The position numbers were made by a program, and so were the translations under genes. From positions 2,132-66,131 of the forward strand of contig JBIKUD010000004.1 of NCBI GenBank assembly GCA_044347745.1: 64,000 nt of DNA. Direction: 5' to 3'. The notes beneath the pieces are model-generated. The model saw only the letters and a program-made list of their open reading frames with translations, searched no databases and had not been told where the DNA came from. Of the stretch, positions 1 through 64,000 are shown one piece after another. This DNA is from Bdellovibrionota bacterium. Its GTDB lineage: Bacteria; Bdellovibrionota_C; UBA2361; JAFLCA01. Positions within the stretch are counted from its first letter, which is position 1, and each line of letters begins with the position of its first letter.

Positions 1-377
1 GAAGCAACTATGGAGATACACTTACGCGCTCTATCAACCAGCATCGAGAGATAAAATTCTTTATCGATGTTACAACCAGCCTCGACGTACACCTTACGAA
101 CAAGCTTGCCCTTTTCGCCAGTCTGCGGCGTCACCAAGTTCATGCCTAAAATCTTCTCGGCGTGAGCGCGCGCTTCTGCTGGAGACTTGGCCAATTTTAC
201 CCCGCCGCCTTTTCCACGCCCACCTGCATGCACCTGGGCCTTCACCACACACACTGGGGTCTTAAGGCTATCTGCAGCAGCTTCTGCCTCTCCGGCGGTA
301 TAAGCTAAAAAGCCCTTCAACACGGGCAACCCATAACAGGCCATCAAACGCTTTGATTGATACTCATGCAAATTCAT
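1..377 (-). CDS. sucC: Succinyl-CoA synthetase beta subunit, N-terminal part (gene continues past left edge)
   Basis: Reverse translation from ATG (complement of 375-377) gives MNLHEYQSKRLMACYGLPVLKGFLAYTAGEAEAAADSLKTPVCVVKAQVHAGGRGKGGGVKLAKSPAEA..., the classic ATP-grasp N-terminus of SucC; no stop before position 1. Confidence 0.85.
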   Translation of the reverse strand, partial: MNLHEYQSKRLMACYGLPVLKGFLAYTAGEAEAAADSLKTPVCVVKAQVHAGGRGKGGGVKLAKSPAEARAHAEKILGMNLVTPQTGEKGKLVRKVYVEAGCNIDKEFYLSMLVDRARKCISIVA

Positions 378-394
378 GTACTACGCTCCAACAA

Positions 395-1195
395 TTAAAG
401 TCCGAGATATTTTTTAAAGGTCCGTCCAGTAACCTGCCGGCCCACTTCAGCAATAGATTCGGTAAGCGGGATGGTTTTAGGACAAGCCTGCACGCAGTTT
501 TGTGCATTACCACAGTCAGCTATACCGCCCTCGCCCATGAGGGCATCAAGTCGCTCACTAGATTTAAACGACCCAGTAGGATGGGAATTGAAAAGCCTCA
601 CTTGGCTAATAATCGCGGCCCCCACAAATGAATTCTCAATAGAAACTTGAGGACACACTTGCAAACACACGCCGCAGCTCATACAGGTTGAAAGTTTGTA
701 ACGCTCATCAGCCAATGCTGGTGATTGTTTAGGAGCAGCGCCTAGTGTGTGACTGCCGTCAATTTCTACCCAGGCTTTTACCTTCTTTAAATTCTCGAAC
801 ATGCGTGATCGATCTACCGCAAGGTCTCTGACCACGGGAAATTTGTTCATAGGTTCAAGAGTAATCGGCTGCTCTAACTTATCAACCAAGGCCGTGCAAC
901 CTTGGCAAGCCTTGCCATTTACGACCATAGAGCAGGCTCCACACACTTGCTCAAGGCAGTTAGATTCCCAAACTACTGGTTCGCATTTTTTTCCGGTAAT
1001 ATCGACCGGATTTTTGCGAAGTTCCATTAAGAGCGAAAGCACATTGTGCCCCGCCACATAGGGTAGCTCAAATTCTTGCCAATATGGCAGCTCGCCCGGA
1101 CCGTCTTGGCGCTTCACCTTGAGGCGAATCTTTCGATTCGATCCACTATGTGACGCATTACTCTCTGAGGCTGCATGTGAATGATGATGTCCCAT
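395..1195 (-). CDS. sdhB: Succinate dehydrogenase / fumarate reductase iron-sulfur subunit
   Basis: Three Cys clusters (CGACSMVVNGKACQGC; CMSCGVCLQVCP; CGNAQNCVQACP) typical of 2Fe-2S/4Fe-4S/3Fe-4S SdhB; lies in sdh operon context. Confidence 0.9.
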   Translation of the reverse strand: MGHHHSHAASESNASHSGSNRKIRLKVKRQDGPGELPYWQEFELPYVAGHNVLSLLMELRKNPVDITGKKCEPVVWESNCLEQVCGACSMVVNGKACQGCTALVDKLEQPITLEPMNKFPVVRDLAVDRSRMFENLKKVKAWVEIDGSHTLGAAPKQSPALADERYKLSTCMSCGVCLQVCPQVSIENSFVGAAIISQVRLFNSHPTGSFKSSERLDALMGEGGIADCGNAQNCVQACPKTIPLTESIAEVGRQVTGRTFKKYLGL

Positions 1196-1230
1196 GGGTG
1201 CTATTCCTAAAGATAATTTCTTAATGCCTC

Positions 1231-3012
1231 TTAAGCAGCGCTCTTGCTCGCCGCTTTATCTACATTGTAATTTCGTGCACGCGGCTTAATGTGCTTAATG
1301 TCAACTTCGGCATACGAAATCTTCGGCCCCTCCTTGGTCCACTTGGCCATGGTCGTTTTCAGCCATTCGCTGTCATTACGCTCGGGGTAATCCGGCTTAT
1401 AATGAGCACCGCGGCTTTCATTTCGAAGTAATGCCCCCGTCGTAATAACTTCAGCAAGCTCAAGCATATTCCAGAAGTGATTTACAAAAAGTACTTCTTG
1501 ATTGTAAGCCGAAACTTTTGAATTAATGCCGATCGAGGCGGCTTTCATTTTAAGTTCTTTAATCAACTGAACGGTTGCTGCAAGGTCCTTGTTGTTTCGA
1601 ACTACAGTCACGTTGTTCGTCATCGCTTCGCCAAGAATTTGGTGAAGTTTGTACACATTTTCGGAACCCTGCATCTTGGAAATTGAACCAATTACTTCTT
1701 GGCGCTTCTTAAGCTCTGAGTTAAACACCGACTCGTCAACATCAGCGGTGCGCCGTTTTAGTCCTTTGCAATAGGACAAAATCTTCGGCCCACCTTTTAA
1801 TCCGTCGAAAGTGCAACTAAGGAGGGCGTTTGCACCAAGACGATTTGCACCGTGGTATTCATAGTTACATTCACCACCAGCAAAGAGCCCCGGAATTGAG
1901 GTCATGAGGTTATAGTCAACCCAAAGACCTCCCATGCTGTAGTGCATGCCCGGAAAAATACGCATTGGAACTTTGCGTGGATCTTCACCAACAAAGGTCT
2001 CATAAATTTCTAAGATGCCGCCGAGGCGACGATTTAAGAAATCTGTCCCAAGGTGACTGAGATCGAGATAGACCTGATTTTCTCCGTTAACGCCAAGCTT
2101 CTGACGCACACAGACGTCGAAAATTTCGCGGGTCGCAATATCTCTTGGAACCAAATTTCCGTACGCAGGATATTTTTCCTCAAGGAAGTACCAAGGCTTC
2201 CCGTCCTTGTAGGTCCATACTCTTCCGCCTTCGCCACGAGCCGACTCACTCATAAGTCTGAGCTTGTCCAGTCCTGGAATGGCCGTGGGATGCACTTGAA
2301 TAAACTCGCCGTTACCAAAGGTGGCGCCTTGTTGGTATACAGCTGAAGCGGCAGTCCCCGTGTTTACAACAGAGTTTGTGGATTTGCCAAAGACAAGTCC
2401 CAGTCCGCCTGTGCACATAAACACAGCATCGGCCTTGAAGCTCTTCATCTCCAGAGTTTTGACATTTACCGCAACGATTCCTCGGCAAACGCCTTCGTTA
2501 TCAATAATTGCCGACTGAAATTCCCAGAACTCAAATTTTTCAACCTTTCCCTCAACTTCACGTCGGCGAACTTGCTCATCCAATGCATATAAAAGTTGCT
2601 GTCCCGTGGTGGCGCCAGCAAACGCAGTGCGATGGTGTTTGGTTCCGCCAAAACGTCTAAAATCTAAGTTGCCTTCTTCGGTTCGACTAAATGGCACCCC
2701 CATGCGATCAAAGAGAAAAATAATTTCGGGAGCCATGGCGGTCATCTCACGCACCGGCTCTTGATTAGCTAAGAAGTCCCCACCATAAATAGTGTCGTCG
2801 AAGTGCTCTTGGATGCTGTCGCCTTCACCTTTAATATTTACTGCAGCATTGATGCCGCCCTGAGCGCAAACCGAGTGGGATCGCTTTACGGGAACAATCG
2901 AAAATATTTTTACCTTGGCGCCCATTTCGGCAAGCTTCATCGAGGCCGCAAGTCCGGCCAATCCGCCGCCAACTACAATGACTTCAAACGCAGACATGTT
3001 TCTATGCTCCAA
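1231..3012 (-). CDS. sdhA: Succinate dehydrogenase flavoprotein subunit
   Basis: N-terminal FAD-binding GxGxxG (VIVVGGGLAGLAAS), covalent-FAD His region (RSHSVCAQGGINAA), 593 aa; between sdhC and sdhB. Confidence 0.95.
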   Translation of the reverse strand: MEHRNMSAFEVIVVGGGLAGLAASMKLAEMGAKVKIFSIVPVKRSHSVCAQGGINAAVNIKGEGDSIQEHFDDTIYGGDFLANQEPVREMTAMAPEIIFLFDRMGVPFSRTEEGNLDFRRFGGTKHHRTAFAGATTGQQLLYALDEQVRRREVEGKVEKFEFWEFQSAIIDNEGVCRGIVAVNVKTLEMKSFKADAVFMCTGGLGLVFGKSTNSVVNTGTAASAVYQQGATFGNGEFIQVHPTAIPGLDKLRLMSESARGEGGRVWTYKDGKPWYFLEEKYPAYGNLVPRDIATREIFDVCVRQKLGVNGENQVYLDLSHLGTDFLNRRLGGILEIYETFVGEDPRKVPMRIFPGMHYSMGGLWVDYNLMTSIPGLFAGGECNYEYHGANRLGANALLSCTFDGLKGGPKILSYCKGLKRRTADVDESVFNSELKKRQEVIGSISKMQGSENVYKLHQILGEAMTNNVTVVRNNKDLAATVQLIKELKMKAASIGINSKVSAYNQEVLFVNHFWNMLELAEVITTGALLRNESRGAHYKPDYPERNDSEWLKTTMAKWTKEGPKISYAEVDIKHIKPRARNYNVDKAASKSAA

Positions 3013-3676
3013 AAATGAGACTACCTAATTGGCCGAGGATACTTTGCTTCATGACGAAGGCTGAAACGATATCAAGCCCAACCGCACAAAGGACTATAAA
3101 GATACCCACCGAAGCACAGGCCAAACGTTTTTGCGCTTCCGCAGAACGCACAAGGCCCCAGGTAATAGAAAAACTCCAAATACCGTTAGCAAAGTGATAG
3201 GTAACCGCTATTATTCCCACCACATACAGAGCCATAATAAGAGGCTGCGACAACATGGCCTGCATATCAGCAAAGGTAATGTGATCGCCCTTCACAAAAA
3301 GTGCCCACCCACGAGTGGTTGCCACATGAACTGCGATATATACAAAGGCTATGATACCACTAAGGCGCTGTAGCAAATATGCCCAGTTTCTTCCGTATGG
3401 GTAATGCACCACGTTGGGGCGTGAAGACGCTGTGATAAAAAGCCCAAATACGGAGTGAAATAAAATGGGTAGCAATAACAACCCTATTTCAAGCGCATAC
3501 AGATACGGCATTGAAGCAATTTTTTCTACTGTCTCATTAAATGCCTCGGGCCCCCGGCGGGCCGAAGCATTCTCAAAAAAATGGAACAATAAAAATCCAC
3601 CAATGGGCACTAAACCTGTCAGCGAATGAAGACGCCTGAACAAGAAATACCACTCATCACGACTTGGCATGCTCAT
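3002..3676 (-). CDS. sdhC: Succinate dehydrogenase cytochrome b subunit (single large membrane anchor, type-B-like)
   Basis: 224-aa polytopic membrane protein with conserved His residues, immediately upstream of sdhA with 11-bp overlap. Confidence 0.7.
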   Translation of the reverse strand: MSMPSRDEWYFLFRRLHSLTGLVPIGGFLLFHFFENASARRGPEAFNETVEKIASMPYLYALEIGLLLLPILFHSVFGLFITASSRPNVVHYPYGRNWAYLLQRLSGIIAFVYIAVHVATTRGWALFVKGDHITFADMQAMLSQPLIMALYVVGIIAVTYHFANGIWSFSITWGLVRSAEAQKRLACASVGIFIVLCAVGLDIVSAFVMKQSILGQLGSLIFGA

Positions 3677-3682
3677 AGAATC

Positions 3683-5729
<2,047 letters not shown>

Positions 5730-5733
<4 letters not shown>

Positions 5734-6743
5734 TTTACAGCCCCCAGGCGCCGCGCCCATTTTTGAACATCGAATGGGTCAATATCTTGCACCACCCCAC
5801 CTCGCAAAGAAGAAAGTAATGGAGCCATTTCACGAGCTACAAACACACTAGCTCCAGAACTTTGCGCCAAAGCATTCGCCTTTAATCTATCAACCTCAGC
5901 CCGTGCTTTTGCTACGGCTAAATCGGCCTCAGCTTTTTGTGTGCTTTCATACAAGTCCCCCTCACTGCGTATAACCTTAGCTTTACTTTCACCTTGCACA
6001 AGCTTGGTTTGAATTTGAGCATCCAATTCAGCAGCAACTTGCTCAAGATCGGCTTGCGCCTTGGCTAAATCGCTTGCAGCTTCGTTAAGGCGTTCTTCCT
6101 GAACCTGTAAATTTTTCTGGAATATAGCGTTATCAATACGCTCAGCTCGATAGGTGTAGCGACGAAGCAACACGGCTTCTACAAGAATTCCATCTTGCGC
6201 GAGTGCCTGGTTAATATTTTTTGTAGCCTCCTGCAGCTGTTCTTCGCGCGCGGCTGGTTTATAAAAGTCGCCTGTTTTCAAACGACCAAGGGTGCGCTTC
6301 AAATTATCATCCACCGTGCGACGGATATGATTCTCCCAGCGCCCCTGAGTAATGCCAATTTTCTGAAGCAGATCGGCTGGGCCTCCATGCCCGGTACCGG
6401 GCTTATCAAAAAATCGGCTGAGCACGGAAATATCTACATCTATAGTGGCGCGGTCGGCAGTCTGAATTTCGAGAGCTCCAGTAGTTTCTACTCTATCTTC
6501 ATATTCACGATGCATGTGCAAAACCTGCACGGTGCGCGGCACCAGATGAATCATCGAGTAACTAGGAAGCACGAAATGATATCCTGGTGACAGACCATTT
6601 TGATTAAATCCCTGTCCCGGACCAAAAGCGATCTGCCTTACGCCCATCATTCCGGGAGGAACAACTTGTCCAAAAAAATAGAGAAAAACGCCGCCTACGA
6701 CTGCGACAAGAATAAGAAACGACAACGAACCTTTCATAAGCAC
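5730..6743 (-). CDS. SPFH/band-7 (prohibitin/HflC-like) membrane protein
   Basis: N-terminal TM helix then SPFH domain then coiled-coil; tandem with the previous SPFH gene. Confidence 0.65.
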
Positions 6744-6883
6744 TTATTTTGGAGAACATCGACCAAAGCTCAAAAACGTGAGGAGAGCAAAGGCCAATAA
6801 AAAACTTTGGCCATACTATCGCCCGTGCGTAAAAAGGACGCAATCTTGTTTGTTCGCTACAGAAATGGGCAGTAGGAAATCAA

Positions 6884-7879
6884 CTAAAGAACAGCCTGAA
6901 GATCTTTGGCGAGCGCTAAGAAACGCGCTGGGTTCTTTTGACGACCATCAACAAGCACTTCAAAATGAAGATGGGGCCCAGTTGAACGCCCACTCGACCC
7001 AGTCAAGCCTATGACCTGACCGCGAGCAATTCTATCCCCCACTTTGACAAGTGCCTTGGATAAATGGGCATATCGGGTCGTAATGCGGCCGTTATGCTTA
7101 ATGTCAATCATTAAGCCATAAGCTCCATTACGGTCCACCCGCTGAACGGTACCATAGGCCGATGCAAAAATTTTTGTTCCAATCGGGGCCGAAAAATCTA
7201 TGCCTTCATGCATGCGTAGGCCATGCTCAAAAGGAGAAAAACGCACTCCGTAAGGCGAACTTACTGAGCCCTTAGCCGGCAAACCGAATGGAATAACCCG
7301 CAAGGCTTCAGTAAGCTTGTCGAGCATTACAATAAGCTCCTCATCGGGAGTAAACTCTTCTCCAGATAAACTTAGATAGTCTTGCTTACTTTCATTCGGA
7401 TCAAGGTCCATAAGGCCCGCACAAGAACCACCGCGGCACTCGACTTCAGCACCACCTATACCTTCCTTGGATTTTGCAGACGGGTTCTTTGCCTTTCCAG
7501 ATCGCTCAAAAACCCCGAGTGCAGTAGCAGATTCAACCAAACTTGCAATTTGTTCGAGGCGCTGACGCACATCCTCTTGGTAGTTCGAGGCTTTGCCCTT
7601 AACAGCTTGGAGATCTTTCACCTGAGCCTTAAGGCCCTTGGTGGTATTCATCAATTCATTGCGTTCAGAAGTGAGCTTCCTTAGGGTAAAGTAATTATCA
7701 AGCCGCACAATCTGCAGGCGAGCATAATCCCCCATGACATACACCAGACCGCCGCCACACATAACGCCAAGCATCAGCGCAGCGAGTATTTTGCGAAGGG
7801 TGAAGCGATATTTTCTTACTTTACCTTCATTGGGTGGAACTACCCAAAGACAGTAATCTTTATTTAACGAGATCTTCAT
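6884..7879 (-). CDS. M23 family metallo-endopeptidase (murein hydrolase-like) with coiled-coil N-terminus
   Basis: C-terminal LytM/M23 signature (HEGIDF ... GSSGRSTGPHLHFEV); N-terminal TM and coiled-coil as in EnvC-like proteins. Confidence 0.8.
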   Translation of the reverse strand: MKISLNKDYCLWVVPPNEGKVRKYRFTLRKILAALMLGVMCGGGLVYVMGDYARLQIVRLDNYFTLRKLTSERNELMNTTKGLKAQVKDLQAVKGKASNYQEDVRQRLEQIASLVESATALGVFERSGKAKNPSAKSKEGIGGAEVECRGGSCAGLMDLDPNESKQDYLSLSGEEFTPDEELIVMLDKLTEALRVIPFGLPAKGSVSSPYGVRFSPFEHGLRMHEGIDFSAPIGTKIFASAYGTVQRVDRNGAYGLMIDIKHNGRITTRYAHLSKALVKVGDRIARGQVIGLTGSSGRSTGPHLHFEVLVDGRQKNPARFLALAKDLQAVL

Positions 7880-8111
7880 ACTTCAAACTTCTTAAACTAC
7901 CAGGCCTAGCCTTGTAAACCTAGAAACCAAAGGCCAAGGGCCCGGGAAACGCTACTGAATCCACGGAACCTTTTCAACCAAAGTAGCTTTTTAAAGCTCC
8001 CCAAATGAATTTCATCAGCTATCAGCACGCCCTAATTGCGTTATTTAGCTTCTGAGGCAAAAGCCCTAGGAAGCTAAAAAATAACCGATGTTATAAAATT
8101 AACCAAGTAAC

Positions 8112-9758
8112 CTACAGAATCTTAGATGACACTAGCTCTCTGGCGGAGGCTCTTGCAGCTGCAGTTACCTCATAACCCGCTAACATTCTTGCTATTTCTT
8201 CTACTCTTTCTTCTGCATCCAATTCTCGCGCATGGGCAAATCCCTGCTTGCCTTTGCCCTTTTCGACCAAAATATGCCTATCGGCGAGGCTAGCGACCTG
8301 AGGCAAATGGGTTATGCAAATAACCTGAGAATTCTGCGAAAGAGCCTTCAACTTTTCGCCCACGGCTCGAGCCACGCCACCCGATATTCCGGTATCAACC
8401 TCATCAAATACAAGCACGTTCACCCCAGTGCGCTCCTGGAGAATTTTTTTGAGCACCAAAGTTATGCGAGACAACTCTCCGCCCGAGGCAATTTGCCGGA
8501 GGGGCAAGGGCTTAAGCCCCTTGTTGGCAGAAATAAGCAGCTCTACTTTTTCGGCCCCCTGCTCGCCCCACGCTATGGGCTCAAGCTGTGCCAAGAAGCG
8601 GGCCTCCATACTAAGCTCAGAAAGTTCGGCTTCAACCTGTTTGGAAAGTTTTTTAGCCGCATCCCCCCGGCGCTTAGAAAGCACTTCCGCACAACGCTTC
8701 ATTTCTGTTTCAGCGACTAACAAATCTGAATCGAGGCGCTTGCGATCGGGCAAATCTGAGAGTCCCTGAAGCTCAAGGGTTGCGGATTGAAGCATTTCCG
8801 CTAATTCAGAGTCAGTTCTTTTAAACTTACGTTCGAGTCGAGCTACTTCAGCCAAGCGCTCTTGGACTAGTTCGAGAGCCGCCGGATCTGTGTCAAGGCC
8901 CGCCGCATAGCTACGAATTTCATCGGCCAACTCAAGCGCTTGGGTTCGTAGTTCGCGGCAGCGACGAACAAATGGCTCTACCGAGGCATCATGTTTGCTT
9001 AGCTCAGCCAATCGCGCTCCAGCCACGCCAAGGTTCTCTGCGGTTCCAGATTCGCCCTCGATATTTTCTACTATTTGAGAAACCCCAGCCACAACATCTG
9101 CCACTCGTGATAATTTTTTGGACTCAGCATCAAGCTTTTGACGAAGGCCTGGGGCAATCTGTACCTTAGTGAGCTCATCAACTAAAAACTCCAGTTCTGC
9201 CTTTCTTAAAGCCTGAACCCGCTCACGGTTTGCGTATTCTTCAAGTTGACTTTTCAGACTGCGCCACTGCCGATATACTTCGCGATAGGCGCTCAGCGCC
9301 AATTCATTCTGAGCGAACCCGTCTAGCAGAGCTAGATGATAGGCCGGATCTAAAAGTCTGACATGCTGATGTTGTCCGCAGATACTCACTAGCTTTCCGG
9401 CAACTTCAGTTAAAATAGACAGCGTAGCCAAGCGCCCATTTATAAAAATCTTACTTTTAGATGCAGCATTTAAACTGCGACTAATGGCCAATTGCTCACC
9501 TTGCGCAATCTCTGGCAAGTCCGAGCGAACGTGTTCAGGAACAACGCTTAAATCAAAAAGAGCCTGAACTTCTAATTCATCACAGCCCTCACGTAGAAAA
9601 TGAGGTCTGGGCTTCGCGCCAAGTAAAAATTCAATCGAATTTAGAATTATAGATTTTCCGCTTCCCGTTTCCCCACTCAACACCGTGAGGCCGGGTCCAA
9701 ACGACACAGCCTGGCGCTCGAAGATTGCAGCATTTTTTATATGCAGTTCTAGCAACAT
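8112..9758 (-). CDS. recN: DNA repair protein RecN
   Basis: Walker A GETGSGKS at N-terminus, long coiled-coil, C-terminal SMC-like signature; nadK-recN gene pair. Confidence 0.9.
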   Translation of the reverse strand: MLLELHIKNAAIFERQAVSFGPGLTVLSGETGSGKSIILNSIEFLLGAKPRPHFLREGCDELEVQALFDLSVVPEHVRSDLPEIAQGEQLAISRSLNAASKSKIFINGRLATLSILTEVAGKLVSICGQHQHVRLLDPAYHLALLDGFAQNELALSAYREVYRQWRSLKSQLEEYANRERVQALRKAELEFLVDELTKVQIAPGLRQKLDAESKKLSRVADVVAGVSQIVENIEGESGTAENLGVAGARLAELSKHDASVEPFVRRCRELRTQALELADEIRSYAAGLDTDPAALELVQERLAEVARLERKFKRTDSELAEMLQSATLELQGLSDLPDRKRLDSDLLVAETEMKRCAEVLSKRRGDAAKKLSKQVEAELSELSMEARFLAQLEPIAWGEQGAEKVELLISANKGLKPLPLRQIASGGELSRITLVLKKILQERTGVNVLVFDEVDTGISGGVARAVGEKLKALSQNSQVICITHLPQVASLADRHILVEKGKGKQGFAHARELDAEERVEEIARMLAGYEVTAAARASARELVSSKIL

Positions 9759-9766
9759 AAAACAAA

Positions 9767-10663
9767 CTACTCAGCTTTGTTGGCTACGCCCCAATTTAAC
9801 TTTCCACGTAGTATTTCAAAGTATGTTTTACGTGGAGAGCAGGCGAATTTAAGCAAATTATCGGCTTGTTTAATACGCACCCGGTCTCCGGTCTCTAGCT
9901 CTATTGACACCTGACCATCGACTGAACACAGCACCTTGCCGCGACAGAGAGGCACGCGTACTTCAATGCGTGAGTTCATGCCCACAATCAAAGGCCGGCT
10001 TGTCAAGGAATGAGCACAGATTGGTGTTACCAAAAACGCACTTACTTCTGGATGAACAATTGACCCCCCAGCTGCCAATGAATAGGCTGTCGAGCCCGTC
10101 GGCGTAGCCATTATTAGTCCATCGGCTCTAATTCGAACGAGATCCTCACCATCTACAGCCAAATCAAGATTAACAAGCGGAGCCTTGCTGCTCTTTTGAA
10201 TTACAAAGTCGTTCAGCCCTTGCGAAGAAAAAATACAAGTCTCTTTACCATCCTGCAGACGATGCACTTCTCCATACAGCATGCGCCGCTGCGCCGTTGG
10301 AATTGGAGTATTCTTTTCAATCAACGATTTTAAGGCCGGCATTAATTCGTGCGGGGTTAATTCAGTGAGAAACCCAAGCGTTCCAAAATTAACGCCAATC
10401 AGTAAGGGACTCAGTTTTGTAACATAGCGCGCGATGCCAATCATGGTGCCATCGCCACCAAGAATCACAATGGGATCAGCCTGAGTTGCTAACTGGTAAG
10501 CAGGAACACCAGGCACTCCGAGGATGCGGGCGCTAACATCATCCGTTTTTACTTCAAGCCCAATTTTTTTGGCCCAAGCAATAACTTCACGCCCCAGCTC
10601 TTCAGCCGCAGCAATATCAGACTTTACAACTAATCCGAGCGGGCGCCTCACTTCAGCACTCAT
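9767..10663 (-). CDS. nadK: NAD(+) kinase
   Basis: GGDGTMIG motif and NAD kinase length (298 aa); immediately upstream of recN. Confidence 0.9.
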   Translation of the reverse strand: MSAEVRRPLGLVVKSDIAAAEELGREVIAWAKKIGLEVKTDDVSARILGVPGVPAYQLATQADPIVILGGDGTMIGIARYVTKLSPLLIGVNFGTLGFLTELTPHELMPALKSLIEKNTPIPTAQRRMLYGEVHRLQDGKETCIFSSQGLNDFVIQKSSKAPLVNLDLAVDGEDLVRIRADGLIMATPTGSTAYSLAAGGSIVHPEVSAFLVTPICAHSLTSRPLIVGMNSRIEVRVPLCRGKVLCSVDGQVSIELETGDRVRIKQADNLLKFACSPRKTYFEILRGKLNWGVANKAE

Positions 10664-11145
10664 GGCGTGGTCCTTTGCAAATCGTTTTTCGGCTCATTCA
10701 TTAACACAGTTACGCGCTCTTTCGCATGTTCCTTGGTGATAAATTCTCGCCCGGCGACTGCCGCCGATACCTGGCCCGGGGCTGCGGTCACCCCATCGTA
10801 TACTGAAAGCCAATTTTTTCGCTCCTCCTCGGGTAATGCGTCAGAAAGGCGCATCTGTTCGTATCCACTCAGCCCCAAGACGGCGTTGCCAAGCAGGTAA
10901 AAAGCATACGGCGGAAAAAGAAACACAGTGCCAGCAGCAAGTGCAGTCTCTCCTACGCCCTGCCCGTAAAACCAATTTTCCCCCACTGTCCCCAGTAGTT
11001 TCTGGGATTCTTCCTCAGAAAGTGGTTTCTGCGCTATCTGCTCCAAGGTGGGCACTGTCTGGTTCTGGGTTTTTGCCGGAGTGCAAGCAACAAGCAGCAC
11101 CGGCAATAACAGTGTCAAAACTACGTTTCCTAGAAGGCTATACAT
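10660..11145 (-). CDS. Hypothetical lipoprotein
   Basis: Signal MYSLLGNVVLTLLLPVLLVAC (lipobox LVAC); start moved to internal Met because the longer ORF collides with the divergent gene. Confidence 0.45.
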   Translation of the reverse strand: MYSLLGNVVLTLLLPVLLVACTPAKTQNQTVPTLEQIAQKPLSEEESQKLLGTVGENWFYGQGVGETALAAGTVFLFPPYAFYLLGNAVLGLSGYEQMRLSDALPEEERKNWLSVYDGVTAAPGQVSAAVAGREFITKEHAKERVTVLMNEPKNDLQRTTP

Positions 11146-11323
11146 TTTCCCTTTCTCTCTATTCGGCATATTCTTTGTAATGTTGCGTCCCCCGCAGAGA
11201 TTTGAAAAGGTATATTTGCAGGTTTCTACTTTCCTGCAACAATTATCCTACCCAGATTGCACCTCGGTAATTTCCAAGGTTGACGTTGTGGCTGGCTTTT
11301 TTGACCGGACGAATAGGAGTTAT

Positions 11324-12136
11324 ATGAATCATTACCGCAGACCTTCCGCGCTCGCCTGTTTTTGTGTGGGTCTTTCCTTGTTTGGTCTTCACGGAATCCC
11401 CTCTGCTCAGGCCCAGACGGCAACACCGACACCCGCAGCAAGCAGCGCAAATGTACTCGTATCTGAAGGGATTGCAGGCGATGTTGATAAACACCACCGC
11501 GGCCCCCTCGTTTCAATTGGCATCAAACGTGAAGGAACTGTGGTGAAGCTCCTCGTTGATACCAGCATCCAAAATGAGCAGTACAGCAAATATCCCGTAC
11601 AGGTGGACTACTACGTAAACCGCATGCATTTTACTTCGCAGCTTCGTAGCAACGCGCTCCCTGGACCTCTTGGAATTGATGTTGGCGCCGATTACGCTGT
11701 TCCGCCGTTTAACTACAGTGTAGTAGCTAAGCTTTTACATCCCAACCGAGAATTCACCACCGTAATCGAAGGTGCGGTCTATGAATTTGATCTGGCCAGT
11801 AGCTTAGACTGCACCCTCACTCGTCCTGTTGCCGATGAAGCAGATACGAGCCGCGTTTACACAGAAAGCGCAGTAAGCATGGTTCAGCTAAGCAATGATA
11901 CCCTGCTTTTGAATGCGGCGAGCCTAAAAACACCGAATAAAACTTTCAGCGCCAGCATAAACGGAAATGTGCTCGTTAAAAGCCCAGACTTAAGCGCAAG
12001 CGGCACCGTTACCATTGTTGAAAATGAAAAATCTTCAAGTATTGAAATGACCGGAAGCTTCACTACTTCAGATGCAAAACTTGCAAGCCTCTCACTGAGC
12101 TCTAGCGATGGAGAGACCGTGATTGAATGCTCGTAG
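11324..12136 (+). CDS. Secreted hypothetical protein
   Basis: Start at MNHYRRPSALACFCVGLSLFGLHGIPSAQA (signal peptide) with AGGAGT RBS upstream; the track's 11048 start overlaps the divergent gene. Confidence 0.55.
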   Translation: MNHYRRPSALACFCVGLSLFGLHGIPSAQAQTATPTPAASSANVLVSEGIAGDVDKHHRGPLVSIGIKREGTVVKLLVDTSIQNEQYSKYPVQVDYYVNRMHFTSQLRSNALPGPLGIDVGADYAVPPFNYSVVAKLLHPNREFTTVIEGAVYEFDLASSLDCTLTRPVADEADTSRVYTESAVSMVQLSNDTLLLNAASLKTPNKTFSASINGNVLVKSPDLSASGTVTIVENEKSSSIEMTGSFTTSDAKLASLSLSSSDGETVIECS

Positions 12137-12257
12137 TTGGTCTTGTACTTTCACTAGCTTAGCTTTAGATAGGGTCACAATCTTTTTTGCGTAGCAGCAA
12201 AACCGATGTTACTATACCCAGAGTCTTAGGTGGTGATGCCTTAATTAGGAATGTGGT

Positions 12258-12512
12258 ATGCAAGCAAAATCAACGCAAGTCGTCGGTGTTCCAACCTTTG
12301 TATCGGGTGACGGTCTTACCGTTTCAAATAAGGGACAAAGCCCTATCGGAATAGGCGCAGCCGCCGAGGTTCTACAGATGCCCAAATTGGACGAAGAGAG
12401 AGGAAGCGTCGCCCCAGACACTGGCGCTACAAATGTGCCCCCTCTTACCCAAACGGAGCCGATGACAGAGGCAGAATCCGCAAGACTTGATGAGCTTAGG
12501 CGTTCACTGTAA
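12258..12512 (+). CDS. Small hypothetical protein (84 aa), doubtful
   Basis: Only an ORF of normal composition in an otherwise unassigned 370-bp gap; competing antisense ORF is low complexity. Confidence 0.25.
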   Translation: MQAKSTQVVGVPTFVSGDGLTVSNKGQSPIGIGAAAEVLQMPKLDEERGSVAPDTGATNVPPLTQTEPMTEAESARLDELRRSL

Positions 12513-13070
12513 GAGCTTCGAAATACGGGCAATGGCGTCTGGGCTATCCCAGGCTCTGGGCCCCAATATTCGAACAACAGGCTGTCCGTCATCTGGGTCG
12601 CTTACCATCAATAGTTTGCCGTCTCGCCCTACGATAAAACTTTCGGGAACCCCAGATATTCTATACTTCCCTTTAATTCCACCCTGTTCGTCGACAACAA
12701 TGGGGAAGCTTAGTCCAAAACGGGATTTAAATTGCAAAAGACTTTCAGCGTGATCGTCTACTCCAACGCCGAGGACCACAAACCCCTTTGGCCCAAGCTG
12801 TTCATACAGCCTTTGTAAGGCGGGCAATTCTTCCACGCAGGGGGCACACCAGCTTGCCCAAAAATTAATAAGCACGACCTTGCCAGCGTGTTCACTCAGA
12901 CTTCCAAGTCCAGAACCATCGATGCGAGGAAATTCAATAGGAGGAGGCGAATCGCCGGGGTTAAGCCCCACGCCGACGCCCGTTTGACAGGACGAGAAAG
13001 CAAAAATAATGCAGATAACGAAAAGGGCGAACTGCAAACGCGTCCGCCCTTTCAACACAAGTTGTATCAC
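12504..13070 (-). CDS. TlpA/ResA-like periplasmic thiol:disulfide oxidoreductase (thioredoxin fold)
   Basis: WASWCAPC active site, N-terminal membrane anchor/lipobox (FAFSSCQ). Confidence 0.8.
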   Translation of the reverse strand: MIQLVLKGRTRLQFALFVICIIFAFSSCQTGVGVGLNPGDSPPPIEFPRIDGSGLGSLSEHAGKVVLINFWASWCAPCVEELPALQRLYEQLGPKGFVVLGVGVDDHAESLLQFKSRFGLSFPIVVDEQGGIKGKYRISGVPESFIVGRDGKLLMVSDPDDGQPVVRILGPRAWDSPDAIARISKLLQ

Positions 13071-13075
13071 TTGAA

Positions 13076-13309
13076 CTACTTGCTCGATGGAGCAGGTGCG
13101 TTGGCGTACTTCTTTTTAAAGCGATCTACGCGTCCTTCTACGTCGATAATCTTTTGCTTACCGGAGTAAAATGGATGACAAGCGGAGCAAATAGCAATAC
13201 GAAGCTCAGGTAACACTGAACCAGTCGTAAATACTCCACCGCAACCTGCACAGGTTACTGTAGCTTGATGGTACTGAGGATGAATGCCTTCTTTCATAAC
13301 TGAACTCAA
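13076..13309 (-). CDS. rpmE: 50S ribosomal protein L31
   Basis: MKEGIHPQY...CxxC...[12 protein letters not shown], 77 aa, canonical zinc-ribbon L31. Confidence 0.9.
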
Positions 13310-13414
13310 AATCGAAACGCAAAAATCAAAACTAAGTTGACTAAACTACAGGAACTTATCGTGCCTGTCAATGCGAGCCGGTTGTCAGAGCAATCTGATA
13401 AGCTATGAAAATAA

Positions 13415-13873
13415 TTAACAAAATGCAGCAAGGAACTCCGGGGGAGGATAAATTGACCTGCCCTTGGCTGCATCTAACATCATGGAACTTACCCGAGCTT
13501 CAACCGCTAGCTTTCCCTTCTCGTTCAGGATGTTTTGGGTGAGCAATAAAGCTTTACCGTCCACCTTGGGCTCTGAGCAGTTAACCAGAATTTTCCCGCG
13601 CTTAATTTCCCTTTTATATTTTACCGCAATTGATTCAATCACAAGAAAAATACCTTTCTCAAAAAAGGACTCCTGAGAAAATCCAATTTTTTTCAAATAC
13701 GCCAAGCGCGCCATTTCAAGCAGCCTCACAATATCGGCATGGTGCACATGCTGATACTCAGAGTTGATCCATTTTTCGTCTATGTTTATCTCAAGTTCAA
13801 ATAAATTCACTTTGGGTTCCCCACTACGCATTCTCGAAGCAAACTTGACTGCTATGCATGCCGATAAAGGCAT
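13415..13873 (-). CDS. Hotdog-fold acyl-CoA thioesterase (4HBT family)-like protein
   Basis: Size and layout of 4HBT/YbgC-type thioesterases; true start may be the internal Met (MRSGEPKV). Confidence 0.5.
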   Translation of the reverse strand: MPLSACIAVKFASRMRSGEPKVNLFELEINIDEKWINSEYQHVHHADIVRLLEMARLAYLKKIGFSQESFFEKGIFLVIESIAVKYKREIKRGKILVNCSEPKVDGKALLLTQNILNEKGKLAVEARVSSMMLDAAKGRSIYPPPEFLAAFC

Positions 13874-13971
13874 TATAGTCTTGGAGCAGCAATTATTGTC
13901 CAGCGCCGGAATGGATTCTCTCTGCCATTATTGTCCAGAAACGCTTTTTTCGCAGTTATGAAAGGATTTTC

Positions 13972-15285
13972 ATGAAAACCAATGCGTTTAATCGCCGCAT
14001 CAAAGCTTGTCTCACAATTCTAAAAAGTAGCGTCAATCAAAGCGCACTGCTGCTCTCTTCGCATCCACCCGTCATACGTAGCCATGACACCCATTATCCA
14101 TATAAACAACAAAGCGACTTCTACTATCTGACTGGTTCAGAAATACAGAATTCGGCCCTGCTAATATCGAGTAAGTTAAAACACCCCATACTTTTTGCGC
14201 CTCCGCAAGATGCACACAAGACACTTTGGGAGGGGAAACAACCCAATCCAAAAATATTGGCACAGCAAATAGGAGCAGAGCTTAAAGTAGCGAAGGACAT
14301 GAGAGCGGAAGTGCTTGCGGCGCTTCGTGGGCACGATCAGTTATTGTTTCAGAACATACCGGGAAGTCTTAGTTTCAAAATTACAAGTGAACTTATTGCC
14401 ATACCTTCCTATGCCCGAGGCAATTTACCATCGCAGTTCAGTCACTCCGATGTACTTCTGGAACGCCTACGGCTCTTTAAAGATGCTGAGGAAGTGGAAA
14501 CTATTAGAGCCGCTAACGAGATTACTTCAGAGGCACTTTTGTTTGTAGCGGCAAAAATCCAACCGGGACAATTTGAATATGAAGTAGCGAGAACCCTTGA
14601 GTACATTTTTGGCATGAACAAATGCTCCCCTGCGTTCAATTCTATCATTGCCGCCGGTAAAAACGCAGCCACGCTACACTACGAGGCGCTTAATTCGAGG
14701 ATCGGCAAAAATGATATGGTACTGATTGATTCAGGAGCTCAACTAGATAATTACTGTGCCGACATTACAAGAATGCTCCCCGCCAGCGGGCAATTCAGCC
14801 CAATCCATAAATGCGTCTACGAGACAGTTCTGGCGGCACAATACGCAGCTCTGAAAAAAGTGAGGCACGGGGTGAAAATAGCTGAAGTGTACAACGCGGC
14901 AGCTGAGGTTTTAGTGGAAGGACTCTGCGAGCTAAAGGTGCTGCGTGGCACTCGCAAATCGATTATGAAAAATAAAGCCTTTAAACCCTATTTCCCACAT
15001 GGAATTGGGCATAGCCTAGGGCTTGATGTCCACGACCTCAGTCAATTACGTGGGAACAATGAGGCCGTGCTGGAAGCCGGCATGGTTTTCACTGTTGAAC
15101 CCGGCTTATATTTTGCGAAAGCCCAGGGGCAAGTTCCCGCTTGCGGCGTGCGCTTAGAGGACAATGTACTTGTAACAAACAAAGGCTGCGAAATCTTAAG
15201 TCCAGGGTTCCCTAAAGAGACGGATGAGATTGAGGCGCTAATGGAAGCACATGCGTTCGCCGGGAAAAACCGAGAAACGCTTTAA
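13972..15285 (+). CDS. Xaa-Pro aminopeptidase (M24B family)
   Basis: M24 metal-ligand motifs ([15 protein letters not shown]; [13 protein letters not shown]; EPGLY) with N-terminal creatinase-like domain; last ~14 codons and the stop lie inside repeat-element copy 1. Confidence 0.85.
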
Positions 15286-15739
15286 ATTGCCGGAAGTTGA
15301 GCTCGTAAGGAGCCCAAAATAATTGCAAGGGCAAATCGATTTCGAGCTCAATTCCTTTCAATTATTCAATCGTTTTAAATATGCCCACCCCAGCCGCGCC
15401 ATGCGCGGCTCCCCTGAAAGGGGTGTGCGTTCATACTTTGTTCCGAAGCTCGGGACCTTATTGCGAGGTGCCTCTACGGCAGGAAAGCATTCGGCCCACA
15501 GAAGGACTCACGAAAATAGCCAGTAAGCGAGGCCTAGCGAAACTTGAGCGAGGCAAGGATGCAGGGTCAAAAAGCGCGGAGCTGTATCTATTTGGGATAC
15601 AGCGAGCACATTTTGCCCCGAAGACGCAGCATCGCTCGAGTAGCAGCAGGCCGTAGCTCTGGATATTATTGTGAGCCCTTCTATACTTCGCGCCTCGTCT
15701 GAACGCATTTTGCCGACGAACAGAAACATAAAAGAGCTG
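15254..15739 (-). repeat. Copy 1 of a 4-copy structured repeat element (minus orientation), with ~190-nt internal expansion in hairpin 1
   Basis: Shares GCGTTCAGACGAGGCGCGA...GGAACAAAGTATGAACGC core (rc at 15427-15706) and terminal sequences nearly identical to copy 4 (15254-15300 rc vs 61846-61890; 15700-15730 rc vs 61647-61680). Confidence 0.8.
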
Positions 15740-15771
15740 CGTTTGCCTTAAGACTTTGCCAAAACTAAATT

Positions 15772-17499
15772 CTACACGGTGAGCACATGCGCAATAATCT
15801 TCTTTCTAAACTCCTCGAAGCCAACTCTCTTGAGCGCCGAAACTGCTACTGCATCATACTGTGCTGATAGATTTGCCACGATCGCTGGATCTTGAGCATC
15901 AATTTTATTAAGCACGTTCACTATGGGAGTATTTCCAAGCTCCATAGTTTGTAGCGTCGCTTCAACCGCAGCTTTCTTTTCAGCTACTTCGGGGTCAGAG
16001 GCATCCAGCACGTGCACTAAAACCGCAGCATCGTATAGTTCCTCAAGCGTGGCTCGAAATGCCGTGCGAAGTTCTTCAGGTAAATCGCGGATAAAACCTA
16101 CGGTATCGGAGAGAATAACGGGAGCTAATGTTACCTGCCCTTCTGGTCCGATTTGATTGAGGGTTATGCGCCGCTGTGCCGGATCAAGGGTGGCAAATAA
16201 TTTATTCTCAGCAAGTACCGTGCTTTGGGTTAAAGCATTAAAAAAGGTACTTTTACCTACGTTGGTGTACCCAAGAATTGCCACAAGCGGGACTCCCCGA
16301 TCCTGACGTTTACTTCTTCTGAGGTGGCGTTGCTCCCCAAGCTTATCTATTCGTCGTTCTAGGTCGACGATACGATCACGAATGCGTCTGCGGCCAATTT
16401 CTAATTTTGTTTCACCTGGTCCCCGACCACCAATTCCACCACTCAAGCGCGAAAGCCCAGTATCTTTTTCAACGAGACGAGGCAGATTGTACTTAAGCTG
16501 GGCAAGCTCAACCTGCAAGCGACCTTCGCTACTCGTCGCTCGTTGAGCGAAAATATCCAAAATGAGCATGCTCCGGTCAATAACTTTAAGATCAGTCATT
16601 TTGGTAATAATGCGCCATTGTCCTGGCTTTAGTTCTCCGTCAAATATGAGCATTTCAGCGCCAAGGGCGAGACAACGGAGTACCACTTGCTCCAATTTGC
16701 CCTTACCGAGGAGCGATCGAGGATCGGGGGTTCGTCGCTGCACAAAGGTATCGACGATGGCAACTCCCGCAGTGCGGGCCAGCTCACGCAGTTCAAGCAT
16801 CGAACTTTCAACCGCTTTCGCCGATTTTTCGTAGACACCAACGAGTACTGCTTTGACTCCCTGCACCTCTTTTGCGCTTGATTGCATCGCCTGAAGCTCG
16901 GCTTCAAGCTCTGCCAAAAACTCAGCGCAATTAAACTCAAAGCGACCTAAATCTGGAACTTTTTCGGTGCGTGAAAGGGGGTCGGCTTCAAGCCCAGGGG
17001 GAACTATGTAGGCATAAGCCATGCTCGTTTTTTTCTCGTCCCCTTTCAACGAAACTACCATATCAAGGCGCAGCTTATGCAAATCGGTGAAATGGTCTTG
17101 AGGGATTTGAGGTTCAGAAGTACTCGTTGACAAATCACTAAACAAGAGTCGCAGGCGTCGCAGGCGTCCGGGCCCTAATCGGTAACGTCCCAAATCAGGA
17201 AGATACAAAATTTCGCGTGAACCAATAAAAACCTCCTCTACTCGCCCCTCGCGAGAAACAAGCATACCGATGCGGCGTTTTATGGTGTGTGCGGCGCGCA
17301 AAATTTCACGTGCTACATCCAACGGCACAATCTCATCGCTTGAAAAACGACGGGAAAATAACTTTTGCACCATGCGAATTTCGCTTGGACTAAGTCCTTT
17401 GGTATTACCTTCAATATTCTGTGACATATTATTTTGAGCGTCCTTTTTTGAGGCTGGCCGAACGGGCATTCTAGTCGCGGCTTCAAATAAGCCAAGCAA
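15772..17499 (-). CDS. hflX: GTPase HflX with long N-terminal extension
   Basis: HflX N-domain and G-domain (GYTNVGKSTFFNALT, DTVGF); 575 aa vs ~430 typical. Confidence 0.85.
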   Translation of the reverse strand: MLGLFEAATRMPVRPASKKDAQNNMSQNIEGNTKGLSPSEIRMVQKLFSRRFSSDEIVPLDVAREILRAAHTIKRRIGMLVSREGRVEEVFIGSREILYLPDLGRYRLGPGRLRRLRLLFSDLSTSTSEPQIPQDHFTDLHKLRLDMVVSLKGDEKKTSMAYAYIVPPGLEADPLSRTEKVPDLGRFEFNCAEFLAELEAELQAMQSSAKEVQGVKAVLVGVYEKSAKAVESSMLELRELARTAGVAIVDTFVQRRTPDPRSLLGKGKLEQVVLRCLALGAEMLIFDGELKPGQWRIITKMTDLKVIDRSMLILDIFAQRATSSEGRLQVELAQLKYNLPRLVEKDTGLSRLSGGIGGRGPGETKLEIGRRRIRDRIVDLERRIDKLGEQRHLRRSKRQDRGVPLVAILGYTNVGKSTFFNALTQSTVLAENKLFATLDPAQRRITLNQIGPEGQVTLAPVILSDTVGFIRDLPEELRTAFRATLEELYDAAVLVHVLDASDPEVAEKKAAVEATLQTMELGNTPIVNVLNKIDAQDPAIVANLSAQYDAVAVSALKRVGFEEFRKKIIAHVLTV

Positions 17500-17578
17500 G
17501 AACTCCGCAATATCAGCATCTTAGCTCTGCTTTTGCTTTTCTAAGATACGAGCCGCATCAAGCTGACTTTCTTACATT

Positions 17579-18652
17579 TTGTTGAGGCTCTACAATAGCG
17601 CGCAGTTAAGTAAAAGACCACTTTCCGTTCTGTTTCCCTTACCGTGGAGGCGCTTTGTGTTAAGTCTTCGCTTTAAACCAGTTAATGCCGATCATGGGCT
17701 CGAAACCCGTGCTCTTGTAGCTCTTTTTGAAGAAAGCCATGGAGCCAGCTATCCCTATCCCGAGGTGTATAACGAACATTTTTGGAAGACTCGAATAAAC
17801 AGAGATTTTACAAGTCTTGTAGCGCTACAAAAAAACAAAATAGTTGCTCACATTGGATTGCGATTTGAAGCGCAGGGGCGTGCCGATGCGCATCTTCTCT
17901 TTATTGCCATTCACCCAGAATGGAGCACACAGGCCGGTGAAATACTTAATCAACTTTGGCAACTCGGCGCAAATTGCCGACGTTGGCCAGAAGTGTATGG
18001 CATTCATTGCGCCATGCCTTTTCCGCATCAGGCAATCGACGAGTTTCTCTCTGACGTAATTGGACTTCGCTTTGTTTCTCTGCTACCGCAATACGGCAAA
18101 ACGGAAAGTGGAAGACATACTCTGGCTCTTTACTCTCGTGCAAAACAGCATCCGTTGCCAGCGCCAAAAATGCGAATTCCTCAAGCTCTGAGCGAGTATG
18201 CCCAAAAGGTGTATGCACAGTTTGGAATTACTCCCGAATTTGTATCCAACACCAAGCCTCAGCTTCGGGCAATTTCAGCCGATGTACAGGCCGTAGAGCA
18301 GGTGTGTAACCACTCACTCGGTGTTGAGCAATTGCTTATATCTCCCTCCTTAGCGAAGGCTCAACTTGAACTTTCCGATAGTAGTTTGAGAAAGATTTTG
18401 TACATCGATGCTCGAGATCCACTCTGTAGTGAGGTCATTACTGAAGCTGAAGAGAAAGGGTATTCATTTAGTGGCTTCGCGCCGTTCCTGCGCGGCAGAC
18501 ATTATGTGGTAATGGGCTCACATCCGGTACTTGAGCAAGCTTCGGATATTTCAAATTCGGCCCTTGCGCCTATTTTTGCAAGTCGAGGATCGCGAGCGCA
18601 GCCTTCACCGAAAAATCGAGGCCAAACTTCAAGACAAGCTATAGCAATTTAA
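17579..18652 (+). CDS. Hypothetical protein, possibly GNAT-fold acyltransferase-like; start uncertain
   Basis: ORF with weak GNAT-like core (IVAHIGLRF...LLFIAIHPEW); no strong motif. Confidence 0.35.
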   Translation: MLRLYNSAQLSKRPLSVLFPLPWRRFVLSLRFKPVNADHGLETRALVALFEESHGASYPYPEVYNEHFWKTRINRDFTSLVALQKNKIVAHIGLRFEAQGRADAHLLFIAIHPEWSTQAGEILNQLWQLGANCRRWPEVYGIHCAMPFPHQAIDEFLSDVIGLRFVSLLPQYGKTESGRHTLALYSRAKQHPLPAPKMRIPQALSEYAQKVYAQFGITPEFVSNTKPQLRAISADVQAVEQVCNHSLGVEQLLISPSLAKAQLELSDSSLRKILYIDARDPLCSEVITEAEEKGYSFSGFAPFLRGRHYVVMGSHPVLEQASDISNSALAPIFASRGSRAQPSPKNRGQTSRQAIAI

Positions 18653-20028
18653 GCCCGACATACTACTTCGCAGGCATCGACAATATTTTTTGCAATCTCG
18701 GGATTTGACCCGAAATGTAAGAAATGGAAGCTGCTTAATACTTGGGCTGAAGGTGAATGCCCTTCATGCTGTGCAGTGGGGCCCACTCCGGTGAAACGCA
18801 ATGCTTTTACGTCCCGCTCCTCATTAGTCAAGCGCCAGTCTGCTGTTTTAATACCTTTTATTATCAGCCCAACACGCCCGAGGACTGATTCTTCAACCGA
18901 GACCGCTTCGACATAGCCGAATTGAGATACAGCACTAATTGCCAATCCTGAACATAAGCCCACACCGTCAAATACCTGCCCGGAGGATGTTTTGAATTGC
19001 CTACATAAATATGCTGAGCCAGCCCCTTCTGAATAAACCACCCCTCCGCTGTCAGCAAACTGAGCAATCGATTCTCTCATGCTCTGATTATCTGCAAGAG
19101 CTGCTGCGTATTCTTCTAAAAAACATCCGGGAATATAAAGCCCGCCAATATGTCCGGGGAGGTGATCATCCGCAAGCGGAGAAAAGGGCACAATTTCGGC
19201 TCCATAATAGCGCAGCAATTCAAGGTTGTCCTGAAAGAGCAGGCTAAAACAACCGTCATCGGCAACCGCAATGCGAGTTCTGCGGCTTAGAGGCGCATGC
19301 GAATATTCAGTAATACGGATCGCTGTGGCATGCGTAGCGGCCTCAACTATGGCATCCACATCGACATGCTTTGAAACGAGGCTTCCCACATCCATCAGAA
19401 ATTGACGGCTCAATGCTTCGCAGGTTCGTGACTGAGATAACGGCATGTTTGGAAGCTGGCAATGAATCTGGGGTAAAATTCCCAAAGTAGCTTGCTGCCC
19501 GAGGGCGCGTAGTGCTTCATCGTAGCCTTCCTCATTCAAGATAGAGTCCGGGGCAAAATTATTCAGCAAGAGACCACTCACCTGAAAACCCTGCGCCGCT
19601 AATTGATAGCCGCGATATAAGGCGGCCAAACTGGCTCCAAACCCACCTGGATCTACCACCAATATAACGGGAGTGTGAAGTGCGGCTGCGTACTCCGCAG
19701 GCGAACCACGCAAAGCGCCGGGCTGAATCCCATCGTAAAGCCCCACAGCCCCACCATCAATCAGAAGTAGCTCTGCGCCGACACAGGCCTGATAGGTGCT
19801 GACTAAAATTTGGCCAGGAGCGAGCAAACGCTCATCACATATTCTCACATTGCGACCGATGACTCGCCTGAGCATAGTCGCAAAAGAAAGATTTGGGGCT
19901 ATGAGCGCCATGGACAACGCCAGGCCCCTACGCTTCATCTCTAAGGCCAAAGCGAGCGTCATGAGGCTGCAATTTGCCTGCGGCCCAGCTCCAGCTAATA
20001 CAATTCTCGAAGTATGGAGATTCTCCAT
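18649..20028 (-). CDS. CbiA/CobB-like protein (cobyrinic acid a,c-diamide synthase family), apparently degenerate
   Basis: Two-domain layout (CobQ/CobB/MinD-type NTPase domain + C-terminal GATase-3 domain with GLYIPGCFLEEYA...VYSEGAGSAYL) but Walker A replaced by GAGPQANCS and expected catalytic Cys position reads G. Confidence 0.55.
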   Translation of the reverse strand: MENLHTSRIVLAGAGPQANCSLMTLALALEMKRRGLALSMALIAPNLSFATMLRRVIGRNVRICDERLLAPGQILVSTYQACVGAELLLIDGGAVGLYDGIQPGALRGSPAEYAAALHTPVILVVDPGGFGASLAALYRGYQLAAQGFQVSGLLLNNFAPDSILNEEGYDEALRALGQQATLGILPQIHCQLPNMPLSQSRTCEALSRQFLMDVGSLVSKHVDVDAIVEAATHATAIRITEYSHAPLSRRTRIAVADDGCFSLLFQDNLELLRYYGAEIVPFSPLADDHLPGHIGGLYIPGCFLEEYAAALADNQSMRESIAQFADSGGVVYSEGAGSAYLCRQFKTSSGQVFDGVGLCSGLAISAVSQFGYVEAVSVEESVLGRVGLIIKGIKTADWRLTNEERDVKALRFTGVGPTAQHEGHSPSAQVLSSFHFLHFGSNPEIAKNIVDACEVVCRA

Positions 20029-20201
20029 GCGTAGTAACTCTTAGTCTATTAATGGAGCCTTTCGCCGAACCAAAGAAGAGGCCCTTCGTTCGGTAATTAA
20101 AAAAACCTAAAGCGCCAACACGTATATCGGCAGAATAGGCGGTTAAACTTAAACGCCAGCTCTAAGTGTCGATTTTAAACGCTTTTGCTCTCTCTTGTGT
20201 A

Positions 20202-21368
20202 TTAACGCCGGCGTAAAACGAGGGATCTATTTCGTTGAGAAACTTTCCTCTGGTCTCTCTCAGCTTGAGCGCCTTTGAGTCGCGCCTCAGGCTCTTTGGA
20301 TACCAAAATACACTCCGCTTCCCAGTATTGGCTCAAATTTGCGTTTACATACGCCATAAGTTCTTCATCAAGGTCAATAAGCTGACTTCCAATCTTAAGC
20401 CCCTTAAGAACCAAGACCGCACGCCCGCCACGTGACACAACGCGCGCGAGCTCAAAGAGACTTTCGCTCATAAATTCAAGCCAACACCCAAGTGTTTGCC
20501 AAGACTGATGCCGAGCCGAAACCTCCTTGGCCTGAATCCCCGAAAACCACAGACGCAACCAAAGGTCCTCGGCGGGATTACTCGTAACAGGGATTGGCGG
20601 TGCAGTGACCACAAGACTTACGCCAGGTCGCGAAATAAAATTAAGATTACGCGCATCGGCGCTTACGAAGCGCCCTTTCTGAGCACCTTGACGAGCCGCA
20701 CTAGGCACCCCATCACGCAACAAGGACGCGGTTCTTCTAAGAATTCTTGGAACAACTGCACGATAATCCGGAGCCTGGTTACGTTTGCGGTTCAGCTCCT
20801 TTTGCATCTCTGGTCTTAAAGAAATTTGAGGAAACGTATAAACCGAAAATGCGCCCGCGCTCGGACCGTGCAAGAGACTCTGGGATATAAGCTCGATGAA
20901 ACGGGCCACCGGGGTGCCAGTCTCGTGGACCCAATCACGAAGCTGCACAAGCTCTCTAAAGGTAGCTACGTCATAAAAATGACTAAAATATTCGGCATAC
21001 ACTTTTAGGTCCATGGGGCGCCTGAGCTGTAGACCCTGCAGCGCCAAAGTGACTTCAGTAAGATCGCTTGGACTGGTTTTTGCCTCCGCCATTCGAGCAA
21101 AAAAAGGATTAGGATCGCTAGCGTATGGAATGCGACCACGCAATGCGGCTTCAAGCGGAATAGCTCCAGTTCCGCAAAATGGGTCGAGAACTATTTCACC
21201 TTTCTTCGAAAAACGCTCAATAAAATACTGAGCAAGCTCAGGCGGGCAGCCTTCCGTAATCGGCAATGAATAATGCAGTGAGTGCTCCGACCCATTTGCT
21301 GACGCAGCCAACTCCAATTCCTTACGGTAGAAGGGAGTATTTTCAACTAACTGAAGTGCGGATCGCAT
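20202..21368 (-). CDS. Putative SAM-dependent methyltransferase (RlmL/UPF0020-like motif I, no THUMP domain)
   Basis: LDPFCGTGAIPLEAALRG resembles DPMCGSGT..IEAA motif I of N6-adenine/m2G methylases; downstream VVTAPPIP in place of NPPY. Confidence 0.5.
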   Translation of the reverse strand: MRSALQLVENTPFYRKELELAASANGSEHSLHYSLPITEGCPPELAQYFIERFSKKGEIVLDPFCGTGAIPLEAALRGRIPYASDPNPFFARMAEAKTSPSDLTEVTLALQGLQLRRPMDLKVYAEYFSHFYDVATFRELVQLRDWVHETGTPVARFIELISQSLLHGPSAGAFSVYTFPQISLRPEMQKELNRKRNQAPDYRAVVPRILRRTASLLRDGVPSAARQGAQKGRFVSADARNLNFISRPGVSLVVTAPPIPVTSNPAEDLWLRLWFSGIQAKEVSARHQSWQTLGCWLEFMSESLFELARVVSRGGRAVLVLKGLKIGSQLIDLDEELMAYVNANLSQYWEAECILVSKEPEARLKGAQAERDQRKVSQRNRSLVLRRR

Positions 21369-21507
21369 GAGCCAGAACCTCGTAAATTTCGACGTTATTG
21401 CCTCACTATAATCTCAGGTGAGATCTCTGGCTATGGGGAATTTTCGTGTACTCTCAATTACTTACAAACACCGATCTATTCTGAGCTAAGTTTTTGATTT
21501 GCTTACA

Positions 21508-22695
21508 TCAAGGCTGGGAAAACTCTTTAACGTTATTCTGAGCTGCCTTTAATGAAGGGTCCAAACGGACCGCTGCTTTAAATTCTCGAGCCGCTTCATC
21601 GGGTTTACCAATTCGCTGATAGAGCACACCAAGATTGTTATGCGCTGAAGCGTCCGAGGCATCCAACTCAATCGCCTTTTGCAGCGCGGCTTCAGCCTCT
21701 TTATATTTGCCTAACTCAAGCCTGGCCCAACCAAGCACTCCATGCGCCCAGGCATTCGTTGAGTCGATAGCCAAGGCCTTGAGCACTACCTCTTCGGCTA
21801 AACTTTCTTGGCGTTTATTAATGAGCACAACTGCTAAATTTACCTGAGTGGCTACATTCTGCTTATCAAGCTGCACGGCCTTACGCAGCGCCAACTCCGC
21901 CTTATCGAGATCTCCAAGCTTCTCATAAACAACTCCCAGTGCCTGCTGCGCTTCAGCATGCTCGGGACTAATGCGAGTGAGCCGAGAAAGAAACTGCTGT
22001 GCCTTATCATATTGACCAAGCCGTTGCGCCGTTAATCCCGCATAAAGTAATGCATCTTTATGCTGCGCATCTATTGCGAGACAGTTCTCATAGGCCGCCA
22101 ATGCGTCCTCAAATCTTTGAAGACGTTCATACAAAACGCCAAGATTATAAAGCGTGATGCTGGACTTATCATCTAAGGCTTTCGCCTTTATTAAATAACC
22201 AACCGCCGCATCAAGATCGCCTTCCCGTTCTGTGCTCAGTGCCAACCCCTGCAGTCCAGGCACCAAACGTGCATCAAGCTCTACAGCCTTAGAAAAAGCT
22301 TGTTTTGCGGCTGCGTTATTCTGAAGCTCAAGATTCACTCGCCCGACCGCAATATAAAAAGCCACATCCTCTTTTAAAGACGCTGCCTTATTAAATGACT
22401 CAAGTGCCAAGGTATGTTCGTTCCTTCGCGAGAGCAGCACGCCCAAATTGTGGTGAGCTTCTGCCATGCCGGGACAGGTACTAATGGCGTCTCGATATAA
22501 TTTTTCTTCCTGAGCCGAGCTATCTCCGAGCGCGACACCCTGCTTAACCAATCGCCCCGCCGCCACGCAGTCAGTTTGAGCATCGGCCGCAGCAGCAAGG
22601 AGCAGCGTGAAACAACCACCTAAAATTGGTGCCGTCAAACACGTTGCGATTTTATGACGACTGAAGCGAAGAGAAAAAAGCCAGCAAGGTTGCAT
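21508..22695 (-). CDS. Secreted tetratricopeptide-repeat protein
   Basis: Signal peptide then ~10 consecutive 34-aa TPR units (A..A..YYNLG.. periodicity). Confidence 0.75.
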   Translation of the reverse strand: MQPCWLFSLRFSRHKIATCLTAPILGGCFTLLLAAAADAQTDCVAAGRLVKQGVALGDSSAQEEKLYRDAISTCPGMAEAHHNLGVLLSRRNEHTLALESFNKAASLKEDVAFYIAVGRVNLELQNNAAAKQAFSKAVELDARLVPGLQGLALSTEREGDLDAAVGYLIKAKALDDKSSITLYNLGVLYERLQRFEDALAAYENCLAIDAQHKDALLYAGLTAQRLGQYDKAQQFLSRLTRISPEHAEAQQALGVVYEKLGDLDKAELALRKAVQLDKQNVATQVNLAVVLINKRQESLAEEVVLKALAIDSTNAWAHGVLGWARLELGKYKEAEAALQKAIELDASDASAHNNLGVLYQRIGKPDEAAREFKAAVRLDPSLKAAQNNVKEFSQP

Positions 22696-22748
22696 ACAAA
22701 AAAACTTAGAAGACTTGATACGCAGCTCTAGTATAAGACCGGTTTTTG

Positions 22749-23927
22749 TTAAAGTGAAATAGAGCTTTTACAATGACGGTGACAGGCTGCGAGGGTATCT
22801 CTAAGTATTTGGTCCGGGGCCACGGCGGCAATCCGTACATGCCTTTCGAATTCTGAACCAAAGTTAGTACCCGGCAAAAGAAATACTCCATCTTGCAGGG
22901 CTAGTTCCTGGCAGAAAGCCTCTGCCAAGCCAGCCTCTTTAGGCAGCTCAGCCCAAACCCCACATCCAGCTTGGGGCGCCGAGACGCTAAAACCTGCCTG
23001 GGTCAGGCCCTTTACAAGCAGCCCGCAGCGCTGTGCATATTGAGTCCTCGCGCTTGATACTAAATCGGCATTAGAAATAAGGGCTTGAGCTCCCGCAAGT
23101 TGAAGCGGCATAAAGAGCCCATAATCAAGATGTGCCTTAATGCGTGAAACACGCTCCACCATAGCAGCATCTCCAACTACGGCCCCAAGGCGCCACCCTG
23201 GAATGCTATAGGCCTTTGACAGGCTATAGATTTCTAGCGCCCTGCCAGTCAGAGCTTCACAAGAAAGCAGACTAGATGCCGGCTTTCCATCAAAACAGAG
23301 CTCTCCGTAAACAAAGTCGTTAACAATGTACGTGTCATCTTTTTTTAATATCTCTGAGAGGCGCTGCCAAAATTTAGATGAAACGGTGGCCCCTGTAGGA
23401 TTGTGAGGAAAATTACAAACACAAAGAGCAATATGGGGTTGCGCAGAAACACTCAACTCGATTGAACGGAGCGTCTCTTCCTCGGTTCCCACTGAGTAAA
23501 AGAGAGGAATAAGGCCTTGAAACTCAATCGCGCTTAGGTAAGCCGCGTAGGTTGGCTTGGGCAGGAGTACTCTGGTTCCTCTCGGGCAAAGCGCCGCGAG
23601 GGAGCATAAAAAAGCATCTTTGGCACCGAGGGTAACGCAGACTTGCGTGTCTGCGGAAACAGAGATTGAGAACTGACGTCTATAAAGATGCGCAAACCCT
23701 TCCCTAAGCTTGGCAAGTCCGCGCGCAACGGAATAGCGGTGGTTCTTTTGTTGTAAAGTTGCTTCCACCAGTCTATCAAGCAATAGCCTGGGCGGAGGAA
23801 GATCGGGGTTGATCATCGATAAGTCGATGATGCGACGTCCTGCAGCTAAAGAACTCTCCTTTAGTTGCCTTAATGTCCTAAATCGAGGAGCGTCGACCCA
23901 GTCTGTCTCAGGATTTAATTGTACCAT
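22749..23927 (-). CDS. PLP-dependent aminotransferase, class I/II
   Basis: Fold-type I aminotransferase length with SKAYSIPGWRLG (PLP-lysine region). Confidence 0.8.
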   Translation of the reverse strand: MVQLNPETDWVDAPRFRTLRQLKESSLAAGRRIIDLSMINPDLPPPRLLLDRLVEATLQQKNHRYSVARGLAKLREGFAHLYRRQFSISVSADTQVCVTLGAKDAFLCSLAALCPRGTRVLLPKPTYAAYLSAIEFQGLIPLFYSVGTEEETLRSIELSVSAQPHIALCVCNFPHNPTGATVSSKFWQRLSEILKKDDTYIVNDFVYGELCFDGKPASSLLSCEALTGRALEIYSLSKAYSIPGWRLGAVVGDAAMVERVSRIKAHLDYGLFMPLQLAGAQALISNADLVSSARTQYAQRCGLLVKGLTQAGFSVSAPQAGCGVWAELPKEAGLAEAFCQELALQDGVFLLPGTNFGSEFERHVRIAAVAPDQILRDTLAACHRHCKSSISL

Positions 23928-23979
23928 GCCAAGCCGTATCTAATATGAGCACATGAATTGAAGCTGCAATTTACAATCG

Positions 23980-25032
23980 TTGTTCCATCTTGGCAAACCA
24001 CAGCAAGTGCTCATAAGCTCAATTTCTATGCAAGCCCAGGGCACCGAACTACTTAGAGTTTTCCAGAATTCAGATACACCAGCGATTGTAATCGACCTTG
24101 CCACCAATATTTTATGGCAAAACGCTGCTGCCCGCCCGTTTACCGACCCTTCCATGTGGAAAATACTTTGGACCCCAGACCGCATCGCGGCACTCAAACA
24201 GGGACTTAGGCTTCAGGTAATGTCGTTATCAGCGATCCAGCATGCTCTCTTCACGCATAAAGTAATCGACCTTATCGATGTATCTGGTGCTGACCCCAAC
24301 GATGCGTATTATCTGCTGCGTATTCGGGTAAGTCGGAGTCAAAATCAACAGATGGAGCTTCAAACTTGGGCGCTCTCAAGTGCTGCCCATGATATGAAAA
24401 ACCCGATTGGTGCCATTTACAGTTATGCCGACACGCTTTTACACAGTAATGCTGAATTTAAACTTGAGGGGAACTCAAAACTCATAGTCCAGAAAATTAG
24501 GGTCCTCGCGAATAGATCTCTCGAATTAATTAGAAACTACCAAGCGCTCACCACTTTTTCTCTAAGAACCCCAGGAAGCCTAATCGAGAAAACAGACCTC
24601 AATCACGCAGTAATAAGTGCGGTTGAACAGATTTGCCCAGGTGAGATTGAGCAGAAAAGAACAAAGCTTGAGCTACATAACGGCCCCATACCCATCTCTA
24701 TACGCAACCTCTACGTCGAGCGAATTGTGGCTAATCTTTGCGCAAATGCACTGCGATATAGCCCCGAATTGAGCACGGTGCGAGTAATCACTGAGCTCAC
24801 GGACAAAATCGCAATTTTGCGGGTGCACAACATTGGCGTTCCCATTCCACCACACGAACAACACTCAATTTTTGAACGTGGAGTAAGAGGCAGCGGCGCC
24901 GCATCCACCTCAGGCTCGGGACTTGGGCTCTACCTTGTAAAAACAATTACGGAGGCCTACGGCGGCACTGTCTCCGTGACAAGCGACGAAGTCTCAGGAA
25001 CAGAGTTTTTGATTAGCTTTAAGCTTTCCTAG
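23980..25032 (+). CDS. Cytoplasmic sensor histidine kinase (orphan)
   Basis: H-box AHDMKNPIGAIYSYADTL, N/G1/G2 boxes (GSGLGLYLVKTITEAYGGTVSV); no TM segments, no response regulator adjacent. Confidence 0.8.
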   Translation: MFHLGKPQQVLISSISMQAQGTELLRVFQNSDTPAIVIDLATNILWQNAAARPFTDPSMWKILWTPDRIAALKQGLRLQVMSLSAIQHALFTHKVIDLIDVSGADPNDAYYLLRIRVSRSQNQQMELQTWALSSAAHDMKNPIGAIYSYADTLLHSNAEFKLEGNSKLIVQKIRVLANRSLELIRNYQALTTFSLRTPGSLIEKTDLNHAVISAVEQICPGEIEQKRTKLELHNGPIPISIRNLYVERIVANLCANALRYSPELSTVRVITELTDKIAILRVHNIGVPIPPHEQHSIFERGVRGSGAASTSGSGLGLYLVKTITEAYGGTVSVTSDEVSGTEFLISFKLS

Positions 25033-25040
25033 TCGGAGGC

Positions 25041-25550
25041 CTAGTTGGAGGGAGGAGCAACTAAGTTAAAAAAGTAAACCCCCAAGCTCAGCTTTCCCTC
25101 AACAAATATCTTATCTGAGAGCATCGCTATTTGGGGATTTAGATCTCCGCTTGCAATTTTTAAGAGGTGCTGCTCACTGAGGTGTATAGTGCAGTCTGCT
25201 GCTCCTGCCCCCTCAGACACTTGGAATCCGTCAGCATTCCACAGGACCTGATACTGCTCGCCCCTCTCTTTCAATTTTATTGCAACCGACCCAACCAGAC
25301 AGTCTTTTAACTTGGGGCTGGCTTCTTTGGCCCGCAACGGAAGCTCATCTAGAATAAGCTCTTTGGCAATTTTAAAAAAACGCTTACGGGCAATCTTAGG
25401 AGCGGAACGTTCGCTTTCTTCAACGGAGGGATCAGAAGCAGTATCCCGGGCTTGGGGTACTGCCGTTTCTTTAGCGGGCTGCTGGGCCGTCGGCTCCTGG
25501 GATTCTAATGCCTGTGCTGGGGATTCTTGTTCTGCGCCGTCGCCATTCAT
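25041..25550 (-). CDS. SCP2 (sterol-carrier-protein-2-like) domain protein with disordered N-terminus
   Basis: C-terminal SCP2-like segment (KIASGDLNPQIAMLSDKIFVEGKLSLG); N-terminal ~70 aa low-complexity. Confidence 0.5.
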   Translation of the reverse strand: MNGDGAEQESPAQALESQEPTAQQPAKETAVPQARDTASDPSVEESERSAPKIARKRFFKIAKELILDELPLRAKEASPKLKDCLVGSVAIKLKERGEQYQVLWNADGFQVSEGAGAADCTIHLSEQHLLKIASGDLNPQIAMLSDKIFVEGKLSLGVYFFNLVAPPSN

Positions 25551-25623
25551 AACTAACCTATTGTGCGTCGAAATAACGTTATTACTCTTCCACTAATTAA
25601 ACACTGGGATCATACTAGACGCA

Positions 25624-26232
25624 ATGTCTGAGCCTCACATTATAGCCCTAACGGGGTCAATTGGCAGCGGAAAATCGACCGTGGCTACTTTCTTTGAAGA
25701 ATGGGGAGCCACTTTGGTGGATGCCGACGCTATTGCCCGCGAAGTGGTAGCTCCTGGAAGCCCAGGGTTAGCTGAAATTACAAACATATTTGGCACTGGC
25801 TTTATAAAGCCAGACGGTACTTTAGACAGAAAGGCCCTCGGCGCCCGTGTGTTCTCTGACCCAAAAGAGCGAGACAAACTTGAAGCAATTCTACATCCAC
25901 GTATTAAAGCCCGTACTCAGGAACTTTTTCGTGAAGCTACGAAAAAAGGCGCCAAAATGATTGTACACGTGGTCCCACTGCTTTTTGAAAAGGGGCTCGA
26001 TCTTTCACGTTATCATGCAATCGTAAGTATTTATGCTCCTGATTCTTTACTTATTCAGCGGATTCTAGCTCGTGATGGGTGTACTGAAAAAGAAGCATTG
26101 GCGCGGCTCGCTAGCCAACTTCCAAGCGCTGAAAAGGTGAAACGAAGCACGCACTCGATTTGCAACGACGGTGACAAAGAGCAGCTTAAAGAGCGTTCAA
26201 AACTCGTCTTCGACCTTATCGGTAGAAATTAA
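25624..26232 (+). CDS. coaE: Dephospho-CoA kinase
   Basis: IIALTGSIGSGKST P-loop at N-terminus, 202 aa. Confidence 0.85.
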   Translation: MSEPHIIALTGSIGSGKSTVATFFEEWGATLVDADAIAREVVAPGSPGLAEITNIFGTGFIKPDGTLDRKALGARVFSDPKERDKLEAILHPRIKARTQELFREATKKGAKMIVHVVPLLFEKGLDLSRYHAIVSIYAPDSLLIQRILARDGCTEKEALARLASQLPSAEKVKRSTHSICNDGDKEQLKERSKLVFDLIGRN

Positions 26233-26275
26233 CCTTTACATTGGTTTTGTAAGCTGAGAGAAAGAACAAGGGCAT

Positions 26276-27862
26276 ATGCAAGTTGAAAAGCAAGAAATTG
26301 AACAGATCTCTATAATTGAGGGGCAATTTTCCGCCTCTGAAATAAGCCCAATCGCAAAAGCGCCGCCAATTCAGCAAAAGATCCTCCAGTTCGTTATCTT
26401 CTCTGTCCTGATTATGAGCCCCTTCGCCTTTGGTGCAGTACACGAAACTGTGTATTTGCCGCTTTGTGCACTCATCTTTTTTGGGCTTTGTGCGCTAATT
26501 ATCACAGGGCGCGGCGCTGTACTGAGCCTCCAAGACTACCCGGCAAGCACCGTAAGCCTTGGAACACTCGGCGCGTTTCTCTGCTACTGCGCTTTTCAGA
26601 GTCTCTTCCTCTCAGTTACCAGCGCCTCCCATCCAATCCAGGGGCTGTCATCCCAGCTGCTCGATGCAAGTGGCACCACCCGGGGTCTTCTCGTTCTTGC
26701 AGCTTCAATCACGCTTTGTTTCCTCGTCTCTACGCTATTTCAGGCGCAATCGAGCCTAGTGAGCTTTTTCTTAAAACTAATCAAATGGACTTCTTTCGGA
26801 GTTGCTTTGGTTGGTCTTAGTCACTGGTATTATGACAACGGTAAATTGTTTTGGTATTTTGAGCCTCAACATGTTTTTGTGAGTGAGCGCGCCCGGTGGC
26901 CATTCGTTAATGCAAACCATTTGGGCACATTTTTACTACCGGCTTTTTTTCTATTTCTCTCTGCGCTGTACTCGCAATTACAAGAAATTAGCAATTCTGC
27001 GGCAAAACGGGGCCGAATTAAAATTGGCCCCGCACTCTCTCAAATAGCTAGCAGCTCCAAAGGACAGACTCGCCTCGTGAGAGTCTTCGTGAATGGTGCA
27101 GCACTACTTACTATCACAATTACTATTATAGCCACCCTCTCTCGAGGGACCTGGGCAGGCCTGGCTGTTGGCATCGCCTTTTGGTATCTGGGAGCTCTTC
27201 ACTCTCCTAAGCCAGAGAAGGAGGCTGCTCTCAGACAGTCTCCTTCGCGCTCAGGTCGGCACAAGCGCAAAAGCCGCGGAGATGATTTCCAGTCTGTACT
27301 GTCAGCATTACGCCGCCTGAATCGCCCTCTCGTTGGGGCCTTTCTTGCGCTGCTTTTAGTATTTTTCCTGAATGAACGAGGCCGTGAATTGCTGATTAAC
27401 CGCTTGGACTTTGGGCTGATGCATTCAAAAGATGATATTCGTTGGCAAATGTATCAGGACAGCATGCCGCTATTTACCGATCATCCGCTTTTTGGAGTTG
27501 GGTACCGCTCGTGGGCAGAAAATTACCCCAAAGTCATGGATGAAAAACTTGCTGGCACGAATCCAGTTTACCTTCACTCCGATCCACTGCAAATTTTAAT
27601 CGAAACGGGTCTTATCGGTATTACGCCGCTGGTCCTTTTATCATTTTACCTTTTATTGCGAGCCCATCGCTGCGCACGTAAACTTCTTCAGACAACCAAT
27701 TATTTAGCCGGAGCCAGGATATTAGGATTAAGTTCTGGGCTCTTGGCGGCGCTTATTGGCTCCTGCTTCGACTTTCCGTTCCGCATGGGCGCAATATCGT
27801 TCTATTTTGCTGCCCTCTTAGGAACCCTTGCGTTTTACCTAGACAAACAACAGTCGACATAA
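26276..27862 (+). CDS. O-antigen ligase family (Wzy_C domain) polytopic membrane protein (WaaL / Wzy / PglL-type not distinguishable)
   Basis: ~12 TM helices, large periplasmic loop and Wzy_C-like region (RGTWAGLAVGIAFWYL...); basic cytoplasmic loop. Confidence 0.65.
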   Translation: MQVEKQEIEQISIIEGQFSASEISPIAKAPPIQQKILQFVIFSVLIMSPFAFGAVHETVYLPLCALIFFGLCALIITGRGAVLSLQDYPASTVSLGTLGAFLCYCAFQSLFLSVTSASHPIQGLSSQLLDASGTTRGLLVLAASITLCFLVSTLFQAQSSLVSFFLKLIKWTSFGVALVGLSHWYYDNGKLFWYFEPQHVFVSERARWPFVNANHLGTFLLPAFFLFLSALYSQLQEISNSAAKRGRIKIGPALSQIASSSKGQTRLVRVFVNGAALLTITITIIATLSRGTWAGLAVGIAFWYLGALHSPKPEKEAALRQSPSRSGRHKRKSRGDDFQSVLSALRRLNRPLVGAFLALLLVFFLNERGRELLINRLDFGLMHSKDDIRWQMYQDSMPLFTDHPLFGVGYRSWAENYPKVMDEKLAGTNPVYLHSDPLQILIETGLIGITPLVLLSFYLLLRAHRCARKLLQTTNYLAGARILGLSSGLLAALIGSCFDFPFRMGAISFYFAALLGTLAFYLDKQQST

Positions 27863-28104
27863 TTTACATAAATCTACGAGACCTGCACCTAATCGGCCTC
27901 TTTCATCATCGTTTCTAATGGACCTGAAGTATCTGGGAAAACTCGGCCTTTAGGTGATTGGGTATCTATCCGATTTTTCCCCTGAGGTGCTTCTCACAAG
28001 AGGAAAACTGAAGTCTGGTGCTTTTACTTGCGGAAGCTTCCAGCTACAATTCAAGAGCTTCCTTGTAACAAAGCACCGTGTATCGACTGCCAGGATATTT
28101 GGAT

Positions 28105-28584
28105 ATGAAGATGAGAGCTTTTGTAAAACCAGTTCTAATTGCCTCTTCTCTGCTTGCGGCTTGCTCGTCAGCCTTTGCTGAAGAACTAACCATTCAAGAC
28201 ACGAGCGGTTTTACGCGCTCGGCTGCGGAAATTGATGGCAGTACGCAAGTTGATTTTGCATTGGTAAATGGAGCTGGAGCCGCGGCTGATGGCATCGCTG
28301 TTACCCTTACAAATGCCACCACGGGAGAAGTGCTCACCGCTACATCAATTAATGGGATAGCAAGTTTTCAAGGAGTTACCGCAGGAGTGTGGACCGTAGC
28401 AACAACATCAGCTGGTATCACATTCACCTCAGTTTCTGTTGTTGGCGCTGTTGCAATGGGTGGAGCAACACTCACATCCACTCTCATCGGCGGAGCAGCG
28501 GTGGTAGGCGGCGGCACTGCCGCAGCGATTGCAATAACTGACTCAAACAATGACGATAACGACGAGCTCTCCCCCGCAGATTAA
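28105..28584 (+). CDS. Hypothetical lipoprotein, Ala/Gly/Thr-rich with acidic tail
   Basis: MKMRAFVKPVLIASSLLAAC lipobox; low-complexity beta-rich body; DSNNDDNDE tail. Confidence 0.45.
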   Translation: MKMRAFVKPVLIASSLLAACSSAFAEELTIQDTSGFTRSAAEIDGSTQVDFALVNGAGAAADGIAVTLTNATTGEVLTATSINGIASFQGVTAGVWTVATTSAGITFTSVSVVGAVAMGGATLTSTLIGGAAVVGGGTAAAIAITDSNNDDNDELSPAD

Positions 28585-28660
28585 AGCGCCATTCTTAATT
28601 TCTTAATTTGCCAAGACGGTTTACGGTTGCCAAATTCCTTCAAGGTGGCAAACTGGGCCC

Positions 28661-29815
28661 ATGGAAGTTAGACCCTATCAGCAGTGCACCGCCTGCGTCA
28701 TGGATACCTCAGATTGTGACATCAGCTTCGATGCCTGCGGAGTCTGCAATCACCATCTCGAATATTTACAAAAATCTCGCTATGCCTGCTCCCCAGAAGA
28801 CAGGACTCGTAAACTCGAGGCCGCTGCCGCACGTATTCGTGAAAGCAGAGGTGCCAAGCAGTATGACTGTGTACTCGGTTTAAGTGGTGGGCTTGACAGC
28901 TCCTATTTGGCTCTACTTGCCCATAGATTAGGGCTTCGCCCCCTCGCTATCCATCTCGACAATGGTTGGAATTCAGAGTTGGCTGTCGACAACATTCAGA
29001 AAATTGTTCAAAAACTCAAATTAGATTTAAAAACGGTAGTCCTTGACTGGGAGACTTTTCGAGAGCTGCAACTTGCTTTCCTTAAAGCATCGGTTGCTAA
29101 TGTTGAAGTACCCACGGATCACGCAATTTTTGCATCGTTGTATCGTAGTGCGGCTGCCGAGGGACTTCAGTTCGTCCTGAGCGGCAACAACATTGCCACT
29201 GAGTCAATCCTCCCGCCTTCCTGGGGTTACAATTTTATGGATTTGCGCCACATTAAATCCATCCACCACCGCTTCGCCAAGCGGCCTCTTGGCGACTACC
29301 CCACACTCTCATTGCCCCGTTATTTGTACTACCGCTACCTAAAGCGAATTCAGAAAATACCGCTGCTTAATTATGTAGACTTTAATAAAAAAATTGCTAT
29401 CCAAGAACTACAGTCAGAGTTTGGATGGCGCGACTACGGATGTAAACATGGAGAATCGAGGTTCACCAGATTTTTCCAAGGCTATATTCTGCCGAAAAAG
29501 TTTGGCTTCGATAAACGACGTGCACACTACTCTTCGCTTATTGTTTCGGGTCAGATGACCAGGGGCGAAGCGTTAGAGCTTTTAAAATACCCCCCGCTTG
29601 CTGAAACAGAACTGAACATCGAAAGGCAATATGTACTAAAAAAACTCGAGCTTTCTGAGCAAGAATTTACTGAAATAATGAAACAAGCTCCCAAACGCGC
29701 CGAAGAATACCCATCGAATGCCGGGCTTTTAAAAATTTTCGCACAACTTAAGCGGGAAAAACTTCAGAAAAATCTTGGATCGTATGTCCCTCAAATCGAT
29801 CAAGCTTCCCTTTAG
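28661..29815 (+). CDS. N-acetyl sugar amidotransferase, WbuX/WbpG/PseA family (PP-loop ATPase), paralogue 1
   Basis: N-terminal 4-Cys cluster (CTAC...CGVCNHH), PP-loop LGLSGGLDSSY, ~62% aa identity to the ORF at 48340-49488. Confidence 0.8.
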   Translation: MEVRPYQQCTACVMDTSDCDISFDACGVCNHHLEYLQKSRYACSPEDRTRKLEAAAARIRESRGAKQYDCVLGLSGGLDSSYLALLAHRLGLRPLAIHLDNGWNSELAVDNIQKIVQKLKLDLKTVVLDWETFRELQLAFLKASVANVEVPTDHAIFASLYRSAAAEGLQFVLSGNNIATESILPPSWGYNFMDLRHIKSIHHRFAKRPLGDYPTLSLPRYLYYRYLKRIQKIPLLNYVDFNKKIAIQELQSEFGWRDYGCKHGESRFTRFFQGYILPKKFGFDKRRAHYSSLIVSGQMTRGEALELLKYPPLAETELNIERQYVLKKLELSEQEFTEIMKQAPKRAEEYPSNAGLLKIFAQLKREKLQKNLGSYVPQIDQASL

Positions 29816-32800
29816 AGAGGAACCGCCTCAGGTTTTTCCAAGTCTTTGGGGCTTGGTGGCTGCTATTGTTCTGTTAATTTGGTTTGTGAGTCCCAGCTTC
29901 TGGACTGCCATTAATAACGAACGCCTCATTTTCAGTTTTGATTCAGATGAGGCGACCCATGTTCGCTTGCTCCGGGACGCACTCATCAATCAAAGCCTTA
30001 ACTTTAACTTTCATGGATACGGGCATCTCTTTTTTAATGTTGCCTACGTAATTGCGCGGGGAACAGAACTTTTGTTGGGTCCTGTTGCAGACCAAACCCT
30101 TATTCAAATCCTGCGAGCCGTGTCTTTAAGCGGCGGAATTTTTTGTCTTCTGGCCGTTTTTTTTCTCGCGCGTCGTTTTTTTGGGGCCTGGCAGGCAGGT
30201 CTTGCTCCGCTTTTTTTGGTGATCTTCTGTGCTGAATTTCGGGCATATTCAGGCATTTCGCATCCCGACACCCTGCAATTAGCACTCACAGTGCTGACTC
30301 TATTTTGGTGCCTGAGTGCGCTCGATAGAAAAAATTTGTTTTTTACACTTGTAACCGCAACTATCTTCGCAGGTCTTACTTTTGTTACAAAATACTCAGG
30401 CCTGTTTTTGCTACCAATTATCTTTCTGTGCGCCTGGAGTCGTCGCGGAGAGCTCCCGACATGGAGGTTTATAGTTCCGGGAACAAGGCTCGTTTTGGCA
30501 GTTTTGGGACTTTGCGGTGTTGTCGTTTCGGTTACCCTTGGCTGGCACCTTTCTGCTGAAACTATTCTTAATTTTTTTAAGCCTGGAGATGCGTTAACTC
30601 CCAACGAACAACACATATTTAATTTGCTCCACCTTGGACTAAAAGTTGTCATAGTTCCTGGACTTGCCTTTGCTGGCGCCAGTCTATGGAACCCCCAAGG
30701 ACGAGCCCCAGCCGCTGCAGTTTACCGATTTATGGGGATAGCCATTCTTCTCAGCGCCATCTTTATACTTACTATTCCTCTGTTTTCTCCCTATCTTTTA
30801 GTTCATGGAAGATTATTAAAAGGCATGTTGGCTGAAAGCCTGCATGTCTCTTTTGGGCATGGCTTTAAGGTTCACAGCTCGGCCTTCGAATGGTTCACCA
30901 TTTTATATTCTCCTTTCGGCATAGGCTCGCTGAGTAGCTTACTTTTATTGTTCTCTTTAATGGGCGAGCAATTTTGGAAAAAACGCCCGCTGCCTGGCTT
31001 CAGTCCCCAACAGATCTTGTGGATCTGGATACTCGGATATTTTTCCTACTTATTTTTCAAAGTGAACTACCGAGAAGCAAGATATTTGCTCCCTCTGGTA
31101 CCCGCCTGCTTTCTGCTGGCTAGCGACCTGCTTGCAAAGATCCTCAATCAGGGGGGACTTCGAAGAAGCTTTTGTGCGCTCGGCATCTTTGTGATTCTCC
31201 TCAGTCAAATTCCTCAACTTAAAGCAGAGAGACAGCGACTAGCGAACAGAGAGGCTAATTCAGTAGCACTTACATTTGCCCTTAAAAATCTTTCTGGGGT
31301 TCCAAAGGAGTCGCGCATAGGTTTTGACGCTTTTGTCTACGTGCCCCCGGAGTTTCAGAAGGCGTATTTTGAATGGCGCTGGTCAGAAGCTCGTATGAAG
31401 GAGCTACAAATCGAGTACTTCATTTTAAACCAAGACGTAGCCGCTCAATATAAAGATCCATCGCGTGCAGTTGATTTTTATTGGGGAGAGGCGCGATTTA
31501 TGGAAGTGCATCACTTCTATAAGAGGCTAGAATCGGGCGCTCTAGGGTTTCAGGAGATAAGCCGCAGTAAAAATCTAATTCTGTATCAGCGCACTGCCAT
31601 GTCTGAAGGAACTCCTCAGCCAAAAAATTCTTCGATACCAGAGGCGTCAACCTTAGACAATTCGGCACTCGACACGCGCCTTTCGCAGCAAATAGAGCGA
31701 ATTTTATCGAGTCGCGATTTTAGTTCACCTGAATCGCTGTGTGATGCTCAGTATGTGCTTATGCTTCCCGCACTTGCAGCTTTTTCTCTTAATCTACCTG
31801 AAAGTAAACAGGTTTTTTGGTTTTACCTCAAGCGAGCTCTTAGCCAAACTCGAACTCTCGAGCAAATCCGCCTTGCTCATGTGAAACGGAGTTACCGAGT
31901 TGACCCATTTTTACTCGATGTTACCCAAAGTGGCCCAGACCAAAGAAGGATTTTTCCATTTGTTCAAAATAGAATTATGTTCCGAGTGCCGCACACTAAA
32001 ACCGGCATTCCTGTTGCAGAAGTAACTGAACAGCCCCTATGCCAACTTCAGTTTTCTTATCTTTTGTCGTTTGTGATGCGACTGACCAGCGCCGAGTCTA
32101 AAACCACACCAGACTCAATACAATTTCTTAATGAAGCATATTCATTTCTTCTAAATGACCTCGTTATTCCATATTGGACTAGTGTTGCTGCCTGGCACTG
32201 GCAAGGTTTTTTTCCAAATATGCGCGAGGCTGTAATAGCGCGCCTCGACTTTATTCATCATAAAAATTTAATAAGCCCTACGTATTATCGTGCCTTTTAT
32301 GATATGGATTTTTTTACGATGGCAATTGCTGCTGATTTGCTTGCAGCAAAAAAAATTTTTGCTCTTTCGAAAGAGCAAGAGACGCAACTCTACGATATTC
32401 AATCCCTTACGCGACGCATGTTTGAAGCCAGGCTTGAGCCGGGTCTTGGATTTCTCTTTCAAAAAGGTATTTGGACTGAGCACCAAGAGTATCAATATGC
32501 GCTTTGCGAGATAGGTCAATCGTTACCAGATACGCCTTGTCCCGACCCACAGCAGGCACCCGACTCAAATCATGCCGAGCGACTTCCCTGGTGGCTACTT
32601 AGTTTTGAATCCTCATTCGAACCCGATTCGGAAGGGGCAAAATATTATCAACATCTTCAAAAACGCCTAGCACACCAATTGGCAGAATCAGTGCTTGACT
32701 GGTCAGCTCAGTTCCCTCGGCTCACCAATTTTATGGACGGAAAAAATGGTTGGTATCGGGTACGCTACAATGGAAGAAATTGGGGCTATGGTCCATTTGC

Positions 32801-33053
32801 ACTCTCTCACGCGGCAAAATGGTTTTCATGGTCCCCGCTAGGGAAATTTGACAATCGAATTACTCAATTTCATGACAAACTTTGTAACCTGATACATACA
32901 AAAGACCGAGCTTCAATTGCTTTTAGAACTGCCTACTACGGCAATCCCGTACAACCTAAACTTTATGGCCTTGGCACAGAAGACGATATCGGGACGAACC
33001 CCCTATACCCCCTTTATTGCGATCTTTGGACGCGCCTGACTTTTTTGCGTTGA
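29775..33053 (+). CDS. Large membrane glycosyltransferase-like protein: N-terminal GT-C fold domain (ArnT/PMT-like) fused to ~590-aa C-terminal domain of unknown function
   Basis: ~13 predicted TM helices in first ~500 aa with acidic loop-1 motif FDSDEATH after TM1; remainder hydrophilic with no motif I recognise. Confidence 0.65.
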   Translation: MDRMSLKSIKLPFREEPPQVFPSLWGLVAAIVLLIWFVSPSFWTAINNERLIFSFDSDEATHVRLLRDALINQSLNFNFHGYGHLFFNVAYVIARGTELLLGPVADQTLIQILRAVSLSGGIFCLLAVFFLARRFFGAWQAGLAPLFLVIFCAEFRAYSGISHPDTLQLALTVLTLFWCLSALDRKNLFFTLVTATIFAGLTFVTKYSGLFLLPIIFLCAWSRRGELPTWRFIVPGTRLVLAVLGLCGVVVSVTLGWHLSAETILNFFKPGDALTPNEQHIFNLLHLGLKVVIVPGLAFAGASLWNPQGRAPAAAVYRFMGIAILLSAIFILTIPLFSPYLLVHGRLLKGMLAESLHVSFGHGFKVHSSAFEWFTILYSPFGIGSLSSLLLLFSLMGEQFWKKRPLPGFSPQQILWIWILGYFSYLFFKVNYREARYLLPLVPACFLLASDLLAKILNQGGLRRSFCALGIFVILLSQIPQLKAERQRLANREANSVALTFALKNLSGVPKESRIGFDAFVYVPPEFQKAYFEWRWSEARMKELQIEYFILNQDVAAQYKDPSRAVDFYWGEARFMEVHHFYKRLESGALGFQEISRSKNLILYQRTAMSEGTPQPKNSSIPEASTLDNSALDTRLSQQIERILSSRDFSSPESLCDAQYVLMLPALAAFSLNLPESKQVFWFYLKRALSQTRTLEQIRLAHVKRSYRVDPFLLDVTQSGPDQRRIFPFVQNRIMFRVPHTKTGIPVAEVTEQPLCQLQFSYLLSFVMRLTSAESKTTPDSIQFLNEAYSFLLNDLVIPYWTSVAAWHWQGFFPNMREAVIARLDFIHHKNLISPTYYRAFYDMDFFTMAIAADLLAAKKIFALSKEQETQLYDIQSLTRRMFEARLEPGLGFLFQKGIWTEHQEYQYALCEIGQSLPDTPCPDPQQAPDSNHAERLPWWLLSFESSFEPDSEGAKYYQHLQKRLAHQLAESVLDWSAQFPRLTNFMDGKNGWYRVRYNGRNWGYGPFALSHAAKWFSWSPLGKFDNRITQFHDKLCNLIHTKDRASIAFRTAYYGNPVQPKLYGLGTEDDIGTNPLYPLYCDLWTRLTFLR

Positions 33054-33328
33054 ATTTGAGAACTTGGGGGAACACAAGCTTCGCTTAATGTTCCCAGCAG
33101 GCGCAGTGTTTTAGGTGCCTTACCTTAGGAGCTAAGCCCCTCTCCTCCCTTCATAACTACTTGGAGTTCCTTAGCGCTGGCATGGTTAGGTAACAGAGCC
33201 TTAAGCTCAGCACAATTTGATTGGCATTTAATTTGCTCCTTCATACCAGCTGGTGGTTCCTCAATTAAAAAGGCGGCGATTCAACGCGCCACTAGAGGAA
33301 CGGTGCAGGTTTGTGGTTTGAGGTGGTT

Positions 33329-35542
33329 ATGTCGTGGCGTATTCTGTTGCGCAGTGCAATTTTTTTAATTGTATGTGTATTTTCGAGTAGTCCAGCGTGG
33401 GCCATATATACACGAATGCGTTTTACCGGCCCGTTTCACATTTCGAGCTGCCCCCCTTCGGGCCCCTCGCAGGTGGTCACAACGAACATACGGTATGACC
33501 TTGATTTTCGTCCTCTCCAAAACGTTGGTGCCATCGATCCGGTAGCAACTATCCTGCTCTACACCCAAAATCCACACCCGAGCTGCGCAGATGATCCGTT
33601 GGGAGCCAATTGTTTATCTTCATTCCCTCTGGGACAGCGCGCATTTTTGCCAAATCCACGTGAAATTCCAATCTCTATTACGAGCGCCATGGGGGGCCAA
33701 ACCTTCCACCTCCTTGCCGTGGGCTTTTCTATGGCATCGGGATCATTACAGGTTACGCACACCCGCGTTACTCCATTCCGATTTCTTGAATGTACGAGCA
33801 CACCAGCACCACTCGCTGTTCCCGGAGCAGGGTTTAGCTCAGGTCCGCCCGCTACCAGCGTGGTTGCTGGAACTCCCGCATTCTTACAAAACCAAACTAC
33901 CGTGGCTCACTGGGCTCTTGAAATTCAGCGTGACCGCCTGAGCGAAGCCCGCGAAATCGGCGTCATGACCGACAACGCCAGTGGCATTCAACGGGTAGAT
34001 TTTTCGGTCAATGGTGGTCCGATAGTTTCGGTAACGGAACGTCGATACGGCAAACGCGACGCGGCTCCGGGATATTTTATTACCGTCAATCCAGCTCAGT
34101 TTACTCCTGGCTCCCTTATTGAAATAAGAGCGGTAGTGTACCCCGTGTTCGGAAAAACTGCGGTACTGGCTGGACCAGTCACCACTCTTTCATCGGGATC
34201 AACCCCACCGACTTCAAATACGGGCTTACATAGTTTATTTTTGTACGCCGACCCAAATAATGCGCTGCCGAGGGCGACAGTTTATCTATCCCCAGGTGGC
34301 AATGACAACAGCGGCACAGGGTCGATTAGTGCTCCTTTTCTTACCTTTGCTCGGGCCGTAAATTCATTACGCACAACTCTTGGCAACAAACTAAGTGGTG
34401 GAACCATTGCTCTCTTGCCTGGTGACTATGTGCTTGGCTCTGGTCTGCCCAATTGGTGGACTCAAAGCGAATATCCAGACGGTTATCTAACTGTTGAATC
34501 GGCACCTGGTGTTCCTTCCGATCAAGTTCGCTTTGTAAATGTGCAGTCCAGCTGGATGGCGCGCTTTCTGAAAGTGCGTAACCTTACTATCTTGCCCCCT
34601 TTTAACGTTTCTATTTTGCGCGACGGCGATGGTGAACGAAGGGCACACCTCTACGTAGAAAATGTGGATGTGTATAGCCCGAGCCTTACCAGTGGGCACT
34701 TTAATTACGGCGGCAACGAGTTCGGGTTCAAAGCCGTGAAGCGTTCCTATACCGTGGGTGGTGACCGGGGCGTTGATTCCGCGTCATGGATTGCAAATTT
34801 TATGACCTATTACGGCACAGGGATCGCCTTTAACGACTCAATTCTTGTCTTTTCCTCGCTCGCCGAAAATTATGACCAGTATCGTCGTCATCCAGCGAAT
34901 CATGGAGACCTATTCCACATTCATGGAAGGGAGAAAAATATTCTTATCCAATGGCTTCTTCGCGGCGTGGATTTGTTCCGAATCCAAGGTCTATTCTTGT
35001 CAGCGGCCAAAGACGGGGTAGCAATTATCGAAAGCGTCAGCGATGTTGCTACTCGCGAAAAAGAAGTTGGCGCTCCAGGCAATGCTGCCCCTATCGGAGG
35101 ACAGCAGAACTTGATTATACGCAGCTCTGAATTTTTTGGTCAGGCAAACGTATTTAGTAATCCTGCAAACCAGCCGGGCAGCGTCTTTTTAGCAGACGGT
35201 GTGACATTCCCCATGAATCCTTGCAACACTTTTAATGAAGATTGCAATCCTTCTACGGGAACTTCAAACAACTCAAGCGGAGTGGTCTACTTAGGAAATG
35301 CCGCAGCATTAACAATGGTAAAATCGTCAGAGCCCGCTAAAACAATTGGGAAAGTCAACAAGGCAAAAATAGGCAAGCCCGCCCAAATTTCGCAAAAATC
35401 TCTTCGAATATTACTAAAATCTTTTCCTAAAGAGATTGCGCGCTTAATTCAAAAACAGACTGCGCTTTCAAAGCCAGCAGTCAAACGCAAGTTAGCTTTA
35501 CGTAGGTTGAACAATAAGGCAAAAAGCGTGGTTATTAGTTAG
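33329..35542 (+). CDS. Secreted protein, probably right-handed beta-helix (pectin-lyase fold)-like, with Lys-rich C-terminal tail
   Basis: Signal MSWRILLRSAIFLIVCVFSSSPAWA after GAGGTGG RBS; Gly/Asn/Ser/Thr-rich periodic body; ~70-aa K/R-rich C-terminus. Confidence 0.5.
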   Translation: MSWRILLRSAIFLIVCVFSSSPAWAIYTRMRFTGPFHISSCPPSGPSQVVTTNIRYDLDFRPLQNVGAIDPVATILLYTQNPHPSCADDPLGANCLSSFPLGQRAFLPNPREIPISITSAMGGQTFHLLAVGFSMASGSLQVTHTRVTPFRFLECTSTPAPLAVPGAGFSSGPPATSVVAGTPAFLQNQTTVAHWALEIQRDRLSEAREIGVMTDNASGIQRVDFSVNGGPIVSVTERRYGKRDAAPGYFITVNPAQFTPGSLIEIRAVVYPVFGKTAVLAGPVTTLSSGSTPPTSNTGLHSLFLYADPNNALPRATVYLSPGGNDNSGTGSISAPFLTFARAVNSLRTTLGNKLSGGTIALLPGDYVLGSGLPNWWTQSEYPDGYLTVESAPGVPSDQVRFVNVQSSWMARFLKVRNLTILPPFNVSILRDGDGERRAHLYVENVDVYSPSLTSGHFNYGGNEFGFKAVKRSYTVGGDRGVDSASWIANFMTYYGTGIAFNDSILVFSSLAENYDQYRRHPANHGDLFHIHGREKNILIQWLLRGVDLFRIQGLFLSAAKDGVAIIESVSDVATREKEVGAPGNAAPIGGQQNLIIRSSEFFGQANVFSNPANQPGSVFLADGVTFPMNPCNTFNEDCNPSTGTSNNSSGVVYLGNAAALTMVKSSEPAKTIGKVNKAKIGKPAQISQKSLRILLKSFPKEIARLIQKQTALSKPAVKRKLALRRLNNKAKSVVIS

Positions 35543-35597
35543 TTCGCCTCAACGCTTTACCAAAACTGACTTATTCACGGTGAACTAGTTAGCGAAA

Positions 35598-36683
35598 CTA
35601 AATCCGGGCTAACTCTTTTCCGAGTTTGTTTCTACGACCCCGGAATCGCAAAGAAACTTCCGCACCCGTTTCCATGGACTCATACATGGCGTTAATGAGG
35701 GTGAGCGATTTTAAGCCCTCCATGCCGTCCACAGCCCCGCCTTTGCCCTTTCGAATAGAATCAACAACTCCCTGCAAATAGCGTTGATGACCAAAGCCAT
35801 AAACATTCGGCGGGTTCTCTTTGTATTTTTGAAGCACCTCTGCGTCTTCCGGTAGCGGCTTTGCAAAGTTCCAGGTCCTCATTTCGTTTACCGCAAACCC
35901 AGCAATTTCTACACTGCCTCCCTCTCCCAAAATGGAAATAGAACCTTCAAGATCTTTAGGGCGAGTGGCTGTAGTGGCTTCAACCACACCCAGCGCTCCG
36001 TTTGTAAACTTCAGAACTGCTACCGCCGTATCATCGGCCTCAATCTGGACTAACCGTGTAGTTGTATAACTGAATACCGATTCTACATCGCCCATTAAAT
36101 AGGTGAGCAGGTCTATGTGATGACTTGCTTGATTTGAAATCACTCCCCCATCAAGCGACCAGGTACCACGCCAGGAATCCATGTCATAGTAACTTTGCTC
36201 GCGGCACCATCTGACACGAACCGTGCCCATTACCAATTTACCGAAGCGCCCCGCATCCATTGCGGCTTTTAATTGCTGCACGGGTAAGTTGTAGCGATTT
36301 TGTTTAACTACGAAAAGGCGCACTCCAGCCTGATCACAGGCTCGAATCATAGATTCTGCATCCTGGATGGTAAGCGCCATGGGTTTTTCAACGATGATAT
36401 GTTTGCCATAAGGAGCCAGCTCCAAAGTCTCCCGCGCATGCAAGCCGCTTGGCGTCAAAATACTAAAAGCAGAAACTTCAGGATGTTTCGCGGCCATTTC
36501 ATGATAGTTTGTGTACCAGGGAACGCCATATTTTTCCCCAGTGTTGCGTGCACGCTCCACTTGGATGTCACACACGGCAGCAAGCTCAGCGCCTTTAATA
36601 TGCTGAATAGCATCCAGATGTTTACCCGAAATTCTACCGCAACCAACAAGAGCAAATAAAACAGGAGATTCGTTAGCCGTCAT
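35598..36683 (-). CDS. Gfo/Idh/MocA family NAD-dependent sugar dehydrogenase (WbpB-like)
   Basis: N-terminal Rossmann LVGCGRISGKHLDAI and Gfo/Idh/MocA C-terminal domain; polysaccharide locus context. Confidence 0.8.
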   Translation of the reverse strand: MTANESPVLFALVGCGRISGKHLDAIQHIKGAELAAVCDIQVERARNTGEKYGVPWYTNYHEMAAKHPEVSAFSILTPSGLHARETLELAPYGKHIIVEKPMALTIQDAESMIRACDQAGVRLFVVKQNRYNLPVQQLKAAMDAGRFGKLVMGTVRVRWCREQSYYDMDSWRGTWSLDGGVISNQASHHIDLLTYLMGDVESVFSYTTTRLVQIEADDTAVAVLKFTNGALGVVEATTATRPKDLEGSISILGEGGSVEIAGFAVNEMRTWNFAKPLPEDAEVLQKYKENPPNVYGFGHQRYLQGVVDSIRKGKGGAVDGMEGLKSLTLINAMYESMETGAEVSLRFRGRRNKLGKELARI

Positions 36684-36707
36684 AAAAAAGGTTACCCTTC
36701 ACTTCAA

Positions 36708-37658
36708 TTATAATTGGTAGTTTGTCTCATTCTGAATAAAACTATTTAATTGGTTGCTGATTTCGTTAGTTCCCTGTACCTCCGGCGCACTCAACACTTC
36801 TGCTGCCTGGGCTTTGTTTTTCACTCCTACCAAGGCGACACCTCCCGCAAGGGAATCAAGCACCCAGCGCACACTAAAGGCTGCCACGCTACAGCTCCGT
36901 GCATCACAGATACGCCGGAGTTGCTGAACTTTCCATATATTTTTTTCTGCTTCCGGTCCATGGAACTTTGTATACTGAGGGTTCCGGCGTCTATCTCCTT
37001 CGGGAAACGCTGTTGGTTCTGCATAGCGACCTCCTAAAAGCCCCTGGGCCAGTACTCCATAAGCAAGTGGGGTAACTTGCCGCTCGCTCCAGGCTCTTAA
37101 GTATTCGAGCTGGCGCTGTTCGAGAAGGCTATATTCTAATTGGGCGCTAAGTACCCATTCAGGCAAAACCTCTGTGGCTAGGTCTTGGACATGCAGATTG
37201 GAAAGTCCAAAGTAGTTTATGATTCCTTTGGCACGAAGGTTCTCAGCACACTCAAAAATAGCTGTGAGCGGAGTTTGTCTATCCCAATAATGAAGATAAT
37301 ACAGATCAATAACCTCTCGCTGCAAACGTTTGCGGCTGGCTAAGGCGGCGGCTTCTAGCCAAGATGGGGAACTATCAAAAAAAGACTTGCCGCTGGTGTC
37401 TACGCGCACCCCCCCTTTCGTTGCCAACACGACATCAGGGTTTTTGCCAAAAAGCGCCCCTAAACGCTCTTCTGCTTGACCAAGACCATAGACATCAGCG
37501 CAATCAATAAAATTTACGCCTTGCTCAACTGCATATTGCAGCGCCGCTGAAGCATCTGTTATCGATACGTCTCCGTAGCCATGCACTCCAAGTGGTCCAG
37601 CACCGAGACAGATACGGGACACCAAAGGGCCACGCTTCCCTAACCGAATTTTTTCCAT
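36708..37658 (-). CDS. Aldo/keto reductase family oxidoreductase
   Basis: AKR signatures (GVNFIDCADVYG, (beta/alpha)8 barrel length 316 aa). Confidence 0.8.
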   Translation of the reverse strand: MEKIRLGKRGPLVSRICLGAGPLGVHGYGDVSITDASAALQYAVEQGVNFIDCADVYGLGQAEERLGALFGKNPDVVLATKGGVRVDTSGKSFFDSSPSWLEAAALASRKRLQREVIDLYYLHYWDRQTPLTAIFECAENLRAKGIINYFGLSNLHVQDLATEVLPEWVLSAQLEYSLLEQRQLEYLRAWSERQVTPLAYGVLAQGLLGGRYAEPTAFPEGDRRRNPQYTKFHGPEAEKNIWKVQQLRRICDARSCSVAAFSVRWVLDSLAGGVALVGVKNKAQAAEVLSAPEVQGTNEISNQLNSFIQNETNYQL

Positions 37659-38296
37659 ACACCAAGCTTGGAAGTTATTGTGTTTCCGAATCCCAACATT
37701 TTAGCGCAAAGCACCCAGGCTGTTTTAGCAATCAAATAGAGATCAAGCGCAAATGAGCGTTCACGGACATAACGCAGCCTCAATTCCATTTGCCGCGGCA
37801 GCACCACCTCGTCATACACCTTGCCCGCATCAGTTGAGCCAACGGCAGCTTGAAGGTCTGCAAATTCAACTGAACTAAAATCTGTAATGCCTGGCCTCAC
37901 TGACAAAATAAGCTTTTCGTCTCCGACATAGCGAGCCGTATACTCCGGCAATTGAGGCCGAGGGCCAACAAAACTCATTTCTCCAACAAGGACATTAAAA
38001 AGCTGGGGCAATTCATCCAATTTTGAGGCTCTTAAAAACTTACCAAGTTTCGTAATTCGAGGGTCATTGAGTGCTGTCGTACCACTGCCTTTATCCGCGC
38101 CGACAACCATGGTGCGAAATTTCCAAATTTTAAACGGGACTCCAAATAGACCGCTGCGCACGGCTCTGTAAAATACTGGCCCTTTATGTTCCATACTAAT
38201 TAGGGCAGCAATAACGAGCATCAACGGTGAAAACACTACAAGGAGCAGCGCAGCAAGGAGCAGGTCAAAGAGGCGTTTAAGAAAGTTATAACTCAC
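37640..38296 (-). CDS. PglC/WbaP-C-terminal-type undecaprenyl-phosphate sugar phosphotransferase (initiating enzyme)
   Basis: Single N-terminal TM, bacterial sugar transferase motifs (KFRTM, PRITKLGKFLRASKLDELPQL, VGPRP); 218 aa. Confidence 0.8.
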   Translation of the reverse strand: MSYNFLKRLFDLLLAALLLVVFSPLMLVIAALISMEHKGPVFYRAVRSGLFGVPFKIWKFRTMVVGADKGSGTTALNDPRITKLGKFLRASKLDELPQLFNVLVGEMSFVGPRPQLPEYTARYVGDEKLILSVRPGITDFSSVEFADLQAAVGSTDAGKVYDEVVLPRQMELRLRYVRERSFALDLYLIAKTAWVLCAKMLGFGNTITSKLGVWKKFG

Positions 38297-38301
38297 TTAT
38301 C

Positions 38302-39078
38302 TTAATCCAAAATGGCGAATCCTATGTAAGGATCAAATTCAAATCTTTGCAGCCTTAAATTCCTTAATCCCACAGATTCAAGCGTTGCTTGGGTTTCGCC
38401 TGGCCAAATAGGATTATCCAGTTCATCGAATGCCAAAATGGCACCTTTGGGCATTCGTGGAACTAAATGCTCAAGACATAATTTTGTCGGCTCATACAAA
38501 TCTAAATCCATAAAAAGCAAACTTACGACTAAGTGGGGGTGCGTTTCCAAAAAGTTTGGCAATGTTTGACGAATATCGCCCTTTACTAACTCAACCTTTG
38601 GCACATGCCCCAAAAAGCGATTTTGATCATAGACCTCAACAAGTTTGCTGAGTTCCTGATACGAATCGGCAGCAAGCTGACCTTTTTGTGGCACAAAGTT
38701 TGTTGTTTTGTCCTTCGCATGACTATCAACAAAACCTGAGAACGTATCAAAGCCATAGATACGGCGGGTCAAATTATTCGGCTCCAAAACTGCCGAAAAA
38801 TTAGCCCAAGACATGAGGCCAAAACCTTCATTCACGCCGCACTCAACCAGCGATCCCTTCACCGGCAAGGAGAGTTTAAAAAGTTCATACAAGGCCAAAT
38901 ATCTGGTCACTTTTTGGCGTTTTAGATACTTGGGGAAGTGCTCAAGCTTAACGTGGGTTGGCGCTGGATTTGCGTCGAAAAGCTCCCCAAGACGCGGCCC
39001 CACACTTGCCTCAGTTGCTGTGCGAAAACCACCCTCAGGCTTCAGCACTACATCCTTTAACGCTGCATTATCTGACAT
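38302..39078 (-). CDS. TylF/MycF-family class I SAM-dependent (sugar) O-methyltransferase
   Basis: LVECGVNEGFG SAM motif, Mg-binding FMDLDLYEPT, macrocin-O-MT-like length. Confidence 0.75.
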   Translation of the reverse strand: MSDNAALKDVVLKPEGGFRTATEASVGPRLGELFDANPAPTHVKLEHFPKYLKRQKVTRYLALYELFKLSLPVKGSLVECGVNEGFGLMSWANFSAVLEPNNLTRRIYGFDTFSGFVDSHAKDKTTNFVPQKGQLAADSYQELSKLVEVYDQNRFLGHVPKVELVKGDIRQTLPNFLETHPHLVVSLLFMDLDLYEPTKLCLEHLVPRMPKGAILAFDELDNPIWPGETQATLESVGLRNLRLQRFEFDPYIGFAILD

Positions 39079-40051
39079 ATTGTGCCTTTTGTGCCTGATG
39101 GCCAGGCTTCGATGTAAACAAAGCTGAAATACGCTTATACACTCCTAAATCGTCAAGACCGACGTGGCTGCGTAAATAAGCATTATCGCCGACAGCCTCA
39201 AAATAGGCGTCAGGTAATCCGAGTCTCATAAAGTCCCCGCGGTAGCCTCGTTCAAGAATTAATTCAGAGACTGCGGAACCGAGCCCGCCGATAATGGAAT
39301 GCTCTTCTAAGGTAATAACTGTGGTTGCTTCAGAAAGAATTGACTCAATGAGCATCATATCGAGCGGCTTAATGGTGGGGACGCTCCAAACAGAAACTGG
39401 TGTCCCCTCGGCCTTAAGTTTTGAAGCCACTGTATGTGCCGTCGCCAACATTGGCCCAGAACTAAGAAGATAACGCCCACCGTCATTGGTTAAGCGTATC
39501 GCTTTCCCAATACCTACTTTTGGCAATTCTTGATGAACGACATCTGCACTGTCACGGGCGAGACGCAAATACAAAGGACCATTAAAATCAAGCGAACTTT
39601 CAGTCAGCATTCGCGCTTCTAGTTTGTCGCCGGGCGCCACGACTGTCATTCCAGGCAGTGAGCGCATTAACGCCACATCCTCGAATGCATGGTGCGTTAT
39701 GCCTTCCATCGGATATCCAAGACCCGCACCTATTCCAACGAGTCGCACCGGAGCTTTATGAGCACAAACGTCAACGCGCACTTGCTCAAAAGCCCGCATA
39801 ACCAAAAAAGGCGCCATCGAATAGCAATAAACCTTCTTGCCCATGAGTGCCATAGAAGCAGCCACACTCACCATATTGGATTCTGCAACGCCGGCATTTA
39901 TAAAGCGCGGCCCCAAGACAGATCGCAAATTATCAAAAATGCGAAACCCCAAGTCTCCGGTAAGCAGCACGACATCCTTATCTTCGCGAGCCAAAGCGGT
40001 TAGAGTATCTATAAAAGTAGTTCTCATGCGCATCCCCCTTGCGCTGCACAC
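39068..40051 (-). CDS. Transketolase, C-terminal subunit (split transketolase)
   Basis: Pyr and C-terminal transketolase domains (~327 aa), paired with N-terminal subunit gene upstream, 28-bp overlap. Confidence 0.8.
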   Translation of the reverse strand: MCSARGMRMRTTFIDTLTALAREDKDVVLLTGDLGFRIFDNLRSVLGPRFINAGVAESNMVSVAASMALMGKKVYCYSMAPFLVMRAFEQVRVDVCAHKAPVRLVGIGAGLGYPMEGITHHAFEDVALMRSLPGMTVVAPGDKLEARMLTESSLDFNGPLYLRLARDSADVVHQELPKVGIGKAIRLTNDGGRYLLSSGPMLATAHTVASKLKAEGTPVSVWSVPTIKPLDMMLIESILSEATTVITLEEHSIIGGLGSAVSELILERGYRGDFMRLGLPDAYFEAVGDNAYLRSHVGLDDLGVYKRISALFTSKPGHQAQKAQYVR

Positions 40052-40881
40052 TCTGCAATTTGAGCATCTATCTCTTGGCGAGCAGCAGCCAGTTCTTTTT
40101 CATCAGGGCAACGATAATGCCAAAGTAGCGTATCCCGCATAAAGGAAACTCCCTGCCCCTTAAACGTATGCAAAATGAGCACCTGGGGTTTCCCACGAAT
40201 CGACGCTGTAGCCTTGAGAGATTTTACTACGGCATTAACATCGTTGCCTTGAACCTCGGAGACGGCCCAGCCAAATGCTTCAAATTTTTTTCCTAACGGT
40301 TCTAGACCAAGCACCTCTTCACAACGTCCGAGAGCCTGGATTTTATTATAATCAACCAAGGCTATTAAATTATCTAGCTTATGCTGAGCCGCGAACAAGA
40401 CTGCTTCCCAGCTACTTCCTTCGTTTAGCTCACCGTCAGAGAGCAGCACAAAGGAGCGAGCAATCGAGGCATCAAGCTTCATGGTCCATGCGGCCCCGGC
40501 CGCTAGAGACAATCCATGGCCTAGCGACCCCCCACTTGATTCTATGCCCCAAGCCGGGTTGCGTTTCTGATGATGTTCAAGGGTGCCACCAGAAATACCG
40601 TAACGCTTATACACCTCGTCAGGTAGGAATCCCTTTTTGTTCAGCACCGTGTAAAGCGCCAAGCAAGCGTGGCCTTTACTGAGGAAAAATCTGTCCCTAT
40701 GGGCAGCTTGAAGAGTCTCTGCCGTAACTTGCAGTTCTGAAAAATAAAGGGCCACTAATGCTTCGACACACGAGAAGCAACTCCCCAGATGTGGACTCGC
40801 CGTGGCATGAGTTACATCCAAAATTTGGCGACGCACCTCGGCACATATAAGGCCTAAATTCGGATTTCTGACTTCTGACAT
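40024..40881 (-). CDS. Transketolase, N-terminal (ThDP-binding) subunit (split transketolase)
   Basis: ThDP-binding GDG(X)n N motif region (LLSDGELNEGSSWEA), 285 aa. Confidence 0.8.
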   Translation of the reverse strand: MSEVRNPNLGLICAEVRRQILDVTHATASPHLGSCFSCVEALVALYFSELQVTAETLQAAHRDRFFLSKGHACLALYTVLNKKGFLPDEVYKRYGISGGTLEHHQKRNPAWGIESSGGSLGHGLSLAAGAAWTMKLDASIARSFVLLSDGELNEGSSWEAVLFAAQHKLDNLIALVDYNKIQALGRCEEVLGLEPLGKKFEAFGWAVSEVQGNDVNAVVKSLKATASIRGKPQVLILHTFKGQGVSFMRDTLLWHYRCPDEKELAAARQEIDAQIAECAAQGGCA

Positions 40882-40894
40882 TACACACCTCGCA

Positions 40895-42019
40895 TTAGCG
40901 CGTAGCAGTCGATTGCTGGGCTTCCAAAGCTTGCCTTAAACAGGTAGCCACCCACTGCTGCTGCTCGGCGCTTAGTTCAGCATACATAGGAATTGACATA
41001 ATTCGGTGCATGCCCCGTGCTGCATTGGGGTGGGCGTTTCCGTCTAGCCCCAAATACGCATACGCCTGGGTAAGAGGGAGCGAGATAGGATAATGAATCC
41101 CTGTATGGACTCCACGCTGTAAAAGGAAATCTTGCACACGTTCACGGTTTTCTACCTGCACAACATACAAATGGAAAACATGACTGGCATAGTCGGGAAC
41201 CACTGGAATCTGCGCTACTATTCCCTTAAGCAGATCATGATAGACACCTGCGTGCTCTTGCCGCAGTTCCGTCCATTTTTTTAAATACGGCAACTTGGCG
41301 CTCAATATGGCTGCCTGCAAACCATCCAGGCGGCTGTTTCGACCCTCTAATCCGTGATCAAACTTACCGAGTCTCCCGTGGTCACACACCATGCGGCTGT
41401 GTTTCGCAAGATTCTCGTCATTGGTTACAATTGCTCCGGCATCTCCGTACGCGCCTAGGTTTTTTCCCGGAAAAAAACTAAATGTGGCCATATGCCCCAT
41501 GGTGCCAGCAACTCGGCCTTTATAGGTTGCTCCATGTGCCTGGGCACAATCTTCAATCACTTTAAGTTCAAATTTTTTCGCCAATGTTAAAATAGGGTCC
41601 ATGTCAGCAGTGAGTCCGTAGAGGTGCACGGGTATAATTGCCCTGGTTCTCTCTGTAATAGCCTCTTCCAGCTTTGCGACATCCATGGTGTAGGTAATCG
41701 GGTCGTTATCAACAAACACCACCTTCGCACCCGCTGTAGTCACAGATTCCGAAGTAGATATCCAGGTGTTCGCGGGCACTATAACTTCATCCCCAGGTCC
41801 TATCCCCAAAACCCGCAAAGCAACTTCAATTGCATCTGTGCCGTTGGCGCAAGGCACACAGTGGGCAACTCCCAGATAATCGGCAAACTCACGCTCAAAT
41901 TTTTCGACGTACTTACCTTTTATAAAAGCTGTTTCGCTAATTACGCGGCCCATGGCCTCATCAATTTCTTTTTTGATTGAATTGTATTGAGCCTTTAGGT
42001 CTACGAATGGAACTTCCAT
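40895..42019 (-). CDS. DegT/DnrJ/EryC1/StrS-family sugar aminotransferase (WbpE/PglE-like)
   Basis: Starts MEVPFVDLKAQY..., PLP fold-type I sugar aminotransferase signature throughout. Confidence 0.85.
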   Translation of the reverse strand: MEVPFVDLKAQYNSIKKEIDEAMGRVISETAFIKGKYVEKFEREFADYLGVAHCVPCANGTDAIEVALRVLGIGPGDEVIVPANTWISTSESVTTAGAKVVFVDNDPITYTMDVAKLEEAITERTRAIIPVHLYGLTADMDPILTLAKKFELKVIEDCAQAHGATYKGRVAGTMGHMATFSFFPGKNLGAYGDAGAIVTNDENLAKHSRMVCDHGRLGKFDHGLEGRNSRLDGLQAAILSAKLPYLKKWTELRQEHAGVYHDLLKGIVAQIPVVPDYASHVFHLYVVQVENRERVQDFLLQRGVHTGIHYPISLPLTQAYAYLGLDGNAHPNAARGMHRIMSIPMYAELSAEQQQWVATCLRQALEAQQSTATR

Positions 42020-42241
42020 TTTTTTTCCTCTATTTCCACAAATTCTGGTGACAAATTGCAAGTTTTTGTCTTTTTGTTAGGGACAAGTCGAAGTATAACG
42101 ATGTTAACTATTACGCGCTATGACAAATTCAACTCAAAGCGCATATTTGTTTAAACCCGGGCTGTTTCATTTTTTCAAATGTGGAGCATGCCGGTAGTGT
42201 TTGAGCCCCGCATATAAGGGCCACATTTAAAGGGGCATAAG

Positions 42242-42718
42242 GTGGCAGCACCAATTCTATTAAAAACTGGCATCGTTAACTGTTCTTTTGGTGAGCAGGT
42301 TAAAGTTGTTGAGCCTGTAAACCTTTATGGCTGCCAGATAGGAGATGGCTGTTTTGTTGGCCCATTTGTAGAAATTCAAGCTGGGGTCGAAATAGGCCCC
42401 CGCTGCCGTATCCAGTCTCACGCTTTTATTTGCGAACTTGTCAAAATTGGCGCCGATTGTTTTATCTCTCACGGTGCCATGTTTATAAACGACCGCTTTG
42501 AAACCGGTGGGCCAGCGCGAGGCCGTAAAGAGCTTTGGAAGCATACTTCCATCGGCAATAATGTAAGTATCGGAACAAACGCCACCATTCTTCCAGTACG
42601 CATCTGCGATAATGTGGTGATTGGTGCCGGCGCGGTGGTAACAAAAGACATTAGCAAACCGGGAATATATGTAGGTAATCCCGCACGTTTACTTCGAGCC
42701 CTCCCCTCTCCAAAGTAG
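42242..42718 (+). CDS. Hexapeptide-repeat (LbH) sugar N-acetyltransferase (WbpD/PglD-like)
   Basis: Repeating [LIV]G..xx hexapeptides along the 158 aa. Confidence 0.7.
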   Translation: MAAPILLKTGIVNCSFGEQVKVVEPVNLYGCQIGDGCFVGPFVEIQAGVEIGPRCRIQSHAFICELVKIGADCFISHGAMFINDRFETGGPARGRKELWKHTSIGNNVSIGTNATILPVRICDNVVIGAGAVVTKDISKPGIYVGNPARLLRALPSPK

Positions 42719-42724
42719 TTTTTT

Positions 42725-43408
42725 ATGAGCACCTCATCGCTTTGCATAGTGCACTACGGGCTTGGAAACCCTCGCTCCATTCAGAATATGTACTCACGCT
42801 TAGGAGTAAAGGCCCTGGTGAGCGCAGAGCCGCAGGTTATTAGCCAAGCTACCCACCTTATTTTGCCTGGTGTTGGCGCCTTTGATCGTGGCATGCAAAA
42901 CCTAAAGGAGTTGAATTTAATTCCGGTACTTGAGGATTCTGTATTAAAGCGCAAGGTGCCTGTGCTTGGTATTTGCCTTGGACTTCAGCTTATGGGCCTC
43001 AGGAGCGAAGAAGGAAGAGAATCCGGCTTAGGTTGGTTCGATGCCGAATGTATTCGCTTTAGGCTCGCAGGAAGAACGGATCTGAAAGTGCCACTGATGG
43101 GCTGGCGTACAATCATTTCTAAACGAAAAGATGCACTACTGAGTCAATTAGGCCCAGATTCTCGCTTTTATTTTGTACATTCTTATCATTTGTCAGGCCT
43201 GCCTGAAGAGTCCTTAGTCGCTTCAGCAGAACATGGCTATGAATTTCCCGCTATTGTGCGCCAAGGTAATATCATGGGCGCTCAGTTTCATCCTGAAAAG
43301 AGCCATACATTTGGAATGCGCTTGCTTAAGAACTTCTATGAAAATACGGGCATGGATCAGGGCTACGGGCCCACTGGCGATAAAAAGTCGGGGGCTTCGA
43401 CTCTATGA
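42725..43408 (+). CDS. Glutamine amidotransferase, HisH-like (WbuY-like)
   Basis: Class I GATase triad context (GICLGLQLM, FHPE); 4-bp overlap with HisF-like gene. Confidence 0.8.
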   Translation: MSTSSLCIVHYGLGNPRSIQNMYSRLGVKALVSAEPQVISQATHLILPGVGAFDRGMQNLKELNLIPVLEDSVLKRKVPVLGICLGLQLMGLRSEEGRESGLGWFDAECIRFRLAGRTDLKVPLMGWRTIISKRKDALLSQLGPDSRFYFVHSYHLSGLPEESLVASAEHGYEFPAIVRQGNIMGAQFHPEKSHTFGMRLLKNFYENTGMDQGYGPTGDKKSGASTL

Positions 43409-44148
43409 TTCCTCCCCGCATTATCCCTACCTTACTTTTGGATAGCGGCAAGCTCGTTAAAACTACGCGTTTTAAGTCTCCCCGCTATATTGGAGATCCT
43501 ATAAATGCGGTTAGAATCTTTAACGAGAAAGAAGTTGACGAACTAATCGTCATCGACATTTCAGCGAGCCTGCAAAAACGGGAGCCTCCCCTAAAATTAA
43601 TTGGGGAACTGGCAAGTGAATGTTTTATGCCACTTTGTTATGGTGGAGGGATTCATACCCTCGGCCAAGCCCGAGCAATAATTGATAGCGGGGTTGAGAA
43701 AATCTGCTTCCAGAGCGGAGCCTTTCAGAATTTAAACCTCATTGAAGAGTGTGCCAAAAATTTTGGCTCCCAAGCTATAGTGATTTCTATCGACGTGAAC
43801 CGCGGTCTCTTTGGTGGCCTAAAGCTGCACTCTGCAACGGGACTGCACCCAAAATACTCTCCAGCTGAGTTTGCTCAAACGGCCGTAAATGCTGGCGCGG
43901 GAGAGATTTTACTCTGTGCGGTACACCGCGAAGGTACATTTGAAGGTTATGATTTGCCCCTCATTCGAGAAATAAGTTCCTGCGTCAGCGTTCCCGTAAT
44001 TGCCCTTGGCGGCGCAAGAGATTACCAAAACTTGCTCGATGCGATTGAGGCCGGCGCATCCGCTGCCGCGGCAGGCAGTTTGTTTGTCTATCATGGCCGA
44101 CATAAAGCGGTGCTTATCAATGTGCCCAAATCAGCGGTTAATGCTTAA
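43405..44148 (+). CDS. Imidazole-glycerol-phosphate-synthase cyclase subunit HisF-like (WbuZ-like)
   Basis: (beta/alpha)8 HisA/HisF family, 247 aa, coupled to HisH-like gene. Confidence 0.8.
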   Translation: MIPPRIIPTLLLDSGKLVKTTRFKSPRYIGDPINAVRIFNEKEVDELIVIDISASLQKREPPLKLIGELASECFMPLCYGGGIHTLGQARAIIDSGVEKICFQSGAFQNLNLIEECAKNFGSQAIVISIDVNRGLFGGLKLHSATGLHPKYSPAEFAQTAVNAGAGEILLCAVHREGTFEGYDLPLIREISSCVSVPVIALGGARDYQNLLDAIEAGASAAAAGSLFVYHGRHKAVLINVPKSAVNA

Positions 44149-44163
44149 CGCTTACTGTATGAG

Positions 44164-44493
44164 GAGCGTTTTTCGGATTTTCACGGAGAACGGGCGCTGT
44201 TTGAATGGGGCGTTTTTGCCCGAGGGATGAATCGAGTTTTCAACTCTTAGTTTCTCGTTCTCCCTCAAAATGCGTTCAGACGAGGCGCGAGGCTTGTGTG
44301 GCAACCGAGTGGTACAGAATGTACCTCGCAGGGAGCCTCCAAGCCTCGGAACAAAGTATGAACGCAACGAAAAGCGCATCCAGAATTGCAAGGGATTGAG
44401 CTCTTGGTGCCCCCTTCCCTGCAATGATCTAGGGCAAATCACGAGCTCAACTCCCCGCAATTCAGAGCGTTTTTCGGATTTTCACGGAGAACG
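44164..44493 (+). repeat. Copy 2 of the structured repeat element (plus orientation), flanked by perfect 29-bp direct repeats
   Basis: DRs GAGCGTTTTTCGGATTTTCACGGAGAACG at 44164-44192 and 44465-44493; hairpin 1 at 44272-44365, hairpin 2 at 44396-44450. Confidence 0.85.
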
Positions 44494-45281
44494 AACCATT
44501 TAAAGGGGATACACGGCTTCCTATACAAATGCGGGGGTATCTTATCTGCAATTTCAGCGTGAAACTCGGGAAGTTTTGACCAATGCAGTCCGGGTTTTAC
44601 ATGATGAGCTGTATGATACCCCAAGTTGCCGGTGCAGAGATTATAGGTTGGATGCATTATATTATAAGAGGCTTCATACTCATTAGGGGTATCTAATCCG
44701 GCGTGATGATAGTAAGTGTGCCAACAAGTGGCGATGTATCCCCAAGTCATAGGAAGCCAAAACACAAACAGCGCAGGCAAAGGTCTTTGCACGGTCAAGA
44801 GAAGCAGCACACAAGCCACAAGGAATGTCGCGCTTAGAAATCCGCGTTGGTACTTTGGATGCTGTCTTCCTACTTGAAAAGCTCGCCAATACCCCGTTGC
44901 CGCGATGGTAAGTGTATACTCAACGGCACCCATAGTGGTGCCGTCTTTACGCTGCCATCCTGACTCGTCTTTCTTTTGATCGGTGTAATTAATGTGATGA
45001 CCCAGCACGTGGTGCAATACCCAGGCGTTTGTCGTAATGCCTGTGTGCAAGGCATACACTATTTCGAGCATCCGATTCAGAATCAAAGATTTAAAGGTCG
45101 GAAGATGCTGGTGATGGTGATTCCAGGAGCAAATACAGGCCTTTGGGAAGAGCATTAATACGAACCAGAAGCTTAAGTACCAAGGTGAATCAACGAGGGC
45201 GTACACCAGCAAATCAAAGGCAAATAACCCCACTATAATAATAGTGGGACAACGGTCAGCCTGATAACGAAAAATGCCCAT
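44439..45281 (-). CDS. Membrane fatty-acid-desaturase-family (di-iron His-box) protein
   Basis: His boxes HHQHL, HHVLGHH, HTAHHVKP; start set to internal Met to avoid 90-bp overlap; last ~20 codons and stop come from repeat copy 2. Confidence 0.6.
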   Translation of the reverse strand: MGIFRYQADRCPTIIIVGLFAFDLLVYALVDSPWYLSFWFVLMLFPKACICSWNHHHQHLPTFKSLILNRMLEIVYALHTGITTNAWVLHHVLGHHINYTDQKKDESGWQRKDGTTMGAVEYTLTIAATGYWRAFQVGRQHPKYQRGFLSATFLVACVLLLLTVQRPLPALFVFWLPMTWGYIATCWHTYYHHAGLDTPNEYEASYNIMHPTYNLCTGNLGYHTAHHVKPGLHWSKLPEFHAEIADKIPPHLYRKPCIPFKWFVLRENPKNALNCGELSS

Positions 45282-45295
45282 ACTACATCCTAAAC

Positions 45296-46765
45296 CTAGG
45301 TTCCCACCGCGCTTAGTACACTTGACGCTTGCTTGGACCACTGCCCCCGGCCAAGCGAAGTCAATTTCATTCGGCGGCGATGCCAATGACGGGTAAGCTC
45401 GTGGGGCGTGCCAACAAATATCGTCGGATCGCTTAACTGCGATTGCAATAACGCTAAAAAACTATCGGTAAAACCAGCAAAAAGCCATTGGTTGCATCCC
45501 GTTTCCGTATGCCAATCAACCACGGCGCAGAGTCCCCTCTCCTGAATTAATTTAAGTACATGCATTGCTGCTTCGAGCGCAATTCCTTCATCGGAAAATC
45601 CTCTTAACTTTGCATCTGCTGTTGGCAAGACGTGTTTCTCGAGCAAACAGGTTGGAAACACATACATATCAAGCGGTTTTTCCCGTTCAAGGTCATATGG
45701 TCGGTACGGTAAGGCAGTGCCAGCCCGAAATCCTGGAATATCTCTCCAGGCAATCGACATGTCATAGCGAAAGCCAGCATTTACATGTTTTCTATGCGTT
45801 CGATGCGGTTTTTCCCAATCAAGAGCCCAGTAATGATGCCGCAAACCCCAAATGGGAGTTTCAAGTTTCTCCTCCAAAAACTTTTTGGCATGAATGAAAT
45901 AATCCAAAGATTTTTTAGCCTCGATACCTGCATGCAACCCAAACTCCCAGCCCTGCTGGCTCAAGGTTCTTAGCGGCTGCCAAAGCGCATCATCTGTTTT
46001 GGGATGAAAATAACTTTTACAATCATTCAGAGTTCTATGAGTGCCAAAAGCCGCTGTAGAGAGCAAAAAGCAAGACTTGGCAGCAAACTGATTCTCAAGG
46101 TCGGCCCAATTTTGGAAGCAAAAATAAGGATCCTGAATAATCGGGGCCCGGCGCGCTTTAAGACTTGCCCAGAGTAAATCTTTGTAAACCGGCAACCGGC
46201 GTCGAGCCCATTTCGCTACCAACGCACATAGTTCGTTCATAGACCCAAGTTGAAGGGCGTCGGTGTCATGTGTAACAACGAGGGCAGATTTTTTTCCTCC
46301 TGGCCAAAGCGTTTCGGTTTCGCCGAGGAGATTTTCGTACCTCGCTTTAAACGCCAAGGCACACTCATCAACCAGCGGACGGGCAGCAACCGCCTGCCTC
46401 CACTCAGGAAGCACAGAGGAATAGAATATTCCGCGATCATCACGGCAGTTCTCTCCAATTTCTTGCTCATCTAAGAAAGTGAGCAAGCGAAAAGTCAGGC
46501 CAATACAATCGAAGCCAGGCTCAAGGTAATTTTGGTAAGCTTGCCGAAGAGTTGCCGATAATTTTTTTTCGAAATACCATTCAGGCTCACAACGAATTAC
46601 TTCCTTCCCGCTCAGCGCAGAACAGTTGGAATTTGTGTAGACCCAATGAGCAGACTCGATAGTATCTTCTAATTGCAGGGCCACTCCCAGCCTGAGCGCA
46701 AATTCCTGCCACGCATATTCAACGCGCGGTCTTAGTTGTGAGGGAACATCAATAAAAAGCTTCAT
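45296..46765 (-). CDS. Hypothetical protein (possibly carbohydrate esterase/deacetylase-like)
   Basis: 489-aa ORF in the polysaccharide locus; motif VVTHDTDA and His-rich segments; no confident family. Confidence 0.45.
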   Translation of the reverse strand: MKLFIDVPSQLRPRVEYAWQEFALRLGVALQLEDTIESAHWVYTNSNCSALSGKEVIRCEPEWYFEKKLSATLRQAYQNYLEPGFDCIGLTFRLLTFLDEQEIGENCRDDRGIFYSSVLPEWRQAVAARPLVDECALAFKARYENLLGETETLWPGGKKSALVVTHDTDALQLGSMNELCALVAKWARRRLPVYKDLLWASLKARRAPIIQDPYFCFQNWADLENQFAAKSCFLLSTAAFGTHRTLNDCKSYFHPKTDDALWQPLRTLSQQGWEFGLHAGIEAKKSLDYFIHAKKFLEEKLETPIWGLRHHYWALDWEKPHRTHRKHVNAGFRYDMSIAWRDIPGFRAGTALPYRPYDLEREKPLDMYVFPTCLLEKHVLPTADAKLRGFSDEGIALEAAMHVLKLIQERGLCAVVDWHTETGCNQWLFAGFTDSFLALLQSQLSDPTIFVGTPHELTRHWHRRRMKLTSLGRGQWSKQASSVLSAVGT

Positions 46766-48216
46766 GGTACACTCTTACTGAGCTGAGAACGAAGATTCAA
46801 GGCCCGCCAAGCCCACCATGCGACCATACACAACAACGCAAGGCAAAATTGGATCAGCACTGAATCTAACACGAGCGAGAGCAACACGAGAATAAAAAGC
46901 GAACTGCCCAAGCTCATGAGAATTGAGGCACCCAATGCAATCAAAGCTGTAACAGGCATGCCCGCGTAGGAATAAATAAACCAAAGATAAGCAACATGAT
47001 ACAAGACCGCACACACGGTAAATGCCTGAACCACCACAAGAGAGCTCCCGCCCCCAGCTAACAACAGATAGACAACAGCCATATTTATTAAATCAGCAAC
47101 AAGCTGCAACAAAAAGACCACCCGCTGTTTGCCCGCAACTTCAAATATACGCTCTGGCCAGCTCGTGAAGGCTAAACAATAGCCCACCACAGCCATCACA
47201 CTACAAAAAGTTCCCGCTTGGGCCCATTGCTGCCCCATCAGCAAAGGGAAGAGCTGCGGAGAAAACCACACAAGCAGCGCGAGCCCCGGAGTAGCAAACT
47301 CTGCCAAAAGCTGCATCAAACGTCTCGTCAGCTTTGTAAACGCTTCAGTACCTAAAGAAAGCGCAGCTTCCCGAAAAAATACCCTCCCCAGCGATACCGA
47401 AAGGACCGCCATCGGCGAAAAAAGCAAAGTGCGACAAAGCGCAACGTAACCCGCATCAGCATTTCTCCCAAACGCCAATAAAAAGACCGCCAAAAATCCG
47501 CCCGAAAAATTAGTAAGCAAAGAATGTGGAATATTGTAGAGCGGGAAAGCGCGGTAGTACCAAGCTACCTGAGACAGATACCCGAGCTGTCTCTTGCGAT
47601 TTTGATAGATGCGCTGACATTCGGCGGTCAGTTGGCGCCAGAGTGGAAGTAGGCCCACAAAGCGCCCTGCTGCATGGCCCCAGAGTAGCCCCGTGCTGCC
47701 AAGACTAGCGCAACCGATTTTGCCGGCGGCTGAGGCCAACTGCATAAGGAGCATATTTTGGGACAAGCTAGCATAGCGCTCTTTCCGATTGAGCACATAC
47801 GAGCCAAATTCGGCCAGACCGACCACTGCGACTGTCAGTGGTAAGGCGATAAGCCAAGTTGAAGGTACAAGCTGAACGTAATAAAATCCTATCAAAAGCA
47901 GAGCAAAGAGGATTAGAGATAAAGTTATCACCAATCCCACCCCCATACAGGTCACCGCAGAAGCCCGACGCGGATTACGTGGAAGCAGCACCGCAAGCTC
48001 ATAGCGTCCGGTAACCACAGCCCCGCATAGCCCGGCTGCAAGCATAAAGGCAGCATAGTTACCAAAGGCTTCTGGAGAATAGAGCCTCGATAAAATGGGT
48101 AATACCGCAAAAGGGACGAGCTGGGCACACACCGAGCCCGTAAGTAGCACTGCCGCCTTCTTTAAAAGCGTTCCCATAGAACGGGTATTGGTGTTGACGT
48201 CGGTGTGCGAAAGCAT
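46762..48216 (-). CDS. Wzx-like polysaccharide flippase (MOP/PST family)
   Basis: ~12-14 TM helices, 484 aa, polysaccharide-biosynthesis-protein N-terminal pattern. Confidence 0.75.
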   Translation of the reverse strand: MLSHTDVNTNTRSMGTLLKKAAVLLTGSVCAQLVPFAVLPILSRLYSPEAFGNYAAFMLAAGLCGAVVTGRYELAVLLPRNPRRASAVTCMGVGLVITLSLILFALLLIGFYYVQLVPSTWLIALPLTVAVVGLAEFGSYVLNRKERYASLSQNMLLMQLASAAGKIGCASLGSTGLLWGHAAGRFVGLLPLWRQLTAECQRIYQNRKRQLGYLSQVAWYYRAFPLYNIPHSLLTNFSGGFLAVFLLAFGRNADAGYVALCRTLLFSPMAVLSVSLGRVFFREAALSLGTEAFTKLTRRLMQLLAEFATPGLALLVWFSPQLFPLLMGQQWAQAGTFCSVMAVVGYCLAFTSWPERIFEVAGKQRVVFLLQLVADLINMAVVYLLLAGGGSSLVVVQAFTVCAVLYHVAYLWFIYSYAGMPVTALIALGASILMSLGSSLFILVLLSLVLDSVLIQFCLALLCMVAWWAWRALNLRSQLSKSVP

Positions 48217-48339
48217 CTTAGTGCGTAGGCCAATTCCCAGAATTATTGAGACCTGATGTTTTAAGTAAAAAAACTATTGAGCCCCTAGCCTACTCTTAGG
48301 ATATAGTTAGCTCAATCACTTATCCGCCCTTCACAACTC

Positions 48340-49488
48340 ATGAAAGCGTACCAAATATGTAATTCCTGTGTCATGGATACAAGCGATCCTCAGATTCGCT
48401 TCGATTCTCATGGCGTATGTAATCATCATGCTGAATATGCCGACACCTGCGCCTCTCAGCTTTTGCCCTCTCCCGCCCGTGAACAGGCACTTGAGCGTGT
48501 CGTTGCTCAAATGAAATCTGAAGGTAAAGGCAAACCGTATGACTGTGTCTTGGGACTTAGCGGCGGCGTAGACAGCTCCTACATGGCGCTACTGGTGCAC
48601 CGACTCGGACTACGACCTCTCGTCGTGCATTTTGATAATGGATGGAATTCAGAGTTGGCAGTAAGCAACATAGAAAAAATCCTCACCAAACTTCAATTTG
48701 ATCTCGAAACTTATGTCGTAGACTGGGAAGAGTTTAGAGATTTACAAGTCGCTTTCCTCAAAGCATCAGTTGCGAATGCTGAGTATCCTACCGATCATGG
48801 GATATTCGCCTGCCTCTACCGCTCCGCCGCCAAACACGGAATTCGTTATGTGCTGAGCGGGAGCAATCTACAATCGGAGGGGATTCTTCCTGCCAGCTGG
48901 GAATATCACTACATGGACTATCGCCACCTTCGGGCTATTCACGCTCAATTTGGCACTCGACCACTTAAGACGTTTCCCACACTTAGTTTTAGCCGCTACC
49001 TTTATTATTTCTACGTTAAGCGACTGCAGAAGGTACGGTTATTGCAGTTTGTCGATTATCACAAAGAATCCGCTATAGCTGAATTAAAGAATTTTTTTGA
49101 TTGGCGTTATTACGGCGGAAAACATTACGAATCGTTGTTTACAAAATTTCATCAAGGTTTTTATCTTCCTAAAAAATTCGGAATCGACAAGCGCCGAGCC
49201 CATCTTTCATCGTTAATAGTCTCGGGGCAAATAACGAGAGAGGAGGCCCTGAAGGAGCTAGAAAAGCCGGCGTATCCAGAAGCCGAATTGGAAACTGACC
49301 TAAACTACATGCGGAAAAAGCTGGAACTAAGCGAAGAAGACTTCAGCCAAATCTTAAATTCGAAACCTAGGGCCTATTCCGAATACCCCAACAATAATAA
49401 GTTGTTCGAATTTTTGCGCTCAGGTCGTTCAAATCTTCGATCACTGATCCAGCACCGGCAAAACACATTCAATCCAAAGCCGGTGTAG
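48340..49488 (+). CDS. N-acetyl sugar amidotransferase, WbuX/WbpG/PseA family, paralogue 2
   Basis: Same 4-Cys N-terminus and PP-loop LGLSGGVDSSY; nucleotide stretch GGAATTCAGAGTTGGC shared with paralogue 1. Confidence 0.8.
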   Translation: MKAYQICNSCVMDTSDPQIRFDSHGVCNHHAEYADTCASQLLPSPAREQALERVVAQMKSEGKGKPYDCVLGLSGGVDSSYMALLVHRLGLRPLVVHFDNGWNSELAVSNIEKILTKLQFDLETYVVDWEEFRDLQVAFLKASVANAEYPTDHGIFACLYRSAAKHGIRYVLSGSNLQSEGILPASWEYHYMDYRHLRAIHAQFGTRPLKTFPTLSFSRYLYYFYVKRLQKVRLLQFVDYHKESAIAELKNFFDWRYYGGKHYESLFTKFHQGFYLPKKFGIDKRRAHLSSLIVSGQITREEALKELEKPAYPEAELETDLNYMRKKLELSEEDFSQILNSKPRAYSEYPNNNKLFEFLRSGRSNLRSLIQHRQNTFNPKPV

Positions 49489-49491
49489 TCG

Positions 49492-50280
49492 ATGAAACTT
49501 GCCCTTCTTGGAATGCCAGACAACGACAACACCCGCCAATTTAGGCTGTACTTAGAGTCTGAGTTTGCGGACTGGGAACTCTCAGTAATTTATTGGAAGC
49601 CTGATTTTAGAAATCAGCTTCAAAGAACCCTGCGTAAGCTCAGACTGGCTGGTGCAAAGGCCACCACTCAGAGAATTTCTCAAGCACTCAAAATTAAAAA
49701 ATCGAGACGGAGGAACGAGCAATTCCTAAAATACGCCGATACAACAAAAGAGTTTTGGGTATCCCATCATAACTCCGAGCACTGCGCCGAAATTATTATA
49801 AAGCAAAAAATCGACCTGGTTCTGCTCTCAACCGATGCTATTTTAACCAAAAAGGTACTGAGAGCCCCTCGACTACTCACCCTGAATGCTCACCCTGGAC
49901 TCACCCCCCGCTATCGCGGGCTTGGCTCCCTTTTTTACATGCTTCAAGATGGGCTACAGCCGGTAGTCAGCGTTCACGCCGTCGACGAAGGTATAGATAC
50001 AGGGCCGCTTTTATATCGAGAAGTGGTGCCGGTTGACCCCAAAACTGGCTTGGAGTCTATAGTGAACACCGTGCTTACGCAGCGACTTTCTATTGTTGGC
50101 AAAGTATTGCGTGCTATCGAGTTAGATGGTCCCACATATCAAGATACCTTCTTAGAGCAAAGTGCGATGACCAGAGGCATGCCACTTGCCGAACGACAAA
50201 ATCTCGACGAAGCATTAAAAACCGGAAAGATACAATTAACTCTCCCCCAGCATGAGTTTCAGGATAATTGGGCGCCCTGA
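49492..50280 (+). CDS. Formyltransferase-domain protein (sugar N-formyltransferase-like)
   Basis: Formyl_trans_N signature NAHPGLTPRYRGLG (cf. HPSLLPxxRG). Confidence 0.7.
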   Translation: MKLALLGMPDNDNTRQFRLYLESEFADWELSVIYWKPDFRNQLQRTLRKLRLAGAKATTQRISQALKIKKSRRRNEQFLKYADTTKEFWVSHHNSEHCAEIIIKQKIDLVLLSTDAILTKKVLRAPRLLTLNAHPGLTPRYRGLGSLFYMLQDGLQPVVSVHAVDEGIDTGPLLYREVVPVDPKTGLESIVNTVLTQRLSIVGKVLRAIELDGPTYQDTFLEQSAMTRGMPLAERQNLDEALKTGKIQLTLPQHEFQDNWAP

Positions 50281-50417
50281 TTTTCTAAACGCCGTTTAAT
50301 TTACTGTTGTCAGTTGAACTACGCACATGTAAATATTTTTCTAGTTCCCGTGCGCTGTGCGAAGCTACTGCATCATTATAGAGAACGCACCGAGCTTGAG
50401 GTTTAAAAAGGTAGGCT

Positions 50418-52340
50418 GTGGTATCTCGATTAGAAACTCTCCTCATTCGTGTTAGACTCCCCCTCATTCTGTGCCTAGGGCTTATTCTTACCTCCCTCAG
50501 CTACACCCTAGCCTTAGGCCTACGCTTTGATTTTGATTGGAACGAAGTATTTCTTCTCGATCGCTTTTTATTGCCCTGGAGCCTCCTTCTTTTTTATCGG
50601 GCAGCCAGTTATTCGTTTTTTCAATTAAATCGCGGTTATTGGCGTTATGCTTCAACTCAAGACCTTATAGACATCATTAAGGCACACGGGCTTTCGAGTC
50701 TATTTTTAACCGCAACAGCTCTATTTTTGCGTCTGGAAGAATTCCCACGCTCCGTAGTTCTTATAGAACTCGCCATTTCGATTATATTTTGTGGCGGTAG
50801 CCGATTGGCAGTCCGTGTATTAGGTGAGCGCCTCGTGGCCCAGCAAGATATGGAGGAAGATACTGCCCGAGACGTAATCGTTATCGGCGCTGGTGATTCA
50901 GGGCATCTTATAATTAAAAACATGCTCAGTTTAAAGCGACTCTCGTATAGACCCGTAGCAGTGTTGGACGATAGCGACAATCTGCAGGGAGTCAACTTGT
51001 ACGGCGTGAAGGTAGTTGGACGAATCACTAATCTCGAAGAACAACTAGAAAAGTTTCCTAGAGTCAGCGCAGTTATTGTAGCAATTCCCACAATTTCGAA
51101 TACGCGTCTTCGCAGCATTGAGGCAGTTTGCAAAACCTTTGGAGTGGCACTTAAAAAACTCCAATCATTTGAAGATATCGCTTGCATCGACGCCTCTGTT
51201 AAGCACGAGGGCGTAAGCATCGAACAGGTGCTTGAAAAGAAAACTCAAATTGAACATGAAGATGAAATTCGTAGAGAACTGAATAATCGCACCATACTGA
51301 TTACCGGAGCTGGCGGCTCTATTGGTTCGGAAATTGTGCGCCAGGTCTGTTATTTTGACCCCCATAAAGTGGTACTTCTCGATAGCTCTGAATACAATCT
51401 CTTTCGAATGGAGCGAGAACTACACACAGCCTTTGAGCGTGGAGGAAAAAAAGCTGAATTCCGCTGCGTAGTGGCAAATATTGTTGATGCCGCGAGACTA
51501 AGCAAAATTTTCAGTTCCGAAAAACCTGAATATGTCTTTCACGCCGCAGCCTATAAGCACGTGCCACTTATGGAGCATAACTGCTACGAGGCCTTTCGTA
51601 ATAATGTAATTGGCACCAAAAATGTACTGGATGCCTCAGTGCAGTTTGGAGTGCGGCGCTTTGTGCTTATCTCCAGCGACAAAGCTGTGGCTCCGTCAAG
51701 CATTATGGGATGCTCAAAGCTTTTGGCTGAACTGCTCGTACAATGGTACTCGCATACCCAGCAAACCACAGCTAGCAATCACCCACTTGCCACCTCAATC
51801 GTCCGCTTTGGAAACGTGATCAACAGTACAGGCAGTGTCATTCCGATATTTAAAGAGCAGATTTTAAGTGGTGGTCCTGTGACTATCACCCACCCAGACA
51901 TGGAGCGCTATTTCATGTCTATTCGTGAAGCAGTGCGTCTTGTGCTTACCGCAGGGACTCTCGGTCAGAAAGGAGAAATTTATATTCTCGACATGGGACG
52001 CCCGATGAAGATTGTAGATGTAGCGCGTAAAATGATGGCGCTCTACGGTCGCCGCGACATTGAAATTGAGTACACCGGCATGCGGCCTGGGGAAAAGCTC
52101 ACGGAGGAGTTACTCACCTCGCATGAACTACGGGGACCAACTCGGTTTGATAAAGTAAACAGAGTGCAAAACTTTGAGCCACCAAGCATCGACATTTCTC
52201 GTTGGGTACTGGAGGTAGAACAAAAGCTGCCACGCCTCTCTGATACCGAGATACGAGATCTCATGTTTACGCTTGCGAATACTGCCTGCCCTTCGGCATC
52301 TCCAGTAGCGCAACCAAAGACAACAGCCAAAGTTGCCTAG
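50418..52340 (+). CDS. Membrane-anchored UDP-N-acetylglucosamine 4,6-dehydratase (WbpM/PglF/CapD family)
   Basis: Four N-terminal TM helices, then short-chain dehydrogenase ILITGAGGSIGSEI and CapD-type catalytic region; 640 aa. Confidence 0.85.
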   Translation: MVSRLETLLIRVRLPLILCLGLILTSLSYTLALGLRFDFDWNEVFLLDRFLLPWSLLLFYRAASYSFFQLNRGYWRYASTQDLIDIIKAHGLSSLFLTATALFLRLEEFPRSVVLIELAISIIFCGGSRLAVRVLGERLVAQQDMEEDTARDVIVIGAGDSGHLIIKNMLSLKRLSYRPVAVLDDSDNLQGVNLYGVKVVGRITNLEEQLEKFPRVSAVIVAIPTISNTRLRSIEAVCKTFGVALKKLQSFEDIACIDASVKHEGVSIEQVLEKKTQIEHEDEIRRELNNRTILITGAGGSIGSEIVRQVCYFDPHKVVLLDSSEYNLFRMERELHTAFERGGKKAEFRCVVANIVDAARLSKIFSSEKPEYVFHAAAYKHVPLMEHNCYEAFRNNVIGTKNVLDASVQFGVRRFVLISSDKAVAPSSIMGCSKLLAELLVQWYSHTQQTTASNHPLATSIVRFGNVINSTGSVIPIFKEQILSGGPVTITHPDMERYFMSIREAVRLVLTAGTLGQKGEIYILDMGRPMKIVDVARKMMALYGRRDIEIEYTGMRPGEKLTEELLTSHELRGPTRFDKVNRVQNFEPPSIDISRWVLEVEQKLPRLSDTEIRDLMFTLANTACPSASPVAQPKTTAKVA

Positions 52341-52409
52341 GCGCCATTTATTTCCGATATCGCCGCAGCGAAGTCCCTGTGGATATTAAATTTTATAAGG
52401 AGCCCCTGG

Positions 52410-52688
52410 ATGGGGTGCTCTACCCCCTGCGTACTTGGACTTTCTTTAGAGCACTTAGTGGCATATACTAAGCAAATGGGTGGCGATAGTTTTTCATTTT
52501 GGCGTTTCGACTTGGCTCAAGTCTTGAAGGCGCTTTTTGTTATTTTGCTTCTTAGAGGCATTACCATCTTGTTGGGTTTTGAGCAGCAAGTGCCAATTGT
52601 TGACGACATTCTAAATGTGCTTGTTAATGCGGCTAAGGTGATGGCAGAAGCGATTAGTGGGTTTGTGCGCGGCCGCACAAGCTTCTAA
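52410..52688 (+). CDS. Small hypothetical membrane protein (92 aa), doubtful
   Basis: ORF ending exactly at repeat copy 3; hydrophobic stretch; no homology recognised. Confidence 0.25.
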   Translation: MGCSTPCVLGLSLEHLVAYTKQMGGDSFSFWRFDLAQVLKALFVILLLRGITILLGFEQQVPIVDDILNVLVNAAKVMAEAISGFVRGRTSF

Positions 52689-52689
52689 G

Positions 52690-53029
52690 CGCGCTGTGAA
52701 AAACGTAAAAATGCTTTAAATTGCAGAAATTCCGGCTCGAGAAAAACAGGACTCTCTTGACGGATAATTTGTAGCTCGAGCCCAATTCCTTGCAATTTTG
52801 GCCGCATTTTTACTCGCGTTCATACTTTGTTCCGAGGCTCGAAGTCTCCCTGCGAGGTGCATTGAGCACCACTCAGTCGCCATCAAGCCTCGCGCCTCGT
52901 CTGAACGCATTTTGACAGCGCGCTCAGAAAACAACTAACTCGCCTTGCACGATTTTCAAGAAGCCCATCTGTTTTTGTAAATCTTAAATACGCGCTGTGA
53001 AAAACGTAAAAATGCTTTAAATTGCAGAA
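52690..53029 (-). repeat. Copy 3 of the structured repeat element (minus orientation), flanked by perfect 39-bp direct repeats
   Basis: DRs CGCGCTGTGAAAAACGTAAAAATGCTTTAAATTGCAGAA at 52690-52728 and 52991-53029; hairpin 1 rc at 52816-52908. Confidence 0.85.
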
Positions 53030-53043
53030 GTTCTTCTGCTCGC

Positions 53044-54081
53044 CTACTTTGCTTTGTCGTCCTGATCATACTCGTCGACTATTTCGTGCCCAACGACCTC
53101 TTCGAGAATATCTTCCAGAGTAACAATTCCCGCTAACCCGCCGTGCTCATCAACAACCGAGCAAATATGCTCATTATATTCAAACATCTTAAGCAAGATA
53201 TTATCCAGACGCGCAAGCTCTGGAACCGCGGTAAGCGGTCGCGCCAGATCCTTTAAGGTTGCATTTTTATTGCCGGAGACTATTTCTCTGTATAAATCAC
53301 GCTGGCGCACATAACCTGTAAGATGCTCTGGCTCGGCCTCGTTATAAATTGGCACTCGGGTGTATTCCCACTCAAGAATTGAGGATGAGATATCCCCCAG
53401 CGTTTTATCCTCAGGAACTCGAAATACGACCACGCGCGGAGTAAGCACATCCCGCACTATTTTCTTATCAAGGCCAATGACATTATGAATTACCGAACCT
53501 TCTAGCTTATCAAGCGACCCTTCTCGGGTGCCCAGTTGAGCCAACGCCAATACCTCTTCATGTGAAACTTGGGGAGCACTTGCGCCAAAATGTAAGCGTT
53601 TTGAAATCTGAACAGAGACCCAAATTAAGGGAGAAAATAGTTTAACCAAAAAACTTAAGGGGATTGCAGCAAAAATCGCTACCTGTTTGGCATATCGCAC
53701 CCCAATAACCTTAGGGGATACTTCAGCAATGTAGAGCACCAAAATTGAAAAAGTGGCGGAAAATAAAATGAGCCCGAGCTCCCCCCACATATCACCGGCT
53801 ACCGCTCCTGCTACTGTAGCGCCTATCGTGTTCGCTCCAGAAGAAAGAATTAAGATAGCGGTAATCGGTCGTTCAACGTCACGCTTAAGCTGCTGAAGCA
53901 CCCTGCCAGCGCGACCACCTGTATAGGCGAGCTGCTGCACGTAGGTCATGGGCACGGCAAAAAGTGCGGCCTCAACCACAGAGCAAACAAATGCTACTAG
54001 CAAAGAAAGTGAGACGGACAGAATAAGCAACGTGAGCATGTCGGAATAAGATAAGCTAAAAAGCCACGCCTTGTCACGCAC
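53044..54081 (-). CDS. CNNM/CorB-type transporter-associated protein (DUF21 transmembrane domain + CBS pair)
   Basis: 4 TM DUF21 N-terminus then two CBS motifs; lacks CorC_HlyC C-terminal domain. Confidence 0.8.
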   Translation of the reverse strand: MRDKAWLFSLSYSDMLTLLILSVSLSLLVAFVCSVVEAALFAVPMTYVQQLAYTGGRAGRVLQQLKRDVERPITAILILSSGANTIGATVAGAVAGDMWGELGLILFSATFSILVLYIAEVSPKVIGVRYAKQVAIFAAIPLSFLVKLFSPLIWVSVQISKRLHFGASAPQVSHEEVLALAQLGTREGSLDKLEGSVIHNVIGLDKKIVRDVLTPRVVVFRVPEDKTLGDISSSILEWEYTRVPIYNEAEPEHLTGYVRQRDLYREIVSGNKNATLKDLARPLTAVPELARLDNILLKMFEYNEHICSVVDEHGGLAGIVTLEDILEEVVGHEIVDEYDQDDKAK

Positions 54082-54318
54082 TTAAGAAAGCCAACCGAAG
54101 CTCTTTACTTGTGAGGGTGAGGCGTTAAACTAGGCGTAGTAGTCTGAATCAAGAGGACTTCTCGCTACACCGAGCGTGACAAGTGGGGCCCTAAGCAAGC
54201 CTGACTATTCTTACATGGGCTATCGTGTCAAATCGAAATTTTAGACGATCTTACGAATGAGAGAGATAGTCAAAAAAGCTTCTCCTTTAGGAACATTCTA
54301 TTTATCGGAAGATACGTT

Positions 54319-55431
54319 GTGAGTGAACATAGACGATCCTTTGCTCTCGGTCTTGGCACCTGGTTTGGCATTCCGGTGCGGGTGCATGTGTCGCTCGTCC
54401 TTCTATTTCTTTGGGTGGCATTTGATGCCAAGCGGGATCAGATCGAGCCACTTACCGAAGTAACAGTCGTCGGACTACTTCTTTTTTGCGTCCTCCTCCA
54501 TGAGTTCGGCCATGCGCTCATGGCTCGCGTGTTTAAAATACAAACCAGCGATATTGTCCTTTATCCATTTGGTGGTATCGCCAGCATCCAGGGTTCACCA
54601 AGTCCATTTGCTGAGCTACTCATAGCCGCAGCCGGACCATTAGTAAATGTAATCATTGCGCTTGCTCTTTTATTAGTGAGTGAAATGCCTCAAGAACCTG
54701 AGGCTATCATTGAAAGCAACAGCCTCAGTGCCCGTCTACTGGTGGCCAACATTTTCCTCGTTATTTTCAATTTAATTCCTGCCTTGCCTATGGATGGCGG
54801 TCGAATTCTGAGAGCATTTTTAGCACTCTTAGGTCTCCAATCAGCCACCGCTATTAGTTGCCGGCTGAGTCAGGCTTTAAGCCTTTGCATGGGTTTTTAT
54901 GCGCTTTATTCCGCCAGCCCTATTCTGGTTATAATTGCGGTACTCATTTTTACCCAAGCTACCAGTGAGCTTATGCATGACAAAGCACAGAGGCTTTCTC
55001 AAGGACTTACGGTGCGTCAAGCGATGATTGAAGCCAAACATCTCGTGAGCTTCCCGCATGGGGCAACCTTAGAAGCTGCCTTCCAAATTGCAGCTAAATC
55101 CCCCCAACCAGTTTTTCCAGTTTTTCATGGCTCAAGTTGTATTGGACTGATCGATCGTCAAACTTTAATTGAGGCCGGTGCAAGTAATCCGAGTGATGAG
55201 TACTTAAGCGCCTATATTCAAAGAGAGGTACCGCAGGTGCAGGTTGAAGCGCCTTTGACGGCGCTTATCCACACCCACATCTTGAATAGTCATGAATATA
55301 TAATTGTCCTAGAACACCAGCAATTTGCCGGTCTACTCATCAGAGAGCGAGTGCTTGAGTTTTTGCTTCTAAACGGAATGCGTGTCGAACAAAAAACATT
55401 TGCTGAAAAATTTGGCGAAGATCTCCCTTGA
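54319..55431 (+). CDS. Site-2 protease family (M50) membrane metalloprotease with C-terminal CBS domains
   Basis: HEFGHALMA zinc motif in TM helix, second-site LIPALPMDGG, then CBS pair. Confidence 0.75.
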   Translation: MSEHRRSFALGLGTWFGIPVRVHVSLVLLFLWVAFDAKRDQIEPLTEVTVVGLLLFCVLLHEFGHALMARVFKIQTSDIVLYPFGGIASIQGSPSPFAELLIAAAGPLVNVIIALALLLVSEMPQEPEAIIESNSLSARLLVANIFLVIFNLIPALPMDGGRILRAFLALLGLQSATAISCRLSQALSLCMGFYALYSASPILVIIAVLIFTQATSELMHDKAQRLSQGLTVRQAMIEAKHLVSFPHGATLEAAFQIAAKSPQPVFPVFHGSSCIGLIDRQTLIEAGASNPSDEYLSAYIQREVPQVQVEAPLTALIHTHILNSHEYIIVLEHQQFAGLLIRERVLEFLLLNGMRVEQKTFAEKFGEDLP

Positions 55432-55432
55432 T

Positions 55433-56344
55433 ATGCAGCAAAAAAAGCCCTTCCTGGCTCAAGTCTGTATTGTATGCATCCAACTTACAGGACTACTTCC
55501 ACTCACGCTCAGACGCCATATTGGCTGGTTCTTAGGACAATTACTTGCTCCCTTTTTGCGCCGAGAAGTTCAGATTGCTCTCGCACAGACATCCTTTGCA
55601 CTGCCTAAGAACCATCAACCATTGCCCTCGCACATATTTTCGCACCTCTGTCTGAGCGTTTTAGAAGCCTGCAATCTTAAGCCCATATTGACCCGTTCTC
55701 AGGAACTTATTACTTGCCCCGACTTGCTCAAAATGAAAGAAGCACTTGCCGAGAAGAAAGGGGTTATTTGCCTCACCGCCCATTTTGGATGCTGGGACCT
55801 TTTGGCTGCCTGGGCAATCCAATCCGGGTTTCCAATGCGACCTATCGGTCGCCCCGCACGCAACAAGATAGCTCAAGCTATTTTACAATTCTGGAGAGAA
55901 CGCTATGGGGTATATACGGTGTGGAGACACACAAAAGGCGGAGTCTCGGAGATCCTTTCAACTTTAGAGAAGGGAGAAATGATTGCGGCCCTTATCGATC
56001 AGGATACAAGAGTAAAAAGCATCTACTCCCCCTTCTTTAGTCTAGATGCCAGGACACCTTCAGCGCTTATTGAGCTTGGCCTAAGGCGCAACTGTCCCAT
56101 AATGGGTGCCTGTATGCGCAGAACGGTCGACGGACGTTACGAAGTTTCGGTTACCAGATTTACCGGTGGCTTGAATGAAGTTTTGGCTCAGTACCACAAC
56201 TTCTTAGAGCAGCAAATCCTAAAAGCTCCGGCACAGTGGGTCTGGTTTCATAAACGCTGGCGTTCACGGCCGGATGGGCGCATTCTAAGAGGAGAGGAAT
56301 ACATTCAATTCTTAGATTCAACCAAAAAAAGAGGCTCTTTCTGA
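55433..56344 (+). CDS. Lipid A biosynthesis lauroyl/myristoyl acyltransferase family (LpxL/HtrB-like LPLAT)
   Basis: N-terminal TM, HFGCWDLLAAW (HX4D acyltransferase motif); start placed after upstream stop. Confidence 0.7.
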   Translation: MQQKKPFLAQVCIVCIQLTGLLPLTLRRHIGWFLGQLLAPFLRREVQIALAQTSFALPKNHQPLPSHIFSHLCLSVLEACNLKPILTRSQELITCPDLLKMKEALAEKKGVICLTAHFGCWDLLAAWAIQSGFPMRPIGRPARNKIAQAILQFWRERYGVYTVWRHTKGGVSEILSTLEKGEMIAALIDQDTRVKSIYSPFFSLDARTPSALIELGLRRNCPIMGACMRRTVDGRYEVSVTRFTGGLNEVLAQYHNFLEQQILKAPAQWVWFHKRWRSRPDGRILRGEEYIQFLDSTKKRGSF

Positions 56345-56399
56345 TATGCGCACTGGACCGACAGCAATAGTTTGCCACTTCCTCAGGCACACAAGCGGA

Positions 56400-56876
56400 A
56401 TGTTGGTTTTACTGATGCTCGCGCTAAACCTTACAGCCTGCGGCTCCTCGCTCACCCGCAGCCGCCACATTGAACGCGCAGAAGAGCTGGCCCGGCAAAA
56501 TAAAATTGACGAAGCTGTCGAAGAATATAGGCTGCATATGCAGCAACGTTTAGATCTTAAGAATAGGCCCGAGTGGGAAAACCCACATCTATATCTTTTA
56601 TTGATCGGTGATCTCTATCTGGGAATTGCCGAGATTGAAAAAGCTCAAAGTTATTATACCCAGGCTGAAAAAAATGGGGTGGATGAACGACTTATCTCAG
56701 ATCGTATACGCGCGATGGCTTCCTTTTATGAGAAAATAGGCACACTTGAAAAAGCGATAGAAATTTTGCAGCGCGAGCGTACCCGCGACCCACTTTTGTT
56801 TGACGCGATGCTGGACAGAATATCAAAACAACTGGTGAAACTAGAGCAGCAAAAAAAGGAGTCCCAGGCCCCCTGA
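56400..56876 (+). CDS. TPR-like lipoprotein
   Basis: MLVLLMLALNLTAC lipobox at internal Met; helical TPR-like body. Confidence 0.45.
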   Translation: MLVLLMLALNLTACGSSLTRSRHIERAEELARQNKIDEAVEEYRLHMQQRLDLKNRPEWENPHLYLLLIGDLYLGIAEIEKAQSYYTQAEKNGVDERLISDRIRAMASFYEKIGTLEKAIEILQRERTRDPLLFDAMLDRISKQLVKLEQQKKESQAP

Positions 56877-56892
56877 TTTATTTTGCAAGCAA

Positions 56893-57453
56893 TTATAAAT
56901 GCGGAGCTACACGAGAATCCGAAAAAAACTCTTGAAGCGCAAATCCGAGCGCATCATTAAGTGCCCAGGTCACCTTGCTCTCGTTCATCAATGGATGCTG
57001 ATAGGTGGTACTACCTTCATAACGTGACCGATAATCAAGAATTAAATTCTCGCTCCAGATTTCGATTTCCAACACGACGCGTGCCTCAACCGTGGAAGCA
57101 GGAAAACTAGGACGCACATCGGCGAACCATTCTTGCACTCGTACCGAAACAAGCTTACCAGTCCCTGGTCTTACATCCCAGTTATAGGCACGGGCATAGG
57201 TACGAAAAGCTTCATCAACCACTCCGCCGATATCTTGAGCTGGAACAATGCTTCGCCCCTCAATTTGCACAAGCGTAGGCAGATTTCTAGCGTCAACAAC
57301 AGGCCGCATCTGAATGGTTCTAGAATCGACCTGATGCCCAATTACTGGGGTTGAAATTGGCGGCAGGCTAATTTTGTTTCCAAATCCAGGAGCACAGCTC
57401 GTAAGTCCCCACAGGGAAAATAAAATGACAATTTTGAACCAGCGCTTTCCCAT
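56893..57453 (-). CDS. Hypothetical lipoprotein
   Basis: MGKRWFKIVILFSLWGLTSC lipobox. Confidence 0.45.
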   Translation of the reverse strand: MGKRWFKIVILFSLWGLTSCAPGFGNKISLPPISTPVIGHQVDSRTIQMRPVVDARNLPTLVQIEGRSIVPAQDIGGVVDEAFRTYARAYNWDVRPGTGKLVSVRVQEWFADVRPSFPASTVEARVVLEIEIWSENLILDYRSRYEGSTTYQHPLMNESKVTWALNDALGFALQEFFSDSRVAPHL

Positions 57454-57517
57454 ATACGTTCCTACTCTCATGTTTATTAGGATCTTGATTGACTAGAACT
57501 CATCACAAATTTACGAA

Positions 57518-58684
57518 TTATGAGATGGCTTCTAGAAGAGCATATTCCTTTTGCACTTCCGAGCTCACATCAGACTTGGCTGCCTGCACTATCGAGCACC
57601 AAGCTGAATGGCTCAAGGCCCCAAGATTATAAAACTCTGATAACGCCCAAAAGGAGGTGGCCCGTACCGCCGGAGCAGAGTCTTCTTTAAAAGCATTAAC
57701 TAAATCGGGGATAAGCGCAACGGCGCCTGTATTTACTGCCACACAAGCTGCGTTCCTAAGCAGCCCAGCTCGACGCGCGCGCTCAAGAGCTGTATGGGCG
57801 AAACTTGTGCGCCATACCTCCTGCGTACGAATGCGAAGCACTGCGCTCAGGTTAAGAATTTTCCCCGCTCCTTTAAGTGCGCCTAAGTTTACCAGGTCGG
57901 GCTCTCGCCCCTCTTTTTGCACGGCATGGTTGAACGGACAAACTTCCTGGCACACATCACAGCCAAAAATCCAGTTGCCAAGAGCTCGGCGTTCCCAAAG
58001 CGACAGCATGCCTCGTTTCTCTATGCTTAAATAAGCAATACATTTTCGAGCATCCAGGACTCGTTCATCAACGAAAGCATTTGTAGGACAAGCATTGAGA
58101 CAACGAGTGCAGCTTCGGCAGCCCGCGTATGCAGGAGTCTCGGGCTGATCGCAAATGTCCAACTCCCACACAATTTCCCCAAGCAGGAAAAAAGAACCCT
58201 GCCCGGGCCGGATCAAAAGTGTATTTTTGCCTACAAAACCAAGGCCACCGCGCGCCGCCACCGCTCGCTCTAAAATTGATACGGCATCACTGAATACTCC
58301 AGCCTCAAACCACCCTAGCTTCGCTTGGATGCGTTTAATGAGGCACTGCATTCGTTGGGGGAGCTCCGTATGGTAGTCGAGCCCCCAGGCATATCTGGCA
58401 ACCTTGCCATACCCAGGAGGGCAAACTGGGTGCTGAGCTGCGCTATAAGGAACGGCAAAGCTCACTATTGATTTGGCTGAGGGCAGAAGTCGCGCAAGGT
58501 CACCAAAATGGCTTGCCGGACGCTGCATATAGGCCATTTCACCGCTATATCCTGCCTGCTGCCAGTCTATAAGAGCCTTTACGGCCCCTTCTAGCGGTGC
58601 TAAGCCAGTACTACGCAATACTCGTAGCCCCTCGGCGGCTGCGGCAGATTCAAGTTCTTGATAAGTGATGGATTTTATCTGCAT
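57518..58684 (-). CDS. queG: Epoxyqueuosine reductase QueG (4Fe-4S, cobalamin-type) with C-terminal HEAT-like repeats
   Basis: Two ferredoxin-type CxxCxxCxxxCP motifs (CRSCTRCLNACP; CDVCQEVCP) and QueG N-domain; start moved to internal Met to avoid overlapping divergent gene. Confidence 0.8.
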   Translation of the reverse strand: MQIKSITYQELESAAAAEGLRVLRSTGLAPLEGAVKALIDWQQAGYSGEMAYMQRPASHFGDLARLLPSAKSIVSFAVPYSAAQHPVCPPGYGKVARYAWGLDYHTELPQRMQCLIKRIQAKLGWFEAGVFSDAVSILERAVAARGGLGFVGKNTLLIRPGQGSFFLLGEIVWELDICDQPETPAYAGCRSCTRCLNACPTNAFVDERVLDARKCIAYLSIEKRGMLSLWERRALGNWIFGCDVCQEVCPFNHAVQKEGREPDLVNLGALKGAGKILNLSAVLRIRTQEVWRTSFAHTALERARRAGLLRNAACVAVNTGAVALIPDLVNAFKEDSAPAVRATSFWALSEFYNLGALSHSAWCSIVQAAKSDVSSEVQKEYALLEAIS

Positions 58685-58747
58685 GCTGCCGATATATGCT
58701 CTTATGAGATTTGGCTCTTTAACACAGCAGATTAGAATTTCCCTCTT

Positions 58748-59449
58748 ATGAATTCTAGAGGAACAAAGCAAGAAGATCTGGGCTTCATTGATGCCCTCCT
58801 TGGCCTATTCTTTGAACCTAGCTCAACCACCGAAGTTTTGCTTAACCGCGAAAAACCGCCTTTTGCCGGCACCATCTGCCTCTGTTTTGTGCTCACCGTT
58901 TTTGTTCCCATATTTGCCCAGGCTTATAAATATGGTGTTTTTGTATTTGACGGGACCGCGCTTTTAAGCCTGGCGCTTGTAATGTTCTTTACCTTTTTAG
59001 TGTTCGTGCTGGTTGAGGGGCTTTTCCTGCAGCTCCTTGGCGTCGAAGTGAATGTACATCAACTTTTAGCCATTACCGCGTACTGCCTCACTCCCTTTGT
59101 TTTGGCACTGTGGTTGATTTATTTCTTTAACTATATGGCGATGGGCCGCCTCACGCTCATAACCCTTCTGATGACGGGGACCCAAGCCGGTGACGATAAG
59201 TTCATGCAAATCGTGCCCATTGCTTTTATTGTGGCACAATTAAACATGTGGATTGTGCTTTTTTATAGCCTGCGTTTTTTGGGTTCCATGCACGTAATAA
59301 CGGGACTCCTCGTTACCCTTCTCTCTTTAATTCCGTTCTATCTTGCGCTGCTTATAGCCCTGTATATTGGCGAAACTGCTCGTGAAGGGACCATTGAGAT
59401 TTTCAAGAGCATTCTTGTTTCCCCGCTCAATTTAACAGTGTATCGCTAA
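58748..59449 (+). CDS. Yip1-domain integral membrane protein
   Basis: 5 TM helices with Yip1-like spacing, 233 aa. Confidence 0.55.
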   Translation: MNSRGTKQEDLGFIDALLGLFFEPSSTTEVLLNREKPPFAGTICLCFVLTVFVPIFAQAYKYGVFVFDGTALLSLALVMFFTFLVFVLVEGLFLQLLGVEVNVHQLLAITAYCLTPFVLALWLIYFFNYMAMGRLTLITLLMTGTQAGDDKFMQIVPIAFIVAQLNMWIVLFYSLRFLGSMHVITGLLVTLLSLIPFYLALLIALYIGETAREGTIEIFKSILVSPLNLTVYR

Positions 59450-59560
59450 TTTGCGCCCCATTCGGTTCTCCCCCTCAAATTAGCCCCCATAGAAGGGCCA
59501 ATTTGGCCTGAACCTATTGACCTGTCTCAGTATTTTGGAGATAGTGCCGAGCACTCGAAA

Positions 59561-59638
59561 GTCCCTATCGTCTAGCCCGGTCTAGGACGTCAGCCTTTCA
59601 CGTTGAAAACACGGGTTCGAATCCCGTTAGGGACACCA
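59561..59638 (+). tRNA. tRNA-Glu: tRNA-Glu (anticodon UUC)
   Basis: GTCCCTA acceptor stem pairing with TAGGGAC, anticodon loop CUUUCAC, T-arm GGGTTCGAATCCC, discriminator A + CCA; closely resembles canonical bacterial tRNA-Glu. Confidence 0.85.
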
Positions 59639-59729
59639 GAGTTTGAATAGACAGCCTGTTTGTTGAGCGTACATCAAACACCTAAATCCTTGGCACACTG
59701 CGTGCCCCTCACCTGAGCAGCAGATTCGC

Positions 59730-60734
59730 TTGAGCATCAAGACAAAAATTGAAATCGGAGCTCTGCTTAGCCAAGTCAAAGGCCTGGGTGCGGTCGAGGA
59801 CATTGTCCGCTCAAAATTTGAATCAGATGCACCGCTGCTTTCAGAAATTCCCCGCTACACATTCGATCTTGGTGGAAAACGCATACGACCTATTTTAACG
59901 CTTACCGCAGCAAAACTTGCTGGACAAAGCCAACCGTCTCAGGAAGTTCTGGACGTTGCTGCTGGAATAGAACTTATTCACCTGGCGACGCTGCTCCACG
60001 ACGATATTATTGATAAATCGCCAGTCAGACGGCATAAGGAATCGGCGTACTCAAAATTTGGGATAGAGAGCACCCTGCTTTCCGGCGATTTTTTGCTGGT
60101 TCGTGCTTTTGCCCTTTGTGCCCGGCTTAAGCCTGAAATAATAGCTGCAACCGAAAAAGCTTGTGTTGAGCTTGTTGAGGGCGAAATACTTGAGACGCCC
60201 TTACACACCAGTACCCATACAATTGAAAGTTCTCTGCAAGTTGCCCATAAAAAAACTGCTGCCCTCTTTAGGCTCTCTGCATTCTCAGGAACCTTCAGCA
60301 TCACCGAAAATGCAAAGGTAGGAGAACAATTTTCGGACTTTGGGGAGTCCTTAGGCACCGCGTTTCAAATTTTAGATGATATCCTGGATATAACCTCCGA
60401 TGAGTCAGTGCTCGGGAAACGCTCCGGCATGGATTTGGTCGAAAGAAAGCCCTCATTAGTAAACGTTTTGTGGCTTCAGTCTGGCGCACAACTAGCCCAG
60501 GAACTCCTCATTGCACCCCGCTCCCCGGAGAAAGAGGAGGCTTTTCGCCAGTTGGGCCTGAAAGCCTTGCGTAATTCCGAGGTAATAGAACAGGCGCGGC
60601 AGCTTGCAACCAATTATGTTGAAAAGGCTCGTAAATCCCTGACCGCTGGCTGTGAACTTTTAGGAAGCCCCGATGCAAATGCCCTCAAATTATTAGATGG
60701 CTTGCTGCAATATACTCTTGAAAGAGTGCATTAG
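59730..60734 (+). CDS. Polyprenyl diphosphate synthase (trans-IPPS, IspB/HepT-like)
   Basis: FARM LLHDDIIDKSPVRR and SARM FQILDDILDIT. Confidence 0.85.
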   Translation: MSIKTKIEIGALLSQVKGLGAVEDIVRSKFESDAPLLSEIPRYTFDLGGKRIRPILTLTAAKLAGQSQPSQEVLDVAAGIELIHLATLLHDDIIDKSPVRRHKESAYSKFGIESTLLSGDFLLVRAFALCARLKPEIIAATEKACVELVEGEILETPLHTSTHTIESSLQVAHKKTAALFRLSAFSGTFSITENAKVGEQFSDFGESLGTAFQILDDILDITSDESVLGKRSGMDLVERKPSLVNVLWLQSGAQLAQELLIAPRSPEKEEAFRQLGLKALRNSEVIEQARQLATNYVEKARKSLTAGCELLGSPDANALKLLDGLLQYTLERVH

Positions 60735-61261
60735 TTTTCCGGGAAAACCCAAGAACAAAAAAGAGAAAATTAAGCTGCACCCGAAATTCTGTAAAACTGC
60801 CTTACTGAGGGTGACCACCATAGCTTGATTGGGCTCTCGCTTTGCCTAGAGCTTCAAGCACTCAACCCCTTGCAATTGCAGCTTATTTTAGATAACCAGG
60901 AGTTAGTCTTCCCTATAGCCGGGATAAAAATCTTCAAACCTTAGTCAAATTCTAGGATACGTACATTCTCTGCCCCTCCATAACTATACACAGACATTCA
61001 GGGAATTGCGCTTTGACCGTTCCCGATCTGGAGCCAAGAGCCGGGAAGCACTTGGTTAAAGTGAGGCCTAAAGCCCCATCCAGATAGCCCCACTCTCGCT
61101 CTTTTCTTTTTTGGGTGACTTGCTGGATCCCAGACAAACGCTCACCCGATATTGGTTCTTACTTAGGTTGTTTCTCATTTGTTCTCTGGAACTGTTTTTT
61201 GCCCGTGCACATTGGTTGCCTGGCTAAAAAAAGAAACACAACCTTTTTGTTGGAGTATATC

Positions 61262-61549
61262 GTGAGCAGCTCAGAAAAACTTCCTTCAATGGACCTTGGC
61301 TACCTAGGCGGTAGAGGGTACGACGCGATTAACGAATTAATGCGCGCCATAATCTTAAGAACCATAGAAGATTATAATTCGCAGGGCGAGTTTAGAGAGG
61401 AAGCCATCGAATATCTTTTCGATGAAGAAGAGGAATACATATTTTCATTCCGGGCTATATGCCGGCATCTTGGCTTCGACCCAGAGAAAACTAGGCATAG
61501 TATTATGCATGCTACTCATCGGATTAGCACCCGCAGACGCGCTGCATAA
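61262..61549 (+). CDS. Small hypothetical protein (~95 aa, GTG start)
   Basis: GGAG RBS 7 nt before GTG 61262; acidic helical protein; followed by a strong terminator. Confidence 0.35.
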   Translation: MSSSEKLPSMDLGYLGGRGYDAINELMRAIILRTIEDYNSQGEFREEAIEYLFDEEEEYIFSFRAICRHLGFDPEKTRHSIMHATHRISTRRRAA

Positions 61550-61585
61550 AAGCGTCACTGTGGTTATATAAGTGGTAATAAAAAA

Positions 61586-61611
61586 GGGCCCTCTCCGGGG
61601 CCCTTTCTATT
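61586..61611. terminator. Rho-independent terminator (bidirectional type)
   Basis: AAAAAA-GGGCCC-tctccg-GGGCCC-TTTCTATT: perfect 6-bp GC stem flanked by A-tract and U-tract. Confidence 0.55.
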
Positions 61612-61632
61612 AAAGTAAAGCCTTGAGGCGAA

Positions 61633-61896
61633 CTTAGCTTTTTCACGTTTCTGTTCGTCGGCAAAATGCGTTCAGACGAGGCGCGAGGTTCGTGGGCCGA
61701 ATGAGTGGTACTATACGTACCTCGCAATGAGGCCCCGAGCCTCGGAACAAAGTATGAACGCAACGAAAAACGCTCCTAGAATTGCTAGGAATTGAGCTCA
61801 AAATCGTTCTTTTTCCTGCAATAATGCGAGGCTTTTAGCGAGCTCAACTTCCTGCAATTTAGAGCGTTTTTCGGTTTTTCCCGGCGAACCTACTCT
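61633..61896 (+). repeat. Copy 4 of the structured repeat element (plus orientation), terminal repeats degenerate
   Basis: Hairpin 1 at 61668-61761, hairpin 2 TTGAGCTC...GAGCTCAA at 61791-61845, right-end block CAATTTAGAGCGTTTTTCGGTTTTTCCCGGCGAACC. Confidence 0.8.
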
Positions 61897-61899
61897 TTT

Positions 61900-62130
61900 T
61901 TATGGGGCTTGCGGCCTCTCCTCTGAAATCATAGCCATAATCCGTTCTTTACCTTTCAGTTTTTTCAATTTCAATTTTTTGGCCTCAATCTCCTCTACGG
62001 ATGTCATAAACTTACGCTTTTCAAACCCCTCCAGAGCCTCTTCAAGCCGTTGATGCTCCTCATAAAGCCTTCGTAATGCCACATTCGTTTTGCTGGCTTC
62101 AAGTATTCGTTCTCTTTCCGTATTTTCCAT
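61900..62130 (-). CDS. DUF465 (YdcH-like) small coiled-coil protein
   Basis: 76-aa helical protein resembling DUF465 family (RLYEEHQRLEEALE...); stop abuts repeat copy 4. Confidence 0.5.
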   Translation of the reverse strand: MENTERERILEASKTNVALRRLYEEHQRLEEALEGFEKRKFMTSVEEIEAKKLKLKKLKGKERIMAMISEERPQAP

Positions 62131-62483
62131 TGGGCCATTCCTCCAATTTAAAGGATGGTTAAATAAAAACTACTTGTACACAATGCGAGGGATTACAGCG
62201 CTGAGACGTGATGAGAGGGGCTACAACATAAAGATTTTTGTGAAGAAGCGGGCTTACTGTCCGCATGCAGGAATCACCTCAAAAGTTCAGCCACATCACG
62301 AAGTACACTGCTCTCTTATTGTAAAAGTTGCGACGAAGAGCTGTCAAAAACTATTCAAAATGAGCTTGAAAGAATTTTCCGCTAGGCGCCAACTATCTGT
62401 AACTGTGCACTAAAATTATCGAATGCTCATTCTAGTATTCCGGTCTTTTATAACCAGGCGGAAGAAGATGGCTCCACTGCCCA

Positions 62484-63161
62484 TCAAGAAGGATAAAGGA
62501 CCACAAAACTTAAGTTTCGTCCTGCCGTTTTGCCCTCACGGCGGTAAGAGTGGAATGCCACATCTGAAATAGTACAGGCATTTGCTTTCCATATCATTTC
62601 TGGATCCACATACGACGACAGCACCATTGCGACGCTTGATTGCATGTCCAAGTAACATGAATTTGTTTGGGCGTCCGTTTTATATACCGCGCGAGACTCT
62701 CCAATATCTACAATTACCTCCCGCCCAACTTCATAACGCTGCCCTCCCGCACAGGGCCCGATTGAAGCCGAAGTGATTTTACCAAATTCAGAAAATAAAG
62801 CAGAACAAACCTGCTCAACAATTCCCTGAGCAAAACCCCGCCACCCAGCATGAATAAGTGCTACTCCGTTTTCTGCGGTTAAAATAATCGGCACACAGTC
62901 TGCCGTTTGAATGCCGAGGAGCACCGATTCAGGCACGCGCAAAGGAGCCAAAATTGCATCTGCCTCTCCGCCTGCTTGTTGCGGATAACGCAAGACAGAA
63001 TTTCCGTGTACCTGTATGGGCAGCAGCACAGACGAAGCCCCATGGGCAGTAGCCAAATTTCTTGTATGCTCAACATTTCGAGCATCAAAGGGCTTAGTGG
63101 TAAACCCATGCACCAAGTTTTGCTGCCCCAACAGCGGCGAAGTTAGCTTCGAAACACCCAT
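62484..63161 (-). CDS. yfiH: YfiH/PgeF family protein (purine nucleoside phosphorylase / peptidoglycan editing factor)
   Basis: Family motifs QVHG, TADCVPI, HAGWRG, cysteine-histidine site; 225 aa. Confidence 0.8.
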   Translation of the reverse strand: MGVSKLTSPLLGQQNLVHGFTTKPFDARNVEHTRNLATAHGASSVLLPIQVHGNSVLRYPQQAGGEADAILAPLRVPESVLLGIQTADCVPIILTAENGVALIHAGWRGFAQGIVEQVCSALFSEFGKITSASIGPCAGGQRYEVGREVIVDIGESRAVYKTDAQTNSCYLDMQSSVAMVLSSYVDPEMIWKANACTISDVAFHSYRREGKTAGRNLSFVVLYPS

Positions 63162-64000
63162 TTACGCACCACCAGTACCATCACCATAGCCCCTAAATAT
63201 CTCAATTAAATTGAGTAAATCTGGTGGCAGCGGAGATTCAAAACTATAGCGCTTTAAGTCTCCCGGGTGCACAAACGCCAAGCTTTGGGCATGCAGGGCT
63301 TGGCGCCCAAACGTATCCGCAGCCTCCTTTAATACTGACGGGAGACCAGAAAAGTCTCCGTACACTTTATCGCCAATAATTGGCGACTGAAGACTCGTCA
63401 AATGCACGCGAATCTGATGGGTACGACCAGTTCCCAGTACGAGATCCACCAACACCCCATACCCCAGACGTTCCCTGACCTTCCAATTAGTAATCGCAGG
63501 TTTTCCACCTGTCTCAAGTACTGCAAATTTTTTTCTATCCCTGGGGCTACGCCCAATTTGAGACTCTATTCGACCTTGGCTCTCCTTCCCAATTATTCGT
63601 GCACCGCGAGGTGTCCCAAACACAAGAGCGCAATAAGACCGGCTCACAGTGCGTTTGGCAAACTGTGCAGACAATCGCGCCAGCGAAAAGGCAGTTTTTG
63701 CTACTACCACAACTCCTGTAGTGTCCTTATCAAGCCGGTGCACAATGCCTGGCCTTACTCCCTCTCGAAAAAGCTCCGGCCTCGAACTACCAAAATGCGC
63801 TACTAAGGCATTAACTAATGTCTGGCTCTGGTTTCCAGCCCCCGGATGCATGGAAATTCCAGCTGGTTTATCTAGCACAATGAGCTCTTCATCCTCATGT
63901 AAAATATGCAGCGGAAATTCAAACGGGGGAGCCTGACTCGGCGCCTCCTGTGGTAAGCAGATACTAAGGTTTGAGCCAGATTTTACAGGAGTTCCAGCCT
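63162..64000 (-). CDS. RluA-family pseudouridine synthase (RluD-like), 5' part beyond right edge
   Basis: HRLDKDTTGVVVVAKT catalytic-Asp motif; reading frame stays open upstream of the track's GTG start (…HILHEDEELIVLDKPAG…) to position 64000. Confidence 0.8.
   Translation of the reverse strand, partial: AGTPVKSGSNLSICLPQEAPSQAPPFEFPLHILHEDEELIVLDKPAGISMHPGAGNQSQTLVNALVAHFGSSRPELFREGVRPGIVHRLDKDTTGVVVVAKTAFSLARLSAQFAKRTVSRSYCALVFGTPRGARIIGKESQGRIESQIGRSPRDRKKFAVLETGGKPAITNWKVRERLGYGVLVDLVLGTGRTHQIRVHLTSLQSPIIGDKVYGDFSGLPSVLKEAADTFGRQALHAQSLAFVHPGDLKRYSFESPLPPDLLNLIEIFRGYGDGTGGA

Follow-up and report, generated by a model that had tools for sequence, protein, structure and literature searches.

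A mobile, non-coding repeat at gene 3' junctions that probably re-tails neighbouring genes in a Bdellovibrionota bacterium

The stretch of DNA analysed here (the window, 64,000 nucleotides from a Bdellovibrionota bacterium) raises the question of whether the last codons and the stop codons of some of its genes are native to those genes or belong to a repeated block of DNA on which the genes end. Positions 15254-15298, at the end of an M24 aminopeptidase gene, are almost identical to the reverse complement of positions 61846-61890, as the original prediction had noted; the match is 41 of 45 positions, and a longer inverted match of 73 nt has 84% identity (15255-15327 versus 61817-61889). The four copies in the window could be aligned over about 250-300 nt, far beyond chance, and two more copies of this non-coding repeat of about 300 nt are present on a second contig from the same species and sample, with a unit size of about 270-330 nt. 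The blocks at 15254-15300 and 44439-44500, which the prediction had labelled right ends, proved to be the left ends of the element in the common orientation of the copies, and this is the end that is sharply defined. We consider it probable, at roughly four chances in five, that a mobile, non-coding, non-autonomous and lineage-specific repeat inserted at gene 3' junctions re-tails the neighbouring genes.

Copy 1 at the M24 and HflX genes

Copy 1 of the repeat (15256-15781, forward strand, 526 nt) can be aligned with the other copies and lies between two convergent genes, an M24 / aminopeptidase P gene (13972-15285, forward strand, 437 amino acids, Pfam AMP_N and Peptidase_M24) and an HflX-type GTPase gene (15772-17499, reverse strand, Pfam GTP-bdg_N, GTP-bdg_M and MMR_HSR1). 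A relative with a 92%-identical M24 protein (contig L001) has the same two genes in convergent orientation, overlapping by 50 nt and with no element between them, and since this relative supplies the empty site, copy 1 is a proven insertion. The 526-nt insert is flanked in the window by AGCACATGCG at 15246-15255 and by a perfect match to it at 15782-15791, while AGAACATGCG is present once in the relative, which places the insertion between the penultimate and the last M24 codon. The target-site duplication amounts to 9 or 10 bp, because its last G may instead be the first base of copy 1. Nothing resembling the left-end motif of the element was found at the empty site of the relative. The insertion junctions are not an assembly artefact; copy-bearing junctions recur in independent JGI, ENA and Logan assemblies.

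The comparison with the relative showed that M24 codons 1-428 are native and that codons 429-437 and the stop codon come from copy 1, the element-encoded part being FAGKNRETL followed by TAA (15256-15285, forward strand, by translation, with the boundary from the alignment; the TAA itself is at 15283-15285). The orthologue (P0001, 92% identical, 429 amino acids) has a single Gln after codon 428, so that …EALMAEHAQ* in the relative corresponds to …EALMEAHA|FAGKNRETL* in the window, for a net loss of one residue (Gln), a gain of nine residues and a new TAA. The M24 tail and stop are thus element-derived, as had been predicted, and the element-free allele ending in …HAQ*, with neither the insert nor the same C-terminal residues, together with the duplication on both sides of the 526 nt, bears out the insertion. 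The extent needed correction, as nine codons rather than about 14 are element-encoded, EAHA being native by comparison with the relative, and the truncation that had been proposed is real but amounts to one native residue.

The same insertion event re-tailed HflX. The element-encoded end of this gene (15772-15781, reverse strand) consists of the stop codon TAG at 15772-15774, the V and T codons and the first base of a Leu codon that straddles the boundary. The protein of the relative reads …IIAHVL|PLTPQSHPSL* (tail sequence …IIAHVLPLTPQSHPSL) and that of the window …IIAHVL|TV*, which is a net change of ten residues lost and two (TV) gained, with the TAG taken from the opposite (right) end of copy 1. 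In a second relative, too, the HflX tail is not conserved.

Copy 1 is 526 nt long in comparison to about 270-320 nt for the basic unit because it contains two extra internal segments, both of which fall in gaps of the other copies. One is a 46-nt segment at the three-way junction described below (15380-15425, forward strand), with two small hairpins; the other, of about 180 nt (15506-15685, forward strand), lies inside hairpin P3, has inverted termini of its own and may be a nested small element.

The desaturase tail and the remaining copies

The fatty-acid desaturase family gene (44439-45281, reverse strand, Pfam FA_desaturase) encodes 280 amino acids in public assemblies, although the open reading frame reaches 45386, and the identical protein (P0121) is present in 12 contigs. 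Copy 2 occupies 44164-44492 on the reverse strand, with its unit at 44193-44492 and a repeated left-end fragment at 44164-44192, and its first base is the start of the window's desaturase tail. This tail, VLRENPKNALNCGELSS followed by TGA (44439-44492, reverse strand, by translation), comprises 17 codons (44492-44442) and the stop at 44441-44439, and the C-terminus reads …KWFVLRENPKNALNCGELSS. Homologues are conserved to …PCIPFKW and then carry unrelated tails of 2-25 residues, none of them the tail of the window, which starts exactly where this conservation stops (…PFKW). The 17 codons and the TGA are element sequence; that insertion added them to the native protein (+17 amino acids) is probable, with indirect support because a close allele without the element was looked for and not found. 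The prediction was right that the tail and TGA come from the element, and less so in ascribing about 20 codons to a 29-bp direct repeat: the two repeats (44465-44493 and 44164-44192) are identical, but one of them covers no more than roughly the first 28 nt of the 17-codon tail, and the remainder lies in the 5' arm of the element's first long hairpin.

Copy 3 (52689-53033, forward strand; unit about 52689-52979, repeated flank plus left-end fragment 52980-53033) begins at the base that adjoins the stop codon TAA (52686-52688) of a 70-amino-acid gene (MGGDSF…RTSF*, 52476-52688, forward strand), which is orthologous to a 71-amino-acid gene of the relatives ending in …RTSFN*, and it ends 10 nt from the stop of a CNNM gene. 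Copy 4 (61615-61889, reverse strand) has its sharp left end at 61889, 10 nt past the stop of a DUF465 gene (61900-62130), and an uncertain right boundary that adjoins a hairpin at 61586-61603. Its sequence was identical in all 8 independent assemblies across which an allele without it was sought. Copy 6, at 16467-16788 of the second contig (L025), starts 4 nt past the stop of an AMP-binding gene and has an imperfect duplication, GAGTAGTGAG / AACTAGTGAC, that matches at 7 of 10 positions with TAGTGA exact; its tail is homologous to that of copy 1, and the right ends of the two are homologous up to the duplication. No convincing target-site duplication was seen for copies 2-5. Convergent genes flank five of the six copies, and the remaining one directly follows a stop codon.

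Copies 5 and 6 were reached via one match of an element-ORF query against the exhaustive HMMER library, and the density in the host species is 6 copies in about 94 kb. About 50 kb from relatives with 66-92% protein identity, searched with nhmmer and a covariance model of P3, yielded no copy; an nhmmer match in one of these contigs (L002) was rejected as a chance match inside a gene. A 9.6-kb extension of the window held no further copy. The exact scan for two invariant 20-mers gave no hit for one and two chance hits for the other in genome contigs (within a coding gene of unrelated MAGs), 0 and 0 hits in metagenome contigs, and 0 in viral contigs. Comparison of copy 4 with plasmids and phages by blastn gave no match, a protein search with the concatenated spurious ORFs of the element returned nothing, and the short ORFs had no homologues besides the other copies.

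Fold, ends and the readings they allow

The element folds into a three-way junction of three helices, and this fold is maintained by compensatory changes. In the alignment of four copies, 93.5% of cells are paired in the fold and 12 pairs are changed on both sides, in comparison to 4.0±1.5 in shuffled alignments (none of 500 shuffles had as many as 12) and no more than 2 in slid controls. When all six copies are used, compensatory changes are seen at 18 of the 78 pairs. Folding z-scores range from -4.6 to -7.4. The six copies are all identical in two internal stretches, each of about 25 nt, and the termini vary, with compensatory changes. The P2 hairpin, about 33 bp long, has A5 and T5 runs alongside in most copies.

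These features would suit a functional structured RNA or 3'-UTR module, such as a bidirectional terminator, an mRNA 3'-end stabiliser or an sRNA, which would spread and be retained for its service to the flanking genes, with read-through as a tolerated side effect. The preserved junction, the two invariant stretches, the siting of the copies between convergent genes or directly past a stop, the P2 hairpin between an A-run and a T-run, and a copy 4 unchanged across 8 assemblies all speak for such a role. Against it, a search of Rfam 15 gave no family match (only tRNA-Glu was above the gathering score), and promoter and terminator consensus scans showed nothing above shuffled expectation, with a terminator loop limit of 8 nt that cannot capture P2. 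In addition, both strands fold equally well and the numbers of G-U and A-C cells are close, about 18 and 16 (six copies, hand count from the per-pair table), so a transcribed strand is not indicated; translation of copies 1 and 2 enters P1 and P2 and would disrupt an RNA fold; and purifying selection against insertions elsewhere would predict the enrichment at 3' junctions just as well. As the primary explanation, a role of this kind has perhaps a quarter of the weight and we hold it as a tentative second choice. It is also compatible with the insertion explanation. An initial G-U versus A-C bias of 17 versus 6, which had pointed to a sense-strand function, disappeared with the reverse-strand fold and six copies, and co-orientation with the upstream gene was dropped as evidence since it is automatic for any element between convergent genes.

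The ends of the element bear on how it may move. The left terminus GTTCGCCGGGAAAA pairs with TTTTGCCGACGAAC, and the latter arm is about 60 nt inward of the right boundary, as fixed by the duplications that flank copies 1 and 6; this 12-14-bp inverted repeat, P1, thus falls short of the terminus on the right. At the true right termini (…CACGGTG and …AATGAAC) the likeness to the left end is only weak, and no convincing terminal inverted repeat was found. In three of the six copies, 27-43 nt of the copy's own left end recur as a direct repeat 301-312 nt downstream, and the 9-11 nt before the repeated fragment weakly match the left host flank (5/10, 7/11 and 5/10).

Site-specific recombination, or else a small circular or tandem intermediate, could account for this arrangement in place of classical staggered-cut transposition, with the left-end repeats (27-54 nt in this reading) as junction or att-like remnants and the 10-bp repeat at copy 1 as integration microhomology. 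The constant period of 301, 301 and 312 nt in the three copies made of a unit plus partial left end, the likeness of the preceding 9-11 nt to the left flank, the lack of a convincing terminal inverted repeat and the internal position of the invariant part favour it. However, copies 1 and 6 are without the left-end repeat and their homologous right ends up to a duplication of about 9-10 bp fit an element with fixed ends, the empty site of the relative has no left-end-like motif, no recombinase or reverse transcriptase gene was found nearby among the scanned ORFs, and Rfam gave no match to a self-cleaving ribozyme; E-value scans of copies 1, 2 and 4 returned only weak hairpin noise. We regard this route as unlikely. 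No greater weight can be given to a structure-dependent mobile element of a new kind, in which an invariant core, GCGTTCATACTTTGTTCCGAGGCT … CCTCGCGCCTCGTCTGAACGCATTTT, within the covarying junction would be recognised instead of the termini, an ssDNA, RNA or small circular or tandem intermediate would leave the left-end repeat with its 301-312-nt period, and the element would home preferentially to stop-codon and terminator junctions of genes; this is a doubtful proposal.

The notion that the shared 3' blocks are native coding sequence, either as a conserved peptide module at the C-terminus or through duplication of gene ends with their terminators, draws on the fact that the blocks lie within annotated ORFs called coding by public pipelines, but on the sequence it is refuted by the 92%-identical orthologue without the block, by the empty site without the entire 526 nt and by the different frames in which the M24 and desaturase tails read homologous element DNA, and the block is moreover non-coding in copies 3, 4, 5 and 6 and the tails are missing from homologues of both proteins, which leaves it with practically no chance.

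Every frame of the element reaches a stop within 2-33 codons, which argues that the element has no dedicated coding function, and no conserved ORF was found in it, the ORFs being short, non-conserved and in frames that differ between copies. The tails thus appear to be incidental read-through to the first in-frame stop and not a coding module. No transposase, integrase or reverse transcriptase was found by a Pfam scan of most of the larger ORFs in the window or in the precomputed Pfam annotation of the window's first 11 kb or so and of L025, and the scanned ORFs included no Y1/RAYT-type gene. As judged from these features, the repeat would represent a previously undescribed MITE-like family: it is small and non-coding (below about 500-600 bp), has multiple dispersed copies in one genome (four plus two) and shows a target duplication against an empty site at copy 1. 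Other identities were considered and rejected, namely a DGR-like VR/TR pair (for want of a reverse transcriptase and of adenine-specific differences), an integron attC or dif/IMEX site (wrong size, dispersed copies), an IS200/IS605-type element (which would leave no duplication) and a class C group II intron (only 300 nt, with no six-domain structure).

In the preferred reading, insertion of a mobile repeat, the element inserts where genes overlap at their 3' ends or leave very little room there, with a duplication of 9-10 bp of target in the case of copy 1. As such junctions have no spare DNA, insertion removes the last codon or codons of a gene, and the ribosome continues into the element up to the first in-frame stop. 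The tails would then be by-products of insertion rather than conserved peptides, and may have persisted because only poorly conserved C-terminal tails were replaced. Movement was presumably in trans, by an enzyme encoded elsewhere, for which a staggered-cut DDE-type transposase is the simplest candidate given the 9-10-bp duplication, and mobility or a role in the 3' UTR, or the two together, may require the conserved three-way junction.

Several observations sit less easily with simple transposition, among them the want of a clear terminal inverted repeat and the failure to find an autonomous partner with the same ends in the ORFs scanned. A clean duplication together with an empty site is confined to copy 1. 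The combination of variable, covarying termini with an invariant core is the opposite of what is expected for a transposase that recognises termini. The left-end direct repeats in three of the six copies are not explained by simple cut-and-paste.

Significance and comparison with known systems

The results show that at least three proteins of this genome (M24 aminopeptidase, HflX and the desaturase) end in mobile-element sequence. Such tails are carried as protein in public catalogues and are unfit for orthology, domain or structure inference. In M24 and HflX, a single insertion verified against an allele re-tails two convergent, overlapping genes, and the case illustrates how mobile DNA may be absorbed at the 3' junctions of compact genomes and how new C-terminal residues may originate.

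REP/BIME, ERIC and Correia elements are intergenic hairpin repeats found at gene 3' ends or between convergent genes; transcribed together with the upstream gene, they can influence the stability of the mRNA or termination. REPs are imperfect palindromes of 20-40 nt, often in alternating clusters, and are tied to RAYT transposases, ERIC elements measure about 127 bp, and the Correia elements of Neisseria (about 100-155 bp) duplicate TA and have clear terminal inverted repeats. The element in the window shares with them the hairpin-forming intergenic siting at 3' ends, but at about 300 nt, with a three-way junction and a 9-10-bp duplication, it does not belong to the REP/BIME class. Copy-out IS families (IS30, IS3 and IS256) form head-to-tail dimers or circle junctions, which are transient, have complete ends and come from elements that encode a transposase. 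The order of right end, short spacer and left end beside a full copy recalls the window element, and we take this as a lead only, since the arrangement here is stable and contains only a 27-43-nt left-end fragment.

Rickettsia palindromic elements (RPEs) are mobile palindromes of about 150 bp that lie within protein-coding genes and alter the product (review PMC10969869). They are in-frame inside genes, with a conserved stop-free peptide, in contrast to the window element, which has stops in all frames, is read in different frames and contributes only C-terminal tails at junctions, and which therefore falls outside the RPE definition. The closest parallel is with QMITE1 (300-400 bp) and QMITE2 (150-190 bp, with direct repeats of 7-11 nt that vary in sequence) of Coxiella burnetii, which are small, non-coding, highly structured interspersed repeats that reach 1-50 bp into the 3' ends of functional genes; in one Coxiella strain, the C-terminal 33 residues of EnhC come from QMITE2 (Wachter et al. 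2018, PMC5896051). The phenomenon is the same and the duplication length is comparable, but no sequence similarity was found; QMITEs have terminal inverted repeats, whereas the inverted repeat of the window element is subterminal on the right, and unlike QMITEs the window element has a left-end direct repeat in three of six copies. These direct repeats, and an invariant core with covarying variable termini, are departures from the textbook MITE, while the re-tailing of gene ends has a precedent in other bacterial mini-transposons, the Coxiella QMITEs and the Rickettsia RPEs.

Insertion at the M24/HflX locus

The M24 gene (aminopeptidase P, 437 aa; 13972-15285, + strand; Pfam AMP_N and Peptidase_M24) encodes a protein in which the M24 domain finishes at residue 403, and the final 30 nt of the ORF, stop included, fall within a block of which the window contains further copies. 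Of the M24 homologues in the protein collection, the nearest (P0001, 92% identical, 429 aa) is encoded by L001, a 7.3-kb contig of a relative (Logan SRR30274993) which shares with the window the gene order thioredoxin-like gene, L31, thioesterase, M24 and HflX. In L001, M24 (2179-3468, + strand) and HflX (3419-5230, - strand) converge with a 50-nt overlap and nothing between them, so that 16-17 C-terminal codons of each gene are antisense to the other. This tail-to-tail overlap on opposite strands of the element-free relative (L001 3419-3468) is orthologous to window ~15200-15800.

The DNA alignment showed that a 526-nt segment is present only in the window, while homology to L001 is unbroken on either side. 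The empty site reads …ATGGCAGAACATGCG^CAATAATCC… (^, insertion point) and the filled site reads …ATGGAAGCACATGCG[ TTCGCCGGG…526 nt…CTACACGGTG ]AGCACATGCGCAATAATC… (inner brackets, insert), with AGCACATGCG found at both 15246-15255 and 15782-15791, which is a perfect 10-bp target duplication, or one of 9 bp if the G is counted to the element. Copy 1 of the element (15256-15781, + strand) has thus been inserted, duplicating 9-10 bp of the host sequence. The original prediction of an insertion into or immediately after the coding sequence is borne out by this orthologue and element-free allele, in which M24 ends in Gln and the 526-nt insert is absent; the empty site places the insertion inside the coding sequence, between codon 428 (GCG, Ala) and codon 429 (CAA, Gln, the native last codon). 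As a result, M24 loses one residue and gains FAGKNRETL and TAA (15283-15285), meaning that the predicted element-derived tail and stop stand while the proposed count of ~14 codons is reduced to nine.

The HflX tail reads …FRKRIIAHVL-PLTPQSHPSL before the stop in L001 versus …FRKKIIAHVL-TV in the window, where the stop TAG (15772-15774) lies within the right end of copy 1. On the opposite strand, HflX has been re-tailed by the same event as M24. A more distant relative carries a third, unrelated HflX tail, which indicates a lack of conservation in the part that was replaced. Both flanking genes are now translated as far as stops inside the element, and the neatness of the case is that it is allele-verified, with one insertion altering two genes.

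Further copies and the desaturase tail

The repeat family assumed in the original prediction is real, as the block at the M24 end recurs and four window regions can be aligned along 250-300 nt. In the repeat search of the window, inverted matches were found between 15255-15327 and 61817-61889 (84% over 73 nt) and between 15254-15330 and 44417-44493 (79%), and the left-end block of copy 1 also matched 52679-52732 and 52980-53033 in direct orientation (the left end being what was named the right end at first). When 15254-15298 was set against the reverse complement of 61846-61890, 41/45 positions were identical. In the common orientation, the other window copies are copy 2 (44164-44492, - strand), copy 3 (52689-53033, + strand) and copy 4 (about 61615-61889, - strand). 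Copies 5 and 6 lie on L025, a second contig of the same species (ENA ERZ27272043 k141_1544303), reached through an exhaustive HMMER search in which the spurious 77-aa ORF of copy 2 matched one related 65-aa "protein".

Convergent genes flank 5 of the 6 copies, and in all 6 the element occupies nearly the whole gap between the flanking stop codons. Copy 3 abuts the TAA of a 70-aa gene (52476-52688) that ends …RTSF in the window versus …RTSFN in the orthologous 71-aa gene of relatives; the mechanical listing gives a 92-aa ORF here (52410-52688), and the gene is probably 70 aa with its start at 52476 (MGGDSF…), given the 71-aa orthologue and the point where DNA homology begins. The DUF465 gene stops 10 nt ahead of copy 4, copy 5 follows a terminator-like hairpin which is itself 3' of a 50-aa gene, and the TAG of an AMP-binding gene ends 4 nt ahead of copy 6 (L025 16467-16788). 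The copy 6 flanks, GAGTAGTGAG / AACTAGTGAC, are 7/10 alike with TAGTGA exact, and its 3' tail of roughly 60 nt is homologous to the copy 1 tail right up to the duplication, so that this tail is part of the element. Copy 4 and the M24 and desaturase proteins with their element-derived tails recur in independent JGI, ENA and Logan assemblies, copy 4 being base-for-base identical in 8 of them; the same junctions in these assemblies rule out an assembly artefact.

For the desaturase gene (44439-45281 as called, - strand; Pfam FA_desaturase), which ends …PCIPFKWF-VLRENPKNALNCGELSS and a stop, the first element base is 44492, and the element supplies everything that follows, 17 codons and TGA (44441-44439). 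The tail had been ascribed, as ~20 codons, to the 29-bp direct repeat; its element origin and that of the stop were upheld, with the repeat covering just the first ~28 nt and the remainder lying within the 5' arm of the element's first long hairpin. No homologue above 70% identity was found except the identical protein itself, and the evidence comes from family comparison rather than an empty site: among >50 homologues, conservation stops at …P(F/L)xW, beyond which the proteins end within 2-4 residues or bear unrelated tails of up to ~25 residues. On this comparison the inferred element-derived C-terminus holds. The desaturase and M24 tails use different frames of homologous element sequence, and a stop is met within 2-33 codons from the left end whichever the frame.

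Copies 2 and 3 are inverted, left ends inward, around an 8.2-kb block (44494-52688), as are copies 5 and 6 around a 6.3-kb block (L025 10183-16465), and polysaccharide and lipid-modification genes are found within both. Relatives have the desaturase, 71-aa and CNNM genes side by side (L014, L015, GCA_041447075.1); in the window the desaturase is inverted, at the far end of the 8.2-kb block. A rearrangement associated with the element is one possible explanation, a composite-like unit another. A large cell-envelope polysaccharide cluster takes up much of the window (25624-52340), including a Wzy_C O-antigen ligase, a 1092-aa PMT_2 glycosyltransferase, a sugar transferase, a DegT aminotransferase, split transketolase-like genes, a formyltransferase, a CapD-like dehydratase, and two AsnB/QueC-like ATP-pyrophosphatase paralogues (28661-29815 and 48340-49488). 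A hairpin at 61580-61608 (A6-GGGCCC-N6-GGGCCC-TTTCTATT), with a 144-aa ORF on one side and the right-hand side of copy 4 on the other, resembles an intrinsic terminator acting in both directions; it was not among the calls of the consensus terminator scan.

Fold and architecture of the element

The element is non-coding and strongly structured, with single-copy folding z-scores of -4.6 to -7.4. The consensus fold is a three-way junction of P1, a closing stem pairing the left terminus with a segment ~60 nt ahead of the right end, P2, a ~33-bp hairpin, and P3, a long hairpin. Across four copies, 93.5% of cells pair and 12 pairs are altered on both sides, in comparison to 4.0±1.5 in column shuffles (0/500 reach 12) and at most 2 with slid partners; with six copies, 18/78 pairs are compensatory. 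P1 occurs in three variants (GUUCGCCGG/CCGACGAAC, GUUCUCCGUG/GAGGGAGAAC and GCGCGCUGUG/GACAGCGCGC), unlike two stretches at the P3 base which are invariant in 6/6 copies. Folding is equally good on either strand, and the counts of G-U versus A-C favour neither.

Copy 1 has two extra segments that the other copies lack, 15380-15425 and 15506-15685, which lie where the structure can accommodate them, at the junction and within P3, respectively. The larger (~180 nt) is bounded by inverted termini of its own (AGAAGGACTCACGAAAATA / TATTATTGTGAGCCCTTCT), folds as a long hairpin within P3 and has no repeat elsewhere in the window; possibly it is a second small element nested in this one.

In copies 2, 3 and 5, a stretch of 27-43 nt from the copy's own left end recurs further downstream in direct orientation, at a constant period of 301, 301 and 312 nt: 44164-44192 / 44465-44493 in copy 2 (29 nt, 100%), 52679-52732 / 52980-53033 in copy 3 (43-54 nt, about 90-98%) and L025 9845-9871 / 10157-10183 in copy 5 (27 nt, 96%). 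The repeat sits beyond the roughly 60-nt tail, beside the stop of the convergent downstream gene, ending -2 to +15 nt from it, and the 9-11 nt ahead of it weakly resemble the left host flank. A remnant of a head-to-tail dimer or a circle-junction-like product are leads only.

Mobility, classification and known systems

No Rfam family matched the element, plasmid and phage records showed no similarity, exact core matches were absent from the genome and viral collections, and no copies were found in ~50 kb from relatives. An exact 20-mer core scan of the metagenome collection was also negative, which says little on distribution as that collection evidently lacks JGI 3300033980 and 3300044626; contigs of the window's species from both are retrievable by protein look-up. 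The ORFs examined, which covered most of those in the window, yielded no gene for a transposase, integrase or reverse transcriptase.

The element would be mobilised in trans, with a staggered-cut transposase as the simplest reading of the 9-10-bp duplication. It would persist chiefly at 3' junctions, as insertions at other sites of a compact genome would be deleterious, and the new tails would be neutral by-products that are tolerated since the displaced residues belong only to unconserved tails. Three features set the element apart from a textbook MITE: the left terminus lacks a clear inverted counterpart on the right, the termini vary while the internal core is invariant, and copies 2, 3 and 5 carry the direct repeat of their left end. 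There is a small chance that this unusual architecture reflects a more novel mobility mechanism. Our reading is that the element is an undescribed MITE-like family whose effect on gene ends is already known for MITEs. In the strict sense it is a candidate MITE, since neither clear inverted repeats at both termini nor an autonomous partner turned up in the sequence examined.

Direct precedent exists in Coxiella, where QMITE1 and QMITE2 extend 1-50 bp into the 3' ends of functional genes, and QMITE2, with 7-11-nt direct repeats, supplies 33 C-terminal residues of EnhC (PMC5896051); the likeness is an element at gene 3' ends supplying C-terminal residues. Rickettsia RPEs are fused in frame with host genes (PMC10969869), whereas the present element has stops in every frame and replaces tails only.

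What the first reader, a model, noticed from the sequence alone, without database searches (positions are those of the whole stretch)
18649..20028. Stand-alone CbiA/CobB-like protein that appears to have lost both catalytic signatures
Domain order and many family-typical residues of cobyrinic acid a,c-diamide synthase are present. The Walker-A position reads LAGAGPQANCS instead of the GxxxxGK[ST] loop. In the GATase-3 domain, the segment that aligns to the catalytic AECGG reads SEGAGS, with Gly at the nucleophile position. No other cobalamin-pathway genes are adjacent. This may be a pseudo-enzyme repurposed for regulation or scaffolding, or my hand alignment is off by a few residues.
Basis: partly seen in the sequence, partly recalled or inferred. 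Interest (0 to 1): 0.5.

Follow-up and report, generated by a model that had tools for sequence, protein, structure and literature searches.

The report
Conserved catalytically dead CbiA-like protein
This gene encodes an intact, well-conserved relative of the vitamin-B12 enzyme CbiA/CobB that has lost every residue needed for that enzyme's chemistry. It belongs to a large uncharacterised family of such "dead" copies in Bdellovibrio-like bacteria, so it should not be counted as a B12-pathway gene.

Summary
ORF 18649-20028 (-) encodes a 459-aa protein with the full CbiA/CobB two-domain fold (AF2 pLDDT 93.8). A profile HMM built from 143 genuine CbiA sequences aligns it end to end. That alignment puts Cys20 where the P-loop Lys should be (LAGAGPQANCS) and Gly335 where the glutaminase Cys should be (SEGAGS).

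Also gone are the dyad His (Phe436), the GGGxPE loop, the GHEFHxS motif and the K-x-GPD-xx-D motif, all invariant in 154 Cys-bearing sequences.

It is not a decaying gene. It belongs to a monophyletic family of at least 175 sequences, all without the Cys/His dyad, from MAGs labelled Bdellovibrionota, Oligoflexia or similar. Synonymous sites are saturated against the nearest relative while pN is 0.22.

About 60% of the family keep GK[ST]. The Lys state changed at least 9 times, including in this gene's subclade, and it is usually lost together with a family-specific Asp110.

In 12 of 14 family loci the gene directly follows a methyltransferase-like gene with a Trm11/TrmN-like fold, usually upstream of hflX. 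No cob/cbi genes occur in the 64-kb window.

Best reading: a non-catalytic (pseudoenzyme) CbiA paralogue, possibly a partner of that methyltransferase. Its function remains unknown.

The parts
18649..20028 (-). Intact 459-aa ORF encoding the CbiA/CobB-fold protein that lacks all catalytic signatures. It belongs to group 1 of the Cys-less CbiA-like family, in the subclade without a P-loop Lys.
19294..20028 (-). N-terminal dethiobiotin-synthetase-like (SIMIBI NTPase) domain, aa 1-245.
19963..19998 (-). Degenerate Walker-A position, aa 11-22 LAGAGPQANCSL. Asn19 replaces the invariant Gly and Cys20 replaces the invariant Lys.
   Evidence: Lys is present in 154 of 154 Cys-bearing sequences.
19882..19905 (-). 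aa 42-49 LIAPNLSF, in place of the CbiA-invariant K-x-G-P-D-x-x-D motif. Lys42, Asp46 and Asp49 are all lost.
19729..19770 (-). Retained Walker-B-like strand and GLYDG motif, aa 87-100 LLLIDGGAVGLYDG. Asp91 aligns to the canonical Glu, and Asp99 is kept.
19696..19707 (-). aa 108-111 GSPA. Position 110 is Asp in 60 of 60 P-loop-bearing group-1 members and Pro here. It is usually lost together with the P-loop Lys.
18652..19281 (-). C-terminal triad-GATase-fold domain (GATase_3), aa 250-459. This is the most conserved half of the protein.
19012..19035 (-). Nucleophile-elbow position, aa 332-339 YSEGAGSA. Gly335 replaces the catalytic Cys.
19114..19134 (-). aa 299-305 IPGCFLE, in place of the canonical G-G-G-[FY]-P-E loop. 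I take this loop to be the oxyanion loop from my own knowledge of class-I GATases.
18712..18729 (-). aa 434-439 FHFLHF, in place of Y-x-H-x-H-F. Phe436 replaces the invariant dyad His. The second, less conserved His438 is kept.
   Evidence: GatD C94/H189 dyad from PMC5871853.
18835..18855 (-). aa 392-398 GIKTADW, in place of the canonical G-H-E-F-H-x-S motif.
19246..19257 (-). aa 258-261 DGCF. Asp258 and Phe261 are shared with true CbiA. Cys260 is specific to group 1 (65 of 69) and is Ala in true CbiA and in group 2.
20202..21368 (-). Upstream methyltransferase-like gene on the same strand (388 aa). It has a Trm11/TrmN-like fold, an intact motif I (LDPFCGTG) and a non-canonical motif IV (TAPPIP). 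It is the conserved neighbour of the CbiA-like gene.
20029..20201 (-). 173-nt spacer between the methyltransferase-like and CbiA-like genes. It holds one weak promoter-like and one weak terminator-like match. In other lineages the two genes are 4-nt overlapping (L004), 4 nt apart (L009), or up to about 270 nt apart.
15772..17499 (-). hflX (GTP-bdg_N/M, MMR_HSR1) on the same strand downstream. An hflX homologue lies downstream in 11 of the 14 family loci.
17657..18652 (+). Convergent 331-aa weakly GNAT-like gene. Its 3' end overlaps the CbiA-like stop codon by 4 nt. Homologues lie at the same place in L003, L009 and probably L092.
21508..23927 (-). TPR-repeat protein (395 aa) and class I/II aminotransferase (392 aa) upstream on the same strand. 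They are syntenic in most group-1 loci only.

Best explanation
The gene encodes a folded, selectively maintained paralogue of cobyrinate a,c-diamide synthase that cannot carry out that reaction.

Shown:
- The glutaminase site is gone: Cys to Gly335, dyad His to Phe436, and the GGGxPE loop.
- The synthetase-domain residues invariant in true CbiA are gone: Lys42, Asp46, Asp49 and GHEFHxS.
- In this lineage the P-loop Lys is gone too.
- The protein belongs to a monophyletic 'Cys-less CbiA-like' family found in MAGs labelled Bdellovibrionota, Oligoflexia or similar.
- About 40% of the family lack the P-loop Lys, and its state changed at least 9 times on an NJ tree.

Inferred:
- Because the Lys has changed state so often while the rest of the protein stays conserved, the function that keeps the gene does not depend on ATP hydrolysis or on glutamine hydrolysis.
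- The protein therefore most likely acts non-catalytically, as a ligand- or protein-binding subunit.
- Where the P-loop and Asp110 are retained, nucleotide binding may still modulate it.
- Its most probable partner is the product of the gene directly upstream, a Trm11/TrmN-like SAM-methyltransferase-fold protein. The two may act in an RNA- or ribosome-related context, given the conserved downstream hflX.
For: Fold:
- AF2 mean pLDDT 93.8, pTM 0.92.

Residue assignments:
- Profile HMM and MAFFT column counts.
- In 154-155 Cys-bearing sequences, K20, K42, D46, D49, C335, G336 and E305 are invariant, and P304 and H436 are invariant but for one sequence each.
- In 187-208 Cys-less sequences, position 335 is G/A/S/D, H436 is kept in only 9-12, and K42, D46 and D49 are kept in 30, 17 and 16.
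- C94A and H189A abolish glutaminase activity in the related GatD (PMC5871853).

Family:
- E-values drop sharply from 1e-73 (family) to about 1e-52 and weaker.
- About 100 of the top 150 representatives at 50% identity lack the Cys.
- The core family of 175 is monophyletic in an NJ tree, with a stem of 0.29 substitutions per site.

Selection:
- pS 0.82 (saturated) against pN 0.22 versus L092, with similar values in both domains.
- The N-domain of the P-loop-less subclade is no less conserved than expected from P-loop-bearing members.
- An identical protein was read on 8 contigs from several sources.

P-loop:
- The query's subclade is nested within P-loop-bearing members.
- At least 9 changes of Lys state in the core family.
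- K20 against D110 counts are 106 both, 63 neither, 14 and 4 discordant.

Context:
- The methyltransferase-like gene lies immediately upstream on the same strand in the window, L003-L009, L089, L090 and L092. That covers both family groups, which otherwise have different upstream neighbours.
- The two genes overlap by 4 nt in L004 and lie 4 nt apart in L009.
Against: - No direct evidence exists for any binding partner or for absence of catalysis.
- The family gained its own near-invariant residues (Cys260, Asp110, Trp398, Arg55, Arg59, Arg249, Arg252), which could form a new active site.
- About 60% of members keep an apparently competent P-loop and Walker-B acid, so the ancestral protein may be an enzyme that uses ATP.
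- The methyltransferase-like gene occurs at the same syntenic place without the CbiA-like gene in L087 and L088. Two family members, L091 and L024, lack it nearby. The partnership is therefore not obligatory, or not always encoded in cis.
- This whole region (hflX, pepP, L31, ahpC) is broadly syntenic in these lineages, so adjacency carries less weight than it would in shuffled genomes.
- The window's 173-nt spacer has weak promoter- and terminator-like matches.
- The trees are NJ on identity distances, and the K20-D110 statistic is not corrected for phylogeny.
Confidence: 0.55

Rival explanations
1. Neo-functionalised enzyme. The family is still catalytic but with different chemistry. In P-loop-bearing members this could be an ATP-dependent ligase or kinase that uses free ammonia or another nucleophile on an unknown carboxylate. 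In members like this one it could be an ATP-independent activity built on the family-specific conserved residues (Cys260, Asp258, Glu334, His438, Trp398 and the Arg cluster).
For: - High conservation of new residues that are absent from true CbiA.
- The P-loop, Walker-B acid and a new invariant Asp110 are retained in 60 of 60 P-loop-bearing group-1 members.
- Asp65, Asp99, Ser109, Ser133, Asp258 and Glu334 are shared with true CbiA.
- Purifying selection on both domains.
Against: - The P-loop Lys changed state at least 9 times and is absent in about 40% of the family, without faster evolution of the N-domain. This is hard to reconcile with an essential ATP-dependent step.
- Cys260 is Ala in all of group 2 and is Ser, Ile or Val in some group-1 members, so it is not a universal nucleophile.
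- No candidate substrate genes are conserved nearby. hemC adjacency occurs in one locus only.
Confidence: 0.27
2. Tetrapyrrole-binding relic. The protein no longer amidates but still binds a corrin, sirohydrochlorin or haem-type tetrapyrrole. It would act as a carrier, chaperone or sensor.
For: - Descent from CbiA/CobB.
- The GLYDG, NLD-Asp65 and Ser133 positions shared with true CbiA are retained.
- Several conserved Arg residues could bind carboxylates.
- In L009 hemC lies directly downstream, 5 nt away on the same strand.
Against: - hemC is adjacent in only 1 of 14 family loci.
- No tetrapyrrole genes lie in the 64-kb window.
- The K-x-GPD-xx-D and GHEFHxS motifs, invariant in all true CbiA, are lost. 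From my recollection of Raushel-lab mutagenesis, not checked here, the Asp residues of the first motif matter for the synthetase reaction.
Confidence: 0.1
3. Decaying pseudogene or assembly artefact. This would be a formerly functional cbiA that is being lost after the cob pathway disappeared.
For: - All catalytic residues are gone and no cob genes lie nearby.
- Related lineages lack the gene at the syntenic place (L087, L088).
- Sporadic Cys loss does occur in otherwise canonical sequences (P0337, P0353, P0363).
Against: - The ORF is intact at 459 aa with no frameshifts.
- An identical protein was read on 8 independent contigs.
- There are at least 175 family members, with 16 invariant and 58 near-invariant columns in 66 of them.
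- pN 0.22 against saturated pS.
- The AF2 model is very confident.
- The family is old enough to have split into two groups that share the same neighbour gene.
Confidence: 0.02
4. Genuine cobyrinate a,c-diamide synthase that was misread because of an alignment shift.
For: - Full-length similarity to NCBIfam CobB models (E 2e-60).
- Some family members are named 'cobyrinate a,c-diamide synthase' by NCBI and JGI.
Against: - The profile-HMM and MAFFT alignments agree, without gaps, at both motifs and are anchored by invariant neighbours.
- Scores fall below every curated cut-off.
- There is no Cys within the elbow. Cys342 downstream is variable in both sets.
Confidence: 0.01

Closest known systems
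CbiA/CobB, cobyrinate or hydrogenobyrinate a,c-diamide synthase (NCBIfam NF002204, TIGR00379; Pfam PF01656/PF13500 + PF07685)
   Same: - Same two-domain architecture and length.
- End-to-end profile alignment.
- Same folds: a BioD-like N-domain and a GatD-like GATase_3 C-domain.
- Shared invariant positions Asp65, Gly92, GLYDG, Ser133, Asp258, Phe261, SPL-x-D and Glu334.
   Different: - The query lacks the P-loop Lys. The whole family lacks the Cys/His dyad, GGGxPE, GHEFHxS and (but for 16-30 members) K-x-GPD-xx-D.
- Scores are below the curated cut-offs.
- It is not in a cob/cbi cluster.
- The family forms a separate long-branch clade.
CfbB (Ni-sirohydrochlorin a,c-diamide synthase, NF033195), and DsrN-type siroheme amidases as recalled from memory
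   Same: These are CbiA paralogues recruited to other tetrapyrroles, which shows that the scaffold can change substrate.
   Different: - The query scores 163 bits against a cut-off of 560 for CfbB.
- From my own knowledge, not tested here, those enzymes keep the P-loop and the catalytic Cys.
- The taxa differ, and no F430 or dsr genes lie nearby.
GatD of the MurT/GatD lipid II amidotransferase (PDB 6gs2; PMC5871853)
   Same: - It belongs to the same CobB/CobQ-type GATase subfamily, with a Cys/His dyad rather than a triad.
- It works only in complex with a partner protein.
   Different: - GatD keeps C94 and H189, and mutating either kills activity. The query has Gly and Phe at those positions.
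- GatD is a single-domain protein that pairs with a Mur-ligase homologue.
Known pseudo-amidotransferases and pseudo-enzyme partners: herpesviral vGAT (dead FGARAT homologues, PMC7605207) and PDX1.2 (PMC6829848)
   Same: These are homologues of metabolic enzymes that have lost catalytic residues, are kept under selection, and act by binding other proteins.
   Different: - They come from unrelated families and organisms.
- Their non-catalytic functions have been shown experimentally, whereas here the function is only inferred.
Trm11-Trm112 and TrmN/Trm14 tRNA m2G methyltransferases (PDB 6zxv, 3tma, 3tlj)
   Same: - From my own knowledge, Trm11 needs a small non-catalytic activator, Trm112. That is a precedent for a methyltransferase paired with a non-enzymatic subunit.
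   Different: - The neighbour lacks the canonical D/N-PP-Y/F motif IV (T-x-PP-L-P instead).
- It has a roughly 190-residue helical insertion.
- Its Pfam hits cover only the motif I region, and no THUMP family was reported.
- A CbiA-fold protein is unrelated to Trm112.
- Whether the two proteins interact is untested.

Membership tests
CbiA/CobB cobyrinate a,c-diamide synthase | Two-domain architecture: N-terminal BioD/MinD-type ATP-binding domain plus C-terminal GATase_3 domain | tested here: met
   [not shown]
CbiA/CobB cobyrinate a,c-diamide synthase | Walker-A P-loop G-x-x-G-x-G-K-[ST] | tested here: not met
   The query reads GAGPQANCS, with Asn19 and Cys20 at the Gly-Lys positions. Lys is present in 154 of 154 Cys-bearing sequences.
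CbiA/CobB cobyrinate a,c-diamide synthase | Glutaminase nucleophile Cys in A-E-C-G-G, plus the dyad His | tested here: not met
   Gly335 and Phe436. Cys is present in 155 of 155 and His in 154 of 155 genuine sequences (the remaining one is a gap).
CbiA/CobB cobyrinate a,c-diamide synthase | Synthetase-domain motif K-x-G-P-D-x-x-D and the G-H-E-F-H-x-S motif | tested here: not met
   LIAPNLSF and GIKTADW. Lys42, Asp46 and Asp49 are each present in 154 of 154 genuine sequences.
CbiA/CobB cobyrinate a,c-diamide synthase | Score at or above the curated NCBIfam cut-off | tested here: not met
   NF002204 204.8 against 254. TIGR00379 192.5 against 261.4.
CbiA/CobB cobyrinate a,c-diamide synthase | Genomic association with other cob/cbi genes, and a complete pathway in the genome | tested here: inconclusive
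   None in the 64-kb window and none annotated in the flanks of the 13 other family loci; canonical loci carry genes that window ORFs do not match.
Pfam GATase_3 (PF07685) domain family | Score above the gathering threshold | tested here: met
   53.7 bits against 27, but only profile positions 1-110 of 196 are aligned.
CfbB Ni-sirohydrochlorin a,c-diamide synthase | NCBIfam NF033195 cut-off | tested here: not met
   163.1 bits against 560.
CobQ cobyric acid synthase | NCBIfam NF001989 cut-off | tested here: not met
   15.1 bits against 273.
ParA/MinD-type ATPases (Pfam PF01656 'CbiA') | PF01656 match, and a deviant Walker A with Lys | tested here: not met
   No PF01656 hit at E<=1. There is no Lys in the P-loop.
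Cys-less CbiA-like family (defined here) | Falls inside the monophyletic clade with Gly/Ala at 335, non-His at 436, loss of GGGxPE, GHEFHxS and (mostly) KxGPDxxD, and Trp398 | tested here: met
   The nearest relatives are P0001 (69% identity) and P0002-P0009 (48-53%).
Pseudoenzyme (general concept) | Homologue of an enzyme, lacking the residues essential for that enzyme's catalysis, yet maintained by selection | tested here: met
Pseudoenzyme (general concept) | Demonstrated absence of catalysis, and a demonstrated non-catalytic function | not testable with these tools
   This needs biochemistry and genetics.
Anti-phage defence systems (PADLOC) | Match of the protein to a defence-system model | tested here: not met
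   No PADLOC hit for the CbiA-like protein. Its neighbour hits an MTase_II model (5e-44), but no nuclease is adjacent and the locus is housekeeping-syntenic.

The most novel reading that the evidence does not exclude
The dead CbiA-fold protein is a dedicated non-catalytic subunit (activator, substrate adaptor or nucleotide-gated switch) of the adjacent Trm11/TrmN-like methyltransferase. Together they would form a previously unknown bacterial RNA- or ribosome-modifying holoenzyme, linked to the HflX ribosome-rescue GTPase encoded downstream. This would be the first case of a B12-pathway amidotransferase scaffold recruited as a methyltransferase partner, functionally analogous to Trm112.
Probability: 0.15. 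Interest if true: 0.7.

Novelty: new variant of a known kind. Interest (0 to 1): 0.45.

Why it matters
[quoted passage not shown] Counting them as cbiA would wrongly credit Bdellovibrionota-type genomes with a B12-pathway step in metagenomic surveys of B12 producers and auxotrophs.
- **Evolution.** The family is a clean natural series of stepwise inactivation. The glutaminase site was lost once at the base. The ATP site then changed state at least 9 times, usually together with a co-varying Asp. This makes it a useful system for studying how pseudoenzymes arise and what keeps them.
- **Biology.** The conserved pairing with an unusual Trm11/TrmN-like methyltransferase next to hflX points to an uncharacterised, possibly RNA- or ribosome-related, two-protein module in a poorly studied phylum of mostly uncultured, partly predatory bacteria.

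I found no paper describing the family in the searchable library.

Tried and rejected
- **Tetrapyrrole link through hemC.** hemC follows the gene in L009, but tblastn found it in no other family locus and not in the window. I kept this only as a low-probability rival.
- **Cys260 as a relocated nucleophile.** It is near-invariant in group 1 (65 of 69), but it is Ala throughout group 2 and Ser, Ile or Val in some members. Not supported.
- **Defence-island reading.** PADLOC gives no hit for the protein. The neighbour hits an MTase_II model, but the locus is housekeeping-syntenic across lineages and has no nuclease. Rejected.
- **dN/dS.** Synonymous sites are saturated even against the closest relative (pS 0.82). 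Only the qualitative statement that pN is far below pS is possible.
- **Relaxed constraint on the N-domain after P-loop loss.** Not seen. The residual is +0.03 identity against the trend of P-loop-bearing pairs.
- **PDB sequence searches**. No CbiA/CobB chain was matched. The only hits are weak ones to BioD and Pta, plus a spurious dihydroorotase hit.
- **Genome-contig scan**. It returned only L007, L008, L009 and L024 as family members, so the taxonomic spread among GTDB species is undersampled.
- **Literature.** Searches for a described dead CbiA, or for a Bdellovibrio CbiA-like protein, found nothing relevant.
- **Divergent copy in L087/L088.** No divergent CbiA-like gene lies near the methyltransferase in those loci.


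Full report
**1. What is at the coordinates**

ORF 18649..20028 (minus strand, ATG start, 459 aa) is intact.
- Pfam recognises only the first half of a GATase_3 domain (PF07685, 53.7 bits, residues 252-358). It does not hit PF01656 CbiA, and AAA_26 is marginal (E 0.044).
- NCBIfam CobB/CbiA models align over the full length (residues 8-438 and 8-451) but score below their curated cut-offs: 204.8 against 254 and 192.5 against 261.4. CfbB and CobQ are far below theirs.
- No solved CbiA/CobB chain was found by sequence.

**2. Are the catalytic positions really empty?**

Yes. So does a profile HMM built from 143 Cys-bearing CbiA/CobB sequences. That HMM aligns query 6-454 to model 3-452 at 280.9 bits, with high posterior probability at both motifs.

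| Canonical motif | Query | Change |
|---|---|---|
| SGvGKTT | GPQANCS | Gly to Asn19, Lys to Cys20 |
| YAECGGlmYL | YSEGAGSAYL | Cys to Gly335 |

The second column is anchored by Glu334, which is invariant in both sets.

Counts are for 154-155 Cys-bearing sequences.

| Position or motif | Canonical state | Query |
|---|---|---|
| Lys42, Asp46, Asp49 (K-x-GPD-xx-D) | 154/154 each | LIAPNLSF |
| G-G-G-[FY]-P-E loop | Pro304 154/155, Glu305 155/155 | IPGCFLE |
| G-H-E-F-H-x-S | His393 151/155 | GIKTADW |
| His436 in Y-x-H-x-H-F | 154/155 (the other is a gap) | Phe |

His438 is less conserved in true CbiA (136 of 155) and is kept in the query. In the structurally closest solved relative, GatD, the Cys/His pair is a catalytic dyad, and C94A or H189A abolishes glutaminase activity (PMC5871853).

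Some positions are retained: the Walker-B acid (Asp91 for Glu), the GLYDG motif, Asp65, Ser109, Ser133, Asp258, Phe261 and Glu334.

**3. Is it a real, folded protein?**

- An AF2 model built with a 66-sequence family alignment has mean pLDDT 93.8 and pTM 0.92.
- The identical protein was read on 8 contigs from ENA, JGI/NCBI and Logan assemblies.

**4. It is one member of a large Cys-less family**

- The first homology search gave about 76 clusters with E <= 1e-73. There was then a sharp drop to about 1e-52 and weaker, where all but one of the hits are ordinary Cys-bearing CbiA. All 76 lack the Cys.
- An exhaustive profile search of 1.84 billion representatives showed that about 100 of the best 150 clusters at 50% identity lack the Cys.
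- The family has two groups:
  - Group 1 is the query's group. Its marks are D-x-C-F, S-E-G-A-G-T-A and Asp110.
  - Group 2 is L009-like and runs about 480-500 aa. Its marks are D-A-A-F and Y-A-E-G-x-A-x-A. Its P-loop reads G-[VAT]-S-T without Lys, and Lys42 is often kept.
- Pooling 341 complete sequences gives the following.

| Set | n | Lys20 kept | His436 kept |
|---|---|---|---|
| With Cys | 154 | 154 | 153 |
| Cys-less | 187 | 110 | 9 |

- In the Cys-less set, position 335 is Gly 170, Ala 13, Ser 3 and Asp 1.
- In an NJ tree the core family (175 sequences) is monophyletic on a stem of 0.29 substitutions per site.
- Three other Cys-less sequences (P0337, P0353, P0363) are otherwise canonical CbiAs with sporadic loss. 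They lie outside the family.
- Named members come from MAGs labelled Oligoflexia, Bdellovibrionales, Bdellovibrionota, 'Deltaproteobacteria', Pseudomonadota or Candidatus Dadabacteria.
- The window's HflX is 70% identical to that of an Oligoflexia MAG.

**5. The P-loop story**

- Within group 1, the members without Lys that are closest to the query (P0001-P0009, P0012) form a nested, derived clade. P0046 lost the Lys independently.
- Across the core family the Lys state changes at least 9 times by Fitch parsimony on the NJ tree. It is kept in 105 sequences and lost in 69.
- Loss of Lys20 goes with loss of a family-specific Asp110. That Asp is present in 60 of 60 P-loop-bearing group-1 members, while true CbiA has Thr or Ser there.
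- The pooled counts are 106 with both, 63 with neither, and 14 and 4 discordant. This statistic is not corrected for phylogeny, but the losses recur.
- After P-loop loss the N-domain is not less conserved than expected from the trend in P-loop-bearing pairs (residual +0.03).
- Against the 69%-identical orthologue in L092, pN is 0.22 while pS is 0.82, which is saturated. The N-domain (pN 0.24) and C-domain (pN 0.20) behave alike.
- Inference: the selected function of the family does not require ATP hydrolysis. Where the site is kept, nucleotide binding may be regulatory.

**6. Genomic context**

The window has no cob/cbi genes.
- The +-10 kb around the gene carries hflX, pepP, L31, ahpC, NAD kinase, a RecN-like gene, a histidine kinase, an SCP2 protein, coaE and a Wzy-type gene.
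- Apart from this ORF, the only window ORF that matches genes flanking more than two of the 77 canonical cbiA loci is a generic aminotransferase.
- Pfam scans of 30 further ORFs show sdhABC, mdh, SPFH proteins, an M23 peptidase, a large polysaccharide-biosynthesis cluster, queG, ispA-like and others.

The informative feature is the upstream neighbour.
- A 388-aa methyltransferase-like gene lies immediately upstream on the same strand in the window and in L003-L009, L089, L090 and L092.
- The pair is kept in both family groups, although the genes further upstream differ. Group 1 has an aminotransferase and a TPR protein, and group 2 has a pair of M16 peptidases.
- The two genes overlap by 4 nt in L004 and lie 4 nt apart in L009.
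- hflX follows downstream in 11 of the 14 family loci.

The pairing has exceptions.
- L091 and L024 have the CbiA-like gene without the methyltransferase.
- L087 and L088 have the methyltransferase at the syntenic place without the CbiA-like gene.
- The methyltransferase family is larger, with 366 hits.

**7. What the neighbour is**

- Its Pfam and NCBIfam hits cover only the motif I region: N6_N4_Mtase, UPF0020/RMKL-like, and Trm14/TIGR01177.
- A PADLOC 'MTase_II' model matches residues 10-327 (5e-44).
- Motif I (LDPFxGxGT) is conserved. The position of motif IV reads T-x-P-P-L-P in the family and TAPPIP here. It has neither the Asp/Asn/Ser nor the aromatic residue of canonical amino-methyltransferases.
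- Its substrate is unknown.

**8. Interpretation**

- Shown: the protein cannot be a glutamine-dependent cobyrinate a,c-diamide synthase. It is a conserved, selected, well-folded member of a distinct family. In this lineage the nucleotide site is also gone.
- Inferred: it has a non-catalytic binding, scaffolding or regulatory role. The adjacent methyltransferase-fold protein is its most likely partner, and an RNA- or ribosome-related context is suggested by the neighbour's fold and by hflX.
- Rivals, all weighed in the rival section:
  - a new catalytic activity built on family-specific residues;
  - a tetrapyrrole-binding relic, for which the single hemC adjacency in L009 is the only positive hint;
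  - a decaying pseudogene, which is rejected;
  - an alignment artefact, which is rejected.

**9. Novelty and score**

- Literature searches found no description of a dead CbiA family.
- Pseudo-amidotransferases are known in other families, for example viral vGAT (PMC7605207).
- I therefore rate this a new variant of a known kind. It is a real, moderately interesting finding with an immediate annotation consequence. Its function is open, and a more novel reading (a methyltransferase partner) is plausible but unproven.

Noticed in passing
window 20202-21368 (-): A 388-aa methyltransferase-like protein whose predicted fold best matches the tRNA m2G methyltransferases Trm11, TrmN and Trm14. Its 'motif IV' reads TAPPIP (family consensus T-x-PP-L-P) instead of D/N/S-PP-Y/F/W, and about 190 residues of helices separate motif I from it. 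The family has at least 366 members and is wider than the CbiA-like family.
   Followed up: partly
window 17657-18652 (+): A 331-aa protein with only a marginal GNAT hit (Acetyltransf_1, E 0.0025). It is convergent with the CbiA-like gene, and the two 3' ends overlap by 4 nt. Homologues sit at the equivalent place in L003 (38% identity) and L009 (24%).
   Followed up: partly
L009 3267-4265 (+): Porphobilinogen deaminase (hemC) lies 5 nt downstream of a group-2 Cys-less CbiA-like gene, forming a tight methyltransferase / CbiA-like / hemC string. It was seen in this one locus only.
   Followed up: yes
P0337, P0353, P0363: Otherwise canonical CbiA sequences that keep KxGPDxxD and most of the GHEFH motif (two also keep the dyad His) but have Asp or Gly at the nucleophile position. 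These are sporadic inactivations or errors outside the Cys-less family.
   Followed up: partly
P0381, P0393 and the JGI-named members: [quoted passage not shown] This is probably over-annotation that would inflate B12-pathway calls.
   Followed up: partly
window about 26276-52340: A large polysaccharide/O-antigen-type cluster. It holds a Wzy_C ligase/polymerase, a 1092-aa PMT_2 glycosyltransferase, a sugar transferase, a TylF-like methyltransferase, a split transketolase (39068-40881), a DegT aminotransferase, a hexapeptide acetyltransferase, a HisH/HisF-like pair (42725-44148), a fatty-acid desaturase, a flippase, a formyltransferase and a Polysacc_synt_2 dehydratase.
   Followed up: no
window 33311-35542 (+), 45296-46765 (-), 48340-49488 (+): Three sizeable ORFs (743, 489 and 382 aa) with no Pfam family at E<=1e-5.
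   Followed up: no
L024 7998-9251 (+): A shorter (417 aa), very divergent Cys-less and Lys-less family member in 'Deltaproteobacteria bacterium UBA2409'. It lies between an ECF sigma factor gene and a flagellin/FG-GAP fusion gene, with hflX still downstream and no methyltransferase-like neighbour.
   Followed up: partly
L087 and L088: In two related lineages the methyltransferase-like gene sits at the same syntenic place without any CbiA-like gene within +-6 kb. In L087 it lies upstream of hflX, and in L088 just after the aminotransferase and TPR genes. This suggests lineage-specific loss or relocation of the CbiA-like gene.
   Followed up: partly

What the first reader, a model, noticed from the sequence alone, without database searches (positions are those of the whole stretch)
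28661..52340. Polysaccharide locus with duplicated WbuX/WbpG-type amidotransferases and no classical glycosyltransferases
Two paralogous PP-loop N-acetyl-sugar amidotransferases (28661-29815 and 48340-49488, ~62% identity) occur with only one HisH/HisF-like pair (42725-44148). The locus also has WbpB-like (Gfo/Idh/MocA), WbpE-like (DegT), WbpD-like (hexapeptide) and WbpM-like enzymes. In the P. aeruginosa O5 and E. coli O145 systems, WbpG/WbuX with HisH/HisF homologues make acetamidino (N-acetimidoyl) amino sugars. Two amidotransferases, a formyltransferase and an O-methyltransferase together predict a sugar carrying several different N-acyl or amidino decorations. Despite Wzx, an initiating PglC-type transferase and a Wzy_C/ligase-family protein, I see no GT-A or GT-B glycosyltransferase in 26 kb. 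Chain assembly may rely on the 1092-aa GT-C-like protein, or those genes lie outside the window.
Basis: partly seen in the sequence, partly recalled or inferred. Interest (0 to 1): 0.6.

Follow-up and report, generated by a model that had tools for sequence, protein, structure and literature searches.

The report
Amidino-sugar glycan locus lacking ordinary glycosyltransferases
This is a tightly packed 26-kb surface-sugar gene cluster from an uncultured freshwater Gram-negative bacterium that has many enzymes for decorating amino sugars, including two diverged amidine-forming enzymes sharing one ammonia-supplying pair, but no ordinary glycosyltransferase, so any sugar joining encoded here must be done by membrane enzymes outside the cytoplasm or by genes elsewhere in the genome.

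Summary
Two intact WbuX-family amidotransferases (59% identical, not 62%) sit in one locus with a single HisH/HisF pair. No GT-A or GT-B domain was found in the locus, the 64-kb window or 10 kb beyond each end. The real locus is 26276-52340: 21 genes, largest gap 290 bp, housekeeping flanks.

New points:
- The Gfo, DegT and hexapeptide genes are WlbA/WbpB-, WbpE- and WbpD-like, but WbpA and WbpI are absent.
- The 489-aa "unknown" is a distant VimE-like deacetylase. Its family is often fused to this formyltransferase subfamily, so the two probably act together.
- Split transketolase, AKR, TylF methyltransferase and a PglC-like transferase form a cassette that recurs elsewhere.
- The 1092-aa protein fuses a PMT_2-type GT-C (invariant Asp, near-invariant Glu, first loop) to a periplasmic (alpha/alpha)6 barrel from a Pfam-less family.
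- The Wzy_C protein carries the WaaL/PglL motif.
- Two WbuX with one HisH/HisF also occur in Brevundimonas, Mesorhizobium and (from the literature) Campylobacter jejuni, so that feature is not unusual.

Best reading: a Wzx-dependent short glycan built on undecaprenyl phosphate and finished by periplasmic enzymes. Glycosyltransferases elsewhere in the genome cannot be excluded. It is a new variant of a known kind, of moderate interest.

The parts
26276..27862 (+). Wzy_C-family ligase or O-oligosaccharyltransferase (528 aa, multi-TM)
   Evidence: Pfam Wzy_C 58.7 bits against cutoff 31.7. Carries the motif HSDPLQILIETGLIG, which fits H[NSQ]x9Gxx[GTY] (the motif definition is from my own knowledge). 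At least 9 hydrophobic segments. Named 'O-antigen ligase' by sources.
28105..28584 (+). Small lipoprotein-like secreted protein (159 aa from the likely start) with a Thr/Ser/Ala/Gly-rich body and an acidic tail; possible acceptor, function unknown
   Evidence: Signal peptide with an LLAAC lipobox. No Pfam or NCBIfam hit. Conserved in all metagenome copies.
28661..29815 (+). WbuX-family N-acetyl-sugar amidotransferase, paralogue 1 (PP-loop ATP pyrophosphatase)
   Evidence: TIGR03573 279.7 bits against cutoff 203.2. SGGLDS motif present.
29784..33053 (+). Fusion protein: N-terminal PMT_2-type GT-C glycosyltransferase (residues about 25-610) and C-terminal periplasmic (alpha/alpha)6-barrel domain (about 630-1090)
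33329..35542 (+). Secreted 737-aa protein of unknown family, with Ser/Thr/Pro-rich linkers and possibly a beta-helix
   Evidence: Signal peptide. No Pfam hit. Weak PelN N-cap match, E 1e-3. AF2 failed, pLDDT 34.
35598..36683 (-). WlbA/WbpB-like UDP-sugar 3-dehydrogenase (Gfo/Idh/MocA)
   Evidence: Pfam. PDB 3q2k E 6.5e-96 and 3q2i E 1.3e-88 over the full length. 58-69% identical to genes beside HisH/HisF/WbuX in other genomes.
36708..37658 (-). Aldo/keto reductase (inferred ketoreductase of the sugar pathway)
   Evidence: Aldo_ket_red 168 bits. Homologue sits in the L081 cassette.
37640..38296 (-). Small PglC-type polyprenyl-phosphate sugar-1-phosphate transferase (initiating enzyme)
   Evidence: Bac_transf 191.6 bits. 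Best PDB match is PglC 8e37, E 1e-29. One N-terminal hydrophobic helix.
38302..39078 (-). TylF/Methyltransf_24-type methyltransferase
   Evidence: Pfam. Same family is present in the L081 cassette.
39068..40881 (-). Split thiamine-diphosphate enzyme (transketolase/DXS-like; N subunit 40024-40881, C subunit 39068-40051)
   Evidence: Transketolase_N, Transket_pyr and Transketolase_C. NCBIfam gives transketolase and DXS below cutoffs. 48% and 43% identical to the L081 pair, 49% and 41% to the L034 pair.
40895..42061 (-). DegT-family sugar aminotransferase, closest to C-3 aminotransferases (WbpE-like)
   Evidence: DegT 377.9 bits. PDB matches: QdtB 5.8e-95, DesV-type 2oga 3.8e-86, WbpE 6e-84; 4-aminotransferases match more weakly.
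42242..42718 (+). Hexapeptide N-acetyltransferase (WbpD/WlbB/QdtC-like)
   Evidence: Hexapep. PDB WlbB 3mqg 3.7e-11 and QdtC. 62-71% identical to genes in WbpB/WbpE/HisHF/WbuX loci.
42725..44148 (+). Single HisH (42725-43408) and HisF2/AglZ-type (43405-44148) pair, the inferred ammonia supply for the amidotransferases
   Evidence: TIGR01855 208.9 bits. NF038364 324.7 bits against cutoff 310.
44439..45386 (-). Membrane di-iron FA_desaturase-family protein; role in the locus unknown
   Evidence: FA_desaturase 101.3 bits.
45296..46765 (-). Cytoplasmic VimE-like (CE4-type) N-deacetylase or deformylase, 489 aa
   Evidence: NF053580 VimE E 1.4e-16, 60 bits, below the 440-bit cutoff. No TM segments. 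175 homologues; several of those listed carry a formyltransferase domain.
46762..48216 (-). Wzx-type flippase
   Evidence: Polysacc_synt_3 45.3 bits against cutoff 23. About 12 TM segments.
48340..49488 (+). WbuX-family N-acetyl-sugar amidotransferase, paralogue 2
   Evidence: TIGR03573 287.7 bits. SGGVDS motif present. Sister to paralogue 1 in an NJ tree of 74 sequences.
49492..50280 (+). Sugar N-formyltransferase of the subfamily found fused to the VimE-like deacetylase
   Evidence: Formyl_trans_N 56.1 bits. 41% identical over its whole length to residues 494-747 of fusion protein P0216.
50418..52340 (+). Membrane-anchored PglF/WbpM-type UDP-GlcNAc 4,6-dehydratase
   Evidence: Polysacc_synt_2 366.7 bits. 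PDB PglF (WlaL) 5bjw, E 1.4e-78.

Best explanation
This is a chromosomal surface-glycan locus (26276-52340) of an uncultured freshwater Gram-negative bacterium. It combines heavy cytoplasmic tailoring of UDP-amino sugars with an assembly line that uses only lipid-carrier-dependent membrane enzymes.

Shown by sequence:
- A PglF/WbpM 4,6-dehydratase.
- A WlbA/WbpB-like 3-dehydrogenase, a WbpE-like 3-aminotransferase and a WbpD-like N-acetyltransferase.
- Two diverged WbuX PP-loop amidotransferases and one HisH/HisF2 pair.
- A distant VimE-like deacetylase and a formyltransferase that are fused in other organisms.
- A split ThDP enzyme, an AKR and a TylF methyltransferase.
- A PglC-like priming transferase, Wzx, a WaaL/PglL-type Wzy_C protein and a GT-C fused to an (alpha/alpha)6 barrel.

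Inferred mechanism:
1. HisH hydrolyses glutamine and HisF2 channels the ammonia.
2. Each WbuX adenylates the carbonyl of a different N-acyl group, on different positions or different sugars, and converts it to an amidine. One ammonia-supplying pair serves both.
3. The deacetylase and formyltransferase exchange one N-acetyl for N-formyl.
4. The ThDP enzyme adds a C2 unit to the 4-keto sugar. The AKR reduces it and TylF methylates it.
5. The small transferase puts the sugar-1-phosphate on undecaprenyl phosphate and Wzx flips it.
6. The Wzy_C enzyme transfers the very short unit, possibly one sugar, en bloc. Lipid A-core is somewhat more likely as the acceptor than a protein.
7. The GT-C/(alpha/alpha)6 fusion adds to or processes the glycan in the periplasm.
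For: Family assignments:
- Pfam and NCBIfam scores at or above the curated cutoffs for WbuX (twice), HisH, HisF2, Bac_transf, Wzx, Wzy_C, PMT_2, DegT, Gfo, Polysacc_synt_2 and Formyl_trans_N.
- PDB sequence matches: 3q2k 6.5e-96; QdtB, DesV and WbpE; WlbB and QdtC; PglC 1e-29; PglF 1.4e-78.

Recurring modules:
- Gfo, DegT, hexapeptide, HisH, HisF and WbuX co-occur in many genomes at 46-71% identity.
- Two WbuX with one HisH/HisF also occur in L034 and L051.
- The C. jejuni mutant data show two separate acetamidino-forming genes (PMC4195440) beside one HisH/HisF pair (PMC12102941).
- The TK/AKR/TylF/PGT cassette recurs in L081 next to a WbpM-like gene and a homologue of the C-domain.

Deacetylase and formyltransferase:
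- The two families occur as fusion proteins, and the window formyltransferase is 41% identical to the fused domain.
- The Wbp/Vim pathway is a precedent for 2-N-deacetylation followed by re-acylation (PMC7468200).

GT-C fusion:
- D55 is invariant and E56 near-invariant.
- The two halves are separate adjacent ORFs in L079.
- The C-domain has an (alpha/alpha)6 fold.
- Stand-alone homologues carry signal peptides.
- A GH88-domain protein lies beside a GT-C homologue in L083.

Absence of Leloir glycosyltransferases:
- No Leloir GT was found in about 84 kb.
- No gene in the locus was identified as a Wzy polymerase or Wzz.
Against: - The locus has two apparently separate precursor arms: a 2,3-diamino arm and a 4-keto-6-deoxy arm. 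That normally means at least two sugars and therefore at least one glycosyltransferase.
- Related loci with the same modules do contain GT4 genes (L051, L079, L080, L081).
- PMT_2-type GT-C enzymes normally need a polyprenyl-monophosphate sugar made by a GT2, and none is present.
- WbpA and WbpI are missing, so precursor genes clearly also lie elsewhere in the genome.
- No substrate, product or acceptor was tested.
- The roles given to the ThDP enzyme, the AKR, the FA_desaturase protein and the 737-aa protein are inferences or unknown.
Confidence: 0.5

Rival explanations
1. This is a conventional multi-sugar O-antigen or capsule locus in which only precursor, priming, flipping and ligation genes are clustered here. 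The Leloir glycosyltransferases, and WbpA/WbpI, Wzy and Wzz, lie elsewhere in the chromosome, so the apparent lack of GTs is just a matter of gene placement.
For: - WbpA and WbpI are already missing although the Gfo protein is a strong WlbA homologue, so the pathway must draw on distant genes.
- Two separate precursor arms suggest at least two sugars.
- Related loci carry GT4 genes beside the same modules.
Against: - No GT was found in about 84 kb centred on the locus.
- The locus is compact, with a priming enzyme, a flippase and a ligase all present. That is the usual place for the GTs.
- GC content is uniform and the flanks are housekeeping genes, so there is no sign of a recently broken island.
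Confidence: 0.3
2. This is a general protein O-glycosylation system of the PglL/PilO/PglS type. A single highly modified bacillosamine-like sugar on undecaprenyl diphosphate is transferred by the Wzy_C enzyme to periplasmic or surface proteins. Candidates are the adjacent 159-aa lipoprotein and the 737-aa secreted protein. No Wzy and no Leloir GT would be needed.
For: - The PglF-like, PglC-like, Wzx and Wzy_C proteins match the minimal Neisseria/Campylobacter-type toolkit.
- No gene in the locus was identified as Wzy or Wzz.
- A lipoprotein-like ORF rich in Ser, Thr and Ala lies directly after the Wzy_C gene.
- The 737-aa secreted protein has Ser/Thr/Pro-rich linkers.
- Target genes next to the transferase gene are known for pilA-tfpO and comP-pglS (my own knowledge).
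Against: - Sequence cannot separate WaaL from PglL-type enzymes, and the sources name the protein an O-antigen ligase.
- The aminotransferase is closest to C-3 enzymes, not C-4 enzymes, so the sugar is not a classical bacillosamine.
- No glycosylation sequon or pilin was identified.
- This reading gives no role to the GT-C/(alpha/alpha)6 fusion.
Confidence: 0.2

Closest known systems
Pseudomonas aeruginosa O5 (B-band) wbp pathway and Bordetella wlb pathway for 2,3-diacetamido-2,3-dideoxy-uronic acids, with WbpG, HisH2 and HisF2 forming the 3-acetamidino group
   Same: A WlbA/WbpB-like dehydrogenase (3q2k 6.5e-96), a WbpE-like aminotransferase, a WbpD/WlbB-like acetyltransferase, a WbuX/WbpG-family amidotransferase with HisH/HisF2, a WbpM-type dehydratase, and Wzx.
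   Different: - No WbpA (UDP-GlcNAc 6-dehydrogenase), no WbpI (2-epimerase), and no WbpH/WbpJ/WbpL-type transferases.
- No gene identified as Wzy or Wzz.
- A second WbuX paralogue.
- Extra deacetylase/formyltransferase, ThDP/AKR/TylF and GT-C modules.
- A PglC-type priming enzyme rather than a WbpL (GPT) type.
Escherichia coli O145 WbuX/WbuY/WbuZ (L-FucNAm formation)
   Same: Both paralogues pass the TIGR03573 WbuX model. HisH- and HisF-like partners are present, alongside a 6-deoxy-HexNAc pathway enzyme.
   Different: - The HisF-like protein passes the AglZ/HisF2 model (324.7 against 310) but not the WbuZ equivalog (261.1 against 299.7).
- No FnlABC-type L-FucNAc genes.
- Two amidotransferases rather than one.
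- No glycosyltransferases.
Campylobacter jejuni flagellin glycosylation island (PseA Cj1316c and PtmG Cj1324 with HisH Cj1315c and HisF Cj1314c)
   Same: Two separate acetamidino-forming genes for two different sugars share one HisH/HisF pair in one island (PMC4195440, PMC12102941). That Cj1324 is a PseA/WbuX homologue is from my own knowledge.
   Different: - The C. jejuni substrates are nonulosonic acids, used by Maf-type flagellin transferases in the cytoplasm.
- Here there are no nonulosonate synthase genes, and the pathway is lipid-linked through PglC-like, Wzx and Wzy_C proteins.
Porphyromonas gingivalis Wbp/Vim pathway (VimE deacetylase then VimA re-acylation of the 2-amino group)
   Same: WbpB/E/D-type enzymes together with a VimE-like deacetylase, followed by a new N-acyl group (PMC7468200).
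   Different: - The match to VimE is distant: 60 bits against a 440-bit cutoff.
- The re-acylating partner is a formyltransferase, supported by fusions, not a VimA aminoacyl transferase.
- There is no T9SS context.
Arn (polymyxin-resistance) pathway: ArnB, ArnA formyltransferase, ArnD deformylase and ArnT GT-C
   Same: The same set of enzyme classes occurs: a DegT aminotransferase, a formyltransferase, a CE4-like deacylase and a PMT_2-type GT-C acting on a lipid-linked amino sugar.
   Different: - No ArnC-type GT2, no ArnA decarboxylase domain and no ArnE/F.
- NCBIfam ArnA and ArnB models match only weakly.
- The GT-C carries an extra (alpha/alpha)6 domain.

Membership tests
WbuX / N-acetyl sugar amidotransferase (TIGR03573) | Whole-protein HMM score above the curated cutoff (203.2 bits) | tested here: met
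   279.7 bits (28661-29815) and 287.7 bits (48340-49488).
WbuX / N-acetyl sugar amidotransferase (TIGR03573) | PP-loop ATP-pyrophosphatase motif SGGxDS intact in both copies | tested here: met
   LSGGLDSSY and LSGGVDSSY align.
WbuX / N-acetyl sugar amidotransferase (TIGR03573) | Genomic association with HisH- and HisF-like partners | tested here: met
   One pair lies at 42725-44148 in the same locus. The same association is seen in most of the 71 related loci.
WbuX / N-acetyl sugar amidotransferase (TIGR03573) | Conversion of an acetamido group to an acetamidino group | not testable with these tools
   Needs an enzyme assay or glycan structure determination.
AglZ/HisF2 acetamidino-modification protein (NF038364) versus WbuZ (TIGR03572) | Score above the curated cutoff | tested here: met
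   NF038364 scores 324.7 against 310 and is met. The WbuZ equivalog scores 261.1 against 299.7 and is not met.
Complete Wbp/Wlb pathway for UDP-ManNAc3NAcA | WbpA (UDP-GlcNAc 6-dehydrogenase) and WbpI (2-epimerase) present with WbpB/E/D | tested here: not met
   No UDPG_MGDP_dh or Epimerase_2 domain was found in any window ORF scanned. WbpB/E/D-like genes are present.
WlbA/WbpB UDP-sugar 3-dehydrogenase | Full-length close similarity to solved WlbA proteins | tested here: met
   3q2k 6.5e-96 (query 6-345) and 3q2i 1.3e-88. The identity of these entries as WlbA is from my own knowledge; the file names them oxidoreductase and dehydrogenase.
PglC-type small monotopic phosphoglycosyl transferase | About 200 aa, one N-terminal membrane helix and a Bac_transf catalytic domain | tested here: met
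   218 aa, one hydrophobic segment at 12-30. Bac_transf 191.6 bits. PglC 8e37 E 1e-29.
PglF/WbpM UDP-GlcNAc 4,6-dehydratase | N-terminal membrane region plus Polysacc_synt_2 SDR domain, with similarity to PglF | tested here: met
   366.7 bits. 5bjw 1.4e-78. N-terminal TM segments present.
WaaL / PglL-type ligase (Wzy_C) | Wzy_C domain above cutoff and the H[NSQ]x9Gxx[GTY] motif | tested here: met
   58.7 bits against 31.7. HSDPLQILIETGLIG fits the motif. Acceptor specificity (lipid A-core or protein) is not testable here.
GT-C glycosyltransferase (PMT_2; ArnT/PMT-like) | PMT_2 above cutoff, a multi-TM N-terminal domain and a conserved acidic motif in the first extracytoplasmic loop | tested here: met
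   30.0 bits against 26.1. At least 10 TM segments. D55 is invariant and E56 is conserved in 5 of 6 sequences.
GT-C glycosyltransferase (PMT_2; ArnT/PMT-like) | A polyprenyl-monophosphate sugar donor supplied by a GT2 synthase | tested here: not met
   No GT2 was found in the window or within 10 kb outside it. None is recorded in the fetched flanks of homologues in L007, L079 and L083. The donor is unknown.
Leloir glycosyltransferases (GT-A / GT-B) | Any Glycos_transf_1/2, Glyco_trans_4 or similar domain in the locus | tested here: not met
   None at E of 0.01 or better in the locus ORFs, or at 0.001 or better in the flanking ORFs scanned. No tblastn remnant.
VimE deacetylase (NF053580) | Score above the equivalog cutoff (440 bits) | tested here: not met
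   60.1 bits, E 1.4e-16. It is a distant relative only; it works like VimE but is not a member of the equivalog.
Wzy polymerase / Wzz chain-length regulator | A dedicated multi-TM polymerase and a Wzz/GNVR protein in the locus | tested here: inconclusive
   No Wzz or GNVR hit. All multi-TM proteins are otherwise assigned (Wzx, Wzy_C with the ligase motif, GT-C, FA_desaturase). Wzy proteins are hard to recognise by HMM.

The most novel reading that the evidence does not exclude
This could be a glycan assembly line with no Leloir glycosyltransferase. All tailoring enzymes would act on one hexose, giving a 2,3-diamino-6-deoxy (or branched) sugar with two different amidine or formyl decorations. 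One of these might be a formamidino group made by WbuX2, whose gene is separated from the formyltransferase gene by only three bases. The single-sugar undecaprenyl-diphosphate unit would then be polymerised or transferred only by periplasmic enzymes. The PMT_2-type GT-C, fused to an (alpha/alpha)6 glycan-processing domain, would use a diphosphate-linked donor and act as a combined polymerase and trimmer.
Probability: 0.12. Interest if true: 0.8.

Novelty: new variant of a known kind. Interest (0 to 1): 0.45.

Why it matters
If the locus is self-sufficient, a bacterial surface glycan can be built with a priming transferase and periplasmic lipid-carrier-dependent enzymes alone. It would also assign a role to a widespread, unnamed GT-C plus (alpha/alpha)6 pairing.

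Independently of that, the analysis gives testable functional links for three uncharacterised families:
- A VimE-like deacetylase paired or fused with a formyltransferase, suggesting N-acetyl to N-formyl exchange on amino sugars.
- A split ThDP enzyme/AKR/TylF/PglC-like cassette for a modified priming sugar.
- A Pfam-less periplasmic (alpha/alpha)6 family.

It also shows that two diverged WbuX enzymes sharing one HisH/HisF pair is a recurring design. That is useful when predicting amidino sugars from genomes. Such cationic or zwitterionic sugars matter for immune recognition and for phage and antimicrobial-peptide interactions.

Tried and rejected
- AF2 of the 737-aa secreted protein from a single sequence failed (pLDDT 34), so no fold search was run on it. 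Relaxed Pfam scans of its halves, the 159-aa ORF and the C-domain gave nothing significant.
- I suspected that the 716-aa protein next to a GT-C homologue in L007 was the counterpart of the 737-aa protein. BLASTP shows no similarity.
- I suspected that P0170 lay on L076 because both contigs are 10442 bp. tblastn and the look-up show it is a different contig, L082.
- Unannotated multi-TM proteins next to C-domain homologues (L080, L079) are not related to the GT-C domain by hhalign.
- The GTDB scan did not find the source organism; the best hit is 51% identical. A search seeded with the 489-aa protein returned the self hit without an organism name. The taxon is therefore unknown.
- Two literature searches for transketolase genes in glycan loci, and one for VimE using word-start matching, returned irrelevant papers.
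- I rejected the idea that the 489-aa ORF is a Wzy polymerase. It has no TM segments and is deacetylase-like.
- I rejected a recent duplication with one copy decaying. Identity is 59% and both copies keep their motifs.

Full report
**Observation**

- The two WbuX-family proteins (28661-29815 and 48340-49488) score 279.7 and 287.7 bits on TIGR03573 against a cutoff of 203.2.
- They are 59% identical over 359 residues, and both keep the SGGxDS PP-loop and the N-terminal Cys motif.
- One HisH (TIGR01855, 208.9 bits) and one HisF-like protein are present. The HisF-like protein passes the AglZ/HisF2 acetamidino-modification model (324.7 against 310) but not the WbuZ equivalog (261.1 against 299.7).
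- No other His_biosynth gene or hisH-type glutaminase was found elsewhere in the window.

**Absence of glycosyltransferases**

- No GT-A or GT-B Pfam family hit any locus ORF of at least 100 aa, or any of the flanking ORFs scanned.
- The flanks are housekeeping genes. Upstream are sdh, mdh, hflKC, recN, nadK and coaE. Downstream are a CNNM protein, an M50 protease, a lipid A acyltransferase, queG and tRNA-Glu.
- Walking 10 kb beyond each window end on the 357,995-bp and 106,928-bp metagenome contigs again shows only housekeeping genes: sucCD, clpB, ankyrin and nadE on one side, tol-pal, gap and tpi on the other.
- tblastn with ten GT2/GT4/GT9/GT20 proteins taken from related loci finds no remnant, and the largest gap inside the locus is 290 bp.
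- GC content is uniform across the locus and flanks.
- The locus runs from the Wzy_C gene (26276) to the PglF-like gene (52340). It has 21 genes in five blocks of alternating strand.

**Precursor enzymes**

- The Gfo/Idh/MocA protein matches PDB 3q2k and 3q2i at 6.5e-96 and 1.3e-88 over its full length. I know these entries as Bordetella and Chromobacterium WlbA, UDP-GlcNAcA 3-dehydrogenases; that identification is my own knowledge.
- The DegT protein is closest to sugar C-3 aminotransferases: QdtB 5.8e-95, 2oga 3.8e-86 and WbpE 6e-84. C-4 enzymes match more weakly.
- The hexapeptide protein matches WlbB, QdtC and WxcM-type 3-N-acetyltransferases.
- In a tblastn matrix over 71 GTDB loci that encode a WbuX relative, these three genes recur next to HisH, HisF and WbuX at 58-69%, 46-53% and 62-71% identity. 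The WbpB/E/D/G-type module is therefore real.
- WbpA and WbpI are absent, so the product need not be a mannuronic acid.
- The 640-aa protein is a PglF/WbpM-type 4,6-dehydratase (5bjw, 1.4e-78).
- The 218-aa transferase is PglC-like (8e37, 1e-29).

**New assignments**

*The 489-aa ORF.* It has no TM segment and is a distant relative of VimE (NF053580, E 1.4e-16, far below the cutoff).
- VimE is the putative 2-N-deacetylase of the P. gingivalis Wbp/Vim pathway, in which deacetylation is followed by re-acylation (PMC7468200).
- Among 175 homologues, several of those listed carry a Formyl_trans_N domain.
- The window's 262-aa formyltransferase is 41% identical over its whole length to that fused domain.
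- This fusion evidence links the two enzymes. The simplest reading is an exchange of N-acetyl for N-formyl. An Arn-like transient formylation and deformylation is an alternative.

*The ThDP cassette.* The split transketolase/DXS-like enzyme, the AKR, the TylF-type methyltransferase and the small phosphoglycosyl transferase recur as a block in L081.
- That block lies next to a WbpM-like gene and a homologue of the C-terminal domain described below.
- I infer that the cassette modifies the 4-keto-6-deoxy product before priming: C2 transfer, then reduction, then O-methylation, by analogy with YerE/YerF. This is inference only.

*The 1092-aa protein.* It is a fusion. An exhaustive phmmer search gave 869 hits, which fall into two groups:
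- proteins of about 600 aa matching residues 25-610 (PMT_2 GT-C);
- proteins of about 430-520 aa matching residues 630-1090.

The second group has no Pfam family. Further points on the fusion:
- In L079 the two parts are adjacent ORFs in the same frame.
- The GT-C part keeps an invariant Asp (D55) followed by a near-invariant Glu (E56) in its first loop.
- Stand-alone homologues have signal peptides.
- A GT-C homologue in L083 sits beside a GH88-domain protein.

*The Wzy_C protein.* It carries the WaaL/PglL motif.

**The duplicated amidotransferases**

- In an NJ tree of 74 sequences the two window paralogues are sisters on long branches. This points to an old, lineage-specific duplication with both copies retained. 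The sampling was seeded from WbuX1, so it is biased.
- L051 has the order WbuX, GT4, WbuX, GT4, GT4, plus a UDP-sugar dehydrogenase.
- In C. jejuni, pseA (Cj1316) and Cj1324 mutants lose different acetamidino sugars (PMC4195440). Only one HisH/HisF pair (Cj1315c and Cj1314c) lies next to pseA (PMC12102941).
- Sharing one ammonia-supplying pair is therefore a recurring design and not a surprise.

**Mechanism**

*Shown.* The enzyme families and their linkage.

*Inferred.*
- HisH and HisF2 deliver ammonia to two PP-loop enzymes that amidinate different N-acyl groups.
- The deacetylase and formyltransferase swap one acyl group.
- The ThDP enzyme, AKR and TylF modify the keto sugar.
- The PglC-like enzyme primes undecaprenyl phosphate and Wzx flips the unit.
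- The Wzy_C enzyme ligates a very short unit.
- The GT-C/(alpha/alpha)6 fusion acts on the glycan in the periplasm.

*Main weakness.* Two precursor arms normally imply two sugars and therefore a glycosyltransferase. Related loci do carry GT4 genes, so transferases elsewhere in the genome remain a serious rival (0.3). A protein O-glycosylation reading (0.2) is also open, because WaaL and PglL cannot be told apart by sequence and two secreted Ser/Thr-rich proteins are encoded in the locus.

**Source**

The same locus occurs, with locus proteins 99-100% identical, in several freshwater metagenome assemblies. No GTDB species representative turned up in the scan; the best WbuX match is 51% identical. 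The lipid A acyltransferase and the Tol-Pal genes indicate a Gram-negative envelope.

**Verdict**

The finding is real and correctly read. The duplication is an ordinary variant of a known design. The lack of Leloir glycosyltransferases, together with the GT-C/(alpha/alpha)6 fusion and three newly linked uncharacterised modules, makes this a new variant of a known kind with moderate interest (0.45).

Noticed in passing
window 52679-52732 and 52980-53033 (also 52683-52702 / 52910-52929): A 54-nt direct repeat (89% identical, 301 nt apart) and a 20-nt inverted repeat lie in the 700-bp non-coding gap between the PglF-like gene and the CNNM gene. No Rfam hit was found there.
   Followed up: partly
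window 28078-28584 (likely start 28105): A small lipoprotein-like ORF with an LLAAC lipobox, a beta-sandwich-like middle (CarboxypepD_reg only at E 0.13), a Gly/Ala-rich hydrophobic C-terminal segment and the acidic tail DSNNDDNDELSPAD. It could be a glycosylation target or carry a sorting signal.
   Followed up: partly
P0213, P0216, P0218, P0223, P0228, P0237, P0250; L085 10001-12292: The VimE-like deacetylase family is repeatedly fused to a formyltransferase domain. In L085 the fusion gene sits among respiratory genes rather than in a glycan locus, so its substrate may not always be a glycan precursor.
   Followed up: partly
window 31602-33050; homologues P0025, P0026, P0170 and others: The C-terminal domain of the 1092-aa protein defines a Pfam-less family. 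Its members make up a large share of the 869 hits to the full-length query. It has a predicted (alpha/alpha)6 barrel and invariant Asp and Trp residues.
   Followed up: yes
L081 3505-11263: A conserved block, in order: TylF, small PGT, AKR, transketolase N, transketolase C, a WbpM-like gene and a C-domain homologue. A lipoprotein of about 540 aa follows that is 53% identical to one in L080.
   Followed up: partly
window 44439-45386: An FA_desaturase-family membrane di-iron protein is encoded inside the glycan locus, in the same strand block as the deacetylase and Wzx genes. No homologue was seen in any of the 71 related loci and no role is evident.
   Followed up: no
L087 16049-17212 (about 16 kb beyond the window start): An ankyrin-repeat protein lies in the same contig, which may hint at a host- or protist-associated lifestyle for the source organism.
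   Followed up: no
L079 3310-6021: In this relative (DegT 70% identical) the GT-C and (alpha/alpha)6 parts are in the same reading frame, separated by a stop codon. This could be a sequencing error or a real split gene. A GT4 gene lies between DegT and the GT-C there.
   Followed up: partly
window 20202-22695: A 388-aa protein with weak N6_N4_Mtase/UPF0020 marks and a neighbouring 395-aa protein without any Pfam family lie upstream of the locus. They were not examined.
   Followed up: no
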